The notes under the pieces: model-generated
Databases searched by the model: none
Seen by the model: only the letters and a program-made list of their open reading frames with translations
What the model was told of the DNA's origin: nothing
Shown: positions 1 to 64,000 of the stretch, one piece after another
Layout of the letters: each line of letters opens with the position of its first letter
Position numbering within the stretch: the first letter of the stretch is position 1
Made by a program: the position numbers and the translations under genes
Sequence record: MW394391.1
Origin: Klebsiella phage vB_KpM_FBKp24
Length of the DNA stretch: 64,000 nucleotides
Strand: one strand, 5' to 3'

Positions 1-16
1 TGATATATATCTTAAA

Positions 17-748
17 TTAGTTTGAAACGGCTCCGAGACACTCAAAGAGATAACCCGACATGAATTCTGCCGATGACGGATTGGTGTATTGACCGCCGAC
101 ATTATCCGAACGACGAATGGCAGAATAAATGTCAGCGAAGGCGGTAGCTTTTGCATCGTCAAATACGACCTTCAGAAGCCCTCTACGGGTCGCAGCATAA
201 AAGTCAGCCGCTTCTACTGCCTCAGCGACAAAATCGCTGACAAAGCTTTCTTGGTCGTTATATTGGTCAACTACCAGCGGATGTGCATTTTTCAACAGGA
301 CGTAAAACTCCCTGCCGATGGAACTCATTATTTCCGTGCGCTGATCGACTTGAGTTTGAAATGACTTATACAGTTCGTTACTGTACGAGGTCACCCAGTT
401 GGTACCGATCTGCCGAGCCTCTTCACGGAACTTGGTTTCTGGGCTGAGGTAATACCCGATCCCTTCGGTCAACGTCAAGTAGCTCAACGCATTGGGTTGA
501 TTAAAGTCAACGTTCAAGTGAAGAACGTTACCTTCTACTCTATAAGTCTGAACGTCAGGGTCGCTGACAATCGAAATGTCTTCCAGTTGGTATTTCTCAC
601 TGATTGCGTGCATTGCATAAACAAACACTTGACCAGGAGTAAAAATCCCTTCGATCGTTTCTTTCACAGTTTGTGCTAATGCGATATTGAATTGATTCGC
701 ATTTGAGTTAATGCCTTTCAGACCGTTTAACAGGCTGGATGCTTGCAT
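17..748 (-). CDS. hypothetical protein (virion-module gene)
   Basis: Complete 243-aa ORF with a TAA stop at 17-19 and an AGAGGAA ribosome-binding site (RBS) upstream of the ATG at 748. No recognisable catalytic motif. Confidence 0.55.
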   Translation of the reverse strand: MQASSLLNGLKGINSNANQFNIALAQTVKETIEGIFTPGQVFVYAMHAISEKYQLEDISIVSDPDVQTYRVEGNVLHLNVDFNQPNALSYLTLTEGIGYYLSPETKFREEARQIGTNWVTSYSNELYKSFQTQVDQRTEIMSSIGREFYVLLKNAHPLVVDQYNDQESFVSDFVAEAVEAADFYAATRRGLLKVVFDDAKATAFADIYSAIRRSDNVGGQYTNPSSAEFMSGYLFECLGAVSN

Positions 749-781
749 CGTGGTATTCCTCTGCGGGCGGAGTGAGTATCT

Positions 782-788
782 TTACATA
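782..788 (-). promoter_or_regulatory. TATGTAA motif upstream of 17..748
   Basis: Minus strand aaTATGTAAagat, about 38 nt before the ATG at 748. Confidence 0.3.
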
Positions 789-843
789 TTAGAAAACGCA
801 CTGTAAAGTTTAAAAGATTACGTACTGCTAGTTATAGAGCATA

Positions 844-868
844 GAGAGAGGGGTAAAACCCCTCTCTC
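844..868 (-). terminator. hairpin GAGAGAGGGG-taaaa-CCCCTCTCTC, a weak terminator candidate
   Basis: 10-bp stem after the small gene 875..1036. Flanks are not U-rich. It belongs to the AGAG/CTCT hairpin family. Confidence 0.35.
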
Positions 869-874
869 CTTTGG

Positions 875-1036
875 TTAGTGTCGTTGCTTTTCGTCGGTGA
901 CTGTCGGGAGGTTTACTCCTTTATACTTGCATTCTTTAAAGACATTACGCAAGAATCGCTGACGTGTCTCTTCACGTTGTTTTTCAACGCGTTCATCGCC
1001 AGGGTATCTGGCAATATAGCATGGACGTTTAACCAT
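875..1036 (-). CDS. small basic protein (53 aa), not in the ORF track
   Basis: ATG at 1036..1034 preceded by an AAAGGTGA RBS. It translates MVKRPCYIARYPGDERVEKQREETRQRFLRNVFKECKYKGVNLPTVTDEKQRH, with a TAA stop at 877..875, and is followed by hairpin 844-868. It lies on the same strand as the flanking operon genes. Confidence 0.35.
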   Translation of the reverse strand: MVKRPCYIARYPGDERVEKQREETRQRFLRNVFKECKYKGVNLPTVTDEKQRH

Positions 1037-1074
1037 AGTTTCACCTTTAGTTTTCGTGGGCTTTACCGGCCCGG

Positions 1075-1764
1075 TTAGACTGTGGGGTTACTTTTGTTCG
1101 CTATCCACTGACTTGTAAGTGTTTTGAGTGCATTGCCGTTGTCGACATACGTACTCAAATTACTGTTGTCAGTGTATACTACATTACGGTCCTCGCTATT
1201 GGTAGTAGCGGAGACAATGACTAAATTTCCCTTGACCAATGGATTGGCCGTCAAAATAGTACGAAGCGTGTAACCCACGATTTCGATAAGATCAGACAAC
1301 TGCTTGTAACGGTACTGTCCATCATTGGTCGTGTCCTCTTCGTAATCTTTACGGAAGGATTCGAATAAATAGTAACCTACCCATAACGGTGCCACCGCAT
1401 AGATACTCGGATTGAAAACGTTATCAATCCGTGGCAGGAGACTATACTGATACAGCGTCGTCACGCCATAACCCAGATTTGCCAGTGTGTTAAGAACATA
1501 GTTATCTGGGAGGGCGTTGATCTTGGCTTCAATACCCGAAGCGCTATTCGGGAGTGCAACCTTTAAATGCGCAATAAGTTTTGCACGAATATCGGTTTCA
1601 CGTAAATTGATTGGCCAAGATAAAAGTGGGACCTGTTTAAACGGTTTGTTGACACCTGCGAAATCCCCAACGACAGGGGTGACTACCCAAGGCGTTAAAA
1701 GATTGACCGATTGGACAATCGCAGGTAAAGTACTGTCATCGTAAATTCCAACGGATGTCGGCAT
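1075..1764 (-). CDS. hypothetical protein
   Basis: 229-aa ORF with a GAGGGG RBS before the ATG at 1764. A TATGTAA motif and terminator lie upstream. Confidence 0.55.
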   Translation of the reverse strand: MPTSVGIYDDSTLPAIVQSVNLLTPWVVTPVVGDFAGVNKPFKQVPLLSWPINLRETDIRAKLIAHLKVALPNSASGIEAKINALPDNYVLNTLANLGYGVTTLYQYSLLPRIDNVFNPSIYAVAPLWVGYYLFESFRKDYEEDTTNDGQYRYKQLSDLIEIVGYTLRTILTANPLVKGNLVIVSATTNSEDRNVVYTDNSNLSTYVDNGNALKTLTSQWIANKSNPTV

Positions 1765-1816
1765 TACATTCCCCTCTTCGTAATAAATATAACTTATATT
1801 AAATCGGATTTAACCG

Positions 1817-1823
1817 TTACATA
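1817..1823 (-). promoter_or_regulatory. TATGTAA motif after terminator 1841-1868
   Basis: Minus strand ...uuuuauuuuaucuuguuacucTATGTAAcgg, about 57 nt upstream of the ATG at 1764. Confidence 0.3.
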
Positions 1824-1840
1824 GAGTAACAAGATAAAAT

Positions 1841-1868
1841 AAAAAGAGGAGCAAATGCTCCTCTTTTT
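1841..1868 (-). terminator. intrinsic terminator AAAAAGAGGAGC-aaat-GCTCCTCTTTTT
   Basis: 12-bp stem immediately after the stop of 1870..2616, followed on the minus strand by UUUUUAUUUUAUCUU. Confidence 0.7.
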
Positions 1869-1869
1869 A

Positions 1870-2616
1870 TTACCATTTAGAGACAAGACCCGTTTTACCA
1901 GAAATAAACGGAGTACGATCCATCTGACGAATAGCATCAACCGTGGCTTTGAAACTCGACTCCACGGAGACCAAACTTTGGTCATTGGCCATACTGCGAA
2001 TAATCGCTGGTTGTACCGGGACAATCAGTGCCGACTCGCAAGACGGTGACATGTATTTGTTTGCGCAAGACAAACCGGGTTCGTTTACGAGATCCCAGGT
2101 AATAATGTTATCGACGTATTTACGAACCTTACCGCCAACCACTCTGTCGGTCGCCATACTGCGAATACTGAACGCCAGATTCTCGTCTGGGTTAGACATG
2201 ATTTTCTCAAAATCTTCACGTCTGGCTCCCGTAGAACAAATCTCACCCATGATGGCGCAAATGCGCTGACCGTTAGGCAGAACGAAATTCGGCACAACCC
2301 AAACCTTGCGGATATGAAATGCCCAGTTACGTTCATCAATGGTGTGGATACGTTGAATGAATTTACGATAGTCGGCGTAATCGTATTCTTTGGGGTGACC
2401 CCATTCGCCGCGTAAATACCCTTCTCTCACGCGTTTCTGGAAAAGACCATTCTCCGCTAATATACGCTCAACACGTTGCTGGTCATATACCGCACCAATA
2501 CTGTTGTCGAACTCTAACGCCCCTAAAATAACTTCAAGGTAGTTGTTGTCCAGACGTTTAATATTCCCTACTCGGTTTACACCTTTCAGTGCTGTTACCT
2601 CAAATGACATCCCCAT
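1870..2616 (-). CDS. hypothetical protein (248 aa)
   Basis: ORF followed immediately on the minus strand by intrinsic terminator 1841-1868. Confidence 0.55.
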   Translation of the reverse strand: MGMSFEVTALKGVNRVGNIKRLDNNYLEVILGALEFDNSIGAVYDQQRVERILAENGLFQKRVREGYLRGEWGHPKEYDYADYRKFIQRIHTIDERNWAFHIRKVWVVPNFVLPNGQRICAIMGEICSTGARREDFEKIMSNPDENLAFSIRSMATDRVVGGKVRKYVDNIITWDLVNEPGLSCANKYMSPSCESALIVPVQPAIIRSMANDQSLVSVESSFKATVDAIRQMDRTPFISGKTGLVSKW

Positions 2617-2619
2617 GGC

Positions 2620-3348
2620 TTACCACCGCACAATATTAGAATGATTCATGAACTCATACGATAGCAGACCCGCCTTACGTTCTTTGGCCTGATTGAATTC
2701 GCTTTCCGATAGCGGGAACATTTCAACCTGACTTTGATCGAAAGGTTCTTCTTTATACTTTTCCAGGGCAGGGATAATCATTCGATAAAACCCTCTTTTC
2801 AGATCGAAGAAGGGTGAGAATTTTACCGATGGGCTGTCAACCTGAATCAGTATTCGGGTTTCAATGGCTTTACTGTAGTCGTCTTTGATGACTCTGAGTT
2901 CATCGATGAAACACTTTCCGACAACACGGGAGGGGTATCGTTGATCTTCAGTGTCGACGTTGACAAGCCATCTTTCTTCTGACCACTCTGCCATAGGGCA
3001 GATGACTTTCGTCGGACGGAGCGAACCTTCAACGGACAACGCATAAATCGTATACCCTCCTAACCATTCGTCCTTGCCCGCGCAATGTGCTTTACTGTCC
3101 ATGAAATCCCGCAACGCCACGCCATAACCCCGTAAGCAATCAATGATTGTAATCCCGGTACAAACCCGTTTGACGGATTCATCTTCTCCGTTCATGGTTC
3201 GTTGGATCTCCCGAGGAATAAAAACCGGGATATTGGGATTAGGAGAGATATGGTAAAGTGTGCGGTGATGAGTATCGACTTCGAGCTCATTAACGGCGTG
3301 CTCTTGTTGTTTACTGATGAAACTTTGAAGTCTCTCGTATGGGCTCAT
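2620..3348 (-). CDS. hypothetical protein (242 aa)
   Basis: Tightly packed operon member: a 3-nt gap to the downstream gene and a 1-nt gap to the upstream gene. Confidence 0.55.
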   Translation of the reverse strand: MSPYERLQSFISKQQEHAVNELEVDTHHRTLYHISPNPNIPVFIPREIQRTMNGEDESVKRVCTGITIIDCLRGYGVALRDFMDSKAHCAGKDEWLGGYTIYALSVEGSLRPTKVICPMAEWSEERWLVNVDTEDQRYPSRVVGKCFIDELRVIKDDYSKAIETRILIQVDSPSVKFSPFFDLKRGFYRMIIPALEKYKEEPFDQSQVEMFPLSESEFNQAKERKAGLLSYEFMNHSNIVRW

Positions 3349-3349
3349 G

Positions 3350-4075
3350 TTACGCCCTCAGTAAACGTTCGATCGGTTGGGTTACTTCGTTCGGGTTAAC
3401 AATAGCCGAATCCAGACCATCTCCGGTATAACTCCCCGAAATTTTCGCAGTGGTATCGGAAGACCCATCCACAACGTTACGTAAAGGTATCCAGGTGAAC
3501 GGCGTAGTACGCAGCTCACTGTAGCTGTGGATATGCTCACGTAAAGGAACTTTACGGTTACTTTCAATACGGGCTAACTGGGCGATGATCATTTCACCGA
3601 TAGTCGGTGTCGCAACCAACTTTGTTCCCGTATACTCTTCGGTTTCCGCAAAGAAGCTACCTAACGTAATGTAGTTGTAAAAGAACGGAATCCTTCCTCG
3701 TGCTAAGATCTCTTCGAACAGGTAATAAAGAAGACCGTTGTCTTTTACCAAATCGATGCTTTTAACCACCGTGCTACCGGGACGGAAATAAAAGTCATAA
3801 TAGCTTCGTCCAGCATATTCGAGTTGACGAATTTCCGTCGGTGTAATTTCCATCATACTCGGGGTGGTAGCAACCGCAAAATCACCCGCTTCGCTACAGA
3901 TAGCAAAGAAGCCGATGATCATAATGCGTTTGCCCATACTGATTAACTGCTTCGCGCGAAAGGACTCTTGGATCACAATCCGGCAGCCGGTCGTGGTGAC
4001 CAGACTGCCGTTTGGGAGTTCACGTAAAGTCGCTTGCAGCGCATCGGCATTGTGTTTCCACTGCGCGATATTCAC
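3350..4075 (-). CDS. hypothetical protein (241 aa)
   Basis: Operon member. No motif recognised. Confidence 0.55.
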   Translation of the reverse strand: MNIAQWKHNADALQATLRELPNGSLVTTTGCRIVIQESFRAKQLISMGKRIMIIGFFAICSEAGDFAVATTPSMMEITPTEIRQLEYAGRSYYDFYFRPGSTVVKSIDLVKDNGLLYYLFEEILARGRIPFFYNYITLGSFFAETEEYTGTKLVATPTIGEMIIAQLARIESNRKVPLREHIHSYSELRTTPFTWIPLRNVVDGSSDTTAKISGSYTGDGLDSAIVNPNEVTQPIERLLRA

Positions 4076-4086
4076 TGTTCGACTCC

Positions 4087-5619
4087 TTAGTACACGGTGG
4101 CGTCATCCTGTTCGATAATACCCACTTTCTCTGCCTGTTTAAAAGTCAGGACATCGAAGTTAGCCACAAGCCATTTTGCCAGATAACGGATGGCCGCAGT
4201 ATAGGCAGCAGTCGTGCCGTCCTGATCGGAATCCTGCATTTCACTTTCTACGATATCGATAATGTCTTCGGCATCGATGAACGTGAAGATGTGCTGGCAG
4301 ACTTTCTGTTTGACCAATTCGAACAGATTGGGATCGTTGTCGATGTTCCAATTCGCGTAGAACTTACCGGACTTCAGATCTTCCATCACTTTGTTCAGTG
4401 CCGCTTCTTTACTGAACCCGCTTGGCAGTTGATCTTCATTGAGATTGTTCAGCGCTTGCGCCAGTTCCGGTACGAAACAGTTCGAAAGACGTTTCAGGAA
4501 CGTGTCATGGGAATAACGTTGACGCTGAATCTCAAGCGCCTGCCAACGTTTCAGGTTTTGCTGGTCGTTGGCAATAAACTGACCCAGTAAACGTTGACCA
4601 CCGCGCGGGTCTAACACGCCACCGATCACGCTTTCTGGCGTCAGTCCCTGAGAAAGTCCCTGGCGATATACCGGACCGAATACCACAATTTCCGCGTCTT
4701 CTGCAGAGGTAGCTACTTGGCTTTTTCCGGTGAAACGAATGATCATCTGACCGCGGCGGTTACAACCACTTAGCCAGCCCAGACCATTTTTGATCAGATA
4801 GCCGTATTGCAGCTTCATCGCATTGATCGCCGCCTCGTACTCGGGTAAAGTCATACCCGTACCCGGGAGCGGGTCTTGTGACATACTGTCAACCAGGAAA
4901 TAGACCACGATGCCCAGATCGGTCAGAGAAGCATCACTGAATTTCCCTTCGCAACGTTGACCGTCTTTTTGTTGGACGAGTTCTGAAACGAAGCGAGTCA
5001 CTGGGCAGATTGGGGTAATCGCACAGTTGCGGAAGAGGACGTTGTAAATGGAGACAATCGTATCGGCGCCATATTTTGCGATCGCGTCGGCCAATGCGTC
5101 GTCCAGTTCACTCACGCCAGTTTTCATCCCGTCAATTAAATCTACGTCCGTTTTTTCCGGGGCGTTTTTAATACGGGTAAAAAGAGGTGCGTTGGGTTTG
5201 AACTGGGCAAACGTATCAACTACGTAAGGGTCGTAAATGATCGGTGCAGGATCGTATTGCGTAATAGTGAACTCTTTTGGTTCTACGCCTTTCATCCTGT
5301 CCAGAATTTTACCCGTTACATCAGTGATCAGTGGTACTACCGTGTTGCGGACATACCCGATCTGACGCAGCAATGCGCCGCCAACAACTTCAACCGCGCC
5401 AGCGACTGCACCTTCATGCGGTTCAACCATCCCGATGGTACGTTGGGAGTTATCAAACAACACCTGGTCATACGCTTCCAGTGAAGGTTTGTGACTCTGG
5501 AAGAACGGGAGCGATTCAGCAACCGGGCTGAATAACAGAGACCCGGTGCGCGGGAAAAGGAATAACCCTTCGTTACTGACTACCGTCTTCGCGAGGGCAA
5601 TAGACTTTTTGTTTAACAT
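4087..5619 (-). CDS. hypothetical protein (510 aa), probable virion protein
   Basis: Long ORF whose start overlaps the stop of the upstream 63-aa gene (TGATG), suggesting translational coupling. Confidence 0.6.
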   Translation of the reverse strand: MLNKKSIALAKTVVSNEGLFLFPRTGSLLFSPVAESLPFFQSHKPSLEAYDQVLFDNSQRTIGMVEPHEGAVAGAVEVVGGALLRQIGYVRNTVVPLITDVTGKILDRMKGVEPKEFTITQYDPAPIIYDPYVVDTFAQFKPNAPLFTRIKNAPEKTDVDLIDGMKTGVSELDDALADAIAKYGADTIVSIYNVLFRNCAITPICPVTRFVSELVQQKDGQRCEGKFSDASLTDLGIVVYFLVDSMSQDPLPGTGMTLPEYEAAINAMKLQYGYLIKNGLGWLSGCNRRGQMIIRFTGKSQVATSAEDAEIVVFGPVYRQGLSQGLTPESVIGGVLDPRGGQRLLGQFIANDQQNLKRWQALEIQRQRYSHDTFLKRLSNCFVPELAQALNNLNEDQLPSGFSKEAALNKVMEDLKSGKFYANWNIDNDPNLFELVKQKVCQHIFTFIDAEDIIDIVESEMQDSDQDGTTAAYTAAIRYLAKWLVANFDVLTFKQAEKVGIIEQDDATVY

Positions 5620-5810
5620 CAGACAATCCCCTCTTGTACACGGCGGGCGGCGATAGCAGCGCCAATAGCGGCGGCCAGATCTTCTTCGATGTTCGCACCG
5701 TCTGGAATTCTGAGATCTTCGCTGCGCGCATTCAGCATGACGCGGCGGCCCACCTCAAGAATATTCGCAACGCTGGTTTGCGCAATTTCTTGCAAGCCTT
5801 CATTATTCAT
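5619..5810 (-). CDS. small hypothetical protein (63 aa)
   Basis: AAGG RBS before the ATG at 5810. Its stop overlaps the start of the next gene. Confidence 0.4.
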   Translation of the reverse strand: MNNEGLQEIAQTSVANILEVGRRVMLNARSEDLRIPDGANIEEDLAAAIGAAIAARRVQEGIV

Positions 5811-5854
5811 CTTCTTAACCTTATTTTACAAAGCGCTTTGGAAAGTAACGGGTG

Positions 5855-5881
5855 ACGAGGGGAGTACGTTTCTCCCCTCGT
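5855..5881 (-). terminator. hairpin ACGAGGGGAG-tacgttt-CTCCCCTCGT downstream of the beta-like gene
   Basis: 10-bp stem with no clear U-tract. Possibly an attenuator or RNA-stability element. Confidence 0.35.
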
Positions 5882-5890
5882 TGTACACAA

Positions 5891-8800
5891 CTATTCGCTA
5901 TCGTACGCTTTCAGCATTTCCTGCTGAATGTTTTCAATAAGAATGTTGCCCATCCCCAGAAGTAAAGCGGAGTTTACAATACGTGCGTTAATTGCACGGT
6001 AGGAAAATTGTAAATCAATATCCCACGGTTGACCGCCTGGTAAGACTGGTGTTGTCGTCCGACAGATTCCTTTATAGACACCACTCACTACGGACTTCTT
6101 CTGGTTACCAACAACTAACTTATCGCCATCGCCCATACCGCGCTGATGGGTAATGTAGATACGAATCGCCATCATATCAATCTCTAATGGCATCCCGTCA
6201 ATACGGCTTGGGGTAAAGACCTGACCCGTTAAGGCGGTTTCGGTCCCCAATAACTTAGCATTCTTTGCCCGAATGCTGTCATACTTGTCAGCGATCTTAC
6301 GCACCGAATCCGACATATCTTCTTTTTCACCGAAATAGAAGACCTCGATCTTTTCAACCTTACCAACGTGTTTTGCACGTGGTGCCGGGTTACCTAAACG
6401 TTTCAACGTTTCCATTGTCGATTCGTCAAAGTAGTCGAAGGTTGCGGAAACTTCGTCCTCTATAAAAGCCAGCGTGTCTTCATTATCGACGTGCTGTCCT
6501 TCACTGACCAAGTTACGGATGGCCTGATTGAAGTTCACCATCAGCACACGAGTGTGCGTTACCAAGGTAGTCATCTTTTGCGATAAGCGTTCCGAAATCA
6601 AACTGGCATCTTCGAACGTGTTATTGTTCTCGACCAGCGCAATGTTCGTTGTTACGCCATTCTTAAAAGCGACCTGAGTAGGTTCACGCCAATCTCGCGC
6701 AAAGAATCCAGGGTGGTAAGCTACGACATGGTCTTTATCTACCTTTGCCCCAACCTCAAGATCGCATACAACTTCATGCGGCTCAGTGTGGCCGGTGACG
6801 ATACCAAATTTACGCCCTAACTCAATCTGGTCTTCGCCAAGTTCAGGGTCGTCGTACTTGATCACAACATGCCCTTTGGTTTTTTCGGTGATTGTCCCCG
6901 GACCTTTCGCCACAGAAGAGAAAAGGTCATCGGTACGCTGCGCCATCATTAACTCGTACCCTGTCCGGATATAACCCAAATCGTCTCCGACGGAATAGCG
7001 TTTATGGCTGCTCTGTATACCGATAAAGTTTACGCGCTTAGGGTCGTCGTATGTTGAAAAAGGCGAGACCAGTGCACTTGTAGATAGTACGTTACTGAAC
7101 CCTTTCTCTTTGCTGAGATCAGTCTCAGTCCGTGCCGTCCCGCGCAGACTTGTCAGGTTAGGGTTAGCCGATAAGTAACAGTTAATCCCAACGTCGCCGT
7201 TATCCACCGAGGATTCAGAACGTATTCCGATGTCACTAGGATGGAAGGCACGTGTACGACGAGTCATGGATCGTTTTCCGCGACCACCCGTACCAGAGTA
7301 AGTCAAGTTCTCTTTCTCTTTAAGGTTCTGTATCGGGTTGGAATCCTCTACCAAGGAAACAGAAGGGTCTTTCTGAATCGCTGAAAGGATTTCAAACGGC
7401 GGGAAATCCAACTGCGCCCTTGAACTCAAATTACTCGAGCTTTGTCTTCTCACGGCCTCAGCGAACGTTCTGTAGACCGCACCCGCCATCCTTTCATAGC
7501 CTTTGAAGAGTGAGCCCTGTGAACTCAGGTCACTTGGGTATTCATCGGTTGCAAGATAGAAGGCGGCTTTTTTCAGTAGCGGAATAAACTCGGTCGGTTC
7601 ATTCATCGCCTCCAGGTTTTCTTCAGCGATAGGGTCAATGAACAGCGCTTTCAGGTTACTGAACTCGTACAGATATCTTCCTGATAGCTGCATGTCAGAC
7701 AGTAAAGCGTTATAGTTGTCTTGGTTGTCGAGTTCCGCGACCGAATAGTTTTTCAGTGCGTTTTTCCACAATTGGAGAGAGCTATAAATCAAAACATCCG
7801 GATGAGTAATACGAGGGATCCGCCAAATCTCATCGGCAAAAACGATTTCAAATGTATTTTGATCCGGTTGAACTCGAGCGCCCTTCGTTCTACGTTGGGG
7901 TTTAATCTCCATCTTATCAACGAACTGAGTGAAACCCTCAAGATACATTAAGACGATGGCCAACGGGAACTCTTGTCCTAATATTGAAATTGTGACAAGT
8001 TCATTAGGGCGGTTTACAGGGTCTGCACCAAAGAGTTTTGAGATATGACCCAATCTCTCTGGACCGACCTGAAGATAACCCTCTCTGTCCATGGTAACGG
8101 TAGACCTGCCTCGTTTACCTACCGGGATATTTCCTTGCCCATTCCAATCCGGAAAATTCTTCCCAATGTTCGGATAGTCAAAGAAAAAGTTCATTCCCGC
8201 TGCGTCAAACGAAATGACTTCCTTCGCTATTGCCGAATAGGTACGGGGAACGGGTTGTGAATCCGTGAATGAATTTCCGTAAACGATCTCGGCCATCAAT
8301 GGTGGATTAGAAAGCGCCGCAACGTTCATAGCGTCTTTTAACCATTCACCGTAATCGTGGCGACGTTTATCGCTACGGTCTACGAAGAGCTTTCCGTAGT
8401 AAGTTGAGAGCGCGACTGTGGATGGAGAAATTTTGCGGATCGGTTTATCGAAACGCAGTTTACGCATAAAGTATTTGATACCGCCAACTTTATACTTACC
8501 ATTTTTATCCACTACCGGAAGCTGGAAACGCACTGTCGAAGGTGCACCTTTTACCGGGGAGATCTTCACGGTGTAATCGTAAAGGTCATTCAGCGCATCG
8601 ACCTGACGTTCGACTTTGAAGTCAGTGATGGCGTATCCGGCCTTCTGGAATCCGAGCACCAGATTGATCACATCTTTCTGCATGACTTCTTCGACATACT
8701 TTCGATCGTAATCGATCAACGTACTCTTGAGCATACTTTTATCTTTGACGTGAGCAATATCAACCACTTCTTTCGGTTTAAAGTCCCAGACAATTTCCTT

Positions 8801-10369
8801 CGGAATTTGCCGATACTCATCTAACGATATTTCCTCGTTAAAAGGAGAAGGGATCGTCTTGTAACTTTCCGCCAATCTGAGATGGCGTTTATATTCACCT
8901 TGGGTTATTAAGCCTTTGGAAAGAAGCGTCTCAGCCTGGATCCGTATCCCAGAAATTAGCGGGTCTTCTACCTTATCTTCCAGAGGTGGCTCTATAACCG
9001 TCTCAGCGTCAACGTCAGGGGCTGAAACTAAACGCAAGGCCCTAGGGGCTTCAGTTGTCTCGATCTCTTCTGTCAGACTTTTAAATGCGTCTACGATCTG
9101 AGTACGGATTCCTGGTTGCCCCGCGTTAATTTTATCCCGAATTTCTTTTACCGTAACGGTTTTCTTCGGAATACCAGTCGGTGTTTCGTCTTCCGCGACA
9201 ACCGTCTCAATTACAACGTCGTCTTCAACCGTCTCGCTAACTTCCAGAATCTCGCTTTCACCCGTGTTCTCATCCGGGATGGTTTCTTCGATTGTGGCCT
9301 GTTCCTGAACACCCGTCAGTAATTTCAACGCCGTGAGATGCTGGAGCATTAACCGAGAGACCTGGGCGTATGCATCACCCTTCGGGTTTTCGTTGGATTT
9401 TGTCCAACGACTTAGACGCCCGAGGTTAAGTACTGTAAATTTCCCCATCCGTAAAAAGACAAAGTTGATCTTGTCGTAGTGGTCAGAGGGAATAATATTT
9501 AACAGGGATTCTTCCCGCTTCTCGGAAAGCCATTGCCAAAGATCTTGAATGAAAAGTGAGTCGTCATTCTGGAAATAACCCAAACGAATACGATTCATCT
9601 CTTCCAACGCTAACCCGGAATGCTCTATAAAGCTGGAGTCCGTTTCAAACCCTAACGCTGATTCGTCGAAAGATTCTCTCGCTACATCACCTGGGAACTC
9701 GGATGAAATCCCTGGGAAATGCAGATCGAAAACGTCGCTGTATGTTTGTACCAGTGATTTATTACGGTGTTGATTCTGATACGCGTTTAACAGCGGTACC
9801 CCGCCATCTTCTACGGAGATATTCAGCTGCATCTTAGTAGGCATCTCATCAGGCACATTGACGAGAATGAATTGATGGCGGTCAGAATGTTCTGCGTAGT
9901 ATTTCGCCTGAGTATAAAGCGTAGAGAGCAAATTCTGGAAACGCCAGAATCTCGCCATCGGCAACGGAAGATAACGCCATTGCATCGGGATCAACGAGTA
10001 GTTTGCAAGGATCGCAGTATTCCTGTCATCCAGAGCGCGATTGATATCAGTTACTCGACGAAAACCACGGCGCTTTTGTATCCAAGTCCGTTTAAGGTTG
10101 GAAACATTAAACGCACCTTTACGGCGAGGGGAACCAATAAAGCTGGTCATCTCCGTAATGTTGTCCGCATAAGGGCGGGTACGTTCCCGTTGGAACGCGA
10201 AGAATGTTTCATCTGGACCGAGGTCAATCGCGTTAGTCGGGAGGTAATGAAGAATACTATTTTTTGGTAACGCGAAGTTTTCAATGTTAAAAGCACGGGG
10301 GTTCGATAATGTCGTACGATTACGAATTCCGTACGACATGTAAAATTGTTGGTACTGAATGTTGCTCAT
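5891..10369 (-). CDS. multisubunit RNA polymerase beta-like subunit, N-terminal fragment through the catalytic region (1492 aa)
   Basis: A C-terminal segment HQRGMGDGDKLVVGNQKKSVVSGV (encoded around 6066-6135) resembles the universally conserved RpoB motif GDKMAGRHGNKGVIS and is followed by a PxDIxL-like segment. The protein ends about 95 aa after this motif, so the beta C-terminal modules must be encoded elsewhere, as in the split RNAPs of phiKZ-like phages. It sits in an operon with the beta' fragment. Confidence 0.5.
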   Translation of the reverse strand: MSNIQYQQFYMSYGIRNRTTLSNPRAFNIENFALPKNSILHYLPTNAIDLGPDETFFAFQRERTRPYADNITEMTSFIGSPRRKGAFNVSNLKRTWIQKRRGFRRVTDINRALDDRNTAILANYSLIPMQWRYLPLPMARFWRFQNLLSTLYTQAKYYAEHSDRHQFILVNVPDEMPTKMQLNISVEDGGVPLLNAYQNQHRNKSLVQTYSDVFDLHFPGISSEFPGDVARESFDESALGFETDSSFIEHSGLALEEMNRIRLGYFQNDDSLFIQDLWQWLSEKREESLLNIIPSDHYDKINFVFLRMGKFTVLNLGRLSRWTKSNENPKGDAYAQVSRLMLQHLTALKLLTGVQEQATIEETIPDENTGESEILEVSETVEDDVVIETVVAEDETPTGIPKKTVTVKEIRDKINAGQPGIRTQIVDAFKSLTEEIETTEAPRALRLVSAPDVDAETVIEPPLEDKVEDPLISGIRIQAETLLSKGLITQGEYKRHLRLAESYKTIPSPFNEEISLDEYRQIPKEIVWDFKPKEVVDIAHVKDKSMLKSTLIDYDRKYVEEVMQKDVINLVLGFQKAGYAITDFKVERQVDALNDLYDYTVKISPVKGAPSTVRFQLPVVDKNGKYKVGGIKYFMRKLRFDKPIRKISPSTVALSTYYGKLFVDRSDKRRHDYGEWLKDAMNVAALSNPPLMAEIVYGNSFTDSQPVPRTYSAIAKEVISFDAAGMNFFFDYPNIGKNFPDWNGQGNIPVGKRGRSTVTMDREGYLQVGPERLGHISKLFGADPVNRPNELVTISILGQEFPLAIVLMYLEGFTQFVDKMEIKPQRRTKGARVQPDQNTFEIVFADEIWRIPRITHPDVLIYSSLQLWKNALKNYSVAELDNQDNYNALLSDMQLSGRYLYEFSNLKALFIDPIAEENLEAMNEPTEFIPLLKKAAFYLATDEYPSDLSSQGSLFKGYERMAGAVYRTFAEAVRRQSSSNLSSRAQLDFPPFEILSAIQKDPSVSLVEDSNPIQNLKEKENLTYSGTGGRGKRSMTRRTRAFHPSDIGIRSESSVDNGDVGINCYLSANPNLTSLRGTARTETDLSKEKGFSNVLSTSALVSPFSTYDDPKRVNFIGIQSSHKRYSVGDDLGYIRTGYELMMAQRTDDLFSSVAKGPGTITEKTKGHVVIKYDDPELGEDQIELGRKFGIVTGHTEPHEVVCDLEVGAKVDKDHVVAYHPGFFARDWREPTQVAFKNGVTTNIALVENNNTFEDASLISERLSQKMTTLVTHTRVLMVNFNQAIRNLVSEGQHVDNEDTLAFIEDEVSATFDYFDESTMETLKRLGNPAPRAKHVGKVEKIEVFYFGEKEDMSDSVRKIADKYDSIRAKNAKLLGTETALTGQVFTPSRIDGMPLEIDMMAIRIYITHQRGMGDGDKLVVGNQKKSVVSGVYKGICRTTTPVLPGGQPWDIDLQFSYRAINARIVNSALLLGMGNILIENIQQEMLKAYDSE

Positions 10370-10385
10370 TACAGTGAAACTCCTG

Positions 10386-12017
10386 TTATGCGTCGCCAGT
10401 GATATTACGTAAAACTAACTGTACGTTGTCAACGTCAGCGCTCTTAGAGAGTGTGCCACGTGAAGATAGATACCACTCTTTGCGACTCTTTAATCTATTA
10501 AATTCCGCCAGGGAATCAGAAGCGTAAATGGCTGTGAAGGTACAACGGTCACCGTCGAAGTCGGCCCCTAAGGGATTGAGGTAACTCACTCCTATCCCCA
10601 TCGAGTTAACGTATTCTACTGACTTAGTTTGGTCAGGGAATTCAAAGCAAATATAGTCTTCGCCCAATCTTCGCCAGTCGTGACCAAGTTCAGGTTTCAC
10701 GCTAGAAACAATGGTCGGTTTACAGTAAATATTTGCTATGAAGGTTGAACCTTGCCCTGTGACAGGGTAACGAGTTACAACACCCGCCAGTTTTCCCCAT
10801 TCCCGATATCCCGATAAGTAATAAAGGGAGGTCATGTTGATAGGGCTCACGAATCGCTTATCGAAACCCGCCGGGAGTTCATTAATGTCGGAGAAGAATC
10901 GGAAACCTTCCTCGCCCCAATAAAGAAGACCGAGATAAAAGCCATCTACCATGATCGGCTTACTGCGGAACGCAGGGGTTTTGTACCGGGTTATTTGTGC
11001 GTCAAGACCGTCACGGGTCGTCCAGCGTTCAATCGCCTCCGGTGAGGGTTGAACATATTCTGCTCGCAGCGTTTTTGGGTTAGTCAGTCGGATTTCATCT
11101 TCGCTATTACCAGAGAAGACTTCACCTAACCAGCCCGACCGTAAGAAGTAACGTGTTTTCGGCAACACCGCTTTGATCGTCTGGTAAAGACCTAACTGAA
11201 CATGGTTGACCCCAGGCGTATTCGTTTCACCGATTCGACCCCCGGTAATTTTCATCGGTGAAATGACGTTCGCCGTACCGTTGAGTATTTTACGAGAAGC
11301 CCATTTGGCTGCAGCGAAACCCTTTTTACCTTTAATCATGTTAAAGATACTTTCAAAGATTTCGTTGAACTGACGCTGGAGCTGTAAACGACTGTTGTTG
11401 ATTACGGGGTCTTCGGAAGGTTCTCTTCCCGTGTCAAGACTACTTGAAATAGAAATGATTGAGCGATAATATTTATTAATTTCATCTTCACTGGTTCTAC
11501 CGGTGGGCTCAACCATTAAATCCCGTAGCCCGGCTGGCATGACAAGTACTTTATCGACGAGGGCGTTTTCTTTGTTTTTGTTAATCAGTTTAACTCGGAG
11601 ATTACGAATTTCCGAATCCCCTTCCTCGATCTTCAGTTCAGGGAAGTGACGAACAAAGAAAGCGAAACCCGTATCGCCCTCCATTTCGTTGCTGGGTTCG
11701 AAATCAAAGGTTTCTGTGTTAAAGACCGCGTAACGTCTACCCTCTAAAATATCCAGGTATAAGCGTTTTAAAGAACCTAGGCGCTTATAAATGAGGGGGT
11801 GGAAAATTCGCGTGTTAAGATTAATGTAACTGAATCGACCGTCTCGTTCGGGAGAACCGAGGGGACCAAAAGTTTCAATAGAAAATAACCCATCCTTATG
11901 GAAGTTCCGCGTGCCCGTTTCAAATATTTCTGTTGTAACAGTCGGGCGCATACTCCGAATCAATTGCGGGGTTAGTTCCATGAGGAAGATATTGAAAGGA
12001 ATATCATTGGTACGCAT
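10386..12017 (-). CDS. multisubunit RNA polymerase beta'-like subunit, N-terminal fragment (543 aa)
   Basis: Contains NPLGADFDGDRCTF, encoded at 10545-10566, which is the NADFDGD catalytic Asp triad of RpoC. The N-terminal ETFGPLGSPERDGRFSY matches the RpoC N-terminal ERDGLF...FGP segment. The ORF stops about 35 aa after the triad, so this is a split subunit. Confidence 0.75.
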   Translation of the reverse strand: MRTNDIPFNIFLMELTPQLIRSMRPTVTTEIFETGTRNFHKDGLFSIETFGPLGSPERDGRFSYINLNTRIFHPLIYKRLGSLKRLYLDILEGRRYAVFNTETFDFEPSNEMEGDTGFAFFVRHFPELKIEEGDSEIRNLRVKLINKNKENALVDKVLVMPAGLRDLMVEPTGRTSEDEINKYYRSIISISSSLDTGREPSEDPVINNSRLQLQRQFNEIFESIFNMIKGKKGFAAAKWASRKILNGTANVISPMKITGGRIGETNTPGVNHVQLGLYQTIKAVLPKTRYFLRSGWLGEVFSGNSEDEIRLTNPKTLRAEYVQPSPEAIERWTTRDGLDAQITRYKTPAFRSKPIMVDGFYLGLLYWGEEGFRFFSDINELPAGFDKRFVSPINMTSLYYLSGYREWGKLAGVVTRYPVTGQGSTFIANIYCKPTIVSSVKPELGHDWRRLGEDYICFEFPDQTKSVEYVNSMGIGVSYLNPLGADFDGDRCTFTAIYASDSLAEFNRLKSRKEWYLSSRGTLSKSADVDNVQLVLRNITGDA

Positions 12018-12063
12018 TGTTTAAATCCTGTTAACAGATGATTAACCTTTTTAAGGGAACAAA

Positions 12064-15000
12064 ATGGCCAAAAGAGAAAAAATAGATCTTGATCGTTTTG
12101 ACGATTTTGATCTCGAAGATAACTGGGGTATGGACAGAGAACCTACTCCGGCGCGCGACGGTAGCGGGAAGCGCGAAGCGGTTAAAAAAGCAGGGAAGAC
12201 CGTATTACGGGAAATGGGGAAAACTACCTTCACCACGCAGATGGCGAAAACCATTCTGAAAGAGGCGATGCCGCGTTCCTTTACGACAACCCTGGATAAT
12301 ATCGACCGCGGTCTCATCGACACCCGTGCACTCTATGCTGAGGTCCGGCGTGATGCCTCCCCGATGGTCAGGGAGATGAAGGCATTAGGTAGAACGGTCA
12401 ACCGTTTAGTGCCTACACCATACCAAAAGAAAATTGACGCGTACCTCAGTCGTCAGAGTGCCACTGATAACTCTGGGAAACAACTCGCAGCACTGAATAT
12501 CGAAGATGCGGCGGTTCTACAATCCCTGGCACAAGTTTTCAACCAGGAAGAAAGTAAAACTAAACAAGAGAGTACGGACGAGCTCACTGAGAAATTAACG
12601 GATCAGAAATACAAAGTGAAGCTGGGTACCGCTATTGCGAGTATTCAGAATTTACTGGCGAAGCAAACTGCTTATCAATTTGGTGCACAACGTGCATTTC
12701 AAAAGAAAAGTATGGAGCTTCAAATAAGACAGCTGATGGTCTCACGGGCTCATTTGGATGTCGCTCAAAAATCCGCGATTGAAACGTCGAATCTGTTAAG
12801 AAGCATCGTGGAAAACTCTGCGTTACCGGACGTCGTTAAACAGCACCGTTCGGAAGAATTTATGCGCATGGGTCGCGAAAAGATCTTTGGACGTATTCAA
12901 TCTTCAATGTACGACTGGACGAGTAATTATCGTCAACAGTTTAAAGACCGAGTTAAACAAGTAGTTGGGGACAGAGTACAGAAGTTCCAGACGGGCATGG
13001 GGTTAGCGAATAGCACCCTCGAACAACTGGAAATGCAACGTGAACTTTTAGCCTCAATGGGCGTAACCCCAGAAGAGTTCTTAGCCGGTGCGGCCGGTAA
13101 CTGGGGCGCACTGCAAATCGGTAAACGCATCGGTCGTAGTATTAATCGCCGAGTGCCGGCCCTCCGTCGTTTGGACGGGACGTTTCAGGGTGCTAACTAC
13201 CTTTTTAATAATAAAGAACGTTTAGCAGCAGATTGGGGTAATTCAGGATACCGTTACGGAAAATGGTATAACCCGATTGAAAACTTCCTGAAAGACACAC
13301 TACGCAGTAGTTACAAAGATGGTGGTGTTGTTCGTGCAGGTGGGTTAGGGAACGGCGATAAAATCTCGTCTGTAGATGAGCGTAAACTCGGTTACATGGA
13401 GGAGATGTCAGGTTACCTGTCCCGAATCTTACATAGTATCGATGTCCTAAGAACCGGAGATAGTAAGGCGCCACGTACGGTTTTCAATCGTCAGAAAGGG
13501 ATCTTTACCACCTTCGATGAATCCGTCGCGAGTACCCGGGAAGCCCTATTAAAAGACACGGATATCAATGCCCAGCGAGAAAACGTTGAGCGGTTAATTA
13601 CCTCCATCGACGGCAATAACCGACTGTCGCCACAGGCACGAGGAAAAATCTCTGATCACTTAATGGCACGTGCCAGAACCTCAAAAGCCTTTAACCCCGG
13701 TCAGATTGCCAACGAAAAAATCAACGGTCTTTCCCGTGACGAGATGCGTTTATGGCAAGGGTTATTGGCGAAACGTTACGGTCTCAAGCTTAACGAAAAA
13801 AGCGAATGGACGCTCAACCCGTTCTCTTCTTCTAACGTTAACCTGAACATCGATGCAGGACAGTACAATTACGCTTCGAACCAGACACAAGGTATTTTTA
13901 ATCGAGCACATGGGCTGGCGCAAACCGGAAATCTGGAAGAGCTAATCTCTGAAGGAGCCGTTATCTTTAAAAACGGGAACTGGGAACTGAACCCGGAGTA
14001 TTACGCTAACCGGGTCGGTGGGAAACGAAGCGGGAGTAATAACCCGCCTTCAAACCCGGGAGATATGGGACCACCAAGACCGGGCGATCGTCCGCCGGTT
14101 CCGCCGACACCTGGTGGTAACCCGCCAGACCTGCGGCGTTTTGGACAAGACTGGACCAACCCCAATTCCGTTAACTTCAACCTCGGCGGATCTCAATTCG
14201 CGAGTGTCCTGACGGCACAAACTGATCGCATTCTGGAACGAATGGAAAAAAGCCAACTGTTCTGGGACGAACAGATGGCACGTATCGAAAGTCAATTGGC
14301 TGGGTTAGGGTCAGCAGGGACTGGCGGCGGCGATGGTTCTGGTCAACCTCCTGGCCCAGAACCCCGTCGTCGGTTCAGTCGTGGTTGGTTAGGACGAGGC
14401 TTACGTAGTGGGTTACGCGGTGCAGGTCGCGGTGTAAAAGGACTATGGGACTTAAGTGGTCTACCATTTAAAGCCGCCGGTGAAGCATTCCGCAGGATCC
14501 GTCGACCCGCCTTTAATGCGGCGATGACCATTGGTACGTTTGGACTTAACAAAGTCTTTGGTTACGGGATGCAAGCATTCGAGCGAGCCCAAGATGGGTA
14601 CATTACCACAGTTAACGGTCTGAAGAAGGTTTTAACAAAGGAAGGGTTGGAATCGGGTCAGTATGTTGATCAGGCCACCGGGAAAATTATCAAAAAACTC
14701 TCCGATGTCAGAGGAGCGGTTTGGGACGTTGTTAATAATACCCAAGTCATCTCCGATGATGAAGCAAGGGGCGGATTATTCAATGCTGCCGGTACCCGAG
14801 TTAAAACTGCATTTAGTAAGACAGTGGGCGCGATTGGTTCCCTGATCAACGGGCGGTTTACACCCTATAACCTCATGAAAGGTGCGTTGGGTCTCGGCGG
14901 GAAAGGGCTGGGTAGTTTATTAACCCGGTTACCTGACATCTACGTCAAAGGGGAAAGTAAACCACGTCTTTACGCAAGTAAATTAGCGAATGGGGAATAC

Positions 15001-18000
15001 TTCTCCATGCGGACGGGTAAACGAATTTCTAAGCTCTCCGACATCGATGGTGATGTGGGTACTTTAGATCCCCGCACGCGAACAATGACGCCTGTAATGA
15101 CCGCTGAAGACGCTGCCAAAGGTCTTGTTGATCGCAATGGGCAGGCTATCCGTACCGGCCTCGGAAGACTGGTAGGAATGTTAGGTAGCGGTTTAAGGGG
15201 TGCATTTAACTTTGCAGCGTCACCGTTTAAACTGTTAAACGCTATGGGTAGAACCGCTGCTAATATCGCAACCTCCGGTATCCGAACAGTAGGGAATATT
15301 TTCACCGGTGGGGCGTTTGGTGGGCGCAGTATGGGTACGGGTCCTAATACGTGGCTGAAACGCATCTACCGATTACTTGTTAATCAATTCACGGGTAAGA
15401 ATCCATTAGACGGTTTAGAAGAGACCGAGGATGGTTTAGGTGGAATCAAAAACCGTCTAACAGGCGGCTTCGAGCGATTGAAGAACCGTGCTGGTAGTTG
15501 GTGGAATCGTTTACAGAAGAAAAAACCGGATGAGGCAAAGCCGGAACACGCCGAAAGGGCAGCGAAGGAATCAGGCGGTTGGGGAAAACTGATCTGGGCG
15601 GCCATCACTGGTGTGGGAGCGATTGTTAGTAAAGTTGCTTCTGGTTTTGGAAGTTTCTGGAAATGGATAAAAGAATTACCACGTTGGATTGGTGCCAGTA
15701 AAGCCGTGGGGGCGGCAGGCGATTTAGCAGGAGATGCCTTAGACGGTGCGGGAAGAAGAGGAGGCGGATTGTTACGCCGCTCCGGTGGCGTCCTGAAAAA
15801 AGTGGGTAAAGGTGCGTTAGGAGTAGCCGGGTTCTTAGGGCGGGGATTATTCAGTGGGGCCGGAATGTTGGCTCGCGGTGCGGCCGTGGCAGCTGGTTCG
15901 TTACTTTCAGCGCCAGTGTTAATTGGGGCGGCTGTCGCGGTGGGGGTTGGGTATCTGATTTATAAAGGGTACCAAGCGTACAAAAACAAACTCACCTTGC
16001 TCCGTAAATACCGAGTAGCGCAATACGGCGTTAACCCCAAAGACGACGATAAAGCAGGTAAGGTTTTAGCACTGGAAGAAGCGGTACTGAAGTCCAGTCA
16101 AATCGACGGACAAGGGAAACTGAAAATCGGTTCATTACCTTTCCAAGATCTTGTCACGGCGTTCGGTATAGAGATCACCGACCAACGTGCTGTACAGCGT
16201 TGGGTACGTTGGTACCAAATGCGTTTTGCCCCGGTGTTCTCCCGTAACGTAGAGATTCTTCATCAAATGGATCCGAAAGCAAAAATCACTGACGCCGAAT
16301 TTCTGAAAGATTCTCAGCGCGGTGATTTTGCAAGGAGCACCTTTATCGCTTCCGGCGGTGCGCAATCTCCTTACCTGGTTTCCGACTCACCGTTCCCGGA
16401 AATCTCTTCGGTCACCGGCGACCGGTTCGTTGCGGGCTGGCGAGACCAGGTGATTGCGGAATACGCCAAGGCAGAGAAAGCGGCAGTAGCGAGTGGTGAG
16501 AAGAAAGTGCTGGCAGTAGGGGAAGCGAAGAAACCGCGCGGACTGGATGCGCTAAATCAAAAAGCACAACAGATGCAAGCGGCTAACGCAAACCGAAACA
16601 TTAACCCAAGCACCGACCTCTACTATTCTCCTGGCGATACCCGTAAAGGTATGACATCTCTAACGGGCGACAGTCGTAAAGATGAGCTGATCGAGATCGG
16701 GAACCGTATCGATGACCTTACTTCGATACGGATGAAACTGTACGGTCTGCCTGAGTTGGTGAAAGGTGACGTCAATACGTTGGTGGCGCTGGAAGCCGAG
16801 GCGATTAAGCAGGTTCGTTATGGGGATAAAGGCGTCGCCTATTGGACCGGAAATACCGAGCAATTCTTCGCTAACTGGAATGGGCAATTCGCGGTTAACG
16901 TGAATAACCCAGACGAGAAAACGGGGTGGTTGTTCTGGTTTAATAAACGTTTCCTTCCGGTCTTCCTGAACTTCTGCTCGGAAAGTAACTACCTGTCCCC
17001 GAACACGTCACCGCTTCAAGCATGGAAGAAATTGAATGCCAGCGATTTACTTAAAATCGCCAATTTCATGAACGGTGCGACAACCGAGGTCAACGGAAAC
17101 CGGGTGTCGGTCTGGACGATCAAAGCTTCTCCTTGGCCTAATCGGATTTCCAATCTCGACAGTAGCGTCATTCAGTCTAACCTGGACGCACTGCGTCTCG
17201 AGAGTAAGAAAGAAATTTACCAAGAGAAAGTAAAGACCGAGACCGAGATCAGTCAAATGACTTTTGCCGGAAAACCGCTACGTGCCACAGTTACCGGGAA
17301 TAAGATTGCCGATCTGATGACGGACGTTTCGGCGATTACGGCGGCAGGTAAAGGACGGGCGACTGGTAAAAACGGTGTAGGGATATATGGTCAGCGACTG
17401 GGCTCTATGGGAACCTCCTATGAGCGCGCGGAATCAGGCAGCAGCTTCACGGATACTAACTTGTTACATTCCGGGGAAGGAACAGGTGGTTCAATTAACG
17501 ACATCCCTGAACCGAAAGGGGACGGGTGGGAAAACGTTAAAGATTCGCTTATAGCGGTCGCGAAAATGGTGGGGGTTGACCCCGGCTCATTGGCGGCGAT
17601 GATTGCGCAAGAATCTGGGTTTGAGCTCAGAGCCAAGAACGGTGGTTCTACGGCAGCGGGTCTGGGTCAGTTCATTGATAGTACCTGGAAAGAGATGCTC
17701 CCGGTACTCGTGAAGAAATACGGCGTGAACCCTAATACGTCTCAGTACGACCCGAGAGCTTCCCTATTGGCAACAGCAGAGTACATGAAGAAAAACGCGG
17801 CGATTATCGGGGATATCGGAAGACCGTTAACGACCACCGATATTTACATGGCACATTTCTTAGGTCCAGGAGGGGCGAAGAACGTTTTAAGAGTGCCGAG
17901 TAATACGCCGATTGCCACCGCGATGGGTGATCAGTATGCGTCCGCGGCCAAAGCAAACAAAGAGATCTTTAACGGTGTGAGAACAACGGGTGATCTCGTT

Positions 18001-18669
18001 GCGAGCTTGGGTAGGTACCTTTCCAACAACGGCGGGCGGTACATTCAGGAAGCCAACGCAATGGCGAATAAGGCCGGACCTGCTGTGCCTAACAGTACAG
18101 ACTCTGGCGCAGTGACGAATGTCACGCCTTCTACTACTACCCCAACGTCAGACAATGGAACGGCTGAAACACCGGCAGTAGTAGCGAGCGCTAAAAGTGT
18201 GGCAAATAACCCTGCTAAGGGGGAGTTGCCTACAGGGAATACTACTAGCGCAGCCGTGGTTAACCGTGGGACTGATACTTTAACACCTGCGGTTACAAGG
18301 GCAACAGACAAGCGTGACGAAACTGCTATTGTCCAACAGTCTGTCCAACGCGACAAAGCAGCAGCGGCGAGTCGTGCGGCCGTGGCAGCGGCGCGTCAGC
18401 AAACTGCGCAGGCGACCAGCGAGACTAATGGTTGGGCAAATGTGTTGAACGATCAACTGACCGTCCAGAAATCGATGGACAGTACGTTGATTGAAATCAA
18501 AGAGCTGATTCAAAAAGGCGGTCTACTGGGCGGGAACGGGGGTAGTGACAATTCCCCGAAAGCCAGTCCAAATACAGACGAGTTAAAAGGGAAAAGTTTG
18601 AACGTCAACGGAAACGGTCCTCGTCCGTATGAACCGTTTGATACATCGCTCTCATCGCAGTATCGTTAA
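12064..18669 (+). CDS. giant virion-associated protein (2201 aa) with C-terminal lytic transglycosylase (SLT) domain, phiKZ gp181-like
   Basis: Residues around 1840-1960 (DNA about 17560-17900) read AMIAQESGFELRAKNGGSTAAGLGQFIDSTWKEM...YMAHFLGPGGA, which are SLT/lysozyme-like family-1 motifs (catalytic E-S, GLGQF, AHFLG). The N-terminal 1800 aa are Gly/Arg-rich low-complexity and coiled-coil, typical of tape-measure or ejection proteins. It is adjacent to RNAP subunit genes. Confidence 0.8.
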   Translation: MAKREKIDLDRFDDFDLEDNWGMDREPTPARDGSGKREAVKKAGKTVLREMGKTTFTTQMAKTILKEAMPRSFTTTLDNIDRGLIDTRALYAEVRRDASPMVREMKALGRTVNRLVPTPYQKKIDAYLSRQSATDNSGKQLAALNIEDAAVLQSLAQVFNQEESKTKQESTDELTEKLTDQKYKVKLGTAIASIQNLLAKQTAYQFGAQRAFQKKSMELQIRQLMVSRAHLDVAQKSAIETSNLLRSIVENSALPDVVKQHRSEEFMRMGREKIFGRIQSSMYDWTSNYRQQFKDRVKQVVGDRVQKFQTGMGLANSTLEQLEMQRELLASMGVTPEEFLAGAAGNWGALQIGKRIGRSINRRVPALRRLDGTFQGANYLFNNKERLAADWGNSGYRYGKWYNPIENFLKDTLRSSYKDGGVVRAGGLGNGDKISSVDERKLGYMEEMSGYLSRILHSIDVLRTGDSKAPRTVFNRQKGIFTTFDESVASTREALLKDTDINAQRENVERLITSIDGNNRLSPQARGKISDHLMARARTSKAFNPGQIANEKINGLSRDEMRLWQGLLAKRYGLKLNEKSEWTLNPFSSSNVNLNIDAGQYNYASNQTQGIFNRAHGLAQTGNLEELISEGAVIFKNGNWELNPEYYANRVGGKRSGSNNPPSNPGDMGPPRPGDRPPVPPTPGGNPPDLRRFGQDWTNPNSVNFNLGGSQFASVLTAQTDRILERMEKSQLFWDEQMARIESQLAGLGSAGTGGGDGSGQPPGPEPRRRFSRGWLGRGLRSGLRGAGRGVKGLWDLSGLPFKAAGEAFRRIRRPAFNAAMTIGTFGLNKVFGYGMQAFERAQDGYITTVNGLKKVLTKEGLESGQYVDQATGKIIKKLSDVRGAVWDVVNNTQVISDDEARGGLFNAAGTRVKTAFSKTVGAIGSLINGRFTPYNLMKGALGLGGKGLGSLLTRLPDIYVKGESKPRLYASKLANGEYFSMRTGKRISKLSDIDGDVGTLDPRTRTMTPVMTAEDAAKGLVDRNGQAIRTGLGRLVGMLGSGLRGAFNFAASPFKLLNAMGRTAANIATSGIRTVGNIFTGGAFGGRSMGTGPNTWLKRIYRLLVNQFTGKNPLDGLEETEDGLGGIKNRLTGGFERLKNRAGSWWNRLQKKKPDEAKPEHAERAAKESGGWGKLIWAAITGVGAIVSKVASGFGSFWKWIKELPRWIGASKAVGAAGDLAGDALDGAGRRGGGLLRRSGGVLKKVGKGALGVAGFLGRGLFSGAGMLARGAAVAAGSLLSAPVLIGAAVAVGVGYLIYKGYQAYKNKLTLLRKYRVAQYGVNPKDDDKAGKVLALEEAVLKSSQIDGQGKLKIGSLPFQDLVTAFGIEITDQRAVQRWVRWYQMRFAPVFSRNVEILHQMDPKAKITDAEFLKDSQRGDFARSTFIASGGAQSPYLVSDSPFPEISSVTGDRFVAGWRDQVIAEYAKAEKAAVASGEKKVLAVGEAKKPRGLDALNQKAQQMQAANANRNINPSTDLYYSPGDTRKGMTSLTGDSRKDELIEIGNRIDDLTSIRMKLYGLPELVKGDVNTLVALEAEAIKQVRYGDKGVAYWTGNTEQFFANWNGQFAVNVNNPDEKTGWLFWFNKRFLPVFLNFCSESNYLSPNTSPLQAWKKLNASDLLKIANFMNGATTEVNGNRVSVWTIKASPWPNRISNLDSSVIQSNLDALRLESKKEIYQEKVKTETEISQMTFAGKPLRATVTGNKIADLMTDVSAITAAGKGRATGKNGVGIYGQRLGSMGTSYERAESGSSFTDTNLLHSGEGTGGSINDIPEPKGDGWENVKDSLIAVAKMVGVDPGSLAAMIAQESGFELRAKNGGSTAAGLGQFIDSTWKEMLPVLVKKYGVNPNTSQYDPRASLLATAEYMKKNAAIIGDIGRPLTTTDIYMAHFLGPGGAKNVLRVPSNTPIATAMGDQYASAAKANKEIFNGVRTTGDLVASLGRYLSNNGGRYIQEANAMANKAGPAVPNSTDSGAVTNVTPSTTTPTSDNGTAETPAVVASAKSVANNPAKGELPTGNTTSAAVVNRGTDTLTPAVTRATDKRDETAIVQQSVQRDKAAAASRAAVAAARQQTAQATSETNGWANVLNDQLTVQKSMDSTLIEIKELIQKGGLLGGNGGSDNSPKASPNTDELKGKSLNVNGNGPRPYEPFDTSLSSQYR

Positions 18670-18676
18670 TAGTGTT

Positions 18677-18705
18677 AAGGGAGGGTCATCCTCCCTTTTC
18701 TTTTT
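18677..18705 (+). terminator. intrinsic terminator AAGGGAGG-gtcat-CCTCCCTT plus TTCTTTTT
   Basis: Directly after the TAA of the 2201-aa gene. Confidence 0.65.
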
Positions 18706-18722
18706 CTAACTGGAGAACATAC

Positions 18723-20867
18723 ATGGCAACGCTTGACACAATTACAGATGACAGCTGGACCAGGCAGTCATTTTTATTACCCGCAGACGCCGTGGATGAC
18801 GATGACATTTATTACCGTAATCACTCGGCCGCGTATTTCAAATTTACCGATACGACGCTCGGTGGTAATTGGGCGTTAAATGCCCCTCCCCAACCTTGTT
18901 TATTTTCCGACCCGGTTCTAGACCGTTATGTGGAAATTGGTGAAGGTCAAGGGGCGTGGTATTCCGAAAATATCGATGATAACGCTGTCCTGCTCCATAT
19001 GCGTTTCGGTGTACCTAACTATAACAGTTTAACCAGTTTCTTTGGAAACTTCTACAGTTCTGATGACGCCCGATTAGTGCGTACAGGACGGGCGGCTGGA
19101 ATAGGGAACTTAATTGGCCGGGCGTTGGGTTGGGCCTTCTCTGTCAGACTAATCCCGTTTATCATGACCTTCACCGCTATCAAGTGGTTTACCGGGACAG
19201 TCAGTACTAAATTCTATTACCTTAAACCCACCATGGGCCTGTACTGGAAATACGTCAACGACTTTGCCAACAATATCGCATCCAATCTTGACCTGGCGGC
19301 GAAACCGACAGGTGACTCATGGGTTCGTCTTTCTGAGGCGGTGAACCTTAAAGGAACCACACCGATGTCAGAGTCGGGAGACCCTGGTACAGAATCCATC
19401 GAGTCTGCTGCCAAAACAGCTTTCGAAATCGGGGCCAGAGAGAAATCGGTTTATGACCAGATGGTCCCTGAGCTTTTCCGTTCCGAAGGACTTACTGGTA
19501 TTGATATTTACGCGACAGCCACAAGAGCACAGGCTTACGCTAATGCTTGGCATGAAGCCGTCAATGAAATTGCTGCCCAGAACCAAAGCAATGGTAACGG
19601 GGTAATGTCTAGTGTTTACGCCTGGATGACAGGCGGCGGGGCTACATCTTCATTAAATAAAGCTAAGAAGAAAACGTACGCCACCACGGAAGAGTTCCTC
19701 AATGCTTATTTGAAAGACCCGGATGGTCGTTTAAGTGAATCTCCTGCAAACGGATCAGCTGACACAAACAACGCAGAAGTTAATACCACCGCACAACCGA
19801 CTGCGACCACTACGGATACAAACGGCAACGCAATCTCTGCTGCGGGAGAAAACGGAACAGAAGAGACACAGATGGGGGTCATTGAACAGGCTTACGAGAG
19901 CGTGAAGGATTACTTCACCGATGAGGTCATTGGTCGTGCTTACGCAACCTTTAAGGCCGCTCAGCGAGACGGTAGTCAGTGGTTAACACTCCGTATCGAC
20001 GGAAGGGAAGCCGCCAGCGAATCTTTCTCTAACAGTACGCGAGAATCGGATATCCAATCTACGATTAACAGTACTTCTTCTCGTGCGGCGAGTATGCGAT
20101 TCAGCATGGCCCAAGGCAACTTTGTCGGTATCCCCGGAATGCAACAGATCATGGATACGGTCAAAGACATTGCTGGCGGAGTCATGGACTCTTTGCACAT
20201 CTCGGGTGTCGGGGCAATAGCAGGGAACGCGTTTGTTGATATTCCTAAACACTACGACAGTTCCTCTGCAACATTTAACCAAATGTCCGTTACCATTCCA
20301 CTACGGGCGTGGGCAGCCGATAACTTCAACCGTTTCCAGTGTGAAATTCTTCCCCTTATTACCATGCTCGTGGGTGCCTTACCAAGAGCAACGGGGACAG
20401 GTTCCTACACTGCACCCTTTATCGGTGAGTTCTACTGCCAAGGTCGTTGCTCTATTCCGTTGGGGATGATTACCGCGATCGACATTACTCGTGGGACATC
20501 CAATATGCCCTGGACAAGTAAAGGCGAGTACTTAGGAATCGATGTTCGTCTCACGATCAGCGACATGTCCTCTGTTGCAGCAATGAACCTGAACGAGGCA
20601 TTTGGGTTACGAAACTTTGATCCGACTACCTGGAACCGTTTACTGTTCCCTCAGGATTCTTCGTTTGAAATGTACACTAACGTTTTATCTAGTTTAGGGT
20701 TGCAGGATCAGATCTACATGCTTCCACGATTCAAGCGAAACTGGAACCGTGTAGTAACAAGTTTCGATAAGTTCTTCTCGTACTCTAACGTAGCGAATAC
20801 GATTTTCAGCGGCAACATGGGAGGATTAATTTTATCTGCCCTGAGTAAAACCGACCGCGGTCTATAA
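18723..20867 (+). CDS. hypothetical virion-module protein (714 aa)
   Basis: The track ORF starts at 18672, but the ATG at 18723 has a GGAGA RBS and follows terminator 18677-18705, so the start is placed there. A bidirectional terminator lies downstream. Confidence 0.55.
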   Translation: MATLDTITDDSWTRQSFLLPADAVDDDDIYYRNHSAAYFKFTDTTLGGNWALNAPPQPCLFSDPVLDRYVEIGEGQGAWYSENIDDNAVLLHMRFGVPNYNSLTSFFGNFYSSDDARLVRTGRAAGIGNLIGRALGWAFSVRLIPFIMTFTAIKWFTGTVSTKFYYLKPTMGLYWKYVNDFANNIASNLDLAAKPTGDSWVRLSEAVNLKGTTPMSESGDPGTESIESAAKTAFEIGAREKSVYDQMVPELFRSEGLTGIDIYATATRAQAYANAWHEAVNEIAAQNQSNGNGVMSSVYAWMTGGGATSSLNKAKKKTYATTEEFLNAYLKDPDGRLSESPANGSADTNNAEVNTTAQPTATTTDTNGNAISAAGENGTEETQMGVIEQAYESVKDYFTDEVIGRAYATFKAAQRDGSQWLTLRIDGREAASESFSNSTRESDIQSTINSTSSRAASMRFSMAQGNFVGIPGMQQIMDTVKDIAGGVMDSLHISGVGAIAGNAFVDIPKHYDSSSATFNQMSVTIPLRAWAADNFNRFQCEILPLITMLVGALPRATGTGSYTAPFIGEFYCQGRCSIPLGMITAIDITRGTSNMPWTSKGEYLGIDVRLTISDMSSVAAMNLNEAFGLRNFDPTTWNRLLFPQDSSFEMYTNVLSSLGLQDQIYMLPRFKRNWNRVVTSFDKFFSYSNVANTIFSGNMGGLILSALSKTDRGL

Positions 20868-20878
20868 ACAAAAAAAAA

Positions 20879-20910
20879 AGAGAGAGAGGGATTTACCCTC
20901 TCTCTCTTTT
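20879..20910. terminator. bidirectional terminator AGAGAGAGAGGG-attta-CCCTCTCTCTCT
   Basis: 12-bp stem between convergent genes, with an A9 tract on one side and a T4 tract on the other. Confidence 0.75.
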
Positions 20911-21253
20911 ATACAGTTTCTGGGTGTTCTTTTTTAGCTCGGCGTTCCAGGATGACTGATACGCTATCGCCCCGGAATAATGAAGACTGAGTACTGCGGT
21001 AATTTAATCGGTACCGATCAACAATCTCGCGCAAAGATAAGAGTTCATCGTTGACCTGATAACGACGTTTCTTGAATCCAACCGGATTTAAGAAGAGTGA
21101 CCCGACATCTTTTAGTCCTGGGTTTTTAATCAATGCTCGTTTGATTCTCTGATATACCGTGATTCTTTTCATACCGGTTATTTCAACAATTTCCGGTACT
21201 GTCCGGTCGACCCCATTAAAACGGTATTTAGGTTGATTTTTTCCTGCTGGCAT
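20909..21253 (-). CDS. small helix-turn-helix DNA-binding protein (114 aa)
   Basis: The segment VPEIVEITGMKRITVYQRIKRAL resembles the HTH of small regulators or terminase-small/Xis-like proteins. The protein is basic. Confidence 0.45.
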   Translation of the reverse strand: MPAGKNQPKYRFNGVDRTVPEIVEITGMKRITVYQRIKRALIKNPGLKDVGSLFLNPVGFKKRRYQVNDELLSLREIVDRYRLNYRSTQSSLFRGDSVSVILERRAKKEHPETV

Positions 21254-21307
21254 AGGTTGTTCCTTTTTCTTTTGCGTCTACAAAAATAAAAAAGACTGTG
21301 GAAATAG

Positions 21308-21333
21308 AATAGAGAGCGCGTGCGCTCTCTATT
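21308..21333 (-). terminator. hairpin AATAGAGAGCGC-gt-GCGCTCTCTATT
   Basis: 12-bp stem after the stop of 21337..22404. A U-tract begins ~14 nt downstream. Confidence 0.45.
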
Positions 21334-21336
21334 CCC

Positions 21337-22404
21337 TTATGCCAGTGCAATATACGAGTATTGTTGTTTTGCCAGGGTCAATATGTCGTTATCGCTATAG
21401 TGTTGGACAACGGCGATTTGATACGCGTACTCCGGTAAAGTGTTCAATACTGTTTTGGCATTACTGGAGATACTCCGGAAGACATCTAGTCGATGACCTG
21501 TCGGTGTGAATTGGGAACTATTCCACCGTGGGTCAATCATAGCTAAAACTGTTACCAGTTCAGTGGCATAGCTGCTGTAGCTATTAGCGTCCACAACTTT
21601 ACCGAACTTATAATTTTGCAAAACCTGTTGAACCGCATCAGGGGCTTTCTGAAGAATGTACGTCCCACCCAATGACTCAACCATCGTTTTGACAAGGGTG
21701 AGGTTCCCTGATGCCAGAACTGTCGGTAGGCTGTCCCCCATGGCTGCAGTGAGAGTTGGATTACTGGAATCACTACTGTAAACTGAAGAGACTACATTAG
21801 ACAGCCCCAAATATGCCGCCTGTTGCAATATAGAGGACTTTAACGCAGTGATCGATAGTTTGTCTTCTAAGTTCTGGAACGTGTACTCTGTGCTATTCAG
21901 GAGTGTTTTAACGCTATTGATCAAATTATTAGCGCCCAGTATATCACCTGCCGAATTTAACTGGTAAACAGCGCCATTGATATCGTTAAACGTACTGTCG
22001 ACCGTATTATTGATTTCTTGTAGGGTTGATGTCGCACCGTTGATGACCTCGTCGGAAATCCCTTTCACAGTGGAAATAGACTGACCGATCTCGTTACTTA
22101 ACTGGGAAGTAAACGCTGTAACATCTTGTTTGACCTGACTGGCTTGAGTTAAGAGGTCATTTAATGACCCTAGGTCGCTGATCTTGGTATTCAGGAGATA
22201 GTTTTTAGTATCTGACAATTTCCCTAGTAACGTGTTTTTCATGTTACTGAGAACATTGGCGGTGGTCTTCCCATAACCGTCCACTGCCACCATGGAATCT
22301 TTAACCCCAGTTGCTACCAACGAACTTTGGGTCTGTGCGGCGGCTTTTGCGGTGCTCGCTGAGTTACTCAACGTATCAACGAAGTTACTGACGTCTAACG
22401 CCAT
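21337..22404 (-). CDS. Ser/Thr/Asn-rich alpha-helical protein (355 aa), probable structural protein
   Basis: Low-complexity S/T/N/L-rich sequence with heptad-like periodicity. No enzymatic motif. Confidence 0.5.
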   Translation of the reverse strand: MALDVSNFVDTLSNSASTAKAAAQTQSSLVATGVKDSMVAVDGYGKTTANVLSNMKNTLLGKLSDTKNYLLNTKISDLGSLNDLLTQASQVKQDVTAFTSQLSNEIGQSISTVKGISDEVINGATSTLQEINNTVDSTFNDINGAVYQLNSAGDILGANNLINSVKTLLNSTEYTFQNLEDKLSITALKSSILQQAAYLGLSNVVSSVYSSDSSNPTLTAAMGDSLPTVLASGNLTLVKTMVESLGGTYILQKAPDAVQQVLQNYKFGKVVDANSYSSYATELVTVLAMIDPRWNSSQFTPTGHRLDVFRSISSNAKTVLNTLPEYAYQIAVVQHYSDNDILTLAKQQYSYIALA

Positions 22405-22688
22405 AAATCCCCCTTAGAAAAAACAAACTGTATCCGCTCCCAGAATGTCTTTGGTTGACGTTGACGTAATTCTCTCAACCCGTGACTATAAAACTTACTG
22501 GCGGCGATGGCGATAAACTCGATCTTCTCTTCCTTAGAAAAGATTGTTGTGAAAATACGAGCATTCAATTGCTCTAGAAAATACACTGCGTCGTCCTCAG
22601 AGTGACTGTCTTCCTGGAAAAAGAGCTCAATATCCTCTTCGATGCTACGGAGTAGATTTTTTACAGCAGTTGAATTTAAATCCGACAT
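22395..22688 (-). CDS. hypothetical protein (97 aa)
   Basis: ORF overlapping the downstream gene by 10 nt. Acidic. Confidence 0.4.
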   Translation of the reverse strand: MSDLNSTAVKNLLRSIEEDIELFFQEDSHSEDDAVYFLEQLNARIFTTIFSKEEKIEFIAIAASKFYSHGLRELRQRQPKTFWERIQFVFSKGDLWR

Positions 22689-22769
22689 AGCGGGTACGCT
22701 CCAAAAAAAAATAGATTAAGGTGCATAAAGAAGAACGGTGTCTTTACACCGTTCTTCTTTTAGCTTTTA

Positions 22770-23525
22770 TTATTCCTCACCGTCATCAGAGACTACTAAG
22801 TACCGACCATCCATTCTGACTTCGTGCAAAGTAATCACATCGCCCGGGAACGTCAGTTCCAGTGTCAGATAGATTCTCAGCGGATCGATGACTTTGAGCG
22901 CTTTAGTAAACACCTTAATAGACATATCCGCATTCCGGATTCCACGGTTCAGATTGCTCCGTTCCGTACTTTGTCGGTTCCTTTCTACAAAACCATTCAA
23001 CGGGTCATTCACGTATCGGTTCACACGTTCTGACCAGTCTTCTTCGTCTTTAATCACCTGATGCTTAATGTCCTTGAAAAGACGATGAAGGACATTATAG
23101 CGGGTAGGATACTTTTCGTTATGGTAGTGCGTGTAAAGATCTTCTTCATCAACTTCATCGACGTGGGACGTTCGGGTACCATCACGGTGTTCGAGAAGAA
23201 GGATAAACTTCAAATTGATGGGGCGAATGACTCGCATCCCACGAATGAAGTTGTGTAACGTCATCTCTTGCTTTGCCAGCTCGCGGTTCAGATTGCTCCG
23301 TTCCGTTGATTTACCACGACTCGTCTGTACAACACCGTTTCGTGGATCTTTTACATACTGCGTTAATCTATTATTCCAGAAGATAGACGAGATGTTAAGG
23401 TCATTCCGAACTTCCCGGAACATCAAAGACAACAAGTTCATCGGACCGGTGTGCTCGTTTACGCGGTTGCGGCGTAATTCCTCTGCCAGGCGAAATCGGG
23501 CTGGGATTCCTCGGCGTTTGATCAT
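22770..23525 (-). CDS. hypothetical protein with internally duplicated ~110-aa domain (251 aa)
   Basis: Two protein halves align: NRLTQYVKDPRNGVVQTSRGKSTERSNLNR... with ERVNRYVNDPLNGFVERNRQSTERSNLNR.... A perfect 22-nt DNA repeat occurs at 22946-22967 and 23283-23306. Confidence 0.55.
   Translation of the reverse strand: MIKRRGIPARFRLAEELRRNRVNEHTGPMNLLSLMFREVRNDLNISSIFWNNRLTQYVKDPRNGVVQTSRGKSTERSNLNRELAKQEMTLHNFIRGMRVIRPINLKFILLLEHRDGTRTSHVDEVDEEDLYTHYHNEKYPTRYNVLHRLFKDIKHQVIKDEEDWSERVNRYVNDPLNGFVERNRQSTERSNLNRGIRNADMSIKVFTKALKVIDPLRIYLTLELTFPGDVITLHEVRMDGRYLVVSDDGEE
22946..23306. repeat. perfect 22-nt direct repeat marking an intragenic tandem domain duplication
   Basis: ggttcagattgctccgttccgt at 22946-22967 and 23285-23306. 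It encodes TERSNLNR in both halves of the 251-aa protein. Confidence 0.6.
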
Positions 23526-23537
23526 GGAGTAAACCTT

Positions 23538-24056
23538 TTAACGTTGACTGTAATAACGTAGGTGCGCCTCTGCTAAGGATAGCATATCGCAGTGCACACT
23601 GTATAATGAAAGCAGCATTCCTTGATATTGGCTTTTACTGACTTCTTTTTTGATTTGTTCCAGTAGCACGATGTTCTCGACCACCAGAGGAATGAAGTTA
23701 TCAATAAACGCATAATAATCAGCGCGACGCTTTTCCGAGTCAATCAACCATTCGTCCAAACTGTATTTCTCAATCGAACGTTTCAGGTTGTAGTTTTCCT
23801 CGACAGAACGACTCTCTGCTAGATCGTCGTTTATCTTCACGATCACGTCTTGAAGCTCTTTCAGTGTACGGTATAACTCTACGTATTGTTCACGGAAAAC
23901 AACGTCATTTTCATGGCGGTCTCGTAGTTCTGAGACGGCGAGGTACAATTTCTGTATGTTTTCTGTTGTGACTGCATATTTTTCTCCTTTGTTGATGAGG
24001 TGTAACGCAGCGCGAATAACTTTATCGCCTGTGGGTCGCTTAAAGAAGGCAAACAC
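23538..24056 (-). CDS. hypothetical protein (172 aa)
   Basis: First gene of an operon. GGAGGG RBS, with a TATGTAA motif 45 nt upstream. Confidence 0.5.
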   Translation of the reverse strand: MFAFFKRPTGDKVIRAALHLINKGEKYAVTTENIQKLYLAVSELRDRHENDVVFREQYVELYRTLKELQDVIVKINDDLAESRSVEENYNLKRSIEKYSLDEWLIDSEKRRADYYAFIDNFIPLVVENIVLLEQIKKEVSKSQYQGMLLSLYSVHCDMLSLAEAHLRYYSQR

Positions 24057-24096
24057 ATTCCCTCCTGTTATTGATTATGATTAAACGTTTTAGCGC

Positions 24097-24103
24097 TTAC
24101 ATA
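24097..24103 (-). promoter_or_regulatory. TATGTAA motif upstream of the 23538..24056 operon
   Basis: Minus strand cttcTATGTAAgcgct, about 45 nt before the ATG. TATGTAA also lies upstream of 1075..1764 (1817-1823) and 17..748 (782-788). Confidence 0.3.
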
Positions 24104-24172
24104 GAAGTAGTTAACGCATCTTTTTAAACAGATTAGGGCGTTCTCAATAGAGTGATATAGTCCTAAAAAATA

Positions 24173-24706
24173 ATGGAGAATCCTATGGCTGCTTACGAAC
24201 AGGTCGACGAGTTCGAACCCATTCCCGAAGAAAAAGAAGGGGAAGTTTTAAGTTCCCGTCCTGCTGACGGAATGCCGGACACCCCAGACGAACGGTTAGA
24301 CTTCACCCAGAATATTCGAGCGATGATTATCAATGAGGTAATTAAGGGCGGAAATATTCCTGTTGGCGATAAAGACCAGATGAGTGTGCTAAAAGACGCT
24401 CTCGATGGTATTGATCGCCAAGAACTGGGCAAGAAGAAAATTAGCGCGAAACGAGAAGAGACCGCTGCAAACATCAATAACGTGGCCAAGATGCTGGAGA
24501 AGTTCAGTATGGAGGTTAGCCGAGCAACTAATGGCGCGCCGATGGAAAAAATGTTGGCAGATAAACCTAAGCGCGATCCGAGTGTATTTAACCGCGATGT
24601 CCGCGACCAGTTCCCGGATATTCACGCGTCTGAGCTCGAACTAACTCGCCGCGAAGAGAACAGCGAGGAGTTCTTCGAGCGCATGAAAGAAGAAGACAAC
24701 GAATGA
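24173..24706 (+). CDS. strongly acidic protein (177 aa), a lone plus-strand gene
   Basis: GGAGA RBS. The protein is about 30% Asp+Glu. It has its own upstream region and is followed by the strong 15-bp hairpin 24710-24743. Its orientation is opposite to both neighbouring operons. Confidence 0.55.
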   Translation: MENPMAAYEQVDEFEPIPEEKEGEVLSSRPADGMPDTPDERLDFTQNIRAMIINEVIKGGNIPVGDKDQMSVLKDALDGIDRQELGKKKISAKREETAANINNVAKMLEKFSMEVSRATNGAPMEKMLADKPKRDPSVFNRDVRDQFPDIHASELELTRREENSEEFFERMKEEDNE

Positions 24707-24709
24707 TAA

Positions 24710-24743
24710 CAAACAGAGGGAAGCGTTTGCTTCCCTCTGTTTG
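24710..24743. terminator. strong hairpin CAAACAGAGGGAAGC-gttt-GCTTCCCTCTGTTTG
   Basis: 15-bp perfect stem between convergent 24173..24706(+) and 24746..25447(-). Confidence 0.65.
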
Positions 24744-24745
24744 TG

Positions 24746-25447
24746 TTAAAACGGGACATTAAAGTATTCAATGCTGATAAACCGGATCGTCCAGGAAGGG
24801 GAAACGTATTGCTCGGATAATTGATGAACATCATCAAGGAGATCCTTAAAATACGCAAAGTCTTCTGTTTTGGGTTTATCCTGGAAGAGTGCAGGGCCAA
24901 TTAATTCTGTGTTTAACAGGTTCACTGCATCCTGAGTGTCGATGTGTTTTTCTAACCATGGGATAATGTCGTAGTGAATAAAATGCGTATATTCACTGGC
25001 GACCTTTTGCGGTGTGAGTTGTTTATCGCTTTGCCGTATCCAATCAATTTTAACCTGCGGGTGTAAAAATACTCGCATGGCTTTAGCAAAGGATGTTCTC
25101 ACTTTCGGTGAGAGTCGATAAGGGTACTCATTCAACGTGATCGCAACGTTAAGTTCAGTTGGCGAAATGCGTGGTCCTTGTTCGGTACCCTCTATGATCT
25201 CCTTGATCACCCCGATGAGCTTACTCCGTTTAGCTTTCATCAAGATCTCACTATCGCGCCCTTGGTAGCGTTTTCTCCACTCCTCTTCCGTGATTCCTAA
25301 CCCTTCCCAGATCACCCAATCTCCTCTTCGCCGACCATAACCTTTTACGATCAGTTCTACTGCTTTTTTAAAATCGATACTCAAAGCAGTGGACATCCGA
25401 GTGTCTAAGATATCATCTAAACGAACATGTACATGGATGGGTTTCAT
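24746..25447 (-). CDS. hypothetical protein (233 aa)
   Basis: ORF overlapping the upstream gene by 4 nt (ATGA). Confidence 0.5.
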   Translation of the reverse strand: MKPIHVHVRLDDILDTRMSTALSIDFKKAVELIVKGYGRRRGDWVIWEGLGITEEEWRKRYQGRDSEILMKAKRSKLIGVIKEIIEGTEQGPRISPTELNVAITLNEYPYRLSPKVRTSFAKAMRVFLHPQVKIDWIRQSDKQLTPQKVASEYTHFIHYDIIPWLEKHIDTQDAVNLLNTELIGPALFQDKPKTEDFAYFKDLLDDVHQLSEQYVSPSWTIRFISIEYFNVPF

Positions 25448-25974
25448 TGAACAATGTTCTCATCGCTAAAGCTCGGGAAAATGAATCCCAAGGCCATGAG
25501 TGGGAGCACCCACAAATTCGCCTCATAGAGCAACACCAGTTCGTTGTATTTCACCTTCCACATTTGAGCGTCCTCGGGCAACGCCGTCAGACCACTGGCT
25601 TCGTTTGCTACCGGACGGTTAGCGTTGGCGTTAGCAAAACATTCTGCGATTAGCGAGACTTCTTTACGGGTGAATAAAGACAACGCAGTAAATCGTAAGC
25701 CGAAAACGTAATTAACAAGGATGTCTCGACTATGGACTTCGTTCTGCACACTAAACAACTGCTCTTTCGTGACAAGGAGAGGCTGTGCGGTCACCGAATA
25801 GTACTGCGAAACGAATGCGTTAAATGTGTTAATATCCGTTTCGTCTTTTAAGGTGGTTTTAAAGGCGCTAGTATATTGGTGAGCTTGCCCGGAAAGAAGT
25901 TCAATTTCATCTTTGAGCATAAGGTTATTTATCCAGCGTTGTATCAAGGTGAGCCGTGCGGAGTAAGGTTGCAA
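25444..25974 (-). CDS. hypothetical protein (176 aa)
   Basis: Operon member. No motif recognised. Confidence 0.5.
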   Translation of the reverse strand: MQPYSARLTLIQRWINNLMLKDEIELLSGQAHQYTSAFKTTLKDETDINTFNAFVSQYYSVTAQPLLVTKEQLFSVQNEVHSRDILVNYVFGLRFTALSLFTRKEVSLIAECFANANANRPVANEASGLTALPEDAQMWKVKYNELVLLYEANLWVLPLMALGFIFPSFSDENIVQ

Positions 25975-26596
25975 AGTTCTTAGTGGCAGTGACGCCCGTT
26001 CCCCACTCTTTAGCGTTTTGGACGGTCCCTTCTCCAGTTAAGGAGATATCTGATTCCAACTTCTGGTTGGCCGCCTCATCTCCGCCACGCACGGAAATCA
26101 GTTCAATAATCCCGACGTCCATCTTCAACGATTCAAGGTTACTTAGTTCCGGGAACGAAATACGTGAACCCTTCGAAGGCCCGGTAACCTGTCCCGTCAG
26201 ATCGTCAACATGGGTGTTGTCATCGGGGATACTCTGTTTGTCTTCGATCATCTGTTGGAGTCGAATTACCCCTTCGCGGATCACCATATACCGCACAGGC
26301 GTAGTGAAAATTTTCTTCGTTTCGGGATCTTCCATTTCTAGATGATGCCAGAACTGTACACCCCAGCGCTCAGCGACTGCTTTAAGGTGAGCGTTATCGT
26401 AAACTGGAGAGGTAAGGTTAGGTAACGTGGCCGATATCATCGGGCGACCTTCCCGAATCCCTTCCATGATTTTATCGAACTCGGTATCGGATAACGACTC
26501 TAAGTCTTTAGCTAACTGCGTGGCGTTTCCGGATCCGGGAAAGAGTTCTTCCATCAACCTTACGCCAATTGCGGTGGCTGCGGCGCGGTTTTTCAT
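25925..26596 (-). CDS. hypothetical protein (223 aa)
   Basis: The track ORF extends to 26704. The ATG at 26596 is preceded by a strong AAAGGAGGG RBS, so it is the likely start. It overlaps the 3' end of the upstream DUF2493 gene by 89 nt in another frame. Confidence 0.5.
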   Translation of the reverse strand: MKNRAAATAIGVRLMEELFPGSGNATQLAKDLESLSDTEFDKIMEGIREGRPMISATLPNLTSPVYDNAHLKAVAERWGVQFWHHLEMEDPETKKIFTTPVRYMVIREGVIRLQQMIEDKQSIPDDNTHVDDLTGQVTGPSKGSRISFPELSNLESLKMDVGIIELISVRGGDEAANQKLESDISLTGEGTVQNAKEWGTGVTATKNFATLLRTAHLDTTLDK

Positions 26597-26972
26597 TTTT
26601 CCCTCCTTTAGGGATAGTAACACTGCGATAAGAGACGTGGTATTCAGCAATGCGGCGAACCACATCACCGGTCCCTTTTGATTCTCCATCCCAGAACGTA
26701 ACACAATGGGTGGCTGCTGCCATCATTTCAGCATTACGGATGAAGCCGGCGCTTTTCCCTTTATTATCCCAATCCGCTGGAAAGGTCAGACAAGGTATAC
26801 CTCGACGGAGCGCATAAAGAAATGCTAAATAGTTGCACCCTGCGTCACCGCCTTCCAAAATAACAACCTCGTCGCGAGGGAAACGTGCAATCAGTTTATC
26901 CATATGCCGAGCAAAGAGAAAGTAATTACGGTAATGGCGGCAGCCGGAAACCATGACCTTAAACCTGGCCAT
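26508..26972 (-). CDS. DUF2493 / SLOG-family protein (154 aa)
   Basis: The pattern FKVMVSGCRHY...VVILEGGDAGCNYLA...PADWDNKGKSAGFIRNAEM...TFWDGESKGTGDVV fits DUF2493 (SLOG/LOG-DprA-like Rossmann fold; PADW, RN and GG.GT.D elements). Confidence 0.55.
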   Translation of the reverse strand: MARFKVMVSGCRHYRNYFLFARHMDKLIARFPRDEVVILEGGDAGCNYLAFLYALRRGIPCLTFPADWDNKGKSAGFIRNAEMMAAATHCVTFWDGESKGTGDVVRRIAEYHVSYRSVTIPKGGKNEKPRRSHRNWRKVDGRTLSRIRKRHAVS

Positions 26973-27259
26973 TATTTACCCCAACGAAAAATAATGTCCG
27001 GTAGTACGTTCTCGCCAAAATCGGACAACCACGCATCAATGCCGTTTTCGGTAGATACGCGGATAGCATTGCGCGACGCTTTAGGGGAAATAGCTTTCAG
27101 CTCCTTTTCCCAGAATTCGTTAATTTCCTGCATCTCAACCCGATTACTGGAGCGTACTCGCTCTTCGTGCTCAAACTTGTTAGTAAACAAATTCGCCACG
27201 CCGTGCGAGTACTGCGACAGTAACATGGTCATGTGGAAACGTGCTTCTTGTCGTACCAT
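26972..27259 (-). CDS. hypothetical protein (95 aa)
   Basis: Its stop overlaps the start of the DUF2493 gene (TAATG), suggesting translational coupling. Confidence 0.4.
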   Translation of the reverse strand: MVRQEARFHMTMLLSQYSHGVANLFTNKFEHEERVRSSNRVEMQEINEFWEKELKAISPKASRNAIRVSTENGIDAWLSDFGENVLPDIIFRWGK

Positions 27260-27277
27260 GTTACACCTCTACACTGT

Positions 27278-28693
27278 TTACTGTTTCCAGTAAGGTTTAT
27301 ATTTCCCGGTGGCCATTCGAATTAAGTCGTAGCTGCTCAGGAAATGTTTCTCTTCTTTGATCTCTTTAAACTGCCAGTGACCACGAGTTTCACCCAACAG
27401 TTCGTCCCAGTCATAACCCTGTTCTTTGATTTTCTCAAAGATCTCTGGCGGGGTCATTGCGTGACCTTCCAACTTCCACATGAAGTTACGAATTTGACAA
27501 AGTCCAGAGGTCAGCTCCAACGCGCGGCGAAGTTTATAATCTTCATCGATTTTGTCACGGACCGCGTTACGAGTAAATGAAACTTCTGGGTAAATAGAGA
27601 GACTGAGGTTGGTGTTGTTGCTTCCCATCCCGTAATATTTGTTGGTTTCGCGCAGATAATGCAATTGGGTCAGGTGGACCAATAACCCCTCTGCCTGGGA
27701 GAAGATCAGCTCAAAAGGCGCGCCAGATTGACCGTACTTCCCACGCAGGTTCATACAGCGAACACGAACGAGGTCTTTGTCTTCTTTGGTGCCCATTTCC
27801 CCACGCCCGTATAATGGCAGGCGGGCGCCGTCGGTTAATGGTGAACGTCCGTGGACAAACCACATGTTGTTCGGAATGAAAGTGAACTTTTCAGTGGCGT
27901 TCTTGATGGTTTTACCCGATTGGAGATCGGCCATGATTTTGTGCGGCGGTGCATTGGGATCCATGTTCGCTTTTGCACCAATGTGTGCTGTCAACATGGA
28001 GTAAAAAGAATGACGTCCATTCAGACCCGGCATCTGCATCATGATCTGGGTTTTATATCGCCCGTCGTTCATGAAGATCATGTTGTTGTCTTTCGAACCG
28101 ATTTCGTTATCGCCAAATTTCTCTTCGATGGCATCGAATGACATCATTGACCAGGAATCAATCTCCTCCATTGTTGGCGGGTACATCTTGATCAGCTGAC
28201 CGTTATGATTCGGGAACGGGGTGGTAAGTTGCGGGAGTTTTGTCTTCTTATCGATCTTCATCTCGCCGTATTTCTTTCGCACATCCCAGTAATCGTTCCC
28301 CGACATCTTTAGCATATTAGTGAAGAGGAATTTTTCATTCTCTTCTAACCCGTGCGCGGAGATGTTGGGCATACGAGTAGCGCGATACCCTAGACCTTCG
28401 ATATCTTTAGAGCCTTCAGTTTCGTAATAGAAACTGTTAGCTGCATCGTAATAGAGTTCCTGGGACTGTAGCATGAAGAAATCAGCCAGGGTTGATTTAA
28501 ACTGGTTGTTTTCACCGACGACGGCGTTGATATTAGCAACCCCGCCATTCAAATACATTTCACCTGCTTCGCCCTGAACGTAACGTCCTGAGAAATGATC
28601 AAACAAACAATTTGTATTTAACTTCGGAGTAGAAGCGTCGGCTTTTTTATCGTCGCTCATAACACCAGCCGGGCTCAATGAAAATCCACTCAT
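27278..28693 (-). CDS. hypothetical protein (471 aa), possibly an enzyme of unknown family
   Basis: First gene of the operon that contains the DUF2493 gene, with an AAGGA RBS. No P-loop, KxDG, Nudix or PRTase motif was found by eye. Confidence 0.55.
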   Translation of the reverse strand: MSGFSLSPAGVMSDDKKADASTPKLNTNCLFDHFSGRYVQGEAGEMYLNGGVANINAVVGENNQFKSTLADFFMLQSQELYYDAANSFYYETEGSKDIEGLGYRATRMPNISAHGLEENEKFLFTNMLKMSGNDYWDVRKKYGEMKIDKKTKLPQLTTPFPNHNGQLIKMYPPTMEEIDSWSMMSFDAIEEKFGDNEIGSKDNNMIFMNDGRYKTQIMMQMPGLNGRHSFYSMLTAHIGAKANMDPNAPPHKIMADLQSGKTIKNATEKFTFIPNNMWFVHGRSPLTDGARLPLYGRGEMGTKEDKDLVRVRCMNLRGKYGQSGAPFELIFSQAEGLLVHLTQLHYLRETNKYYGMGSNNTNLSLSIYPEVSFTRNAVRDKIDEDYKLRRALELTSGLCQIRNFMWKLEGHAMTPPEIFEKIKEQGYDWDELLGETRGHWQFKEIKEEKHFLSSYDLIRMATGKYKPYWKQ

Positions 28694-28801
28694 CGTTGAT
28701 CCTTGTTTCTGAATTAGGAATTGTCTTCATTACAATTAGGAGAGGTATTTAATTTTATGTTAAACCCTTCTACATTACACTGAGTACATAAGGTACAGAT
28801 T

Positions 28802-29674
28802 ATGCCATTATCACTTGATTACCTGGCCGCCGAAAAAGACGCAATCATTGCGATGACAAAGGAGACGCCGGTTTATTCTCAACCCAGTAATGAAGCGTTA
28901 GCTATCCAAAGAGCGGCAATGGCTGTCGTTGATAGATTTTCTGCTTTCTTAGGGAAAGTCTCTGCGCGCTTTAACAGCCCAATCGATGAACTGAAAGATT
29001 TTAAAACTTCGCCGGTAAAACAGAGTCGTGAATATGACCTTTTAGAAAAGGCACTTAGCGATACGCCTTATACGGAACTGATGGCGCTGCGCGTCCAAGT
29101 TATCCCCGGTCTTTCCACTACCTGGCTTGAACTCCTCGACGCATGGAAAACCCCAGTTAAGTTCTCCGTTGATTTTTTTGACGATTACCTGAATCCGTTC
29201 GAGAAATTCCTGTCAGTTGCTATCACCAGCCCAGAAAAATTCACTACTGTAGGTTCCGTTAACCGAATCGGTCAGTTGGATATCGATTCGTACATCGACG
29301 CACTGACTACCGGACTGAAGGGAAACAGCAAGACTAACTTGCGCGCTTACAGCGAATGTGCCGAGCGTAACCGCGATACTCTCGTTGCGTATAGCAAAAC
29401 GCAAGAGATGGCGCTGGCTTTACACAAAGGTAATCTCGACCTTGTAAAAGGTTCGGTAGATCGGTGTGCAGATCTGTTAGCGACGCTGTCCAAACAAATC
29501 AAGGACAGTAACCTCCCTTACCGTCTGAATGCCAAAACTATCAATGATCTCACTGAAGCTGTTTTCCAGATGGCGAAAATGGCGGAACTGTACGCTGCGA
29601 CATTCACTTATGTCGAGTCGCAGAAAGTGGCGATGGAAGAAACGGCGAAAAAGCTGATCGAAACAACGAAATAA
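28802..29674 (+). CDS. hypothetical alpha-helical protein (290 aa)
   Basis: ORF followed by the 15-bp bidirectional hairpin 29681-29714. Confidence 0.5.
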   Translation: MPLSLDYLAAEKDAIIAMTKETPVYSQPSNEALAIQRAAMAVVDRFSAFLGKVSARFNSPIDELKDFKTSPVKQSREYDLLEKALSDTPYTELMALRVQVIPGLSTTWLELLDAWKTPVKFSVDFFDDYLNPFEKFLSVAITSPEKFTTVGSVNRIGQLDIDSYIDALTTGLKGNSKTNLRAYSECAERNRDTLVAYSKTQEMALALHKGNLDLVKGSVDRCADLLATLSKQIKDSNLPYRLNAKTINDLTEAVFQMAKMAELYAATFTYVESQKVAMEETAKKLIETTK

Positions 29675-29680
29675 ACCATA

Positions 29681-29714
29681 AGAGAATGAGAGAGGTTTCC
29701 CTCTCTCATTCTCT
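29681..29714. terminator. bidirectional hairpin AGAGAATGAGAGAGG-tttc-CCTCTCTCATTCTCT
   Basis: 15-bp perfect stem between convergent genes. Confidence 0.65.
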
Positions 29715-29716
29715 CT

Positions 29717-30094
29717 TTATGGTGCAACCGATAACGTGTGTAAATTGACAATCTGTTTTAACTCTTGACGCAGTATGAAACTGCTGTCTTCCACACCGTC
29801 CTTTAGCCAGTGCGGAATCATCTCTTCAAAGTAATTGGCAACCTTTTCGCTGGGCAATTTACGAATGATCTCGCACTGCTCATCGTTCCACAAGATTTCA
29901 GGGAGAATAGTACCTAACAATAATCCCCGAGAATCCTGCGCCAAATTAAGTCGCCGATTCATTGTGCACGCCAATCTCTGACATCCTCCAGATCGCCCGG
30001 AAAGCAACGTGTAGAATGACCCTAAGATCAGCAAACGTCTGCCCTTAGGCGTGAAGAGTTTTGGCCCTAAGGCCGCTAAGAGTAGTTTGATCAT
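29717..30094 (-). CDS. small protein with hydrophobic N-terminus (125 aa)
   Basis: Its start overlaps the stop of the RNase H fusion gene (ATGA). The N-terminal MIKLLLAALGPKLF is signal-peptide or transmembrane-like. Confidence 0.4.
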   Translation of the reverse strand: MIKLLLAALGPKLFTPKGRRLLILGSFYTLLSGRSGGCQRLACTMNRRLNLAQDSRGLLLGTILPEILWNDEQCEIIRKLPSEKVANYFEEMIPHWLKDGVEDSSFILRQELKQIVNLHTLSVAP

Positions 30095-31710
30095 AGTTTA
30101 CCCGTGATCTCAAAGAGGTTTGAGTTAAGTGATGCGGTAAACAACGTGTCCCCTTCTACTTCCAATAATGTAGCATATCGGAAGGCACGTGTCCCATCAG
30201 GCCAGGTGATAACACGCAATCTGAGATCTTCTGATGCCAGTGCGTTGATGGTGTTTCGAAGCGGGATATCCTGCCCCAACTTTAATTTTACTTTAACATT
30301 GCCTTCAGTGCCGTTAGCCAGTTTATAGTTGACCGGAACAGTGATGGCTTTATTAGGCGGATCCATTGCCTCGGTAGGTTTAGTGACCGGTTTCTTTTTC
30401 CCTTCCTGGGTAGTCTGTACACAGTGTTCGGTGATATCGGTGATGACCGAATTTCCTTTACCTGTAAACGCATACCCTAGAATCGTCAATAGGTTTTCAA
30501 AGCGGGTCAGTAAACGGAAACCGAGAAACGTCGGGCGCAGTTCTTCGATTAACGGTACTTTATCCGGCGAGCGAATAGTACTTTTTTCTGCGTCATCCCA
30601 TAACACCGACTGTTTATCCTGTATTAAGCTGACATAGCGATCTGCGTTGAGAATATTTTCCAAATGCCCCAACGTCATGATTTGCGTGCCATCATAATAC
30701 CGCCGTTTAAGGAAATCCCCCAACAGCTCTAATACCGGTTCTTTCTCTTTAGCGAACAAGATAGCAACTTTTGCTGTGGCGGTGGCTTTACCGATCATGT
30801 CCACTTCGGTGTCGTTCCCGTGGTTACCAAAGAAATAAACATGACGAGGATCGTAATCAACGGTATAATGGGTTCGGTCGGTTAACGCATACCACCACCG
30901 CTGCTCGAGTAAACGATTACTCGTTTTACTGTTTTGCGTATACCCTTTCCGGTCAGAGACCAGATAGACTGTTTTCCCGGGTTCATCTCGTTCAAGGATC
31001 ATTCCACGGTTGGCGTTGTAATCCGCCCGTTCATTCCCGGTAAATCCGGAGTGACCCGGGATATAACCAAACAACATCCGAGATTGTCCTTCGGCGACCA
31101 GTTCATCGAAGAGCGTGGTAATCAAAACCCAAAGGTCTTTATTCTGTACCGGCTTACGTTCGGTCGTCAACCAACCATTACGTTCCCAGTTTCGCCGATT
31201 GATCAGCAAACCTTCCAGTACGTATTTGGAATCAGCGAGGATACTGACTTCTTTTGGCTGGTATTTCTTGACAATCTCCAGACTGTTCAACATCCCCATC
31301 AGTTCGGTAAAGTTATTACTGGTCTTATACTGACCGCCGTAAGCGTCGATGAAATGCGTCGGGTTTACGGGTTTAACATTTTTGTTGTCGTCAGCATGAG
31401 TAATCCAAAAATCCCGGTCAACCTGACCAGAGAAGGAAGGATCTTTACCCGGGGGCAGCTCTACGTCCTTACAACGATGCTGGCGGCCATCGACGTAACC
31501 GATGTTTGTGAAAGCACCTTTTGCTTTCTTAATTTTTGCTTCTTTCGAATCCGAGACCGGGAACATATAACCATGAATTCCCCAACCTGAAAGTAGCGTT
31601 TGTGTGTTACTTCCGCCATCGCAGTAAAGCACCAGACTAAAAGTGCCTTTCTCAGGGAATTCCCCTTCCCATGATTGTTCAATCGTCATTTCTCGAATGT
31701 CCTGTATCAA
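30091..31710 (-). CDS. rnhA-like: RNase HI domain fused to an unknown C-terminal domain (539 aa)
   Basis: The N-terminal ~260 aa carry all RNase HI catalytic elements: LYCDGGS (D10), SNNFTELMGML (E48, compare TNNRMELMA), ILADSKYV (D70), WERNGWLTTERKPVQNKDLW and GHSGFTGNERADYNA (H124/D134). The C-terminal ~290 aa (30094-30915) have no recognisable motif. Confidence 0.8.
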   Translation of the reverse strand: MIQDIREMTIEQSWEGEFPEKGTFSLVLYCDGGSNTQTLLSGWGIHGYMFPVSDSKEAKIKKAKGAFTNIGYVDGRQHRCKDVELPPGKDPSFSGQVDRDFWITHADDNKNVKPVNPTHFIDAYGGQYKTSNNFTELMGMLNSLEIVKKYQPKEVSILADSKYVLEGLLINRRNWERNGWLTTERKPVQNKDLWVLITTLFDELVAEGQSRMLFGYIPGHSGFTGNERADYNANRGMILERDEPGKTVYLVSDRKGYTQNSKTSNRLLEQRWWYALTDRTHYTVDYDPRHVYFFGNHGNDTEVDMIGKATATAKVAILFAKEKEPVLELLGDFLKRRYYDGTQIMTLGHLENILNADRYVSLIQDKQSVLWDDAEKSTIRSPDKVPLIEELRPTFLGFRLLTRFENLLTILGYAFTGKGNSVITDITEHCVQTTQEGKKKPVTKPTEAMDPPNKAITVPVNYKLANGTEGNVKVKLKLGQDIPLRNTINALASEDLRLRVITWPDGTRAFRYATLLEVEGDTLFTASLNSNLFEITGKL

Positions 31711-31745
31711 AGTGAGTTCAGAAGAATAAACCCGCGCGTAAGAAA

Positions 31746-32174
31746 TCAGGGGTGCTTCCGCTGAAATTCCTCAATGATGTGATGAGTTTGGGCATCGCAA
31801 GCGGTCGGATGTTCAGTACAAACCCGTTGGAGCTCGGCGAGCTCCAACCGTGCATCGTTCTCCCAAGCAAACTTATCCATCGTGAGCTTATGGACATCGG
31901 TTTCGTAACGATCTCGACTGATCCCTACAGTACTAGGTTCTGCCTTTTTATCGGCCAGTTCCTTTAAGGTGATCTTGTGTATCCGGTAGAGTTCACGGTA
32001 CTTCACAATACCTACTGTTGTAGTCAAACCAAGAGTAAAAATCAAAATCGTTATTATCGTACGGTAAAAATACCGCTTTCTTTTGGTCGGCGGTTCTCGT
32101 GTATTATCCAGCCGGTATTGTTCCCGGATGAAATAATACAAGTACGGTAAAAAACGCAAGAAAAAGTAATTCAC
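31746..32174 (-). CDS. small membrane protein, one transmembrane helix (142 aa; GTG start)
   Basis: Transmembrane segment TIITILIFTLGLTTTVGIV. GGAGG RBS before a GTG start. Confidence 0.45.
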   Translation of the reverse strand: MNYFFLRFLPYLYYFIREQYRLDNTREPPTKRKRYFYRTIITILIFTLGLTTTVGIVKYRELYRIHKITLKELADKKAEPSTVGISRDRYETDVHKLTMDKFAWENDARLELAELQRVCTEHPTACDAQTHHIIEEFQRKHP

Positions 32175-32232
32175 GGCGGTACCTCCGCTAGCAGGTTCTT
32201 TCCTGTTTAATAATAGTTATGGAGTAGAAACA

Positions 32233-33534
32233 ATGTTGAATGCGTATAGTTTTGTTACAATAAAAAACTTTATCAATAATGCGATTGGACAGACAGCAAA
32301 AGTAGGTGAGCTCACCACCTACGGTGAGACCTACAGTACGGACGTAGGAACTTATTCTGTACCTGACTATACAGACGTTATCTTGAAAACGCTCTCTGTG
32401 ACTCGCGACGGTACCAAAACAGATTTAGGGCTGACCTATTACACCCAAATCCTGGAAATCTCCCAGTGGCTTTATCAGCGCAGTATCAACGGTTTGATCA
32501 CCGCCGATAGTGCTGCTTTATTACAGGCGTTAAACGCCCAGTTCAGTGACTTTGCTACCGTGAGTGAAGTTGGTAGTATTGTTAACAATGGCTCATATAA
32601 TTTTCCTTCCAGCCTCCATTTGTCCTTTAGTAACGCTGGCGAGGCAAATGACCTGTATGTATGGTACGCGATCGATAACTTTTTGGTGGAATACCCGCTC
32701 TACGAGCTGAGTGTTGTGATGCCGTTTGATGACATCGATATTCTGGTGGGCGATGCCGACACGGCTGTCAGTACAATTAACGCTATTACCCCGGTTAGCA
32801 ATACTGCCAGGATCACTGCGGCCATTGCCCAGAATCCACAAACAGATATCTGGACAGGTTATTTTACCTGGGTGGCGAAAGACAACGACGAAATCACAAA
32901 ACAAATCCCGATTAACGTCGTCATCTACGGATCCGCAGGGAAAAACCTCGATTACATCAAAGACGCTATTCGAGACCATATTCTGGGGAACAGTGCTTCG
33001 GGTACAGACGTTTGGGAAATCGTCCTTCCTGACCTGTTCACGCCAACAGAATATTACGTGGTTCCGGTATGGGATCGGATCTCACTGCCTAATCAGCTGG
33101 ACAGTACGGCACTCTATTCTCCGGTCTTACCGTATAAAGACTTCCTGACTTACACCGATAAGTACATGGCGGATTATGAACAGAGCCACGTCATCAATGC
33201 CGGTGAGATCGTCTTCAGTGTTTATCAGAACCTACAGTTACTGGTGTGTGGTCATGTACGAAACTATAATGTCTCGTATATCTTCTCTGACCTTTGGCCT
33301 CGTTACGCGGCAATTCCTACGACCAGTTCTGAATTTGGTAAAATTCCCGAAGCGACCCGCAACTTTATTATTTCACTGATTGCCCTGCTGAAAACAGCGG
33401 AAACGGCGACCGGGACGTCAATTCTTCCTACCGGCTACACCCGAGCTAATCGTAACGGTACGTATTACATCACCATGACGGTTGACACGGTACAATACCT
33501 TGTTCCTATCAAATCGGGTTTCAGTAAGGACTAA
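32233..33534 (+). CDS. hypothetical structural protein (433 aa)
   Basis: GGAG RBS. It pairs with the downstream 200-aa gene across a 2-nt gap. Confidence 0.55.
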   Translation: MLNAYSFVTIKNFINNAIGQTAKVGELTTYGETYSTDVGTYSVPDYTDVILKTLSVTRDGTKTDLGLTYYTQILEISQWLYQRSINGLITADSAALLQALNAQFSDFATVSEVGSIVNNGSYNFPSSLHLSFSNAGEANDLYVWYAIDNFLVEYPLYELSVVMPFDDIDILVGDADTAVSTINAITPVSNTARITAAIAQNPQTDIWTGYFTWVAKDNDEITKQIPINVVIYGSAGKNLDYIKDAIRDHILGNSASGTDVWEIVLPDLFTPTEYYVVPVWDRISLPNQLDSTALYSPVLPYKDFLTYTDKYMADYEQSHVINAGEIVFSVYQNLQLLVCGHVRNYNVSYIFSDLWPRYAAIPTTSSEFGKIPEATRNFIISLIALLKTAETATGTSILPTGYTRANRNGTYYITMTVDTVQYLVPIKSGFSKD

Positions 33535-33536
33535 AG

Positions 33537-34139
33537 ATGGCCAGAACACGTAATACTCCGGCACTCGGGTTAAAAGGTAGATGGTCGCTTACCCAACCGT
33601 GGAGCGCCAATCAAACCTTAATTTATCAATGCACCGCAATTCGTTTCTTCACTGAGATGGTGGCGGAAGGGATTGATATTTTTACGGTCTACTACGAACC
33701 AAAAGGTTTGAGTCAATCGGATTACAACGCGGACTTGGCGGCCGGTGCCGCGATGTGCGTTCTCTATTCGTCGTCGGGTAGCGTTATTACAGTCCCTGAT
33801 ACGTACATCGAGAGTTTCCCAGGAATTGGAATGTCCAACTGGGGACAGGTGATCCTTTCGGCTTCTTTGGGCCCGATGCGTTTAGACCTCGACCTGACAT
33901 TCTTAAAAGAGCAAACCGGGAATCTGATTTCCAACACGATCGGGGTGGTTCCAGAGATCTACATTGATCAGCTCTCCACGGTAGAAGCGATCAGCAACAC
34001 TGATGCAGACGCAATCGAGGCAGCAAGATTGTCCGCGATCACAAACCGGACAAGTACGTATGCGGAAAATCTGGCGCTCAAAAAAGAGAATGCTAATCTT
34101 CGCTTGCAAATCCAAGCGCTGATTGCTGCGCGATCGTAA
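33537..34139 (+). CDS. hypothetical protein with C-terminal coiled coil (200 aa)
   Basis: C-terminal ENLALKKENANLRLQIQALIAAR heptads. Hairpin 34163-34194 lies downstream. Confidence 0.55.
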   Translation: MARTRNTPALGLKGRWSLTQPWSANQTLIYQCTAIRFFTEMVAEGIDIFTVYYEPKGLSQSDYNADLAAGAAMCVLYSSSGSVITVPDTYIESFPGIGMSNWGQVILSASLGPMRLDLDLTFLKEQTGNLISNTIGVVPEIYIDQLSTVEAISNTDADAIEAARLSAITNRTSTYAENLALKKENANLRLQIQALIAARS

Positions 34140-34162
34140 AAAAAAAAGAAAGACAACAAGTA

Positions 34163-34194
34163 CTCCCCTTCTCCGCTAAAGCGGAGAAGGGGAG
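34163..34194 (-). terminator. terminator CTCCCCTTCTCCGC-taaa-GCGGAGAAGGGGAG
   Basis: 14-bp stem, followed on the minus strand by a U9 tract. Lies between convergent genes. Confidence 0.65.
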
Positions 34195-34213
34195 CGTGTG
34201 TCTTTATCGCCGA

Positions 34214-34465
34214 TTATTCAGCAGCAGCGGGTTCTTTATCTTCCGCATACAGCGCAGTGAGGACTTCGGCTGCCGGGTAAAACTCTTCTTCGGTCCAGCC
34301 GTCATCACCGGCTTTGGCAGCGAGAACATTTTTCCCTTCGTCCAGGGAGGATTTGATCCAGCACAGAGAATCGACGGCCATATCGATCACGGTTTCGGCC
34401 GATACGTTGTCGGTAGTCAGAGAATTGATTTTTTCAGCGGTAGTTTCGTTCAGCGTTACTTTCAT
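34214..34465 (-). CDS. small highly acidic protein (83 aa)
   Basis: 18 Asp/Glu against 6 Lys and 0 Arg. AGGAAA RBS. It is the last gene of the SbcC-like operon, before terminator 34163-34194. Confidence 0.5.
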   Translation of the reverse strand: MKVTLNETTAEKINSLTTDNVSAETVIDMAVDSLCWIKSSLDEGKNVLAAKAGDDGWTEEEFYPAAEVLTALYAEDKEPAAAE

Positions 34466-34572
34466 GGTAGTTTCCTGTTTAATAAGTTAACGTGTTAATA
34501 GTCACATGTGTTTCACGGTTTGTTCAAAAGATAACCGAGTGGTTTAAAACTTGAAATTGACGGATTGGATAA

Positions 34573-34818
34573 TTAGCAGAAGGGTTTTAGCCCGGAGAAA
34601 CTATTTACCTGCATTTTAAGGGCGGCGATTTCTTTTTCCAATTCCATCTCCGCATGAGTAGTTTGCACTTTCCTTCTAACCATCACGTAATCATTGTCCT
34701 TGATCACGAGACTGGCGCGAGTGACTGTGATAATATCCTCTGGTTTCCGGTTCTCCCGTAAAAGTTGCAGTTCTTTCTTTAGCGCTTGACGCTTCTTGAT
34801 GATTTCTAAGTAGTCCAT
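34573..34818 (-). CDS. small coiled-coil protein (81 aa)
   Basis: ORF with a 1-nt spacing to the upstream gene. Confidence 0.45.
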   Translation of the reverse strand: MDYLEIIKKRQALKKELQLLRENRKPEDIITVTRASLVIKDNDYVMVRRKVQTTHAEMELEKEIAALKMQVNSFSGLKPFC

Positions 34819-34819
34819 T

Positions 34820-35143
34820 TTACCCCCGAGTATTGGTTTCTTCCAACCCGCTCAAAACGGTCTCCAGATCATCCAGGAACAACGTTTCATTTCCGATATA
34901 GATCGGGAAGCTGGGTTCTACTTCGACCTTCTCAACGAGTTTGGCGAGCTCTGGCATGATCATCGGCGTATAGCCGAGAAACTTCACTACCTTTTTCGCG
35001 GCGAGGGTCTGAACGGTTTGTTCGTAGCTCCTTACTTCAGCACGAACAGCCTGAATATAAGGTTTGTTTTCTGCGCTCAGCTCGTCACGAAGGGCCGAAA
35101 GTGCAGTGACAATTTTCCCGGCCTCAGAATCACTAAAACGCAT
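34820..35143 (-). CDS. hypothetical protein (107 aa)
   Basis: The track ORF extends to 35197. The ATG at 35143 (MRFSDSEAG...) avoids a 65-nt overlap and leaves an 11-nt overlap with the upstream gene. Confidence 0.45.
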   Translation of the reverse strand: MRFSDSEAGKIVTALSALRDELSAENKPYIQAVRAEVRSYEQTVQTLAAKKVVKFLGYTPMIMPELAKLVEKVEVEPSFPIYIGNETLFLDDLETVLSGLEETNTRG

Positions 35144-35774
35144 AGCATTTCCCTTTGGTAATTTGATTGAAGTTTCCAATGACGCGGCCCGGAACAAACA
35201 TAGCGTCCTTTGCGGTTTCCCGGAGAACGATACTGAAGATGGTCATCAGCTCGTACATCTGCGCCAGCGTCACGGAGTTCGGGACGGTGAAGATCAGGTT
35301 TACTGTTTCGGCAGGTAAGTCATTTTCTGCCAGCATTTGACGAAACTGATCTTCGAACTCGCTGACGTCCTTTTTATTTTTTACAAAATAGTAAACGTTT
35401 TGCGAGAAGACCTGCGCCTGACGAATTTCAATACGCACCTCCGTCAGTGCCGGCAGACTTTTAATTTCTTCCTGACAAAAGGTTTCGTACGGCGAGTTAA
35501 AATTCTGCACCGGGAAAAACTGGTCGTCTGTGTTTGCGACGTTGTCTTCGAAACATTGGCCGATACGATCAACCATTGCCTTAAAGGGTTCAGTGCGCAT
35601 CACATCCAGTAAACGTCCTCCCGAAAAACCGGAGTAGTTATTGTCAACCAGATCGTCATCGTCCAGCGCCGCTGTGCGAATAAACACAGTCTGGTGCTGA
35701 ATACCGATTTCACCGGTTCGTGTCGCTTTACCGTAGCTGGTAAGACGGTCTGCCATTTTAGTAATATTTTGCAT
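35133..35774 (-). CDS. hypothetical protein (213 aa)
   Basis: Immediately downstream of the SbcC-like gene, after hairpin 35829-35851. No metallophosphatase motifs, so it is not Mre11-like. Confidence 0.5.
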   Translation of the reverse strand: MQNITKMADRLTSYGKATRTGEIGIQHQTVFIRTAALDDDDLVDNNYSGFSGGRLLDVMRTEPFKAMVDRIGQCFEDNVANTDDQFFPVQNFNSPYETFCQEEIKSLPALTEVRIEIRQAQVFSQNVYYFVKNKKDVSEFEDQFRQMLAENDLPAETVNLIFTVPNSVTLAQMYELMTIFSIVLRETAKDAMFVPGRVIGNFNQITKGKCYAF

Positions 35775-35866
35775 TTATGACTCCTGTGTCAGTGGTCTTT
35801 GTTCAATAAGGTGATATATGCACAAAAGAGACTGGAAACGACTTCCAGTCTTTCTTCGTTATTAGA

Positions 35867-38338
35867 CTACGAAAATAAAGCCACGTTGTTCACCCCGTCC
35901 TTCGCCTGACGAAAATCAAAATCAATGATGTCCGAAAAAGGAAGAGCACCGTGGGAAACTGCGTGGTGGGAAATTAAAAACACCTGTGAAAATCTTTCAT
36001 TCTCAACCCCTCGGGTAATGAATTGCATTAAACGAGCTTTGTGTTCCGGGGAAAGCGGGCGGTCAACTTCATCCAGACAAAGCGGGACGTTGTTCAGGTT
36101 CAGGTATAACATCGCTGTTATCTGAAAGGCGAAATCAATGATTTTCATTTGTCCGTCTGAGCCGGTACGCATATCGGGAACAACATAATCGTCCGAGTCA
36201 TGTAATCGTAAAGGGAAGTCGTAGGAGAGGTCGGTATCGTTCGGTTTCCCAATCAGTAATTCCATAGGGTGTGTCCAGATCTCGGCAATTACCTCATTTA
36301 ACTGCGAGATAAAGAGTTTAATAAAACCGTTCATCTGTTCGGCTACTACCCCAGACTTCGGCGAAAGCGTGGAAACCAATAACCGGTAACTCTCCACTTT
36401 CTTTTTTTGTTTCTCTAGCTGCTTTCGAAGGTCATCGATTTGGTCTATCAATGTTTTAGCGTCGTTCAGGGTTTTGGTCAGTGTTCCAATATGCCCTTGT
36501 AAGTCCTGTATCAACAGCAGACGCGTTTGATTAAAGAGGTGGTCAATACCGTCCACTGTATCCGAAACCAGTCTCTCGTAGTTCTGTGTGGCATTATCCA
36601 CAGCTTCGGCATATTGGTCAGCGTACTTCAATCCTTGTTCCCAACTTCGCTGTTCTTCTCGAGCACGAGCCAGTTCATGATAAATCCCTTCCATCCCTTC
36701 TTTTACTTTATCATACCGGCTTCTTACCCCTTCAATCCCCGCTACAACATTTTCTTGTAACCGAGAAAGTACTAATTGCGCATCCTGCATTTTCTGTTTG
36801 GCCCGGTAAACCTCCAGACGTTTCTCCAGATCCTCTTTGAGTAGTAACATGACCTGCACTGCTCGTAACGGTTCGTCTTTCATGGCAACACGACGATCGA
36901 GTTCTAAGAATAACGACTGGGCGGCAGGGGCTTGGTTACGGAGTCCCACTAAATTGCGGAATTGATTCAGCCAGGTTTCGATATTGTCGATTGCTAAGCG
37001 ATTGTCCTCGATAGCCTTTTCACCCTGACGCAAACTTTCACCGACGTCGGTCAGTAATTTCATGAGACGGGGTCGGGCATCGGACGAAACTCCGGGGATG
37101 AAATGAAATTTACATTGCGGGCAATGAACTTCTTTCCCCTGTTCGAGATGATGGAGTTGTTCACGGTATTGCGCTTGTTTCGCGGACAAAGCGTTATAAT
37201 GGTCTTGAAAGCGTTGGCGGTTCTTAAGCAACTCTTCGTAATTTTGTCGGGTGAATTTCCCTTCTGGATCAGGGGTCATCTCCGTCAGTGTTCGAGACCA
37301 CTCCGGGAAGATCATGCTCAGTTGTTCCAGGGCCATTTCTAACGCATTATCATCGATCTCCAGTTCAGGGGCGTAATATTGCTCCTGTGAAGCTACGTGA
37401 AATTGTCGTTCCCAATAGTTGACTTCATTACGTAAACGACTGAGGTTCTCTTCGCTGGCATCGGCATTTCTTTTCAGTATTAATTCTAATTCGTCATATT
37501 CTTCCTGTAACGCTTTCTTACGCGTTTCCATGCCAAAGATATACTCTTTTAGCTTACTGATGCGTTCGATCCATACAGCGCGATCTGTGGCGTTTAAAGG
37601 GGCATCTGGCATAAGCTTGAGCGCAGACTTTATTTGTTCCGGGATTTGTTGCCACTGATATTGTAAGGCAACTGAATCTTGTGCGGTATTTTTTGTTTCC
37701 CGATAATCCTTCAGTACCTCAGTGACAATAGACTGATATTCGACCAGTCGTTCTTTCAACACGCGGTATTCTTCTTCTGAGATACGCTGGGCTTCTTTTT
37801 CTGCTAACGCTTCTTCTAATGCATTGACTGCGCCGGTAGCGTGCGATAACTTCTTCCGGGCTTTATGAAAAAGATTATTAGCAAACGACATATCCGAATC
37901 GGCTAATGCCGTCAATACCTCTTGTCGTTTTGCACTCCCTGCTGCTGAAAATGAAAACTGCCCCGACTGAATAAGTGCAGAGAATTTATCGCCGTTAAGG
38001 TACTTTTGGACAAGATCCCTTTGAACACTTGCGGTCCCGCCGTCATTAAGGTTTTCTCCGTTTAACCAAAATTCGTGTTTAGCATCGGAGCCCACAAGGG
38101 TTTTAGTTTCAATAATCCCGTGATCGGTCTCCAGTACCAAGCGAGATAAGCCGTTTTTTTCGAAGGCGTTACTTGCAGAAGGAAAGGCGGTGATTTCGTC
38201 CAGCAGTGCAGATTTACCGAATCCGTTTGGTCCTACGATAATCTGATAAGGACTTTTTGGCTTGTAGAGAATTCTTTCGATTAAGCCAGAACGCAGGCGC
38301 TTGTTATGAGAAATCTCGGCCTCAATTACTTTGATCAT
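35867..38338 (-). CDS. sbcC-like: Rad50/SbcC-like SMC-family ATPase (823 aa)
   Basis: N-terminal Walker A IIVGPNGFGKSALLDEI, a long coiled coil, a central CPQCKFHF zinc-hook CxxC, and C-terminal Walker B/D-loop LCLDEVDRPLSPEHKARL. This is the T4 gp46-like architecture. Confidence 0.8.
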   Translation of the reverse strand: MIKVIEAEISHNKRLRSGLIERILYKPKSPYQIIVGPNGFGKSALLDEITAFPSASNAFEKNGLSRLVLETDHGIIETKTLVGSDAKHEFWLNGENLNDGGTASVQRDLVQKYLNGDKFSALIQSGQFSFSAAGSAKRQEVLTALADSDMSFANNLFHKARKKLSHATGAVNALEEALAEKEAQRISEEEYRVLKERLVEYQSIVTEVLKDYRETKNTAQDSVALQYQWQQIPEQIKSALKLMPDAPLNATDRAVWIERISKLKEYIFGMETRKKALQEEYDELELILKRNADASEENLSRLRNEVNYWERQFHVASQEQYYAPELEIDDNALEMALEQLSMIFPEWSRTLTEMTPDPEGKFTRQNYEELLKNRQRFQDHYNALSAKQAQYREQLHHLEQGKEVHCPQCKFHFIPGVSSDARPRLMKLLTDVGESLRQGEKAIEDNRLAIDNIETWLNQFRNLVGLRNQAPAAQSLFLELDRRVAMKDEPLRAVQVMLLLKEDLEKRLEVYRAKQKMQDAQLVLSRLQENVVAGIEGVRSRYDKVKEGMEGIYHELARAREEQRSWEQGLKYADQYAEAVDNATQNYERLVSDTVDGIDHLFNQTRLLLIQDLQGHIGTLTKTLNDAKTLIDQIDDLRKQLEKQKKKVESYRLLVSTLSPKSGVVAEQMNGFIKLFISQLNEVIAEIWTHPMELLIGKPNDTDLSYDFPLRLHDSDDYVVPDMRTGSDGQMKIIDFAFQITAMLYLNLNNVPLCLDEVDRPLSPEHKARLMQFITRGVENERFSQVFLISHHAVSHGALPFSDIIDFDFRQAKDGVNNVALFS

Positions 38339-38416
38339 TTTTATCCCTTGTTTCGCCGGAATTATTTGTCTATTGGAATAGGCCGGAAAGTGAAAAAATA
38401 AAAGGAGAACACTTTT

Positions 38417-39406
38417 GTGAATACCGATGACATTGTTGAACGGACGTACGGAATTGTTGCTGAAAACAAAGTTTTAGGTCAAAATAATATTTTGGTATGG
38501 CCACACCAAAAGACACCGTGGATGCAGGGTGACGTACAAAGCCAAATGCAAAAGGTGACGGTGAAAACCGTTGACGGCAACGGAAAGAAGGTGGAAGGCA
38601 CGGCGGTGACGAGTACTGCTGTTGAGGCACGATGGCGCCCGACTGACAGCAACTGGAACACAGCGCCTGACGTTCAGCGTGGTGAGGTCGTTGAGCTTAT
38701 TCGTTACGCGGACATGAATACCTACTTCTGGCGCGAACGAGGAGACGGTTCTGTAGCCCGGCGATTAGAAACTAAACGTCTTTTAGTTTCTGCTAATCAA
38801 ACTGCCGGCGAACCTAACCCTGATACCCATTACATGATCGAAATCTCAGGTCATACCGGTGCTATCAATATCTCAACGTCCAAAGCTAACGGTGAAGTAA
38901 GTAGTTATCACATCACGTTGAATGGGAAAGGTGGCGCAATTAGCCTTGGTGATTCCGACGGGCAAGAAATATTTCTTGAGACGTCAACGAAAACCATTCG
39001 CGCCAGAAACTCCTCAGGTACATTAGTAGAAATAAATGATAAAGACTTAGGACTCTACTGCTTGGAGAATTTAGTAGCAGCAGGAAAAGAAAACATTATC
39101 ATGCAAGCTAAAAACGTTACGGTGCAGGCCGGTGAAACCCTCAGAATGGATGCGGGGAAAACTATGAGCTTGAGCGCGGGTGAGCGCCACGATACTACTG
39201 CGCCCATCATTGCGTTGAACGGTGCCATTCAACTTAACGGACCAATTTCGCAGGTATCCACTGACACCAACTATGACGCGACGTTACAAGGGACATTACG
39301 CGTAGTAACGGATGTTATTGGTGGTAATGTGAGTCTGGTTAATCACCCTCACAGCGGTGTGCAAAAAGGTAATGACAATACCGGTAAACCTGTTGTCACT
39401 GGGTAA
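38417..39406 (+). CDS. central tail spike / baseplate puncturing protein (gpV/gp138-like, 329 aa; GTG start)
   Basis: Beta-helical repeat segment (ISLGDSDGQEIFLETSTKTIRARNSSGTLVEIND...) and C-terminal VNHPHSGVQKGN with the HxH metal-binding apex motif of P2 gpV-type spikes. AAGGAG RBS before a GTG start. Confidence 0.6.
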   Translation: MNTDDIVERTYGIVAENKVLGQNNILVWPHQKTPWMQGDVQSQMQKVTVKTVDGNGKKVEGTAVTSTAVEARWRPTDSNWNTAPDVQRGEVVELIRYADMNTYFWRERGDGSVARRLETKRLLVSANQTAGEPNPDTHYMIEISGHTGAINISTSKANGEVSSYHITLNGKGGAISLGDSDGQEIFLETSTKTIRARNSSGTLVEINDKDLGLYCLENLVAAGKENIIMQAKNVTVQAGETLRMDAGKTMSLSAGERHDTTAPIIALNGAIQLNGPISQVSTDTNYDATLQGTLRVVTDVIGGNVSLVNHPHSGVQKGNDNTGKPVVTG

Positions 39407-39410
39407 CAAA

Positions 39411-39442
39411 ACAAACAGGGAGGCAAACGCCTCCCTGTTTGT
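39411..39442. terminator. bidirectional terminator ACAAACAGGGAGGC-aaac-GCCTCCCTGTTTGT
   Basis: 14-bp stem with T-rich flanks on both strands, between the spike gene and the fibre operon. Confidence 0.7.
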
Positions 39443-39449
39443 TTATTCT

Positions 39450-39980
39450 TTACTCGTAAATGACATCAACTAAAGTGATGGCCTTTAACCCTTTTCCGTC
39501 ACCGGAGTCGGAACCGCCACCGTAAGCCCAGACGGTGATTCGCTCCCCGGCCGCAAAATTGCACGCTAATACAGGAGAACGTTTTACACCGTTTCCTGAA
39601 GGTGCTTCCCACGGCCAGTCACTTGGCTGAGTTTGACCAACACCATATTTACCGCCAGAACCGTGCCAACCACCCTGATACCCCTGAAGTGTAACCTCAA
39701 TGACCACACCCACTACTCGCTTAACCGTGGGTAGATCCCAGTAAGTCATTAAGCGGGTGTTTCCCCAAAGGGTACCGCCAATTGACCCGCTACGACCACC
39801 AACGTGTTGGCTGTTCCAGTTAACTTGCGGTAGATCGATCTTGTCCCATAAGGGCCGCCACTGACCAGACAGACAGACCCAAGCGTTATCGATTCGACGC
39901 CAGCTACCGCCCATCTTAAGCCAAGGTAGATCAAGACTACGCCACCCACCGCCAATATCCACCGAAGGCATACTTCGCAT
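39450..39980 (-). CDS. Gly/Trp-rich small protein (176 aa), putative tail-fibre tip adhesin or assembly factor
   Basis: Last gene of the fibre operon. Glycine-rich motifs (GGGWRS, GGRSGSIGGTLWGN, GYQGGWHGSGGKYGVG, YGGGSDSGDGKG) are reminiscent of the gp38-adhesin GRMs. Confidence 0.45.
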   Translation of the reverse strand: MRSMPSVDIGGGWRSLDLPWLKMGGSWRRIDNAWVCLSGQWRPLWDKIDLPQVNWNSQHVGGRSGSIGGTLWGNTRLMTYWDLPTVKRVVGVVIEVTLQGYQGGWHGSGGKYGVGQTQPSDWPWEAPSGNGVKRSPVLACNFAAGERITVWAYGGGSDSGDGKGLKAITLVDVIYE

Positions 39981-39995
39981 GACTACATACCTCCC

Positions 39996-41351
39996 TTATA
40001 GATATTTCCACCAGATATGCCCGTCGCGATAACCGCTAGTGCTCCCAGGCGGGTTACTACCGGAGAAAGTTCGGTAGCCGTCTGTGTAACGTCGAATACT
40101 GTACGGCGTAGCAAAGACGCTCCCGGCGTTACCGTCATAGTTTTCCTGATCAGTAGCTTCTCGCCAGTTCGGGACACTACCTAATCCGACCTGCGCTTTC
40201 GTAACTTGGTGTGGGTTAGACTTATTATTCGCGTGCGAGGCAATATTCGGATCGGGCTGGTTCGTGGTATGTACGCGACCCATCGAGGTGTTGTCAACCT
40301 GCGCTAAAATTTGCGTGCCGTCCCACCCAATACGGATCGTGTTGGTTAACATATTGGTACCGCCACCACGAATTACCTGCGCATTATTCGTCACGTTCCC
40401 TAAACCGACTTGAGCAGCGGTGGTGTTATGCGGGTTAGAGGTGTTTTGCACGTGACTTGTGATCACCGGGGTAACATTGGTGCTCACGTATTTGTTAATT
40501 TGTTGCATTCCCCTTAATGGGGTCATGACAACGTTAAGGGCAGTTCCGTCTTCCGCTTCTGTCTGGGTTGCCGGGCGATAGTTTTCAACTGCCCCTAAAC
40601 CGACTTGCGCTTTCGTAACTTGGTGTGGGTTAGAAACGTCCTCGGTATGCGTTGTCAGATTATTCTGCACCGCATTAACACTATTGATCACGCCATCAAT
40701 ACGATTGTCTAAACGTTCGATCTCTGCGTACAAATCGGTATCGGTCTGACGCAGCGAATCTAGCGTTTCATCGAGGTATGCCTTGATACGATCGATGTAA
40801 TTGTAAAGGACATCGTGGGAAGAAACGTCGCCGGTATAAGCCGCCTGTACCAGTTCTTCTAACGCTAACACAACGTACTCAAGTCCGTAGAGGTCGGTTG
40901 CAGAGTGTAAGTGTTTCGACGGGTTAAACTCAACGGGCTTCCCTAGAATGGCGTCCCAGGTCACGGCGCGGTTGTCTTGTTGCAGATCCGAAATAAGCTG
41001 CACTAAAACATCACGGGCTGTGGTGTAGGGGCCACCGACGCATTGATACGTTAAATAAACATCGGTGACATTGGCGCTGAGTATCTGAACAATGGTGCAA
41101 ATAGGTTTACCAATTTCAAGTTCCGCTTCCTGATAAGGATAGAGGATTTTGTAATCGGTATTCAGCGTTAGCTCTGCGCCGGTCGCTTGATCAACCACTA
41201 CCATACTTTTAGTAAAGAAAGCGCCGGCATAGGGCGCAATCGCACGATAGACTTCACGGCCTACTGAACGAGCTTCGTTAACAATTTTATTACTGGTCGC
41301 TGTCCCTGTGCGGTCCAGGGGATATTTTAATGCCGCAGTACTGACTGTCAT
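39996..41351 (-). CDS. tail fibre protein (451 aa) with phage tail-fibre repeat modules
   Basis: At least four copies of a SNPHQVTKAQVGLG(N/S)V(P/E)NY(R)xATxxE module. Near-identical 35-nt DNA repeats occur at 40186-40220 and 40599-40633. Confidence 0.7.
   Translation of the reverse strand: MTVSTAALKYPLDRTGTATSNKIVNEARSVGREVYRAIAPYAGAFFTKSMVVVDQATGAELTLNTDYKILYPYQEAELEIGKPICTIVQILSANVTDVYLTYQCVGGPYTTARDVLVQLISDLQQDNRAVTWDAILGKPVEFNPSKHLHSATDLYGLEYVVLALEELVQAAYTGDVSSHDVLYNYIDRIKAYLDETLDSLRQTDTDLYAEIERLDNRIDGVINSVNAVQNNLTTHTEDVSNPHQVTKAQVGLGAVENYRPATQTEAEDGTALNVVMTPLRGMQQINKYVSTNVTPVITSHVQNTSNPHNTTAAQVGLGNVTNNAQVIRGGGTNMLTNTIRIGWDGTQILAQVDNTSMGRVHTTNQPDPNIASHANNKSNPHQVTKAQVGLGSVPNWREATDQENYDGNAGSVFATPYSIRRYTDGYRTFSGSNPPGSTSGYRDGHIWWKYL
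40186..40633. repeat. near-identical 35-nt direct repeats inside tail-fibre gene 39996..41351
   Basis: ccgac(c/t)tgcgctttcgtaacttggtgtgggttaga at 40186-40220 and 40599-40633 (34/35 identical), encoding the NPHQVTKAQVGLG module. Diverged copies occur at ~40400, 42430, 42610 and 42795. Confidence 0.6.
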
Positions 41352-41364
41352 TTTAGGACCTCAC

Positions 41365-43608
41365 TTATACTGCAGTCGGTGGATTGATAACGGCGAACCC
41401 TGAACTTGAGACAGGAACAAAACTCTCCCCACTACCCAAGTTACAGATCAGACGCCCAACTCTAAGTTCGGCTGGCAGACCACTTAAATCTACCACGGTG
41501 TCTACCGCCCAAGCCGACGCACTGTACTTGTAGCTTTGATGACTTATGACGTCAACAATACTGTATGTCAACCCACCGAAACTCGTTGGTGTAAACACCA
41601 ACGCATCCTTACCATTGACAATGAAGCCTGCCATACTCGCGAAGGTCGTTGGGGTAAAGGTCACGCTACTCACGTTGACCGTGACGGTCGTTGATGCAAC
41701 GGTCACTGACATTGTGGTCCCGGAAAGGGTGCAAGTAACCTGAACAGAGGCCCCTGTTAGAGCGGCCAAAGCAACGTCGCTACCCGTTGTCCAGACACCC
41801 GCAATATAAGTACCTAAATACACGGCACCGTTCTTAAAAAAGATCCCCGCGTAATTTTCATTACCGTTGCTGTCTTGGTAATAACCGAAGATAAAGCCCG
41901 GGATAGATGTACCGGTGGCTACGTCGACATAAGCGCGTTGCGAGTAGCTTGCTGGAGCTGGCGTGATTAACGCACTTACTTGACTGGCGCTATGCAGTGG
42001 GGAGGTCACGGTACGGAGGGTTGAGCTCCATTCTTTATTAACACCCGTCGAGGACCTGGTACTACTGGCCACCAACCCGCCTGCTGGAAAACCGGAAATC
42101 AGTTTGGCGATATATGAGGGTTGGCAGGAGTAGTTGCGAACCAACACATTGCTCGTCAGCGCAGTAGTGACCCCCGCCGGGTCGACATAAGTCTGAGTTG
42201 CTGTTCCGGCCTGGTTTTCTGCGGTCGTTGCAAATCCTGCATTAACTACATTCCCAAGACCCACATCCACTGCGGTTAGGTTGGTACCTTGTTCAATTGC
42301 CTGATCGACGTACATTTTCGCCGAATTGGTCCACCAGTAGGCGATGCCTGCCGGAGTAGTGAACAGATTCGTTGCGGTACCCAGCAAGGTTTGATCGTTG
42401 GTGGCGGTACCGTAGTTACTCACGTTTCCAAGACCGACTTGCGTAGCAGTGACCTGGTGCGGGTTGTTGTAATCCAGTAAGTGCGCAGCTAAAGGTTGGT
42501 CTGTCGAGTTCGTCAACATCAAGTTGGCTAAGTACGGCGTTAAGAGCGTCGTTTTACTGACGCCTGCCAGGGCCTCTTCTTCTGTCGCCGTTGCATAGTT
42601 AGGGACATTCCCTAAACCGACCTGCGTCTTTGTGACACCGTGAGGGTTATTGGTATTAGCGGTATGGAATTCCATAATACCCGGCACTAACGCGTTGGCT
42701 AAAATACGCCCGCCAGACGGAGTCAGTAAGAGGTTATCTGCCACCCCTGCCGAAGATTCAAGTGAGTTTGCTGTGCGGTAGTTAGGAACTAAATCTAACC
42801 CGACTTGCGCTTTAGTAACGCCGTGAGGGTTAGACTGGTCGTCTTCGTGTTCTTGCAGCATCGGCTGGAAAATAGCCTGGAACTGCTGCGAGGTACGAAG
42901 AGACGTCATGTAATAGGTATTGTCTGTCCCGCCTTCTGCTTGTTCTTTCGAAGCCGGTACTAAGTTACCGAGATCATCGATCCCTAAATCGGCCAGCGTA
43001 ATATGGTGCGGGTTGTTGTGGTCGGCAATGTGCTCCAGCAGGGATTGCATTGCTTTATTGAATCCGGCAGTTTGCGAATCGGACAGCGAATAGATGGCCG
43101 AGATAACTTCGCTGAAACCTGTCATGTCATCTGCGTCATGACGATGCGCGATCGGCGGGAATTCGGTCGGTAAATTGACTACAGCACCCCACTGCAATGA
43201 ACGAGGATCTTGAGCCTTATTTGCCATTAACTGGAGAATACTGTTCTCATCCAGACAGAATTCACCGCCTAATGTGTGGTAGTCAATTTCAATATTTGCG
43301 CTGAGTGATTTGTCATTAAAGACAATAGCGCCATAAACAGGTAATTGACTCCCGCTGACAATAATTTGGTCAAAACGAAAACCGAAGAAATAATCCACAT
43401 CGGGTCGTAAAGTTACCCCAGTGGTCGTGTTGCGGCAGACAAAACCGCGGCGAAAGAACGGGGCGTAACGCGGGACAATAAAGTTAAAGTCCGTTCCGTT
43501 AGCCGCCGTTATCGTATGAGCCTCACTTGAGATCTGATTACTGCTATTCTCTTGGTAAGGATCGAAGTCATATGGGAATACAATTTCGTCGCTCATGATT
43601 ATCCTCAA
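41365..43608 (-). CDS. tail fibre protein (747 aa) with the same repeat modules
   Basis: At least five NPHxVT(K/A)xQVGLGNV(P/S)NY modules (NPHHITLADLGIDDLGNL, SNPHGVTKAQVGLDLVPNYRTA, NNPHGVTKTQVGLGNVPNYATA, NNPHQVTATQVGLGNVSNYGTA and others). The C-terminal ~250 aa are beta-rich. Confidence 0.7.
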   Translation of the reverse strand: MRIIMSDEIVFPYDFDPYQENSSNQISSEAHTITAANGTDFNFIVPRYAPFFRRGFVCRNTTTGVTLRPDVDYFFGFRFDQIIVSGSQLPVYGAIVFNDKSLSANIEIDYHTLGGEFCLDENSILQLMANKAQDPRSLQWGAVVNLPTEFPPIAHRHDADDMTGFSEVISAIYSLSDSQTAGFNKAMQSLLEHIADHNNPHHITLADLGIDDLGNLVPASKEQAEGGTDNTYYMTSLRTSQQFQAIFQPMLQEHEDDQSNPHGVTKAQVGLDLVPNYRTANSLESSAGVADNLLLTPSGGRILANALVPGIMEFHTANTNNPHGVTKTQVGLGNVPNYATATEEEALAGVSKTTLLTPYLANLMLTNSTDQPLAAHLLDYNNPHQVTATQVGLGNVSNYGTATNDQTLLGTATNLFTTPAGIAYWWTNSAKMYVDQAIEQGTNLTAVDVGLGNVVNAGFATTAENQAGTATQTYVDPAGVTTALTSNVLVRNYSCQPSYIAKLISGFPAGGLVASSTRSSTGVNKEWSSTLRTVTSPLHSASQVSALITPAPASYSQRAYVDVATGTSIPGFIFGYYQDSNGNENYAGIFFKNGAVYLGTYIAGVWTTGSDVALAALTGASVQVTCTLSGTTMSVTVASTTVTVNVSSVTFTPTTFASMAGFIVNGKDALVFTPTSFGGLTYSIVDVISHQSYKYSASAWAVDTVVDLSGLPAELRVGRLICNLGSGESFVPVSSSGFAVINPPTAV

Positions 43609-43661
43609 TGTACCATCGGCCGATGGATCAACATACCAATACTCATCAAAAAGGACCAGAC

Positions 43662-44906
43662 ATGTATCAGCTTATACAGGCACAGACGCGTACAAAAGGA
43701 AGTTTTAATGATTGGGTAAGAACCGACATTGGCGAACAACGGCTTTTATCTATTTTTACTCTGTACAGCAATGTTCTCGTTTACCTTTACGACGTGACCA
43801 ATGAGAAGAATGGGTGGTTAGATCTTTATTCTCTTCCGGTGTCCGTACGCGACTCCGTAGCCACACTCAACCAGTATCTTTCTCTGGCCAGTGGTCTGAC
43901 CCTCGTTGAGGATGACCCGCGCGGTGAACGCGGTGAACGCTACGTACGTTTCCTCAACGCGATGGCCTATAAGTTCACCTTCCGAGGGACCAATGCCAAC
44001 TTCAGTACCGATGAAACATTACTTCCCGACCAACGCGTAGACCTTCTCTTACAACGAGATGGAATCACCGATTACACCACAATCGTCAATAAGACATTAT
44101 GGACAGTGAACGGGTTATGTTTTCGGGCATGGCCTATCGATGGCCTCGGTATCACTCTGAACCACGCTGGGAAGTTTGCGTCTAAATTTAATGATCTTCG
44201 CGTCGGGATTTTGGATTTCAGTACAATCGGCGCAGTGAGCACTTACCCTATTACGGAAAGTATGATTCAGGGCGGGGGGACACAACTCCCGTTATCGCGA
44301 GGGTTCTTTTTGCGGTCCCCCGAAGCACTGACCGGAAAGTCAGTAGGATTAGTCATTGCGGGTAAGTTGTATTTATTGGACAAAGAGGTATCTATCACTG
44401 GAGAAACTCGCATCCAGGTCCATATGCAAAACATCAACCTGATTAATCATTTCTTTGAAACGCACAATTATCTGGACTATTCGGATATTCCATTATCCGA
44501 AGACATTAATGAACCAGAACAGGTCGTCGCCAATCAGTTTTTAACGGACGCGGTTATCAAGGCGTTTCTGACCTCCGTTTACTCGTACCTGATTATTATT
44601 GACAGCGCGAATCTCGAAAAAGAACACCTGTCGTTAAAACGGACAAAAATTGACGGGACGTACCTTTCTCCGGGTTCAGTACTCCCTGACCTCCCTGTAC
44701 AAATAGGGAACGGTTATTTAGCTGAATACACGCTTTGGGAGCAGGACGGCTTCTATGCGCTACGATTACCCCATTCCACCATCAACAACTGGTTTTACGA
44801 AACCATTCCCATGAACGAACGACAGTTAGTCCAAAATCAACGCTACGGCTATCACCCGGTTACTCCGTCTGAGGCTCGGTTTCTACTCATTAAAAAGGTT
44901 GCTTAA
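43662..44906 (+). CDS. hypothetical protein (414 aa)
   Basis: The track ORF starts at 43608, where it would overlap the divergent fibre gene. The ATG at 43662 has an AAAAGGA RBS and is the likely start. It lies directly upstream of the spanin pair. Confidence 0.5.
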   Translation: MYQLIQAQTRTKGSFNDWVRTDIGEQRLLSIFTLYSNVLVYLYDVTNEKNGWLDLYSLPVSVRDSVATLNQYLSLASGLTLVEDDPRGERGERYVRFLNAMAYKFTFRGTNANFSTDETLLPDQRVDLLLQRDGITDYTTIVNKTLWTVNGLCFRAWPIDGLGITLNHAGKFASKFNDLRVGILDFSTIGAVSTYPITESMIQGGGTQLPLSRGFFLRSPEALTGKSVGLVIAGKLYLLDKEVSITGETRIQVHMQNINLINHFFETHNYLDYSDIPLSEDINEPEQVVANQFLTDAVIKAFLTSVYSYLIIIDSANLEKEHLSLKRTKIDGTYLSPGSVLPDLPVQIGNGYLAEYTLWEQDGFYALRLPHSTINNWFYETIPMNERQLVQNQRYGYHPVTPSEARFLLIKKVA

Positions 44907-44908
44907 CC

Positions 44909-45508
44909 ATGTGGACAACGCTTGCCGGTAATAGGTACTTTCGCTGCTTAATCGTGATCCTTTTGATTATGTTACTCGTCTTCGGTATCTATCAGGCCGG
45001 GAAGTACGTACAAAAGAAAATTAACGATACCGTTGCACAAGTCACCAACCAGATTACAAAGAATGTTCAAGAGAGCCTTCAAAAATCTCTCAATGAACAA
45101 ATGGGCGGTTTGCAGAATCAAATCGACAACAATTTCAGTTCTATAAACGGTAAATTCGATGAACAGCAACAAAGTATTAATGACACTAAGCTTAAGCTTA
45201 ATAATATTGGCGATGTCTGGTTGCGCGTCGAAAGAGTACGTACCGACGCAGAACACGTCAGTAACGCTAAAGGTACCGGAAGTAAAAGTACCGGAAGTTC
45301 GGGAGGAAGTGATGGAACCTATTACGCCAAACTTCCAGATTCGAATGTGCAATTTCTTAAAGGGGAAGCCTTTAGAGCAGATCAATGCGCCGTGCGACTC
45401 GGGGCAGCCCAACAAGTAATTGTGCAGTACAAAGGAGCGTTCGAGAAGTATCAAAGTCTGGTCGCCACTTATTTGGCGGCAGCACAAATCGGCGAACAAA
45501 CGAAATAG
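44909..45508 (+). CDS. i-spanin-like protein (Rz-like; N-terminal transmembrane helix plus periplasmic coiled coil, 199 aa)
   Basis: Transmembrane segment YFRCLIVILLIMLLVFGIY, then a Q/N-rich coiled coil, a Gly/Ser linker (GTGSKSTGSSGGSDG) and a C-terminal domain with one Cys. The linker region contains an embedded +1-frame lipoprotein gene. Confidence 0.55.
   Translation: MWTTLAGNRYFRCLIVILLIMLLVFGIYQAGKYVQKKINDTVAQVTNQITKNVQESLQKSLNEQMGGLQNQIDNNFSSINGKFDEQQQSINDTKLKLNNIGDVWLRVERVRTDAEHVSNAKGTGSKSTGSSGGSDGTYYAKLPDSNVQFLKGEAFRADQCAVRLGAAQQVIVQYKGAFEKYQSLVATYLAAAQIGEQTK
45159..45419 (+). CDS. o-spanin-like outer-membrane lipoprotein (Rz1-like, 86 aa), embedded in the +1 frame of the i-spanin gene
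   Basis: MNSNKVLMTLSLSLIILAMSGC|ASKE has a positive n-region, a hydrophobic core and a lipobox (AMSG-C, encoded at 45210-45233). The mature part is Pro-rich (VPEVKVPEVREEVMEPITP) with two further Cys. It lies wholly within 44909-45508, in frame +1. Confidence 0.5.
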   Translation: MNSNKVLMTLSLSLIILAMSGCASKEYVPTQNTSVTLKVPEVKVPEVREEVMEPITPNFQIRMCNFLKGKPLEQINAPCDSGQPNK

Positions 45509-45514
45509 CAAACA

Positions 45515-45544
45515 CAGACAGAGAGGCGTTTGCCTCTCTGTCTG
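45515..45544. terminator. bidirectional terminator CAGACAGAGAGGC-gttt-GCCTCTCTGTCTG
   Basis: 13-bp stem followed by CTTTGTTTTC, between the spanin genes and the convergent membrane-protein gene. Confidence 0.7.
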
Positions 45545-45552
45545 CTTTGTTT

Positions 45553-46170
45553 TCATCGACGGTTTCGCAATGCGTTGACTACATCAGCGATTACACTACT
45601 GTTAATTTTGTCACCGACCACCGCAGACAGGATATCGCGGCGTTCCCGGTTGATGATCCCCATGTAATACCAGGTTACCATCATGGTGGGAAGGATAATA
45701 ATCCCCGCAAGAGTGGCGGAAGGGAGTTCCTTTTTGTCGATACAGACTACCGCTACAACAGATGTGAATACCAGGATAGTAAACGCCAACACCATGGCAA
45801 ACATGGCGCCTATCAGTCGACGTGAACGTATCTCGTATTTATCCGGTTTTGCAATTTCATTAATGACTTCGGGATGAATAACCGGGGTAGGTTGCGGAGG
45901 CGTATCGACCTCTGGTTCGGCAACATCTGGTTCAGGGTGCTCTATTTCCGAAGCATCAACCGGGGCGATTTCCAATTGCAGCCAAATTGCTTTGTTATTG
46001 TCATCCGGGTGCGCAGCGATATAATCGCGTAGATCCTTTACCGTTGAGCCGGCAGGGGGAATAGCCGGTGCAAAGAGGTGTGCCCGCATTGACAACGAAT
46101 TACCTTCACCGTCAACATAATCACTTAACTGAGTTTCATCCGGTAGTACAAGAAGTTCGCTTAATAACAT
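45553..46170 (-). CDS. membrane protein (205 aa): acidic N-terminal domain and two C-terminal transmembrane helices
   Basis: Transmembrane segments GAMFAMVLAFTILVFTSVVAVVCI and LAGIIILPTMMVTWYYMGII. Last gene of the ruvC-tmk operon. Confidence 0.5.
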   Translation of the reverse strand: MLLSELLVLPDETQLSDYVDGEGNSLSMRAHLFAPAIPPAGSTVKDLRDYIAAHPDDNNKAIWLQLEIAPVDASEIEHPEPDVAEPEVDTPPQPTPVIHPEVINEIAKPDKYEIRSRRLIGAMFAMVLAFTILVFTSVVAVVCIDKKELPSATLAGIIILPTMMVTWYYMGIINRERRDILSAVVGDKINSSVIADVVNALRNRR

Positions 46171-46787
46171 CAGTACACCTCGTCGTAACTCGCCATCAAT
46201 TGAAGGAAGACCTCGTTTAAAGGGGCTTTTGCATTAATCGTAAATACACGAGCATTTGCTTCTGGGGCGATTTGACTAATGGCCGACAAGTAACGTCTAC
46301 GATAAAAATCAAATTGGTCGATCAGTTCTTCTTCGATAGTGTCTTTCTTTCGATTACCAAGACGCTTGACGTGAGTGTCGTAATCAATGTCGAGATAAAA
46401 GATTGTTGGTTTATGGTCAAAGATCCCGAGACCTTCGTGGAGATTAAACAACCAATCCCAATCTTCGTCGGGGCTGTATGCGAAAGTAGAAAGCCACGAA
46501 CGATCAAGAATAACTGTGTGTCCACCTTCTAATGCGAAATTGACTTTGGCGTCAAACAATTCTTTCCGGGCCGCCACAAAGAGCAATGCTCGAGCAGCGG
46601 GTGAGGCGGGTCGTTTATTGGATGTGACAATTTCACGAATGGCCTCTGCGGGTACTGTGCTACCCGGTTCACGGAAAACAACAACAGATTCTCCACGTTC
46701 TTTTAATGCTTGTTGTAATAAAGCCACTGCTTCTGTTTTGCCGGCGCCATCTAAACCTTCTACAATCAGTAATTTTGTTCTCGACAT
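46170..46787 (-). CDS. tmk: thymidylate (dTMP) kinase
   Basis: LIVEGLDGAGKTE P-loop (compare E. coli IVIEGLEGAGKTT), FREPGST (FTREPGGT), LLFVAARKE (LMFYAAR) and LDRSWLSTFAYS (GDRHDLSTQAYQ). Confidence 0.85.
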   Translation of the reverse strand: MSRTKLLIVEGLDGAGKTEAVALLQQALKERGESVVVFREPGSTVPAEAIREIVTSNKRPASPAARALLFVAARKELFDAKVNFALEGGHTVILDRSWLSTFAYSPDEDWDWLFNLHEGLGIFDHKPTIFYLDIDYDTHVKRLGNRKKDTIEEELIDQFDFYRRRYLSAISQIAPEANARVFTINAKAPLNEVFLQLMASYDEVY

Positions 46788-46799
46788 GTTTAATCTCTT

Positions 46800-47390
46800 T
46801 TAAATAATACCTTGGAGTTCCAGTTGCCATTTTAAGCACAACCAGAATCCAATGGCGATAGAGTCGATACTGTGTTCGTCAAGGTCATCTATAACGACGT
46901 CGTCATCGACCAATAATTTCTTTTCTTTAATCAGAAGTTTAATAGCCTTTCTGACCGATTCCTTGTCCCCACCTCTTCCAGGTGCGCCGACTGCCTTTTT
47001 CGCGGTCGGAGGATCAATGAGGAACAAAGGAAGAGTATTTTTGTATGCCCATACCGCTTCCCTGGCCATCACGATTCCTTCGACCAACGACTGAAACGCA
47101 GAAACAAACTTCAGTTTCATGTATGCTGATTCACACGATACTAATTGGGGCGCAAAATAATTTAACCGCTCGATAAGAAATTCCCTACACTTCGAATGAC
47201 GCGCCCCGCGATCACCTAAGACGAGTTCCATACTGGTTTCAGTTAATACACGGTTCGCATGAAAAGTTTCTGCGTGCCGGAGAATGAATTTTTTCTTTTC
47301 GAAATCATAATCGATAACGGAAATCCCAAAGCAATGGCTACCAGGATCAATACCCACAATACGGAAACACTCGTCGTTCATGATCTTCAC
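46800..47390 (-). CDS. ruvC-like: RuvC-like Holliday-junction resolvase
   Basis: IVGIDPGSHCFGISV (RuvC ILGIDPGSRVTGYGV), a catalytic Glu in SCESAYM, GDKESVRKA, and the DEHSIDSIAIGF D-x-x-D acidic pair. The start is a GTG at 47390 or an ATG at 47381. Confidence 0.8.
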   Translation of the reverse strand: MKIMNDECFRIVGIDPGSHCFGISVIDYDFEKKKFILRHAETFHANRVLTETSMELVLGDRGARHSKCREFLIERLNYFAPQLVSCESAYMKLKFVSAFQSLVEGIVMAREAVWAYKNTLPLFLIDPPTAKKAVGAPGRGGDKESVRKAIKLLIKEKKLLVDDDVVIDDLDEHSIDSIAIGFWLCLKWQLELQGII

Positions 47391-47429
47391 CTGTCCCTAC
47401 CTCATTATAAATGTTGATTCCATAAAATA

Positions 47430-47457
47430 AGAAAGAGGGTCCGAGGACCCTCTTTCT
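47430..47457 (-). terminator. terminator AGAAAGAGGGT-ccgagg-ACCCTCTTTCT
   Basis: After the stop of 47467..48612. UUAUUUUAU follows on the minus strand. Confidence 0.55.
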
Positions 47458-47466
47458 ACCTGGTGA

Positions 47467-48612
47467 TTATTCAACGCTTTCAATATCGTAACGCAGTTGT
47501 GCCTGACCTACAATGAAGGACGTCGTTGACGGAGTGAGCGTCACAGTTTCGGTCCAACCGTAAACGGAACGAACGCGATTGATAGCGGTCACCCTCGCGT
47601 TGGTGAATGCAGTAGTCAACCGCGCTTTATTCGCTTCGGTATTCATTGTACTCCAGTTTGCGGCAATTTTACCTACGATAGCCTGTACCAAACTGCTGTC
47701 GGTGATTTCCGTGCCGATACGATAAAGCTGGATTGCATTCTGGTAATCGGAGAAATCTAGCGGGCGAGTTAATAACAGTGCAGAATAACGGTTGGTTCCG
47801 ATACCAGTCGGATAATCCATTCCCACCATTGCACCTACCTGCAGACTGTTCAGCGATATCGTCGGCGGGTATTCTAACCCCTCCAGTACGGAAACAAAAT
47901 TGTCCAGTGCGACAGCGGATGGGTATTTCAGACCATCGAGTGTAGTCACGGTGATCAGATTATTAAGATCCTGACTTCCCGGGTATTCCAGTCCATCCAG
48001 ATCGGTTTCCAGAATCACACTGTCCAGATCAAAAATAGACGGGTAATAAAGTCCGTCCATCGCCGTCTGGCGAACACTCCACGTAATTCCCGCAAAGCTA
48101 TTCGGTTCAAACGCTTCGAGGTTGTCAGTGATTATCGAAGCGAGGGAGGTTTTGGTGTTTCTCAGGTAGAAGTTTACTGATCCTACCCAACTCCAACTCG
48201 TTTCGGCAATGGGCCAGCTGATGAAGATCTCGCTATCTCCGGCATCGGTGTTAAGGTCAAGTAACCCTGGAGCAAAATCGCTGTCTTCAAACGGCGGGAG
48301 GCCATAAGTCGCACAGAGAGATTCGAGGATTTTTCGGTTGGTTAACCCTGACCCTGCTTGTACGTGCAGCTCGATGCCTTTGAATAACGTTTGGAAATTA
48401 CGTTTAAAAACCCCGATGTCATCCCGAACGCCAAAGTAACGCCCCGATAGGTCTTTAACAATAAACCGCTGACGAGATTCGAAAGAATCAAATTCCCCAC
48501 GCTGGACATCAAGGTTTTCAGCTGTGAAATCTGACCCATAATCAGCATTGGCCTTATTGATTAACCCGACAATCTCAGCTTCTATAGTAGGATAACCAAA
48601 AATAGTGCTCAT
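47467..48612 (-). CDS. hypothetical virion-module protein (381 aa)
   Basis: ORF co-transcribed with the 305-aa gene upstream (14-nt gap) and followed by terminator 47430-47457. Confidence 0.55.
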   Translation of the reverse strand: MSTIFGYPTIEAEIVGLINKANADYGSDFTAENLDVQRGEFDSFESRQRFIVKDLSGRYFGVRDDIGVFKRNFQTLFKGIELHVQAGSGLTNRKILESLCATYGLPPFEDSDFAPGLLDLNTDAGDSEIFISWPIAETSWSWVGSVNFYLRNTKTSLASIITDNLEAFEPNSFAGITWSVRQTAMDGLYYPSIFDLDSVILETDLDGLEYPGSQDLNNLITVTTLDGLKYPSAVALDNFVSVLEGLEYPPTISLNSLQVGAMVGMDYPTGIGTNRYSALLLTRPLDFSDYQNAIQLYRIGTEITDSSLVQAIVGKIAANWSTMNTEANKARLTTAFTNARVTAINRVRSVYGWTETVTLTPSTTSFIVGQAQLRYDIESVE

Positions 48613-48626
48613 TCAGTCATCCTCTT

Positions 48627-49544
48627 TTAAGCCAGCGATTTAATGGTCGCCGTGATTCCTGAAGTTGTGGAGGCGGTTGTCACGCTGTTACTTGTCAGCA
48701 TAGGTTCGTTAGCCCCCATTTCGAGAGTAATCACAAAACCTTGGTTATCGAAGGACAACTGCCGATAAGTGGAGAGCCAGGTAAGTACCTGAGCGTAAAT
48801 CGCCTCGACCATGTTAATCTGTGCACCACCCGGACCTGTGGCTTGTACGCTGCGCTGAATAGCGGAAACCAACCCGATTTCAGAGATGATCGCCCGCTTC
48901 TGGGATCCGTAGAGAATACTGGCGACGTTGTTCAATTCAGCAACGTCGTTCTCGTCAAACGGAACATCGACTTCCATACTGGCAGTGAGATATTCCGAGT
49001 TAGTGGTGGTCGCTTGTGCCGAAGTCAACGTCGGGCGTGTCGGGAAAAGGTTCGATGAGTTTGGTACGAATTCTGTGGTCGTAGACTCACCGTCAATCAC
49101 GACGGTATGACGCAACGTTGGTTTAGCGGCTGACAAGTCGATCTTCTTCAGGTAGTAAGAAAAATAGTTTACGCCGTTTAAATTCTCTAACTTACGCAGA
49201 GCGTAGTTAGCTCGTTCGGATGCGGAAAGGTCGTTGGTTTCTAAACGCATGACAAACGGGATCATGTTAAACGGACCGAAATCAGCAGCGGTGTGCTGAG
49301 CTGGTTCGATAATGATTTCGTTATCAGCAGCGGGGACGTTATAATGCCCTTTATCGCCAATACAGTAATACCCGAAGGCGGGGCGATCAGTAGTCGCGAT
49401 CTGTGCATCTGCGTTAATGCTCAGTCTTTCATTCAGCGTAGTGTACGCAAGCTTCGTGATTGAAAGTCCAGGTAAGAGGTGGGTTTGCAGTAAACCGCTA
49501 AGCGCCGTCCGCGCGATAAGGTTAGTGTTTGTGCTGGCACTCAT
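48627..49544 (-). CDS. hypothetical virion-module protein (305 aa)
   Basis: AGGA RBS. A TATGACA motif lies 60 nt upstream. Confidence 0.55.
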   Translation of the reverse strand: MSASTNTNLIARTALSGLLQTHLLPGLSITKLAYTTLNERLSINADAQIATTDRPAFGYYCIGDKGHYNVPAADNEIIIEPAQHTAADFGPFNMIPFVMRLETNDLSASERANYALRKLENLNGVNYFSYYLKKIDLSAAKPTLRHTVVIDGESTTTEFVPNSSNLFPTRPTLTSAQATTTNSEYLTASMEVDVPFDENDVAELNNVASILYGSQKRAIISEIGLVSAIQRSVQATGPGGAQINMVEAIYAQVLTWLSTYRQLSFDNQGFVITLEMGANEPMLTSNSVTTASTTSGITATIKSLA

Positions 49545-49599
49545 TTTTAAGTCCTATGCAATAAACGAGAAAAGGGTCACGCCGAAACAGGACGGCGAA

Positions 49600-49606
49600 T
49601 GTCATA
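49600..49606 (-). promoter_or_regulatory. TATGACA motif immediately after a terminator U-tract
   Basis: Minus strand gcuuuuuTATGACAttc, about 60 nt upstream of the start of 48627..49544. Confidence 0.35.
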
Positions 49607-49609
49607 AAA

Positions 49610-49641
49610 AGCGAAGGAGAGCAGAAACGCTCTCCTTCGCT
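49610..49641. terminator. bidirectional terminator AGCGAAGGAGAGC-agaaac-GCTCTCCTTCGCT
   Basis: 13-bp stem with U-tracts on both sides. Confidence 0.7.
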
Positions 49642-49653
49642 ATATTTTATCGA

Positions 49654-50196
49654 TTAAGAACCGGCAGAGAATCCGTCCTGAGTATTAGGAATTTCGGCGG
49701 TGTTCAATCTTGTTTCGGAAGACGTAATCACAAGAGTGATATTACCAAACAACGTCAAGTGATCAGCAACGATGGTAACGCCAACCGATACGGTTTCATC
49801 AACATTCGTCACCGGGTCAGCAACTGTAATGTCGGACGCAACCATCGATGAAGAAAAATTGGCCACGAGATAAGCCAGTGCAGAGGCAGCGGCATGTGAA
49901 GCGTCCCAGTTACTGAGGTCGTCAGTAATAGCTTTCTCGATGTTATAGCTCGCAATGTCTTTACGAACGTAATAAACGGTTTTCGCTTCCCCATAAACCA
50001 GGGTTGAGGTCGAAACTGGCGTGAGTAGAACGCTAGTATTGGCGCCATCATCTCTTCCCGATACTGCGGTAATCGCAGTAGCAGTGAGATCGTCGTCAGT
50101 AAATACCGCTCCATCCGGAAGCGCGGTTGTTGACTTGGTTAACAGGTCATAGAACGCGGCTTTGGGAGTTTTGGTTAAATCAAGAGCGACTGCCAT
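49654..50196 (-). CDS. hypothetical protein (180 aa)
   Basis: AAAGGAAAA RBS. Followed by bidirectional terminator 49610-49641. Confidence 0.55.
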   Translation of the reverse strand: MAVALDLTKTPKAAFYDLLTKSTTALPDGAVFTDDDLTATAITAVSGRDDGANTSVLLTPVSTSTLVYGEAKTVYYVRKDIASYNIEKAITDDLSNWDASHAAASALAYLVANFSSSMVASDITVADPVTNVDETVSVGVTIVADHLTLFGNITLVITSSETRLNTAEIPNTQDGFSAGS

Positions 50197-50229
50197 AATA
50201 TCGTTTTCCTTTTCTGTTTACTACGTATC

Positions 50230-51072
50230 TTAACTCAAATTGTAGTGTAAGATTAAATGCCCTGCGACATTCGTACATAAGGTGGTGTCCAGATGGATCA
50301 CAACGCAGCGCTCGTAATTGGTATTAACGTAAACCGGGGCGGATGACGTGAGGCCGTTATACCAGACAGTTGCGCCGGCCATATTCCATTCAGCCGGAGT
50401 AGGCGTGTTGACCCACTGATCTGGAGATTTACGGTTTAGAATAGTGAGTAGTTCACCCTCGATCAAATCCCCATAACCGAATCGCTGCATGTTATCGGCA
50501 TCGTAGGTATAGTCCTGAGCGTAGAGATAAAGCGGCCCCTGAATTTTTACTGACTGATTAGTTGGGTAAGCTAACCCAGCAAGATCGGTGTTACGAATGA
50601 CGGTATCGATGGCCTTTTTCGGGTCGCCGATGTTGACTTCTAAAATCCCAGTAAAAGCAGGGCAGGTTGGCCTGACTCGTAACTGAGTCACAGTGGGGAC
50701 AGTACTGAGGTTCAGGACTTCGTCATAGATGTCTTCTGCGGCTAACTGGAAACCGAAGTTCAAGTTAATCTCCGCTAGAAGATCTGATTTTTTAAACTTG
50801 TTACTGGCGGAAACGTACACTTGGACATCACTGAAAATCTGGGCAAGGTTCGGACGGTTCCAGGTTAATGTCACTTCCCCTTCACGTCCCATCCCGGGAA
50901 TAGCCATCAATTTACCGACAGTATTACGGGCAGTATCGCCATTCGTATTTTCGGTAAAATTGGTTAAGCGTACTTGGTCTTGTGTAAAGTCACTGTCCGG
51001 GTTCGCCTCTTTGATCAAGTCGAAAACCAGCTCATCCGTCGGCTTATTGTAATACCCATTCGCTGCAGCCAT
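50230..51072 (-). CDS. hypothetical virion-module protein (280 aa)
   Basis: A TATGACA motif lies 35 nt upstream, after terminator 51113-51136. Confidence 0.55.
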   Translation of the reverse strand: MAAANGYYNKPTDELVFDLIKEANPDSDFTQDQVRLTNFTENTNGDTARNTVGKLMAIPGMGREGEVTLTWNRPNLAQIFSDVQVYVSASNKFKKSDLLAEINLNFGFQLAAEDIYDEVLNLSTVPTVTQLRVRPTCPAFTGILEVNIGDPKKAIDTVIRNTDLAGLAYPTNQSVKIQGPLYLYAQDYTYDADNMQRFGYGDLIEGELLTILNRKSPDQWVNTPTPAEWNMAGATVWYNGLTSSAPVYVNTNYERCVVIHLDTTLCTNVAGHLILHYNLS

Positions 51073-51102
51073 TATAGACTCCGTTAAAATAAAATTCGAT
51101 TA

Positions 51103-51109
51103 TGTCATA
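51103..51109 (-). promoter_or_regulatory. TATGACA motif immediately after a terminator U-tract
   Basis: Minus strand ccuuuuuugtTATGACAta, about 35 nt upstream of the start of 50230..51072. Confidence 0.35.
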
Positions 51110-51112
51110 ACA

Positions 51113-51136
51113 AAAAAGGCGGTCTCCCGCCTTTTT
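51113..51136. terminator. bidirectional terminator AAAAAGGCGG-tctc-CCGCCTTTTT
   Basis: Classic A-tract/stem/T-tract structure after 51152..53596. Confidence 0.75.
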
Positions 51137-51151
51137 CATTTATTGTACGTA

Positions 51152-53596
51152 TTACTCGAAAGTGAGAAGCGTATCAGTGGGGAAGTACTCATTTAACCGT
51201 AAAGGTTCGGCGAACCCCAACAGGGTATCTGGCATGACTTGCCAGAGCTGTACTCTCGGAATGTCTTTAACCCACAGACCGTCTAAGACAGTATTGGACA
51301 GCGACAATGCAGGATCAGGTTGGACCTTGTTGACCCACAGACCATTAAGGTTCCGAACGAGGACTTCCGTCTGGAGTAAGTCATCCACTTGCGGTGGGTA
51401 GACCCAGAGACCCGGGAGCGCTAACGTCGTGATTATGTCTTCTATCGGTCGGTATGTAACATGATATAGCCACAATCCGTTAAGCGCTGTATTACTGACA
51501 TCCAGCTCAATGTCTTTGGTCAAAGAGCCTTTGAAACGAACTTCAGCAATCGGGATACGATGAATCGTTTTGATTGCAGTGTCGCAAAGGAACCCAATTC
51601 CCCAATCCAGTTTGTAGTAGTAATTGGCGTAGATCTGTTTCAGGTCAAGGTTAATCGATCTGAACGGAGGAACGTCCGTCGAGGACTTCGCCCTTTGTTT
51701 CTGGTTGATCACTTCCACTCGTGACGGAAGTTGAACTTTACCATAACCTTTACTCTCAACATTACCATACCGGACCGCTAGATTATCCAAAACAATACCG
51801 GGAGCAGCAATCGTTTTATGAACGTACTGGACGCCATAAGACGAAAGCTGAGTCATGATCCCGATCATCGCTGTGTGGATATCTGATATACTGATCGTTG
51901 AGCGCAAGTCAGACCCGGTTGCTACGGTAAAAATACTCAGCGCAAACTCGGACCATTCTGTCGGGGTGGTCATGCTCAACTTCCAGTTCTTCTCTTTAAA
52001 CCACTCTGTGTAAGTGGTAGGCGTGTCAATCAGTACGCACAATTCATCGCAATAAAACTTACGACACAGAACTTCCCACTCCCCGCGTTGATAGAAATCT
52101 TCCATCGAAGTATACATCATACGGTGTGCAGAGATGTTCCCTTGAATAGCCACTGCGGTCGAATAAAAGGCTTCGGTAGAGATAATACTGTTGACCAAGG
52201 TAGTTTCCGTCATGGCGACCTGAATCCCTAACTCAGTCACGTATTTTTTCTGCGTGGCGCGACGTAACTCCGAAAATGTTGGGGTCGGGATTCGTTGCGC
52301 AAAGAAAGCAGTGAGGTTGGGGATATCTGTCAACGTCACTTCAAATTGTTGCATGACGCTGTACACCCAAAGAATCAACGCTTCTTTAACTGACATTGAC
52401 ATCGCTTCCTGACTAACAGGATCAGTCAGAATGATGTTCGCCGTGTACTTCCCGTGTGAAGCTAAATAGATCCACTCGGTCAGTAATGTGTCGGTCAACT
52501 TCCGTGGCATCGCATCGGACTGATCAACCATTACCGATTCAAGTACTTTTGTCGGCAGGACGTTAGTGATTGCATTCTTCACCATGTCAGGAACGACGGT
52601 CTGTTGTGTTTCCAGATAATCAGCGTTATCCTTTGCCGAGTTCACCTCGTTAGCTAACGCGTCTTCAATGGTGATGTACTGGATACCACTAACAGATTCT
52701 GCCAGGGTGTTCTGTGGGACTTTGGCAATAGTACCGGCAGAATAAATGTTCTCGCTTACTGAGGTTACGTCTTGCTGAATTTCGTAAGCCGTCAACGGAA
52801 TTCTGCGGTCAGTAAGGATATTGGCAATCAGGTCGACAAATGTGTCGGTTTTACCAGCGTGAGCCTCAATGTACTCTATGTTACGGTAGAGGTAAAGACT
52901 CTGTTTAAGACTGGCATAATCTTTAAACTGATTCAGTCTTTCGTGCGAACCCAAATAACACCATAAATGATAACTGTGAACTTGAGGTGTGCGCACATAC
53001 CGGTTACGGATATTGATGATCTCGCCGGGTAGGTGTGTGAATAATAGTCCAAAGAAAGTGGCCGGGTACTGAACCTGTACTCTGGCTGGTAAAGGCATAT
53101 ACCAACGTTGGACAAAGTTGTTGATCCAAACCTGGAGATCAGCGATTAAATAGACCTCTTGACTTTCGACTTCGTCTGAATCGTAATACAAGATTTCCCA
53201 GTCATCTGCTGCCAGAATCTTATCCATAGATACAGGGTTCAATATCCCGCGAATCAATGTTTCTTGATTCGGGTAGCGCGATAGCAAGTTCTGGTAATAG
53301 CTACTACCAAAACTATACGCCTTTCGAGTGGCGCGGTGTAACAACAGGTTATCATATGTGAAGTCGATCGTCTCCAGTGTATCTAACGATACGACGGTCA
53401 TAGGGGTATCGCTGGCGTGGTATAACCCCGCCAGATTCATATAGTACGCCCATGTCGACGGAGAGTCTGGATCTACAGTATAACCTATTTGGCTCAGGTA
53501 ATTATTACGCATCGCTGCCGCAGCAGGAAACTTTAAGGTCAATGTTTGTGCTAAATTAATGACACTGTCTAAATACAATTTCTGCGTGGTATCCAC
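51152..53596 (-). CDS. large hypothetical virion-module protein (814 aa; GTG start)
   Basis: GAGGAG RBS before a GTG start. Divergent from the 929-aa gene. Confidence 0.55.
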   Translation of the reverse strand: MDTTQKLYLDSVINLAQTLTLKFPAAAAMRNNYLSQIGYTVDPDSPSTWAYYMNLAGLYHASDTPMTVVSLDTLETIDFTYDNLLLHRATRKAYSFGSSYYQNLLSRYPNQETLIRGILNPVSMDKILAADDWEILYYDSDEVESQEVYLIADLQVWINNFVQRWYMPLPARVQVQYPATFFGLLFTHLPGEIINIRNRYVRTPQVHSYHLWCYLGSHERLNQFKDYASLKQSLYLYRNIEYIEAHAGKTDTFVDLIANILTDRRIPLTAYEIQQDVTSVSENIYSAGTIAKVPQNTLAESVSGIQYITIEDALANEVNSAKDNADYLETQQTVVPDMVKNAITNVLPTKVLESVMVDQSDAMPRKLTDTLLTEWIYLASHGKYTANIILTDPVSQEAMSMSVKEALILWVYSVMQQFEVTLTDIPNLTAFFAQRIPTPTFSELRRATQKKYVTELGIQVAMTETTLVNSIISTEAFYSTAVAIQGNISAHRMMYTSMEDFYQRGEWEVLCRKFYCDELCVLIDTPTTYTEWFKEKNWKLSMTTPTEWSEFALSIFTVATGSDLRSTISISDIHTAMIGIMTQLSSYGVQYVHKTIAAPGIVLDNLAVRYGNVESKGYGKVQLPSRVEVINQKQRAKSSTDVPPFRSINLDLKQIYANYYYKLDWGIGFLCDTAIKTIHRIPIAEVRFKGSLTKDIELDVSNTALNGLWLYHVTYRPIEDIITTLALPGLWVYPPQVDDLLQTEVLVRNLNGLWVNKVQPDPALSLSNTVLDGLWVKDIPRVQLWQVMPDTLLGFAEPLRLNEYFPTDTLLTFE

Positions 53597-53660
53597 CGAG
53601 CAGTCTCCTCAACAGAACAATCGATTCCCCTTTTCAGAGTGAGAGAAGGATTCTGAATTT

Positions 53661-56450
53661 ATGAACAATTACGAAAAGAAAACGTTGAGTCCTAACGGAC
53701 TGAAAGTCTCTAGTCGACCGCAGACGTGGCTTCAACGTACACCTTCCGCCACCGCTATTATGTCAAAGCTGGTACCGGATGCTGTTCATCGGACAAACAC
53801 ACCCGGTAACGGAGTAGATGTTCCCGATCCGACTATATTTGACCGGCTCGTGAGTCGGCGCGCCAGAAAAAACTTGGATGCAGAAACCATCATTTCTTTA
53901 GCGCCTGATATCAAGCTAATTAAACAAATGATCGTTTCAACGACACTTTCTCCTGTTGACATGACCCAAGGGGAGTTGGGGTTTAAAACCGAAGCATCAG
54001 AAATCCCACCTAGCGTCCTCAATCAAGTTACAGAAGTGATACGGGATCACTTTGAGTCTTACTACCCTTTACGCGATAAACTCCCTGAAATCATCGGTGA
54101 GGCGTTATTTGAGACGGGTGCGTGGGTAGGCGTCATCATCCCGGAAGCGGTCATCGACGACATCGTTAACTTGCGAGAAGTCGGTAGTTATCTCGCCACT
54201 GAGAATTTTAACGAAAAACTGAAAACGCATTTTGTTGACGGAACATTACGATCAGTTGGTATCCTCGGTGACCCGGGTATCACTGATCAAGAAATAAGAG
54301 ACGCCAAGAATTCCAAAAAACCGCTGCGCACTACGGCTTCGAGTCCGTCTTTAGAAAGTATGTTCGCTATGCCCCAAACCCGCGATGATCTGGTAAAAAT
54401 AAATGACAGCGCCACGATCACTGATAACTTAGGTATCATGGGGCTAGGTCATATTCGTAACCAGATCAATGAAGAACGGTTGAAAAACAAATACCGTTAT
54501 GGGCGCTCTGGGGCGGGGCTGGAATCTTACGGGGCCAGAAAAGGTCATAACAACGTCTCGACGGTAGCGCGGTCACTTTACCATACCCGCAGTGGTCAGG
54601 CGGCTATCTCACCGGTGAAAGTCATCCCATCGGCGGCAGAAGCAAGTCGAAGTAGCATTGGTCATCCGCTTGTGGTGAAATGCCCGTCGGAATCCGTCAT
54701 CCCATGTTATCCGAAAGGGGACGAACGTAATCATATCGGCTATGTTATCGTACTGGACGAGTTAGGTAATCCGTTAAATCTGACTGATGAATTGAACCGC
54801 GCTGCCACGAGTGGGCAGATCGGGATCATGGGCGCACAACAGCAGTTGGACATGACGTCCAGTTTGATTCAACAGACCCGTATCGCTCAGAACGGTATCT
54901 GCATGGATACTGACCAGTTAGCCGCTGAGCAACGTATTCGCGTCTATAATCAGGTACTGGAAGAGAACATTCTGAACCGCATTAAGAACGGGTTGATTGG
55001 ACGTAACGTTAAGATGGCATGGAACGAAGACATTATGCGCATCATGATGTTCCGTCAGTTTGCCAACCAGAGAACAAATCTGGTCTTTGTACCTGCGGAA
55101 CAAGTTGCCTACTTTGCCTACGACTACGACAGTAACGGGATGGGTAAGTCATTACTGGATGACATCAAACAGGTTTCGGCTTTGCGGGCGATGACGACGT
55201 TCGCCAACTTTATGGCAGGTGTGAAGAACGCCGTAGGTCGAACCAAGGTCACCATGAATATTGACCCCCGTATGCCCGACCCAGAAAAAGCGTACGCTAT
55301 CTTAGTGGATGAATACCAGCGTATGCAATCCACGGTAACCCCGACTGATGTCAGCTCTTCGGCAGAAATGTTTCGTGTACTGCGGATGATGGGGACAACG
55401 ATCGAAGTGCAAGGTAACCCTCGAATTCCGAACACAACGGTCGAAATCAACGAATACCAATCGCAAAAACAAATCATCGATGAGGCGTTTACTGATGACC
55501 TACGTCGGCAGCAGTATATGGGTCTCTTTGTTACCCCAGCGATGGTGGATATGACGGACGAAGCGGATTTTGCTATTACGCGCTGGACGTCGAATCAACT
55601 CTACGCTAAACGTATCATGATGATTCAGGACGATACCTGTAAACACGGGAAAAAATTCGTTCGGTCTTACGTTAATTCTGATGGTATCTTAATTGGTCGT
55701 ATTCAGAAAATCTTCGAGGAGAATAATGATAAACTCCCAGAAGAATTCCAGCTGGATAAAGAAGCAACGATCCCTGAAGAGTTAAAATACCTTGACGCTA
55801 TCGATGCGTATTTCGATGCGTTCTACCTTGAGCTGCCACGACCGGAAAACAACCGGATCGAGAAACAGAAAGAAGAATTCGATAAAGTCAAAGACATGAT
55901 CGACGACATTGTCGACTGCTACATCTCTTCTGAACTTCTGGGAGCATTTGCGCCGGAAGACCAAGGTAAAATCGAAATGCTCAGGGCGCATATGACTGCA
56001 TACCTGAAACGCGATTGGTTACAAAGTCAAGGTTTCGACATGGGCTTCATTAAGATGCTCACGCCGGTAACCGAAGAAGACCCGTCTCTCGACATGATCA
56101 AAGTCTTCTCAACGGACATCACCAATTTACTCCATAACTTTGGTGACTTTAGTTCCGCGTTGGTAGCTACACGAAAAGCGTTACTGGAACGAATGGAAGT
56201 AGAGAACCCTAAACAACATGAAATCCTAACGGCGAACAACGATGCCGGTGGTGGTGATTGGGGTGGTGGGGGTAGTAACAATAATGACTGGAACGAAGGC
56301 GGCGACGCTTTCGGCGGAGGTGACGACTTCGGTTCATTCGAAGACACCGAGAGCGACCCTTTCTCTACTGAAGGTCTAGAGGAGAATTCTGAAGAGAATG
56401 TCGAGGAAGAAAATCCTTTCTCGACACCGGAAGAAGAACCTCCTATGTAA
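53661..56450 (+). CDS. large hypothetical virion-module protein (929 aa) with an acidic, Gly-rich disordered C-terminal tail
   Basis: AGAAGGA RBS. The C-terminal GGGDWGGGGSNNNDWNEGGDAFGGGDDFGSFEDTESD...EEEPPM is low complexity. Confidence 0.55.
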   Translation: MNNYEKKTLSPNGLKVSSRPQTWLQRTPSATAIMSKLVPDAVHRTNTPGNGVDVPDPTIFDRLVSRRARKNLDAETIISLAPDIKLIKQMIVSTTLSPVDMTQGELGFKTEASEIPPSVLNQVTEVIRDHFESYYPLRDKLPEIIGEALFETGAWVGVIIPEAVIDDIVNLREVGSYLATENFNEKLKTHFVDGTLRSVGILGDPGITDQEIRDAKNSKKPLRTTASSPSLESMFAMPQTRDDLVKINDSATITDNLGIMGLGHIRNQINEERLKNKYRYGRSGAGLESYGARKGHNNVSTVARSLYHTRSGQAAISPVKVIPSAAEASRSSIGHPLVVKCPSESVIPCYPKGDERNHIGYVIVLDELGNPLNLTDELNRAATSGQIGIMGAQQQLDMTSSLIQQTRIAQNGICMDTDQLAAEQRIRVYNQVLEENILNRIKNGLIGRNVKMAWNEDIMRIMMFRQFANQRTNLVFVPAEQVAYFAYDYDSNGMGKSLLDDIKQVSALRAMTTFANFMAGVKNAVGRTKVTMNIDPRMPDPEKAYAILVDEYQRMQSTVTPTDVSSSAEMFRVLRMMGTTIEVQGNPRIPNTTVEINEYQSQKQIIDEAFTDDLRRQQYMGLFVTPAMVDMTDEADFAITRWTSNQLYAKRIMMIQDDTCKHGKKFVRSYVNSDGILIGRIQKIFEENNDKLPEEFQLDKEATIPEELKYLDAIDAYFDAFYLELPRPENNRIEKQKEEFDKVKDMIDDIVDCYISSELLGAFAPEDQGKIEMLRAHMTAYLKRDWLQSQGFDMGFIKMLTPVTEEDPSLDMIKVFSTDITNLLHNFGDFSSALVATRKALLERMEVENPKQHEILTANNDAGGGDWGGGGSNNNDWNEGGDAFGGGDDFGSFEDTESDPFSTEGLEENSEENVEEENPFSTPEEEPPM

Positions 56451-56457
56451 AACAAAA

Positions 56458-56512
56458 AAAAGGATCTTTCGATCCTTTCTCCCCTACAGAGAGCCAATGC
56501 TCTCTGTAGGGG
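56458..56512. terminator. twin hairpins (AAAGGATC-tttc-GATCCTTT and CCCCTACAGAGAG-ccaatg-CTCTCTGTAGGGG) between convergent genes
   Basis: Two adjacent stems with an A8 tract upstream and ATTTATTATTT downstream. Confidence 0.65.
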
Positions 56513-56521
56513 ATTTATTAT

Positions 56522-58726
56522 TTAGTCGTGGGTACGTAAGACGAGAACAAAGCTGTCAGACTTCTGATCCTGGTAATCTTTCCGAACTTCAAACCAGCTG
56601 TTATCTGCAAACCAGATATAGTTAAAGCACGCGATGTCGCTGTTAGCATTGAAGGTCAACGCCTTTAATGCGCTATGAAGTTTAGGAGAGGAGAAAGAGG
56701 AAACTAACAGCGGTTCGTTAGGTTTCTCTTCGCCGGTGATCGACAGTTTCAGGTCATTCACTAACACGGGTGCAATAACCATGTTAATGCGTTTAACGAC
56801 ATAGATCGTTCTGGCGTCAGTGCTTTCGCTTACACCTGCACCAACAATCCCGGAACCGACTTTGAACATCTGGAAATTGCTGATGTGGAATGCAAATGCT
56901 GCGGCAAGTTTCGCCGCGAACTCCGCCCCACGTTTTTCCGTGACATCGTCATACAGGGTTGCCAGATCTTCAAACGCTTCGATACGTAAACGGCATCCCA
57001 TTTCCAAACGGAAGATGCTGTTAACCAAATCAACGATATGACGTTTCGCTGCGACGACCAGTGCTGCCGGAACACGCTCGATAACCCGATTGAAGTTGTC
57101 GTGAATATCTTGCAGGTATTTCAGCTCTACGCCGTCTTTGAAATTGAGACCGGTCATGTCAAGATGACGCAGAACATAGTTTGCTTCTTCTGCAGTCGCA
57201 CAAGTCATGATTGGTTCATACAGCTCTGCGCCCGTTTGGAACGTATTGAAGTTGGTGTGGAGATGTCCGCTTTGATCGTTAGTTGCTTCCTCGCAACGTG
57301 ACATTTCTTGCAGACGGATATGACCCATCCCGAAACCTTTTACGATCTCATCTGAACGCAGGATTTGATCAAAGGTGATTGACCCGGCGTCAGGGGCATC
57401 AGGGATAACTTTTTGCAGTTCTTCTGGTTGTCCCTCGTTCTCTTCGCGAATACTTTTAACAACGGCTTCGTACTCTTCGCGGTTCTCGTCGCGGAGTTTA
57501 CGGTTTGCCGTGACGTTGAAACGCGGAGCGCCAAGCGCGTCGCGTATTTCACTGTTTTTCGGGTGGAAGCGGTAATTCGCTTCTTTTGCCCCGACAATGT
57601 TTAACTGGTGAATTTTACGATCCACTTCTGCTACCTCTTCTGGGTTAAGGGGCTCGTAACGGACGAAACGATAACCGTCTTTCGTGATGTCCCATACCGG
57701 GCGAACGGAATCAGCTTCCCACACGATTGTATCATTACGAAGTTGTTCGTTCGGATGCAGCGGAATAGAAAGTACAACTTCGAGGTCCGTCAGATCAATA
57801 CGCCCAGACTTTACATCTTCCGCAGTAATCGGGCCGGTGGCCAGGAGATTACCTTTACTGGAACGTTTTTCGACGACAGGGGCTTTGGTTGAGGTCGTCT
57901 GACGCGAACGAATATTCTCCGGTTCAACGCGCTCGTACGCCGGACGGTTAGCTCTCCGCGGATCAGGGGTGCTAAAAGCCTCACCCATCTTTTCCTCGAA
58001 GGCGTCGTCAATCTGCTGGCGATTTTCTTGCGCCTGCTGTTCCATCGCTTCCCGACGCTGCGCTGCTGCAACATATGCGTTTTGACCCCGGCGATTTTTG
58101 CGACTGGCGTTGATATCCGGTGCCTGCGTGTGACGGTCTGAGCCATACCCATTAGCACGCGGACGAGTCGGGATCGGAGACTCATAACGCCCGCGGCGTT
58201 CTTCATTGTACCCCCGACGATCATCATAACGCCCTCGCGTATCGCGATCTTCGTAACGCCCACGGTGTTCCGGTCCACGGCCAAATCCGCCACGACCGCG
58301 ATCATCTCTGCTGTACCCCCGACGATCATCATCGTAACGACGACGATCAAGTTCTTCCGCGCGACGTTCTAATGCGCGACGAAGTTGGTTGGCGTTATCG
58401 GCCAGATAAAGAATTTCGTCTTCGGTGCGGCGGTCAGGAATCTCCGCACGACGGTCTTCTTTGATCAAAGCACCGGCAAAATACGCGGCCAGTTCGATGG
58501 CGCCTTCCCAGAGGTCACGTGGTTCTTTTCTTGCTTCGATCAACATGTCCATTGAGTCGAAGACAAAATTGATCAAATTTTCTCGGGTCGTACGAATTTC
58601 CCGACAAACATCATCGAGATAACCAAAAATCATGTCGTTACGCCCAAGTTCACTGATACGCTCGTCTAAGAAGCGGGCCAGATTACGTTCCGTGAACTCC
58701 ATATCATCTCTGCGACGATTGAACAT
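56522..58726 (-). CDS. hypothetical protein (734 aa) with an RG/RD-rich low-complexity segment
   Basis: Residues ~118-200 read DRRRYDDDRRGYSRDDRGRGGFGRGPEHRGRYEDRDTRGRYDDRRGYNEERRGRYES, a mixed-charge RGG-like region encoded around 58120-58380. Confidence 0.55.
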   Translation of the reverse strand: MFNRRRDDMEFTERNLARFLDERISELGRNDMIFGYLDDVCREIRTTRENLINFVFDSMDMLIEARKEPRDLWEGAIELAAYFAGALIKEDRRAEIPDRRTEDEILYLADNANQLRRALERRAEELDRRRYDDDRRGYSRDDRGRGGFGRGPEHRGRYEDRDTRGRYDDRRGYNEERRGRYESPIPTRPRANGYGSDRHTQAPDINASRKNRRGQNAYVAAAQRREAMEQQAQENRQQIDDAFEEKMGEAFSTPDPRRANRPAYERVEPENIRSRQTTSTKAPVVEKRSSKGNLLATGPITAEDVKSGRIDLTDLEVVLSIPLHPNEQLRNDTIVWEADSVRPVWDITKDGYRFVRYEPLNPEEVAEVDRKIHQLNIVGAKEANYRFHPKNSEIRDALGAPRFNVTANRKLRDENREEYEAVVKSIREENEGQPEELQKVIPDAPDAGSITFDQILRSDEIVKGFGMGHIRLQEMSRCEEATNDQSGHLHTNFNTFQTGAELYEPIMTCATAEEANYVLRHLDMTGLNFKDGVELKYLQDIHDNFNRVIERVPAALVVAAKRHIVDLVNSIFRLEMGCRLRIEAFEDLATLYDDVTEKRGAEFAAKLAAAFAFHISNFQMFKVGSGIVGAGVSESTDARTIYVVKRINMVIAPVLVNDLKLSITGEEKPNEPLLVSSFSSPKLHSALKALTFNANSDIACFNYIWFADNSWFEVRKDYQDQKSDSFVLVLRTHD

Positions 58727-58756
58727 GTGATTTTACTCCTGTGAGATTATGAAAAA

Positions 58757-60367
58757 TTAATTACTGATTTCGTCTTGTACTTGGTCAAGGAGCTCAATGT
58801 TTTTCGGGTTGCGGATAAACTTCCCGGATTCGTCGGTGTGGGCGTAAACGTTTAGCCGTCCACGACCGTCGGGAATACCTTTGGCGAAATTACACACTGA
58901 GCCACACTCCATGATACTGGCGTGGAGGTGATATGCTGCTTCATTAGGTTTGAAGCTTTTTGTCTTCCCTTTACCAATAACTGCGTTGACTTGACGAATA
59001 GCGATACATGTATGCTTGAAGATCATGTTGTCGCCGGGGTATTGTACCGAGTTCAATTCGCCGTGACCTCGCTGAATGCCTAAGAAAGCATTCGTTGTCA
59101 GGAAACTTGAAAGTTTCCAAGTCAGACGTTTAAGTCGGAGAGTTTTCTGTTCTTTTTCCAGTTGCCATGTAAAGTTGAAAATACTCTCTGTAATGCCCGA
59201 TAAAGCATAGCGCTTCACTAAGAGATACTTACCCCACATGTTACCGGAGTTATCGTCTTTAAGACGATCCTGAATCGTTTCCAGGATATGGATAAACAAC
59301 TCGTACAAGTCGTTTGCCATAATCCCTTCCTGACGAAGGTTTTTCTTTGTTTCTCCGTCGACGTAACTGTCGAGCGACTTGAGATGAAGATCCACTTTGT
59401 TTAGCAGTTTCCCTTCGTTCTCATTTCCTTGGTGTAAAATGAACCCCATGATAATACGCCATGTATCAGGCATGTCGATATATTGCAAACTGAAACGGTT
59501 AGGATAACGGTCAACCACGTAGAAGAAATGCGTGGCCAGCAGTTTAACCCCAATGTTCTCTGTTGCTTCACGAGGAATGATCAACGCAAGGTTAGTCGGT
59601 TTCCAGTCGGAGATCGCTCGGCGGCGCTCTGGCGGCGGAAGACCTTGTGTAGTGTAAACCACATAGTCTTCTATTGGGTATTGCTCACGGAGGTTTGCGT
59701 GGTTCTCCTCTATCGCGACGTCAATCCCATAGAACCGTTTGAACGTCTCGGTCACTCCATATTTACAGAAGAGATAATGACCAAGGGTAGAATGGAACTG
59801 TTTACTTTTCCCTTCATTCCCTGTTTTTCCCTGATAGATGTTACCGTAAACAACGAAGGATGGGATAGATTCCCCGTCCTGTAGTAACGTATAGATACTC
59901 CGTTTTAACGTGAACTTGGCACGGAAAAGAATCGTGAAAAGATCGTTTCCGGCAACCGAGAACACCAGGTCGGCAAGAATAGGGTGAATCGTTGCACGAC
60001 TACCGCCGAGCCAGATAGTTCCTGCTTCTCGAACAAACGGGATGTTGATATTACGCTGGAGAATGTGCGTGCCCTGAAAACGTAACTTCATCTCGGACAT
60101 CACCGCATCGGTTTGTGCTATGTCGACTTCCCCTCTTCGTTCGGCTTTCTCATTTCCCTTGATAATCGCCTGTGCCTCTTCGTAAGGCGTTAACCGGCGC
60201 ATTCCTAAATACTCTACGTCGGGCGGGTAATCTTGCGCTGCACATTGCGCAATACGGTCGACATACGCCTCTGCGTCTTCCATGTCCTTTACAGCAAACC
60301 CGCCGGCGATATCCGGGTTAAACTTCGGTAAAGGATCTACGATATCATCGAACAGTACGTTATCCAC
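58757..60367 (-). CDS. hypothetical protein (536 aa)
   Basis: Operon member between the 331-aa and 734-aa genes. Confidence 0.55.
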   Translation of the reverse strand: MDNVLFDDIVDPLPKFNPDIAGGFAVKDMEDAEAYVDRIAQCAAQDYPPDVEYLGMRRLTPYEEAQAIIKGNEKAERRGEVDIAQTDAVMSEMKLRFQGTHILQRNINIPFVREAGTIWLGGSRATIHPILADLVFSVAGNDLFTILFRAKFTLKRSIYTLLQDGESIPSFVVYGNIYQGKTGNEGKSKQFHSTLGHYLFCKYGVTETFKRFYGIDVAIEENHANLREQYPIEDYVVYTTQGLPPPERRRAISDWKPTNLALIIPREATENIGVKLLATHFFYVVDRYPNRFSLQYIDMPDTWRIIMGFILHQGNENEGKLLNKVDLHLKSLDSYVDGETKKNLRQEGIMANDLYELFIHILETIQDRLKDDNSGNMWGKYLLVKRYALSGITESIFNFTWQLEKEQKTLRLKRLTWKLSSFLTTNAFLGIQRGHGELNSVQYPGDNMIFKHTCIAIRQVNAVIGKGKTKSFKPNEAAYHLHASIMECGSVCNFAKGIPDGRGRLNVYAHTDESGKFIRNPKNIELLDQVQDEISN

Positions 60368-60388
60368 ACATATTCCCCTTATGCTCGT

Positions 60389-61384
60389 TTATAAAACAAC
60401 CGCTGCGCCCCACGCCGCTTTTTTCGCCAAAAAGGACAATAACCATTTTCCTGCTCTCAGCATTGTTGGGAGAATCGACTTAATAAACTCTCCGCCTGCT
60501 TTAATCCATGCAGAGGCGAGTTTCGCTTTCTTCTCTTTGTCTTCTTCCTTTTCAGGTTTCGCTTGTTTCAGCGCCATCTGAATCTCTTCGAGTTCCTTTA
60601 ACACAGATTCTCTAGAGGTGTGGAATTTGATTCCCAGTGGATTATTACCAGAAAGCGCATCTTCGAAACTGAAGAAACTCTTTGAGGCCAATAACCGATT
60701 CCCTCCCTTTATTCTACCATAGCTTTGCGCGGTAACGCCGTCAGGTTCGATTGACGCCCGTGAGACATTTACTTTCATCACTTGTCCGCCTAAAGCATAA
60801 TAGAGTCCTTCTACATAACGCTCTTTATCGACGGCATTCACCACAATACCTGACACCTTACTGATTTTGCAACCGGTATCGTCTTCGACAATATCGTGAA
60901 TACTTTCTTCACGATCAAGAAACGACGCTCGTGTGATCTTCATCCCTAAACCCGGGATGTTAACCTCCGAACCCAAATCGTTAAAGTCGTTTTCATCAAT
61001 CACGAAAACCATTCGATAACGATAATGGTTTCGCGAACGACGCTTCTCTTCTTCGAAATGTACCATGCAATGACCTTTCACGGCGTCATAAAGGCCAAAG
61101 CTCGCTTCAGCATAATTATTCTGAGGGTCGTCAATATTGACCGTGTCTGTGCAATAAATGACCGTCAGATGAATAATTAAACAATCGCGTAACTTCGCTG
61201 CGCCGTGGGAAAATAACTCATTGTCAGTCCCATCTGATTTTTGCACCGCCAAACCAAAACGATAATTGTTGGTCATCTCCACGGTAACGCAGAGATCACA
61301 ATTACCGGTTCGATAATCGTTTGCAGAAATCAGTGTCTCTAGGGGCATCTGTTCTTTTCTTGGATTCTCACGCTTATAAACCAT
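60389..61384 (-). CDS. hypothetical protein (331 aa) with an amphipathic/hydrophobic C-terminus
   Basis: TAAGGTG RBS. The C-terminal KAGGEFIKSILPTMLRAGKWLLSFLAKKAAWGAAVVL may be membrane-active. Confidence 0.5.
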   Translation of the reverse strand: MVYKRENPRKEQMPLETLISANDYRTGNCDLCVTVEMTNNYRFGLAVQKSDGTDNELFSHGAAKLRDCLIIHLTVIYCTDTVNIDDPQNNYAEASFGLYDAVKGHCMVHFEEEKRRSRNHYRYRMVFVIDENDFNDLGSEVNIPGLGMKITRASFLDREESIHDIVEDDTGCKISKVSGIVVNAVDKERYVEGLYYALGGQVMKVNVSRASIEPDGVTAQSYGRIKGGNRLLASKSFFSFEDALSGNNPLGIKFHTSRESVLKELEEIQMALKQAKPEKEEDKEKKAKLASAWIKAGGEFIKSILPTMLRAGKWLLSFLAKKAAWGAAVVL

Positions 61385-61434
61385 CCTACACCTTATTTGT
61401 TAATTGGGAACGGAATACTTCTTACCGTACGTTT

Positions 61435-61478
61435 GACCTTTCTCAAGGGTCAATTTGGATCTTTCTCAAGGATCCATT
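61435..61478. repeat. two tandem 21-nt direct repeats (18/21 identical), each internally dyad-symmetric
   Basis: GACCTTTCTCAAGGGTCAATT at 61435-61455 and GATCTTTCTCAAGGATCCATT at 61458-61478, with GACC...GGTC and GATC...GATC ends. They lie 50-95 nt upstream of the start of the 60389..61384 operon. Confidence 0.5.
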
Positions 61479-61536
61479 AATACTCTCTCAATAAGGTAAT
61501 ATAGGTTTCAAGAAAATTCGATATGGCAAACATAGA

Positions 61537-61565
61537 CCCAGTCCCTCGCAATGCGAGGGACTGGG
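61537..61565 (-). terminator. hairpin CCCAGTCCCTCGC-aat-GCGAGGGACTGGG downstream of the major capsid gene
   Basis: 13-bp GC-rich stem 34 nt after the stop of the capsid gene. Confidence 0.55.
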
Positions 61566-61598
61566 CTAAGGCTTATTTAACTAAGCAATGACGCTAAC

Positions 61599-63887
61599 TT
61601 AAGACGCCGGGGTAACCTGGGTCTCGTTAACATCCAGCGCGGTGCGCTGCGCGATCGCTTCTTCCAGGTTGATCACGTTGATGACCAGCATGATCGGCAG
61701 GAAGTTGAAGTAACGGTAACGCGGGGTCAGGCGGATTTCACGGCCGATACGTTGGTTACGGATCATGTTGAAATCAACCAGGTACTCAGGGATGAAGCCC
61801 AGAACACCGTGCTGCAGCGGATGCGGCTCAGACTCGTTCGGCAGGATGAAGGTCATGACGATTTTGTCTTTCATACGCAGATCGGAGATACGCGCGATGG
61901 TGTAATCGTAACCGATACCCACGGTGCGGTCATCGCCATTGATCTGGATGTACTGCGGCAGACGCATGTCAGTACCGATCGCTACGTGCGGCTTCGGAGA
62001 ACGGCCAGAGAAGGCAGCTTCCAGAGCAGCGGTGTAACCGGTCAGCTGATCAGCGGTGTAAACCATTTCGTTGATTTTGGAAACGATCAGGCCCTGGATA
62101 TCGGTCTGCTTAGCAGCCGAGGTCAGGTTGTTCAGATCGTTCAGCACGTCAATGGTCGCTTCGTTGTAGTACGGACGAACGTAGTACTGGCCAACGCCTT
62201 CCAGACCGAGGTTAGATTCGATCGGATGCGGTACACCAACGCCCAGGTAGGACTTCAGGGTGTCGGCGCGGTTCAGCAGGGTGGTCACAGCGTTGTTACG
62301 CATCTGCTGAATACGGTACGCAGTGGTCAGTGCTTCCAGGCGCGGATAGGTTTTGTCGTCTTCAACCATGGCCGGTTTAACGATGACCAGCGGCGGCAGA
62401 GTCGGGATCATGAAGCCCTGTTTCTGTACGTCGGAGTCGATCAGCAGGCCCATTTCCAGCTGGTTGATGTTGGTCAGACGCGCTTCCAGGCTATAACCTA
62501 CGCCGGTTACGGTCAGGCCGCTCAGTGCCGCAGAAACGCGAGAATCGGTCAGGGCGATTTCTTTGCCTTCTTTATCGAAGACACGCGCCAGACGCAGGGC
62601 ACGCAGAGAGGTGTCGCCGTTACCGTTTTCGACGTTCATTTCGCCGTCAACTTTCACGTCCAGTTCGATGCGGTAGCCCAGATCAAACAGATCTTTCAGC
62701 AGTGCAGATTCCGCGCCAGCCACGGTGGTGCTTTCTTCGCCCAGGCCCAGGGAGGTGTGGAACTTCAGCTGCATCAGACGGAAGTTGTATTCACGGGTCG
62801 CCGTGTACGCAGCGTACTGGTCGCGGTTTACGTCCAGTGCGAACAGTTCAGTGGTACCGCCTTTGGTGACCGAGATCAGAAGCTGTTTCAGCGCAATACG
62901 GCTGTCCAGGGAGTCGGTAAAGGTCATGGAACCTTTTTTCAGACGGGACGGAGTTTGCGCCAGCATCAGCAGGTTGAAGCCTTCGCCGTTTTCGCTGAAT
63001 TTCAGGAAGTTGGTGTCGAAGGTATCTTTACCTTGTTTCACGGTCTGCGCAGGCAGGACGGACGGATCGATGAACTGTTCGTCGTTTTCGCCGGACTGGA
63101 TAACCGGGATCAGCTCGGTGCTGTTGGTTTCCAGAGTGGTGTAATCCAGCAGACCTTGCAGGATGTTACGTTTGGAGATCTCTTGTTTCTCGCCGCTCAG
63201 ACCTTCGCCGGTCCAGCCTTCCCATACCAGGTTACGACGGATAGAGAGCTGGAAGCCAGCCTGGTCCGGGGTAACGATATAGGTGCGATAGAACAGTTCA
63301 GCGAACTCGTGCTGTTTTGCCACGATCATGTTGATCGCGTAGGAATGTTCGCGCCATTTTTCGGTTTCTTTCTCATCGAAAGATTCCAGAGACGGCAGAG
63401 ATTTTGCCGGCAGAGTCGCGATGGAACCGTTAGCGCCTGCGGAAACGAATTCGTTCACGCGAACGTCGCTTTCGAAAGACGGAACGGCGTAACCGTCACG
63501 GTAATACGCACGCGGGCTGTTGTGGGACATCGCCAGAATAGCGGCAGCTTCCACTGCAACTTCTTTCTGGTGCTGGCGCAGGTCATCACCGCCGTCAACG
63601 AAACCTTCGCCTTCGCCATCAACCGCGTCGGTAGCTTCGGTGATCGCAGAGATCTGCTCAACCGCGTCGTTCAGGGAATCCTTCACTGCTTCCAGGGTGT
63701 TTTCAATGTCATCAGCCTGAACGCCCAGCGCGTCGTAGCTTTCCAGAGCTACGGACATGACACCGGCAGCCTGACCCTGTGGCAGCATTGTGTGGTTCTT
63801 TTCAACGGACTGGCGAACGCTGTCGACCAGTGATTTAATTGCGCCAGCAGCGCCGGCGTTAAGAAGACCTTTTTTAGGACGTGCCAT
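61599..63887 (-). CDS. probable major capsid protein (762 aa)
   Basis: Its size is typical of phiKZ-like jumbo-phage major capsid proteins (~750 aa). It is the only gene in the window with a markedly higher GC content and enterobacterial optimal-codon usage (CTG, CGT, GGT, ACC, AAC, TTC), which indicates very high expression. An AAAGGAA RBS lies upstream and terminator 61537-61565 downstream. The assignment rests on size and expression signature only. Confidence 0.5.
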   Translation of the reverse strand: MARPKKGLLNAGAAGAIKSLVDSVRQSVEKNHTMLPQGQAAGVMSVALESYDALGVQADDIENTLEAVKDSLNDAVEQISAITEATDAVDGEGEGFVDGGDDLRQHQKEVAVEAAAILAMSHNSPRAYYRDGYAVPSFESDVRVNEFVSAGANGSIATLPAKSLPSLESFDEKETEKWREHSYAINMIVAKQHEFAELFYRTYIVTPDQAGFQLSIRRNLVWEGWTGEGLSGEKQEISKRNILQGLLDYTTLETNSTELIPVIQSGENDEQFIDPSVLPAQTVKQGKDTFDTNFLKFSENGEGFNLLMLAQTPSRLKKGSMTFTDSLDSRIALKQLLISVTKGGTTELFALDVNRDQYAAYTATREYNFRLMQLKFHTSLGLGEESTTVAGAESALLKDLFDLGYRIELDVKVDGEMNVENGNGDTSLRALRLARVFDKEGKEIALTDSRVSAALSGLTVTGVGYSLEARLTNINQLEMGLLIDSDVQKQGFMIPTLPPLVIVKPAMVEDDKTYPRLEALTTAYRIQQMRNNAVTTLLNRADTLKSYLGVGVPHPIESNLGLEGVGQYYVRPYYNEATIDVLNDLNNLTSAAKQTDIQGLIVSKINEMVYTADQLTGYTAALEAAFSGRSPKPHVAIGTDMRLPQYIQINGDDRTVGIGYDYTIARISDLRMKDKIVMTFILPNESEPHPLQHGVLGFIPEYLVDFNMIRNQRIGREIRLTPRYRYFNFLPIMLVINVINLEEAIAQRTALDVNETQVTPAS

Positions 63888-63948
63888 TTTATTACGTTCC
63901 TTTAATAACGTTATTTTAGAAACTCTCTCGACAGCGCTGTCAAGAAAT

Positions 63949-63955
63949 TGTCATA
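63949..63955 (-). promoter_or_regulatory. TATGACA motif (candidate phage late-promoter core) upstream of the major capsid gene
   Basis: Minus strand aTATGACAa about 70 nt before the ATG. The same heptamer lies upstream of 48627..49544 (49600-49606) and 50230..51072 (51103-51109). Confidence 0.35.
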
Positions 63956-64000
63956 TGATTCTACAGGTTAAGGCTGAGTTTGTTTCATATTATACTACTA

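Follow-up and report, generated by a model that had tools for sequence, protein, structure and literature searches.

TATG elements upstream of genes in Klebsiella phage vB_KpM_FBKp24 as candidate initiator promoters and terminator-linked modules

Introduction

Do the TATG-containing heptamers that recur upstream of genes in Klebsiella phage vB_KpM_FBKp24 mark promoters of the phage's own RNA polymerase, or do they belong to the terminator hairpins next to which some of them lie? The stretch of 64,000 nt analyzed here (the window) shares 98.8% identity with Klebsiella phage vB_KpM_Centimanus. This jumbo phage is phiKZ-like and nucleus-forming, with the nuclear shell protein and PhuZ among its annotated genes. 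An initial annotation had proposed TATG(T/A)(A/C)A as a promoter of the phage RNAP by analogy to phiKZ, the middle and late promoters of which it took to be TATG-centered. This holds for the late promoters, T(-3)ATG(+1), all four bases of which are required, whereas the middle promoters carry a different motif at -24 (PMC4666361). The non-template TATG is bound by phiKZ GP123 (PMC12809450).

RNA Polymerase Genes of the Phage

The complete five-subunit set of the phiKZ-type non-virion RNAP (nvRNAP) has homologs in this phage (gp74, gp71-73, gp55, gp68, and gp123). RNAP genes had been claimed for the window, and it indeed contains the gene for the GP123 homolog, which had gone unrecognized and aligns over residues 4-531 of 536 (phmmer, E=2.4e-61). 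Seven of its 16 TATG-contact residues are identical as compared to 29% identity overall, albeit conservation of the contacts is only partial, with Tyr399, Ser330, Lys190 and Asn398 changed or ambiguously aligned. The large RNAP genes of the window (5891-10369 and 10386-12017) gave no match to the solved nvRNAP and probably encode the virion RNAP.

Position and Conservation of the TATG Motif

The proposed heptamer turned out to be over-specified, as genome-wide the invariant core is the tetramer TATG within a weak context TnY-TATG-W-M: position 5 is A/T in 76% and position 6 A/C in 69% of cases, and position 7 is uninformative. Among all 256 tetramers TATG ranks first between 28 and 55 nt ahead of start codons, with 48 occurrences as compared to 20.6 expected (p=1.8e-7) and to 23.9 (sd 3.7) under a rotation null. 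As chance would account for about 20 of these 48, any given site is uncertain. The peak at 30-49 nt upstream of starts is strand-asymmetric, comprising 39 TATG versus 9 CATA, and at terminator-free divergent junctions 21 of 48 leader genes carry a TATG. TATG is only weakly associated with structural genes (9/17 annotated structural genes versus 48/158 others, p=0.10). The position of TATG implies 5' UTRs of about 27-46 nt, in agreement with the 31-40 nt typical for phiKZ (PMC8244752).

In KpXa_1, a relative of 77% identity, 72% of the TATG sites are intact as compared to 42% for all tetramers, making TATG the best-conserved tetramer (p=1.2e-5); in the positional scan of that genome it ranks second. 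In a different genus, represented by the Moabitevirus Pectobacterium phage ParM-25, TATG again ranks first (42 observed versus 17.2 expected, p=3e-7). The ParM-25 spacers have no nucleotide similarity to those of this phage, and several TATG sites of the window are kept in orthologs. Most likely, the RNA polymerase encoded by the phage uses the upstream TATG as its start-site promoter, as in phiKZ.

TATG Sites in the Window

The six minus-strand heptamers and the plus-strand variants TATGTTA and TATGATT were all found where the initial annotation had placed them (Table 1). TATGs of the same kind that fall outside the heptamer definition had been missed at 22724-22727, 43632-43635, 47421-47424, 61531-61534, 840-843 and 63986-63989.

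Table 1. Features of the window. Distances are counted from the T of TATG to the start codon.
Feature	Coordinates	Strand	Remark
TATG, hairpin 844-868	840..868	-	TATG 840-843 abuts 3' arm; terminator-tail type
TATG (TATGTAA 782-788)	785..788	-	40 nt upstream of gene 17..748
TATG (TATGTAA 1817-1823)	1820..1823	-	59 nt upstream of gene 1075..1764
Terminator-like hairpin, 15 pairs	1838..1871	-	after head maturation protease gene 1870..2616
TATG (TATGCAC), hairpin 22728-22759	22724..22759	-	TATG 22724-22727 abuts hairpin; 39 nt upstream of gene 22395..22688
TATG (TATGATT 24076-24082)	24076..24079	+	109 nt upstream of annotated start 24185
TATG (TATGTAA 24097-24103)	24100..24103	-	47 nt upstream of gene 23538..24056
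Early-type box TATATCAC-N5-TG	24145..24159	-	
TATG (TATGTTA 28756-28762)	28756..28759	+	46 nt upstream of gene 28802..29674
Early-type box TATATCAC-N5-TG	35804..35818	-	upstream of gene 35133..35774
TATG (TATGTTG)	43632..43635	-	free-standing; 39 nt upstream of virion structural gene 41365..43596
TATG, TATTT, hairpin 47430-47457	47421..47457	-	TATG 47421-47424, 43 nt upstream of RuvC-like gene
TATG (TATGACA 49600-49606)	49603..49606	-	62 nt upstream of gene 48627..49544
Intrinsic-terminator-like hairpin, 14 bp stem	49610..49641	-	ends upstream gene 49654..50196
TATG (TATGACA 51103-51109)	51106..51109	-	37 nt upstream of virion structural gene 50230..51072
Terminator-like hairpin	51110..51139	-	after gene 51152..53596
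GP123 homolog gene, beta-like nvRNAP subunit	58757..60367	-	phmmer vs PDB 7OGP chain E
Early-type box, TATATTAC variant	61489..61503	-	upstream of 60389..61384 and GP123-homolog operon
TATG, 1 nt, capsid-gene terminator hairpin 61536-61566	61531..61566	-	TATG 61531-61534
TATG (TATGACA 63949-63955)	63952..63955	-	68 nt upstream of major capsid gene start
Second TATG (TATGAAA), capsid-gene leader	63986..63989	-	102 nt from start codon

The best promoter candidate of the window is the TATG at 63952, upstream of which the hairpin finder detected no hairpin and which is identical in KpXa_1, as is the capsid 5' UTR. The box at 63986 is the first of two tandem TATGs and is conserved in L014, L015, L016 and ParM-25; the arrangement of both boxes persists across four lineages with capsid identities as low as 68%, and the intervening DNA has diverged. 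The phiKZ capsid gene is likewise preceded by several promoters (PMC11512511). The TATGs at 24100, for which the hairpin finder detected no hairpin, and at 785, which has no adjacent hairpin, are both conserved in KpXa_1; the ParM-25 ortholog of gene 23538..24056 has no TATG and retains the early box alone, and gene 17..748 has no ortholog in ParM-25. The plus-strand TATG at 28756 lies in a divergent spacer without terminator and is conserved in KpXa_1 and, as TTTTTATGTTG at 41 nt, in ParM-25. The site at 43632 is conserved in KpXa_1, and ParM-25 has it at 38 nt, along with a downstream palindrome. The TATG at 24076 is a weak promoter candidate beyond the usual distance range.

Three sites had been described as following directly on the U-tract of a terminator. 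This is true for two of them, in both cases with the hairpin found by the terminator scan as well as the hairpin finder. The TATG at 49603, the sole one of its spacer, starts 3 nt past the stem, and the 45 nt upstream of it have a folding energy of -25.1 kcal/mol; in the ParM-25 ortholog a hairpin of other sequence is followed by TTATTT-TATG at 59 nt. The TATG at 51106 abuts the stem and is conserved in KpXa_1, and ParM-25 retains TGT-TATG at 43 nt. The third site, at 1820, sits 15 nt past its hairpin; it is conserved in KpXa_1 and missing from the ParM-25 ortholog. The hairpin-TATG unit at 22724 is also conserved in KpXa_1. For the RuvC-like gene, the ParM-25 leader combines a hairpin unlike that of the window with T-TATG at exactly 43 nt, and in KpXa_1 the TATG is degraded to TATAG.

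The phiKZ early promoter, too, has a counterpart here, namely the motif TATATCAC-N5-TG; the TATATTAC variant of this motif at 61489 is identical to the phiKZ early form. Gene 23538..24056 has such a box besides its TATG. As an early-type promoter lies 28 nt downstream of the TATG at 61531, this site is the clearest example of a terminator tail.

TATG as Part of Terminators

Could the TATG enrichment as a whole be the tail of terminators of the phage RNAP, with the apparent positioning arising from stereotyped terminators in short spacers and without any promoter function? The published phiKZ terminator motif consists of a hairpin directly followed by TTAT[G/T] (PMC10914365). TATG follows the stem at a fixed offset of 0-3 nt in 17.6% of tandem and 21.7% of convergent terminators. 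At these offsets past strong stems it is the top tetramer in phiKZ (tandem 18 versus 3.5, convergent 26 versus 2.8), at ParM-25 convergent junctions (13 versus 2.6) and at Centimanus tandem junctions (14 versus 2.5); for Centimanus convergent terminators the count was not significant (4 versus 1.4). Moreover, 34% of the positioned TATGs are found within 10 nt of a hairpin as compared to 14% at control positions. Since TATG is equally frequent at convergent terminators, which need no promoter, and matches the phiKZ terminator motif, the arrangement of hairpin, U-tract and TATG stressed in the initial annotation is indistinguishable from a terminator-tail motif. The sites 49600 and 51103 may accordingly act in termination, in initiation, or in both; a distance-to-start test on hairpin-adjacent TATGs did not separate promoter from terminator tail (p=0.11).

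That terminators account for all sites is nevertheless unlikely. TATGs without a hairpin within 25 nt keep the positional peak and the strand bias (25 TATG versus 7 CATA, p=0.001), TATG is present in divergent spacers lacking an upstream co-directional gene, the capsid-gene boxes are hairpin-free yet conserved across genera, and no hairpin precedes P119L, a proven promoter of phiKZ (PMC7618050). The proposed phage-RNAP promoter is thus the best reading at hairpin-free sites, whereas at hairpin-adjacent sites it is inseparable from a terminator tail. The TATGs at 63949, 24097 and 782 have the appearance of genuine initiator promoters, as probably does the one at 1817.

Other Explanations

TATG could also act at the RNA level, as a site of endonuclease processing or a regulatory element of the 5' UTR. 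Its fixed position relative to the start codon, the high conservation of the leaders downstream of several TATGs, including the capsid 5' UTR, and conserved palindromes at 63904-63915 and 43613-43626 would be consistent with such a role. We consider it quite improbable, as TATG is identical to the experimentally proven initiator of a homologous polymerase system, the gene of the TATG-reading subunit lies in the window, and no Rfam family matched anywhere across the window.

Is the pattern a post hoc product of AT-rich intergenic DNA? Within the window, the heptamer pattern is not enriched over both strands (25 matches versus 30.9 expected), nor is bare TATG of unconstrained position in intergenic DNA (20 versus 16.6), and phiKZ itself has no positional TATG signal upstream of starts. 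In addition, the expectation of 0.2 heptamers per strand in intergenic DNA had been set too low: four different heptamers satisfy the pattern and the DNA is AT-rich, so that shuffles give 1.5. Against these 1.5, the 3.1 kb of intergenic DNA contain seven matches in gene-sense orientation (P ~0.001 for a pattern defined after inspection of the data), a density 14 times that of coding sense DNA. Chance is effectively refuted by the unbiased tetramer scans in two genera and the conservation of TATG, and the strand asymmetry also stands against it.

A host sigma-70 promoter with TATGNN as degenerate -10 hexamer is highly improbable: TATG is similar to the TATA of TATAAT, and other parts of the window contain host-type promoter-like matches at roughly the chance rate, but a -35 partner is not found above the control rate, position 6 of the supposed hexamer is T in only 21%, 49400-51300 contains no sigma-70-like match, -40 to -4 has no information content, and transcription in phiKZ-type phages is independent of host RNAP. 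Just as improbable is that the ATG within TATG, shortly upstream of genes as it is, represents a real start codon of a mis-annotated longer gene or a small upstream ORF, given that it falls evenly into the three frames (17/24/21) and is both in-frame and open in only 4 of 62 cases, and that -12 to -5 is pyrimidine-rich instead of containing a purine-rich Shine-Dalgarno sequence.

Proposed Mechanism

We propose, with a probability of about 0.6, that the TATG sites form two overlapping populations, free-standing initiator promoters of the nvRNAP and hairpin-adjacent terminator modules, some of which may double as promoters. A free-standing TATG some 28-55 nt upstream of a start would function like a phiKZ late promoter, a class that would include 63952-63955, 63986-63989, 24100-24103, 785-788, 28756-28759, 43632-43635 and probably 1820-1823. 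By homology to phiKZ, the nvRNAP would be the reader of TATG. The sigma-like GP68 homolog would open the DNA, the GP123 homolog would bind the four non-template bases under the beta-lobe, and transcription would begin at the G of TATG as the putative +1 base, yielding the short 5' UTRs described above; an upstream -10 or -35 element would be unnecessary. The temporal class of these promoters, presumably late, is likewise suggested by homology.

A TATG 0-3 nt past a GC-rich hairpin would in turn belong to a family-conserved terminator module (hairpin and Y-TATG/TTAT[G/T]). At 49603-49606, 51106-51109, 22724-22727 and 47421-47424 it may also drive the gene about 30-65 nt downstream, a dual use that is possible only because this type of promoter requires no upstream sequence. 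The TATG signal in this phage is therefore real, and largely what would be expected given the knowledge of phiKZ promoters.

TATG Upstream of Start Codons

The window is 98.8% identical to the genome of Klebsiella phage vB_KpM_Centimanus (Centimanus; OZ240615.1, 299,730 bp), window positions corresponding to about the OZ240615.1 position minus 11,357, and the whole Centimanus genome with its annotation was used for the genome-wide tests. Centimanus, whose annotation lists a nuclear shell protein, PhuZ tubulin and many split RNA polymerase beta and beta' genes, is a phiKZ-like nucleus-forming jumbo phage. The KpLz/KpXa group is related to it at about 77% nucleotide identity, and the next clade out consists of Moabite-type Serratia and Pectobacterium phages; a search with the capsid protein alone retrieved only three loci.

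In the 287 upstream intergenic regions of the complete Centimanus genome, sense-strand TATG forms a sharp peak 30-49 nt upstream of start codons, with 39 copies as compared to 9 of its reverse complement CATA, which served as strand control. An unbiased scan of all tetramers 28-55 nt upstream placed TATG at rank 1 of 256 (48 observed versus 20.6 expected, p=1.8e-7), and TATGA was the top pentamer in the same scan. The proposal of the initial annotation that a TATG-type motif recurs ahead of operons is thus upheld by a genome-wide, strand-aware look at intergenic DNA, the motif being both positionally enriched and strand-biased. In a position matrix built from 62 sites TATG alone is fixed, accompanied by a weak T at -3, a pyrimidine at -1 and, following the core, A/T and then A/C; the information content is about zero from -40 to -4 upstream of TATG, and no -35 partner was found above the control rate. 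About 40% of the positioned TATGs correspond to chance expectation, and single sites are accordingly uncertain. The association with structural genes is suggestive in direction only, TATG preceding 9 of 17 annotated structural genes versus 48 of 158 others (odds ratio 2.6, p=0.10, with most genes unannotated); among its carriers are the capsid, tail sheath, terminase and tail-fibre genes.

Within the window, the six minus-strand TATG(T/A)(A/C)A heptamers originally singled out (63949, 49600, 51103, 24097, 1817 and 782) and both plus-strand variants (28756 and 24076) were confirmed in their coordinates and in their distances to the start codon. Chance occurrence had been put too low at 0.2, since shuffles give 1.5 for the gene-sense strand of 3.1 kb intergenic DNA; seven matches are seen there (P ~0.001, for a pattern chosen post hoc), at 14 times the density in coding sense DNA. 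Over the whole window and both strands there are 25 matches versus 30.9 expected, that is, no enrichment. The 7-mer is also over-specified, as its seventh base carries no information and only the TATG core is fixed, and it misses like sites in the window at 22724, 43632, 47421, 61531, 840 and 63986 (Table).

Table. TATG sites by class, early-type boxes and related upstream elements. Positions are those of the window, except for those beginning with L, which refer to pieces of the Centimanus record.
Feature	Position	Strand	Remarks
Free-standing TATG, candidate initiator-type promoter	63952 + 63986	minus	capsid gene leader, no hairpin
Free-standing TATG, candidate initiator-type promoter	24100	minus	
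Free-standing TATG, candidate initiator-type promoter	785	minus	
Free-standing TATG, candidate initiator-type promoter	28756	plus	
Free-standing TATG, candidate initiator-type promoter	43632	minus	
TATG, probably free-standing initiator-type promoter	1820	minus	hairpin ends 15 nt upstream
Hairpin-adjacent TATG with gene following	49603	minus	terminator tail; may double as next gene's promoter
Hairpin-adjacent TATG with gene following	51106	minus	terminator tail; may double as next gene's promoter
Hairpin-adjacent TATG with gene following	22724	minus	terminator tail; may double as next gene's promoter
Hairpin-adjacent TATG with gene following	47421	minus	terminator tail; may double as next gene's promoter
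Hairpin-adjacent TATG, no direct gene	840	minus	terminator tail
Hairpin-adjacent TATG, no direct gene	61531	minus	terminator tail; early-type promoter comes next
Early-type box TATATYAC-N5-TG	24145-24159	minus	
Early-type box TATATYAC-N5-TG	35804-35818	minus	
Early-type box TATATYAC-N5-TG	61489-61503	minus	upstream of GP123-homolog operon
AAACTGCATTTCGATT(C/T)TTA region	L004:22340-22389	plus	upstream region, record 172390
AAACTGCATTTCGATT(C/T)TTA region	L004:43997-44048	plus	upstream region, record 194049
AAACTGCATTTCGATT(C/T)TTA region	L005:16876-16923	plus	upstream region, record 216924

Could the signal have a more ordinary origin? A sigma-70 promoter would be expected to show T at position 6 of the would-be -10 element, which is found in only 21% of the sites, and -35 matches equal the control; around 49600 and 51103 there are no sigma-70-like sites. 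That TATG simply contains start codons is contradicted by its ATG falling evenly across the three frames, being in frame and open in only 4 of the 62 sites. Chance is excluded by rank, strand bias and conservation.

Conservation in Related Phages

In KpXa_1, a relative at about 77% identity, 38 of 53 positioned TATGs are intact as compared to 42% for all tetramers, which makes TATG the best-conserved tetramer (p=1.2e-5), and all eight sites of the initial annotation are retained. The complete genome of Pectobacterium phage vB_ParM-25 (ParM-25, a Moabitevirus) again puts TATG at rank 1 of 256 (42 versus 17.2, p=3e-7) with a peak likewise at 30-49 nt, the ParM-25 leaders being only 59% identical to the aligned Centimanus orthologs. 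An earlier 72-kb Moabite-type sample (L023 + L016) had yielded 7 TATG versus 6 CATA, an underpowered count that the full ParM-25 genome overturned. At individual genes, two tandem TATG boxes in the capsid-gene leader are kept in four lineages, with diverged DNA between the boxes, and the ParM-25 orthologs of sites 49600 and 47421 have other hairpin sequences in the same layout of hairpin, T-tract and TATG, at 59 versus 62 and 43 versus 43 nt from the start codon, respectively. ParM-25 lacks the TATGs at 1817 and 24097 and has no ortholog for site 782. Across genera, the presence of TATG is concordant between orthologs (odds ratio 7.9); the CATA control is concordant too, because a CATA in a divergent spacer is the TATG of the neighbouring gene, and the concordance was therefore not counted as clean evidence.

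The same scan in the phiKZ strain PaZh_1 gave no positional or strand signal for TATG upstream of genes, TATG and CATA counts being about equal. Late promoters of the phiKZ type have been stated to be unpredictable in these phages (PMC7598289). Centimanus differs from phiKZ in its Klebsiella host and a GC content of 47%, and TATG is visible by position here and not in phiKZ, likely because the phiKZ genome is far more AT-rich (~37% GC).

TATG at Terminators

The intrinsic terminator motif of phiKZ, 5'-BCCYCCCCHWWDGGGRRGGBYTTATKYYGT-3', combines a hairpin with a TTAT[G/T] tail (Putzeys et al. 2024, PMC10914365). In the window, hairpins with TATG 0-5 nt downstream are found at 49610-49641, 51110-51139, 22728-22759, 47430-47457, 61536-61566 and 844-868. 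Three of the originally described sites had been reported to follow a terminator directly, which holds for 49606 and 51109, whereas 15 nt separate the end of the hairpin from the motif at 1823. The succession of hairpin, U-tract and TATG had been read as a promoter placed after a terminator, a reading that the arrangement does not permit by itself as TATG also tails convergent terminators. Among the pooled terminators of Centimanus and ParM-25, a TATG no more than 12 nt from the stem accompanies 17.6% of the tandem and 21.7% of the convergent ones. The corresponding figure for convergent terminators of phiKZ is 18 of 28, with the offset fixed at 0-3 nt, and when ParM-25 is read with its own annotation, stem-Y-TATG-TTT is seen in 7 of the 25 terminator reads that lie at true convergent junctions. 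Counted for strong stems and corrected for the position-specific composition of the tail, TATG is the top tetramer at offsets 0-3 in phiKZ at tandem (18 versus 3.5) and convergent junctions (26 versus 2.8), in ParM-25 at convergent junctions (13 versus 2.6) and in Centimanus at tandem junctions (14 versus 2.5); at convergent junctions of Centimanus the excess is not significant (4 versus 1.4). Hairpin-adjacent TATG, which tails convergent terminators in phiKZ and ParM-25, therefore appears to be a terminator-linked module, and one that is conserved across the family.

In phiKZ (PaZh_1), 26 of 41 strong convergent-junction hairpins are followed by TATG at offset 0-3, so that the clearest computational footprint of TATG in this phage is at terminators and not at promoters. 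Many terminator stems in the Centimanus record (L001-L006), for example 844-868, 47430-47457 and 49610-49641 of the window, share composition rather than sequence, the 5' arm being rich in purines (GAGAGAGG/AGAAAGAGGG) and the 3' arm in pyrimidines (CCTCTCTC), which recalls the phiKZ consensus CCYCCCC...GGGRRGG with the arms swapped.

Is the upstream TATG then merely a by-product of termination? Hairpin-free TATG is not, because the excess at 28-55 nt persists when no hairpin lies within 25 nt (25 TATG versus 7 CATA, p=0.001), TATG is found in 21 of 48 leader genes at divergent, terminator-free spacers, the capsid boxes have no hairpin, and the proven phiKZ promoter P119L has none upstream either (PMC7618050). 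The U-tract might in addition have been a melting region of the promoter, yet T content upstream is 47% at hairpin-adjacent sites versus 34%, the background, at hairpin-free sites; T-richness is limited to the former and the T-tract therefore belongs to the terminators. Apart from the hairpin-adjacent copy, the spacers at 49603 and 51106 contain no TATG; a promoter can be joined straight onto a terminator if it requires nothing upstream. The contrast in hairpins less than 30 nt from the next start codon, 0 of 12 TATG-bearing versus 15 of 60 others, is not significant, and the comparison of hairpin-to-start-codon distance is suggestive only (9/12 versus 28/60, p=0.11). The base after TATG showed no significant differences between promoter- and terminator-type sites, the class with no gene downstream including antisense reads of tandem spacers.

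Polymerases and Comparison with Known Promoters

Which polymerase would recognize such a promoter? All four bases of the phiKZ late promoter T(-3)ATG(+1) are needed by the purified five-subunit non-virion RNA polymerase (nvRNAP) (PMC4666361), whose beta-like subunit GP123 binds the four non-template TATG bases under its lobe and whose sigma-like subunit GP68 opens the DNA (PMC12809450). Searches against the chains of PDB 7OGP identified homologs of gp55 (E=3.4e-47), gp68 (E=5.1e-31), gp71-73 (E=2.9e-81) and gp74 (E=9.1e-68) in Centimanus, and the minus-strand gene 58757-60367, annotated only as 'polymerase', encodes a full-length GP123 homolog (E=2.4e-61). This gene lies just past the capsid gene, as in phiKZ, and has an early-type promoter box ahead of it. 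Of the residues contacting TATG, 7 of 16 are identical (Phe151, which stacks on G+1, Lys158, His331, Ser144, Ser334, Gln466 and Arg156) versus 29% identity overall; the stacking residues His185 and Tyr406 are substituted by other aromatic residues, and Tyr399, Ser330, Lys190 and Asn398 are unconserved or ambiguously aligned. This pattern is consistent with, rather than proof of, a retained specificity for TATG.

The minus-strand genes 5891-10369 and 10386-12017, both annotated as 'RNA polymerase beta subunit' (1492 and 543 aa), match no solved phiKZ nvRNAP chain; the larger protein has marginal matches to bacterial beta only, and the smaller matches only weakly (E ~1e-5), to beta' of a different RNA polymerase of solved structure (7s00/7s01). 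Their products are probably subunits of the virion RNA polymerase (vRNAP), for which we know of no solved structure. The earlier argument that a phage-read promoter fits the polymerase genes in the window consequently stands through the GP123 homolog only and not through the two large genes, which have no nvRNAP match.

If the G of TATG is +1, the 5' UTRs would be about 27-46 nt long, near the 31-40 nt typical of phiKZ (PMC8244752). By homology to phiKZ we infer this start position as well as the temporal class and the polymerase specificity. With phiKZ late promoters such as P119L the Centimanus sites share the TATG core on the non-template strand, the absence of a conserved upstream -10/-35 element, a similar implied 5' UTR length, and an occurrence before the capsid gene and some other virion genes, with several boxes before the capsid gene; all five nvRNAP subunits including the TATG-binding GP123 have Centimanus homologs. 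They differ in the weak extras (T at -3, pyrimidine at -1, W and M after G), in start sites that are predicted, and in a pocket of which only the seven residues are identical. The terminators resemble the phiKZ motif in that a T-rich TAT(G) comes 0-3 nt after a GC-rich hairpin, with or without a following gene, and differ in that stem sequences are unconserved between genera and the Centimanus tail is clear at tandem and not significant at convergent junctions. The nvRNAP of the Bacillus jumbo phage AR9 is a related enzyme, likewise with split beta and beta' and with a sigma-like subunit as an integral part; at its late promoters, however, the sigma-like subunit reads a uracil-containing motif on the template strand, located at -11 to -8, which the TATG motif does not resemble.

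Early-Type Boxes and Other Leader Elements

A second motif, TATATCAC-N5-TG, occurs in 25 copies in the Centimanus genome with a strand bias of 23:2. Copies lie ahead of the nuclear shell gene and of the genes for the gp68 and gp71-73 homologs, and ahead of none of the 17 annotated structural genes. The window contains three boxes of the form TATATYAC-N5-TG versus 0.14 expected, and the TATG sites of the initial annotation lack it; the early-type box is a promoter class separate from the TATG motif. The early (vRNAP) promoters of phiKZ have a TATATTAC box, AT-rich, about 10 nt long and highly conserved, with a T-rich upstream element, and lie before early genes. The architecture of TATATCAC-N5-TG is the same with one base changed (T to C in most copies), and the window's second motif is the counterpart of this box. 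TTTCGATT is also seen about 25 nt before several early boxes, in too few copies to be established as an upstream element.

Three isolated plus-strand genes carry the near-identical upstream element AAACTGCATTTCGATT(C/T)TTA 5-15 nt before their TATG; this could be a promoter element of a third, middle type, or else a cassette that the genes have in common. In the capsid leader (63904-63915, minus) a perfect 12-nt palindrome, AATAACGTTATT, lies immediately 5' of the Shine-Dalgarno sequence and persists, in an otherwise diverged leader, in each of the four lineages examined, capsid identity falling as low as 68%. It may act as a translational operator or be bound by a protein. The leader of 41365..43596 contains a 14-nt GC-rich palindrome, CCATCGGCCGATGG (43613-43626, minus), starting 6 nt downstream of TATG 43632-43635, and its exact conservation in the leader of the ParM-25 ortholog marks it as a putative conserved 5' UTR hairpin. 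Rfam gave no matches within the window. Outside the window, a tRNA cluster of Centimanus includes at 121400-121483 of the record (L003:21400-21483) an annotated 'tRNA-Stop(tta)' with anticodon tta, a candidate ochre-suppressor tRNA.

A Possible Role of TATG at Both Ends of the Transcription Unit

Could the same four bases serve nvRNAP at both ends of a transcription unit, initiating at promoters and signalling a pause or release at terminators? We regard this as unlikely, at roughly one chance in five, but the model can be outlined. As GP123 is an integral core subunit, the TATG pocket would stay with the elongating enzyme, and a non-template TATG emerging 0-3 nt past the hairpin would be a candidate for capture by it. 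Capture could pause the polymerase as the hairpin forms and so promote termination, possibly with immediate re-initiation if a gene follows. A precedent for a single pocket acting at starts and pauses might be the core recognition element (CRE) of bacterial RNA polymerase, where a pocket of the beta subunit reportedly binds non-template bases at or beside the start site and is said to be active in elongation too, modulating pausing. At the CRE little more than a single G at +2 is read, and with low specificity, as compared to the four bases read by GP123; TATG would in this model be an expanded CRE-like element. The TATG tails of convergent terminators suggest that the GP123 pocket may be active in termination as well. 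If true, the model would explain hairpin plus TATG at convergent junctions in three genera (Centimanus taken alone not being significant) and the fusion of terminator and promoter without a spacer.

Implications

A literature search found no promoter description for this phage group. The phiKZ signal set of early box, TATG initiator and terminator of hairpin plus TAT[G] appears recognizable in an enterobacterial chimallivirus. Modestly new is the TATG tail at convergent terminators in three genera (4 versus 1.4 and not significant in Centimanus), and so is the finding that a start-site promoter can be located computationally in genomes of ~47% GC, which was thought impossible in phiKZ itself. 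Such genomes are comparative material on what beyond four bases gives nvRNAP its specificity. If confirmed, these assignments would amount to a working map of promoters and terminators for the nucleus-forming jumbo phages of enterobacteria, which are candidates for Klebsiella phage therapy and engineering.

Follow-up and report, generated by a model that had tools for sequence, protein, structure and literature searches.

Spanins of related and model phages

In phage lambda, the spanin genes Rz and Rz1, encoding proteins of 153 and 60 aa, belong to a holin-endolysin-spanin cassette in which Rz1 is embedded within Rz in the +1 frame. In T4, by contrast, the spanin genes PseT.3 and PseT.2 are separate rather than nested, and they lie apart from the genes for the holin and the endolysin (PMC6139136). 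A third arrangement is found in phiKZ, which belongs to the same virus family as the phage studied here: the overlapped spanin genes gp141/gp141.1 sit together with those of the holin gp142, its regulator gp143 and the soluble endolysin gp144 (Manohar et al. 2026, PMC12894885). The gp141/141.1 pair complements lambda RzamRz1am (PMC12894885). With gp141/141.1/142/143/144 characterised in 2026 (PMC12894885), the earlier remark that phiKZ lysis cassettes are poorly defined no longer holds. Closest to the present locus is the nested pair of Serratia phage Moabite (Moabitevirus, Chimalliviridae), i-spanin gp274 and o-spanin gp273 (QDB71172/QDB71173), annotated as such in 2019 (PMC6639629).

An embedded spanin pair in a Klebsiella jumbo phage

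We analyzed a stretch of 64,000 nucleotides (the window) from Klebsiella phage vB_KpM_FBKp24 (sequence record MW394391.1). A preliminary description of this DNA had proposed a lambda Rz/Rz1-style embedded pair, and this proposal is supported by conservation in 10/10 lineages, by synonymous constraint limited to the overlap, by matches to spanin PHROGs and by the Moabite annotation. Judging from sequence, the locus very probably encodes a putative two-component spanin whose genes are nested as in lambda Rz/Rz1, carried by a chimallivirus jumbo phage of Klebsiella. Spanin classes are defined by the criteria of Summer 2007 and Kongari 2018, which ask for an i-spanin with one N-terminal TMD (type II) and a mainly helical periplasmic part, an o-spanin with a lipobox and without Asp at +2, one or more periplasmic Cys for homotypic disulfide bonds and, in function, a need for the pair in disrupting the outer membrane. 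The gene for the o-spanin may be nested in that for the i-spanin, overlap it or come directly after it; the window has the nested form, in the +1 frame.

The window pair is orthologous to that of Moabite, at ~45% identity for each protein, and the window o-spanin is 6 aa longer at its C-terminus. Both share the +1 embedding, the AMSGC lipobox, the C-terminal motif of the o-spanin and the invariant Cys of the i-spanin, and on annotation and sequence both would be classed as spanins. The flanks are also the same, comprising gp131-like and gp130-like genes, the spanin pair, a terminator, a homologue of orf205 (see below), tmk and RuvC. Likeness to lambda extends to the +1 embedding, an i-spanin built as TMD, helix, linker and helix, a short Pro-rich lipoprotein as o-spanin, periplasmic Cys residues, matches to phrog_2466 and phrog_3198 and an Rz1-like motif, whereas the window proteins are longer, at 199 and 86 aa. 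The pair is real but ordinary; its relatives are already annotated as spanins, and its value lies mainly in annotation.

The outer gene encodes a predicted membrane-anchored i-spanin

The i-spanin gene (44909..45508, + strand) begins with ATG and was called as an open reading frame of 199 aa. Its product is 100% identical to QQV92139/YP_010298996 of phage vB_KpM_FBKp24, which carries the GenBank name 'putative spanin'. Hydropathy, composition and AF2 modeling recovered these features first ascribed to this reading frame: an N-terminal TM helix, a Q/N-rich stretch, a Gly/Ser linker and a C-terminal Cys. The signal-anchor TM helix (residues ~10-31, YFRCLIVILLIMLLVFGIYQAG; codons 44936..45001, + strand) contains the single hydrophobic segment of the protein, residues 13-31, with a Kyte-Doolittle value of 2.57 and no other stretch >=1.6; this segment is a helix in the AF2 model. 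The positive-inside rule was indecisive for orientation. We infer a type II protein, N-in/C-out, with a periplasmic C-terminal part.

Beyond the membrane segment, residues 33-100 are 32% Q+N and the linker, residues 108-137, is 53% G/S/T. In the AF2 model, which is of low confidence (pLDDT 54), helices span residues 9-98 and 144-196, strands residues 104-107 and 138-141, and coil residues 108-137. The layout thus runs from the N-terminal TMD through a long Q/N-rich helix, the strand VWLRV, the Gly/Ser linker and the strand YYAK to a C-terminal helix with Cys160. As modeled, the periplasmic domain is mostly alpha-helical with a flexible linker, as the spanin criteria describe. C160 is the one periplasmic Cys and is invariant across 12 family sequences. 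Run against the sequences in the PDB, the i-spanin profile met no relative of known structure; its coiled-coil matches were sub-threshold (E 0.006-0.8), with apolipoprotein, influenza HA2 and coronavirus S2 as targets, and we took them to be compositional.

The embedded gene encodes a predicted lipoprotein

Wholly within the i-spanin gene lies that of the o-spanin (45159..45419, + strand), which starts with ATG and encodes an 86-aa precursor. Its offset of 250 nt from the i-spanin start places it in the +1 frame; measured along the outer gene, of length L, it extends from 0.42 L to 0.85 L. The o-spanin had been said to sit exactly over the low-complexity linker, which is imprecise: it does include linker residues 108-137, but it covers outer codons 84-170 in all, running from the last part of helix 1 across a short strand, the linker and the second strand to halfway through helix 2.

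The lipoprotein signal, lipobox, short Pro-rich mature peptide and extra Cys residues described for this frame were confirmed by a PS00013-type rule and by composition. The N-terminus, MNSNKVLMTLSLSLIILAMSGC/ASKE, passes this PROSITE lipoprotein rule with a K in the first 7 residues, an uncharged h-region, AMSGC and Cys at 22. The signal peptidase II signal and lipobox (MNSNKVLMTLSLSLIILAMSG-C) are encoded at 45159..45224 (+ strand), with the Cys22 codon at 45222-45224. The mature part has 65 aa, including 8 Pro and two further Cys, C64 and C79; two further Cys are present in 9/10 lineages and none in PhiEaH1. Outer-membrane sorting is implied because the +2 residue is Ala, not Asp. The 9 relatives pass the rule as well, and in them and the window the +2 position holds A, G, E, K or T but in no case D.

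The embedded frame could in principle be a chance opening that is never translated, leaving the outer protein alone as the functional product. The Shine-Dalgarno sequence ahead of the internal ATG is weak (ggt/acgg), the product is uncalled in the annotations of FBKp24, and over six frames of the whole window 5/1633 candidate starts meet the lipobox rule by chance. Of those five, the o-spanin start is the only ATG with a truly hydrophobic core. We regard a chance frame as extremely improbable, given the patterns of conservation set out in the next section.

The gene is unannotated in the record of phiKp24 (vB_KpM_FBKp24), and the entries for Centimanus, the Siatvirus phages and most Moabitevirus genomes omit it as well. 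Such omissions are common, gene callers having missed 196/528 o-spanins (PMC6139136). The exact o-spanin product was not found in a collection of 15 billion proteins. phiKp24 itself is a jumbo phage of Klebsiella whose structure has been well studied, and it is of interest for therapy.

The two reading frames are conserved together

To the question of whether the +1 frame and its lipobox persist in related phages, the answer was uniform: both are retained in 10/10 lineages examined, over a range of outer-protein identity from 92% down to 24%. In every one of these lineages the start of the embedded frame falls at 0.39-0.46 L and its end at 0.80-0.85 L. Embedded o-spanin genes typically start at 0.4-0.5 L and end at 0.9-1 L (Kongari et al. 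2018, PMC6139136), a positional rule that the 10 lineages fit.

Outer-frame third codon positions are 62-85% identical within the overlap vs 24-52% in the flanks. Between the window and KpLz-2_45, identical third positions number 28/83 before, 74/87 within and 7/29-30 after the overlap (Fisher p = 7e-15). Similarly, over nine lineages, identical amino acids are specified by an identical codon in 81% of cases in the overlap vs 40-45% outside it. The constraint is bounded at ~45180-45395, matching the limits of the embedded frame, and has a local peak over the lipobox (45206-45224). The most constrained DNA shared by the two genes is 45309..45395 (+ strand), where third-position identity reaches 0.83-1.00 over nine lineages; this stretch encodes the C-terminal motif of the o-spanin, VMEPITPNFQIRMCNFLKGKPLEQINAPC, and in the other frame the i-spanin sequence GTYYAKLPDSNVQFLKGEAFRADQC, with Cys160 at 45386-45388. 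In a megablast comparison with the Serratia phages, the match covered 45268-45453 only.

All of this speaks against a chance opening, as does the greater conservation of the embedded protein than of the outer one (85% vs 68% amino-acid identity to KpLz-2_45). The 194-aa antisense frame at 44972-45556 behaves in the contrary manner: most relatives carry it in interrupted form, and on this ground we rejected it as a gene. Judged from these comparisons, the embedded o-spanin gene is under selection and is dual-coded with the i-spanin gene.

Both proteins weakly match spanin PHROGs that Rz and Rz1 also match

At the level of protein families, the i-spanin matches phrog_2466, 'Rz-like spanin', with E 4e-6, residues 14-173 aligning to positions 11-165 of a 172-position profile. 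The same profile is matched by 12/12 members of the i-spanin family (best 1.2e-7) and by lambda Rz (2.4e-24), whose family is listed under phrog_13 and phrog_2466. The o-spanin matches phrog_3198 with E 1.2e-3, a weak match that includes the compositionally biased signal peptide; all its relatives match this profile too, at 2e-3 to 8e-3, and lambda Rz1, whose own family it is, does so at 1.5e-29. The o-spanin motif [IV]M[EQ]P..P[ND][FW]Q aligns with lambda Rz1.

Other comparisons gave no such signal. Pfam PF03245 (Rz) was unmatched at E <= 1 in 12/12 members of the i-spanin family, as was PF06085 (Rz1) at E <= 1 among the o-spanin family, with lambda Rz1 alone matching; a Pfam scan of the family members returned only coiled-coil noise (EzrA, Baculo_PEP_C). 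Using hhalign, the i-spanin family profile showed no signal against the single lambda Rz sequence, nor against phiKZ gp141 (Prob 1.5%). A single-sequence template is too weak in such comparisons, and PHROG profiles were therefore used. In tblastn searches of the window, phiKZ gp141 and gp141.1 found nothing better than E 0.1. The phiKZ spanins belong to PHROGs that differ from those of the window pair (gp141, phrog_7584; gp141.1, phrog_24791). A search of IMG/VR for related loci returned two already-known phages only.

The negative Pfam and hhalign results would suit a functional spanin pair that is a convergent analogue of Rz/Rz1 rather than a diverged homologue, and diversity among spanins is extreme, many of their families having a single member (PMC6139136). 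We think convergence unlikely, though it deserves serious weight. Against it stand the near-full-length i-spanin match to a profile shared with lambda Rz, the match of every o-spanin relative to the PHROG of Rz1 together with the shared M[EQ]P..P[ND][FW]Q motif, and a gene arrangement and +1 frame that are the same as in lambda.

The spanin genes follow late structural genes and are unlinked from an endolysin

Immediately upstream of the pair lies a gene for a phiKZ gp130-like virion protein (43608..44906, + strand; phrog_3337 at 4e-97). Its stop codon is 2 nt upstream of the i-spanin ATG, and co-transcription and translational coupling of the spanin pair with the late structural and tail genes are therefore probable. 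In Moabite, the phiKZ130-like gene is annotated as overlapping the i-spanin start by 4 nt. Downstream, a bidirectional intrinsic terminator that would serve both the spanin pair and the gene converging on it is predicted at 45515..45544 from its 13-14 bp G+C-rich stem and the T-runs that follow on both strands; its RNA fold has an energy of -31 kcal/mol (z = -7.2), and the Moabite record shows a terminator in the corresponding position. Sigma-70 promoter scans of the locus were uninformative because the phage has its own RNA polymerases.

The sole peptidoglycan-hydrolase similarity in the window, at 17524-17970, falls inside the 2201-aa frame 12064-18669, in agreement with the initial statement that this virion protein is the only such hydrolase here. 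That statement's companion, that the lack of an endolysin nearby is notable, stands in part: there is no soluble endolysin gene in the window, but its lack is not unusual because the T4 spanin genes also lie apart from those of the holin and endolysin. In the near-identical phage Centimanus, the endolysin gene is ~111 kb away and its product has a signal peptide. The window locus accordingly differs from lambda, with spanins that follow tail genes and an unlinked endolysin, and resembles T4 in this respect.

This setting raises the possibility of a genuine complex of an inner-membrane protein and an outer-membrane lipoprotein with a non-lytic role, such as superinfection exclusion, receptor masking or virion or tail assembly at the membrane. 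The position directly downstream of phiKZ gp130/gp131-like tail genes with probable co-transcription, the distance of ~111 kb to the endolysin and the unmatched Pfam Rz/Rz1 models would all accord with such a role. We nevertheless consider it very unlikely: the two components independently match spanin PHROGs common to lambda Rz and Rz1, a nested type-II membrane protein and outer-membrane lipoprotein are the diagnostic spanin signature (PMC6139136), the adjoining gene appears related to the phiKZ holin, no further spanin candidate is known in the clade (PMC6639629) and the T4 spanins are likewise unlinked from their endolysin.

A proposed lytic mechanism

For the spanin function that we favor, we infer a mechanism drawn from lambda Rz/Rz1 and phiKZ gp141/141.1. 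The mRNA of the i-spanin would also give the o-spanin, through initiation at the internal +1-frame ATG. The o-spanin would then be exported, lipid-modified at Cys22 through the signal peptidase II pathway and delivered to the outer membrane, into its inner leaflet. The i-spanin would be anchored in the inner membrane by its N-terminal helix. The C-terminal regions of the two proteins, both coded by the one most-constrained DNA stretch, would bind each other to form a periplasm-spanning complex, in which homotypic disulfide bonds through i-spanin C160 and o-spanin C64 and C79 are probable. Once the endolysin had cleared the peptidoglycan mesh, the complexes would collapse, the inner and outer membranes fuse and lysis be completed. 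The partners of the pair in this process may be the product of the adjoining gene, orf205, acting as holin, and a transglycosylase that has a signal peptide and whose gene lies ~111 kb away.

An adjoining gene is a candidate holin

The preliminary description had found no holin nearby. This is probably wrong, since the conserved two-TMD protein encoded by the adjoining orf205 has an N-terminal domain that appears homologous to that of phiKZ gp142, a holin established by experiment. This candidate holin gene (45553..46170, - strand) is convergent with the spanin genes. On the same strand, its N-terminal soluble domain (residues 1-68) is encoded at 45967-46170 and two TMDs predicted from hydropathy at 45739-45795 and 45652-45708; the protein also has an acidic Pro-rich linker, the invariant motif WYYMGIINxERRDILSAVxGD and a basic C-terminal tail. 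A homologue of orf205 adjoins the spanins in all nine Klebsiella/Serratia-type lineages and lies 3 kb off in PhiEaH1. PhiEaH1 gp196, beside the PhiEaH1 spanin, was considered as a homologue and proved unrelated, the true one being that 3 kb further on.

The orf205 N-terminal domain aligned with the phiKZ holin gp142 family in hhalign with Prob 90.6-90.8% and E 1.2e-6, residues 1-68 to 1-69 in the same register. The score of 44.7 for orf205/gp142 compares with <=16.2 for controls (reversed and 60 column-shuffled). Significance was reached only with family profiles on both sides, a 9-sequence orf205 alignment giving Prob 10% against the single gp142 sequence. The gp142 relatives were taken from phage records; a homologue search with gp142 gave one near-identical protein. 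A Foldseek search of BFVD with the orf205 model found its own family, including PhiEaH1, and no gp142. Weak matches from orf205 relatives to phrog_14084 (131 positions) do not point to the gp142 family, since gp142 is phrog_14484.

The membrane part is of a different kind. A gp142-type holin (class IIIb) has a single TMD, N-in/C-out topology and a short periplasmic tail (PMC12894885), and in function it is recognized by timed lethality that energy poisons can trigger and by complementation of lambda Sam. In orf205 and the proteins related to it, there are two hydrophobic helices together with a basic tail that is conserved, and the sequence predicts an N-in/C-in topology. Nor was a homologue of gp143 found in the window clade: we take this regulator to be absent because tblastn matches with gp143 were limited to Pseudomonas phages. 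These comparisons suggest that the cytoplasmic regulatory domain of the holin is older and more widespread than either its membrane part or the regulator gp143. On sequence grounds, orf205 is a candidate for the missing holin of the spanin locus; in Moabite-like phages the holin had been listed as 'not identified'.

The phiKZ and window spanin loci both lie beside gp139/gp140 (RuvC) homologues, and each has a neighboring gene with the holin N-terminal domain. They differ in that the phiKZ spanins are overlapped and of other families, while the window pair is embedded and has no BLAST similarity to them; phiKZ, moreover, keeps holin, regulator and soluble endolysin together, whereas the window lacks a detectable gp143 homologue and its phage would use a distant signal-peptide endolysin. 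Tentatively, and with slightly less than even confidence, we read the spanins and orf205 as a rearranged chimallivirus lysis cassette, with orf205 as its holin, an exported transglycosylase ~111 kb away and swapped spanin families. In such a cassette orf205 would place a gp142-type cytoplasmic regulatory domain on a different membrane module, two TMDs and a WYYMGIINxERRDILSAV tail, and would act with no detectable gp143 partner. The transglycosylase would be Sec-exported, by a signal peptide or a SAR-type sequence, and beside the gp139/gp140 homologues embedded spanins of the lambda type would have taken the place of the overlapped phiKZ-type ones, a non-orthologous replacement within one family. 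If this is true, members of a single virus family can exchange spanin families at a lysis locus that is itself conserved. Of more use than the spanins themselves is the relation of orf205 to gp142, in that it offers a testable holin candidate for enterobacterial nucleus-forming phages, covering Maaswegvirus, Siatvirus, Moabitevirus, Iapetusvirus and Goslar.

A conserved lipoprotein gene is nested within a membrane protein gene

The outer ORF (44909-45508, plus strand; ATG start, 199 aa) wholly contains an embedded ORF (45159-45419, plus strand; ATG start, 86 aa) that begins 250 nt downstream of the outer start and is therefore in the +1 frame. The preliminary description had read the two as an Rz/Rz1-style embedded spanin pair, the outer gene encoding the inner-membrane i-spanin and the embedded one a lipoprotein o-spanin. 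Both ORFs and the lipoprotein signal were recovered, and the nested-pair finding is real and was correctly interpreted. Rather than sitting exactly over the linker of the outer gene, as had been claimed, the embedded gene spans outer codons 84-170, more than the linker.

The outer protein has a single strongly hydrophobic segment (residues 13-31, Kyte-Doolittle 2.57), followed by a region with 32% Gln plus Asn (residues 33-100) and another with 53% Gly/Ser/Thr (residues 108-137). An AlphaFold2 model built with 11 homologues was of low confidence (pLDDT 54), despite which the secondary structure was clear: helix 9-98, strand 104-107, coil 108-137, strand 138-141 and helix 144-196. The embedded protein begins MNSNKVLMTLSLSLIILAMSGC followed by ASKE and satisfies a PROSITE PS00013-type lipoprotein rule. 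Five of 1633 candidate starts across the six reading frames of the window passed this rule, and of these only the embedded ORF combined an ATG with a truly hydrophobic core.

The +1-frame ORF and its lipobox, whose conservation in related phages the preliminary description had left to be checked, are kept in 10 of 10 lineages examined, including Erwinia phage PhiEaH1, across which outer-protein identity falls from 92% to 24%. The lipobox is [AV]MSGC, or LMLGC in PhiEaH1, and Asp at +2 was found in none of the ten. Relative to outer-gene length L, the start of the embedded ORF always falls at 0.39-0.46 L and its end at 0.80-0.85 L. The embedded protein is the more conserved of the two (85% identity to KpLz-2_45, versus 68% for the outer protein). 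In the outer frame, synonymous positions are saturated on both sides of the overlap but frozen inside: third-position identity to KpLz-2_45 was 28/83 upstream of the overlap, 74/87 inside and 7/29-30 downstream (Fisher p = 7e-15), and against eight lineages was 0.62-0.85 in the overlap versus 0.24-0.52 in the flanks. Identical residues used an identical codon in 81% of cases within the overlap, compared to 40-45% outside. In a sliding profile, constraint spanned ~45180-45395, peaked at the lipobox and at 45309-45395, and stopped where the o-spanin ORFs of relatives end. Because of the same constraint, megablast to Serratia phages recovers only 45268-45453.

As a control for +1 ORF conservation we used an antisense ATG ORF of 194 aa (44972-45556, minus strand) that crosses nearly all of the i-spanin gene. 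Most relatives have this frame interrupted, with a longest open stretch of 49-124 aa in 7 of 9, and the ORF is a by-product, not a gene.

Two minor features lie in the overlap. Within its most constrained part, the run tttcttaaagggg (45353-45365) encodes FLKG in both frames with an offset of one base (QFLKGEA in the i-spanin, NFLKGKP in the o-spanin). The o-spanin of the window also carries an extra six-residue C terminus, SGQPNK (45399-45419), absent in relatives, which end after APC[DGAIV]; since synonymous constraint has already fallen by ~45398, this extension is probably dispensable.

The pair is probably distantly related to lambda Rz/Rz1

The region shares 98.8% identity with Klebsiella phage vB_KpM_Centimanus, and the outer protein has the same sequence as QQV92139/YP_010298996 (100% identity), a "putative spanin" of vB_KpM_FBKp24 (phiKp24; 307 kb; Chimalliviridae, Maaswegvirus). 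The exact embedded product had no match in a collection of 15 billion proteins, and the o-spanin is therefore unannotated in phiKp24; gene calls for Centimanus, KpLz-2_45, MJ359, Totoro, Kodama, 2050HW and five metagenomic contigs miss it too. In Serratia phage Moabite, a syntenic nested pair is annotated as i-spanin (gp274) and o-spanin (gp273), and the genome announcement reports this pair, with no holin identifiable (PMC6639629). The pair is thus an ordinary case of a known kind, with the outer gene already called a putative spanin and the orthologous Moabite pair published. What it still offers is a correction to the annotation, which lacks the o-spanin, and a very clear case of dual-coding constraint.

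The i-spanin matches phrog_2466 ("Rz-like spanin") over almost its full length (E 4e-6), as do 12 of 12 relatives (best 1.2e-7) and lambda Rz (2.4e-24). The o-spanin, like every one of its relatives, matches phrog_3198 at ~1e-3; lambda Rz1 does so at 1.5e-29, and alignment of lambda Rz1 with the o-spanin reveals a common motif, [IV]M[EQ]P..P[ND][FW]Q. No family member matched the Pfam Rz (PF03245) or Rz1 (PF06085) models at E <= 1, and the i-spanin profile gave no signal against the single lambda Rz sequence. The PHROG matches and the conserved nesting bear out the Rz/Rz1-style reading; the sequence comparisons make it probable that the pair is distantly homologous to lambda Rz/Rz1, short of proven membership of that lineage.

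With the family profile, i-spanin residues ~58-110 (45080-45240) gave many sub-threshold PDB matches (E 0.03-0.8, not significant) to class I viral fusion coiled coils, namely influenza HA2 and coronavirus S2, which are probably compositional. Spanins are proposed to work via membrane fusion, and this is the sole reason that we mention them.

The experimentally verified spanins of phiKZ, gp141 and gp141.1, are encoded by overlapped genes (PMC12894885) and belong to other PHROGs, whereas the pair in the window is embedded; we found no similarity of gp141 or gp141.1 to the window.

Proposed function and expression

On the basis of known spanin biology (PMC6139136, PMC12894885), the i-spanin would be anchored in the inner membrane, reaching into the periplasm with its helical domain, and the o-spanin would be lipid-modified at Cys22 and then sorted to the outer membrane. 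The two would bind through their C-terminal regions, and it is precisely these regions that the most constrained DNA (45309-45395) encodes in its two frames. Conserved cysteines appear placed for homotypic disulfide bonds: i-spanin C160 is invariant in 12 of 12 sequences, and two extra o-spanin cysteines occur in 9 of 10 lineages, PhiEaH1 having neither. Once the endolysin had degraded the peptidoglycan, spanin complexes would drive fusion of the inner membrane with the outer.

The gene for a virion protein like phiKZ gp130 ends with TAA 2 nt before the i-spanin ATG (junction 44904-44911); in Moabite, the corresponding genes overlap by 4 nt. A strong bidirectional terminator (45515-45544) follows the spanin genes. 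Together, the tight junction and the terminator make late co-expression of the spanins with the tail genes likely.

As the preliminary description had held, the window lacks a soluble endolysin, its sole transglycosylase similarity lying inside the 2201-aa virion protein (12064-18669). In Centimanus, a transglycosylase like the phiKZ endolysin gp144 is encoded ~111 kb from the spanins (167907-168587; locus record L020:2989-3669), and that of Moabite (L012:10205-10873) is similar. The Centimanus protein begins MPNYFWALVLCVVSVFATSATASVS, a hydrophobic signal-peptide or SAR-like segment; phiKZ gp144, unlike the endolysin of this clade, has no such start. The 3 kb around the gp144-like transglycosylase gene contain no gene for a membrane protein.

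A holin candidate adjoins the spanin genes

The claim that no holin lies nearby probably fails. Convergent with the spanins is orf205 (45553-46170, minus strand; 205 aa), "hypothetical" in all records, which has two transmembrane segments and an N-terminal domain matching the family of the phiKZ holin gp142. Its layout, a soluble N-terminal domain of ~70 aa, an acidic Pro-rich linker, two hydrophobic helices, an invariant family motif (WYYMGIINxERRDILSAVxGD) and a basic tail, has several holin-like features. In family-versus-family hhalign, residues 1-68 align with gp142 family residues 1-69 (Prob 91%, E 1.2e-6; score 44.7, versus <= 16.2 for reversed and 60 column-shuffled controls). The N-terminal domain of gp142 lies in the cytoplasm, where it binds the regulator gp143 (PMC12894885). 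The membrane part differs, with two transmembrane segments in orf205 and one in gp142, and no gp143 homologue was detectable; we therefore regard orf205 as a candidate, rather than a shown holin, for the role reported missing in Moabite-like phages. This lead is a more interesting by-product than the spanin pair itself.

The orf205 family is small (24 representatives among 1.84 billion proteins, some consisting of the membrane part alone). It adjoins the spanins in 9 of 9 Klebsiella/Serratia-type lineages and always comes after tmk. PhiEaH1 (L029:550-4822) has the same spanin pair and a tmk-orf205 homologue 3 kb apart, separated by four inserted genes, gp196-gp199, one encoding a putative virion protein. 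The phiKZ order is gp139-gp140(RuvC)-141-141.1-142-143-144; on the minus strand of the window, gp139-like, RuvC, tmk and orf205 are followed by the spanins in opposite orientation, in agreement with phiKZ synteny. The holin lead also suggests that, within Chimalliviridae, the phiKZ-type overlapped spanin of a conserved lysis locus gave way to a lambda-type embedded one.

The tmk stop and orf205 start share one base (TGATG, 46168-46172); this junction and that between the gp130-like and i-spanin genes suggest translational coupling. The E. coli phage Goslar encodes an orf205 family member, gp085 (189 aa; L028:4177-4746). A Goslar gene for a 167-aa lipoprotein, gp088 (L028:198-701; MKKLCAIILGMLMVLSLGGC followed by A), lies 3.5 kb upstream of gp085 with no obvious adjoining i-spanin, and the spanin arrangement there may be different again.
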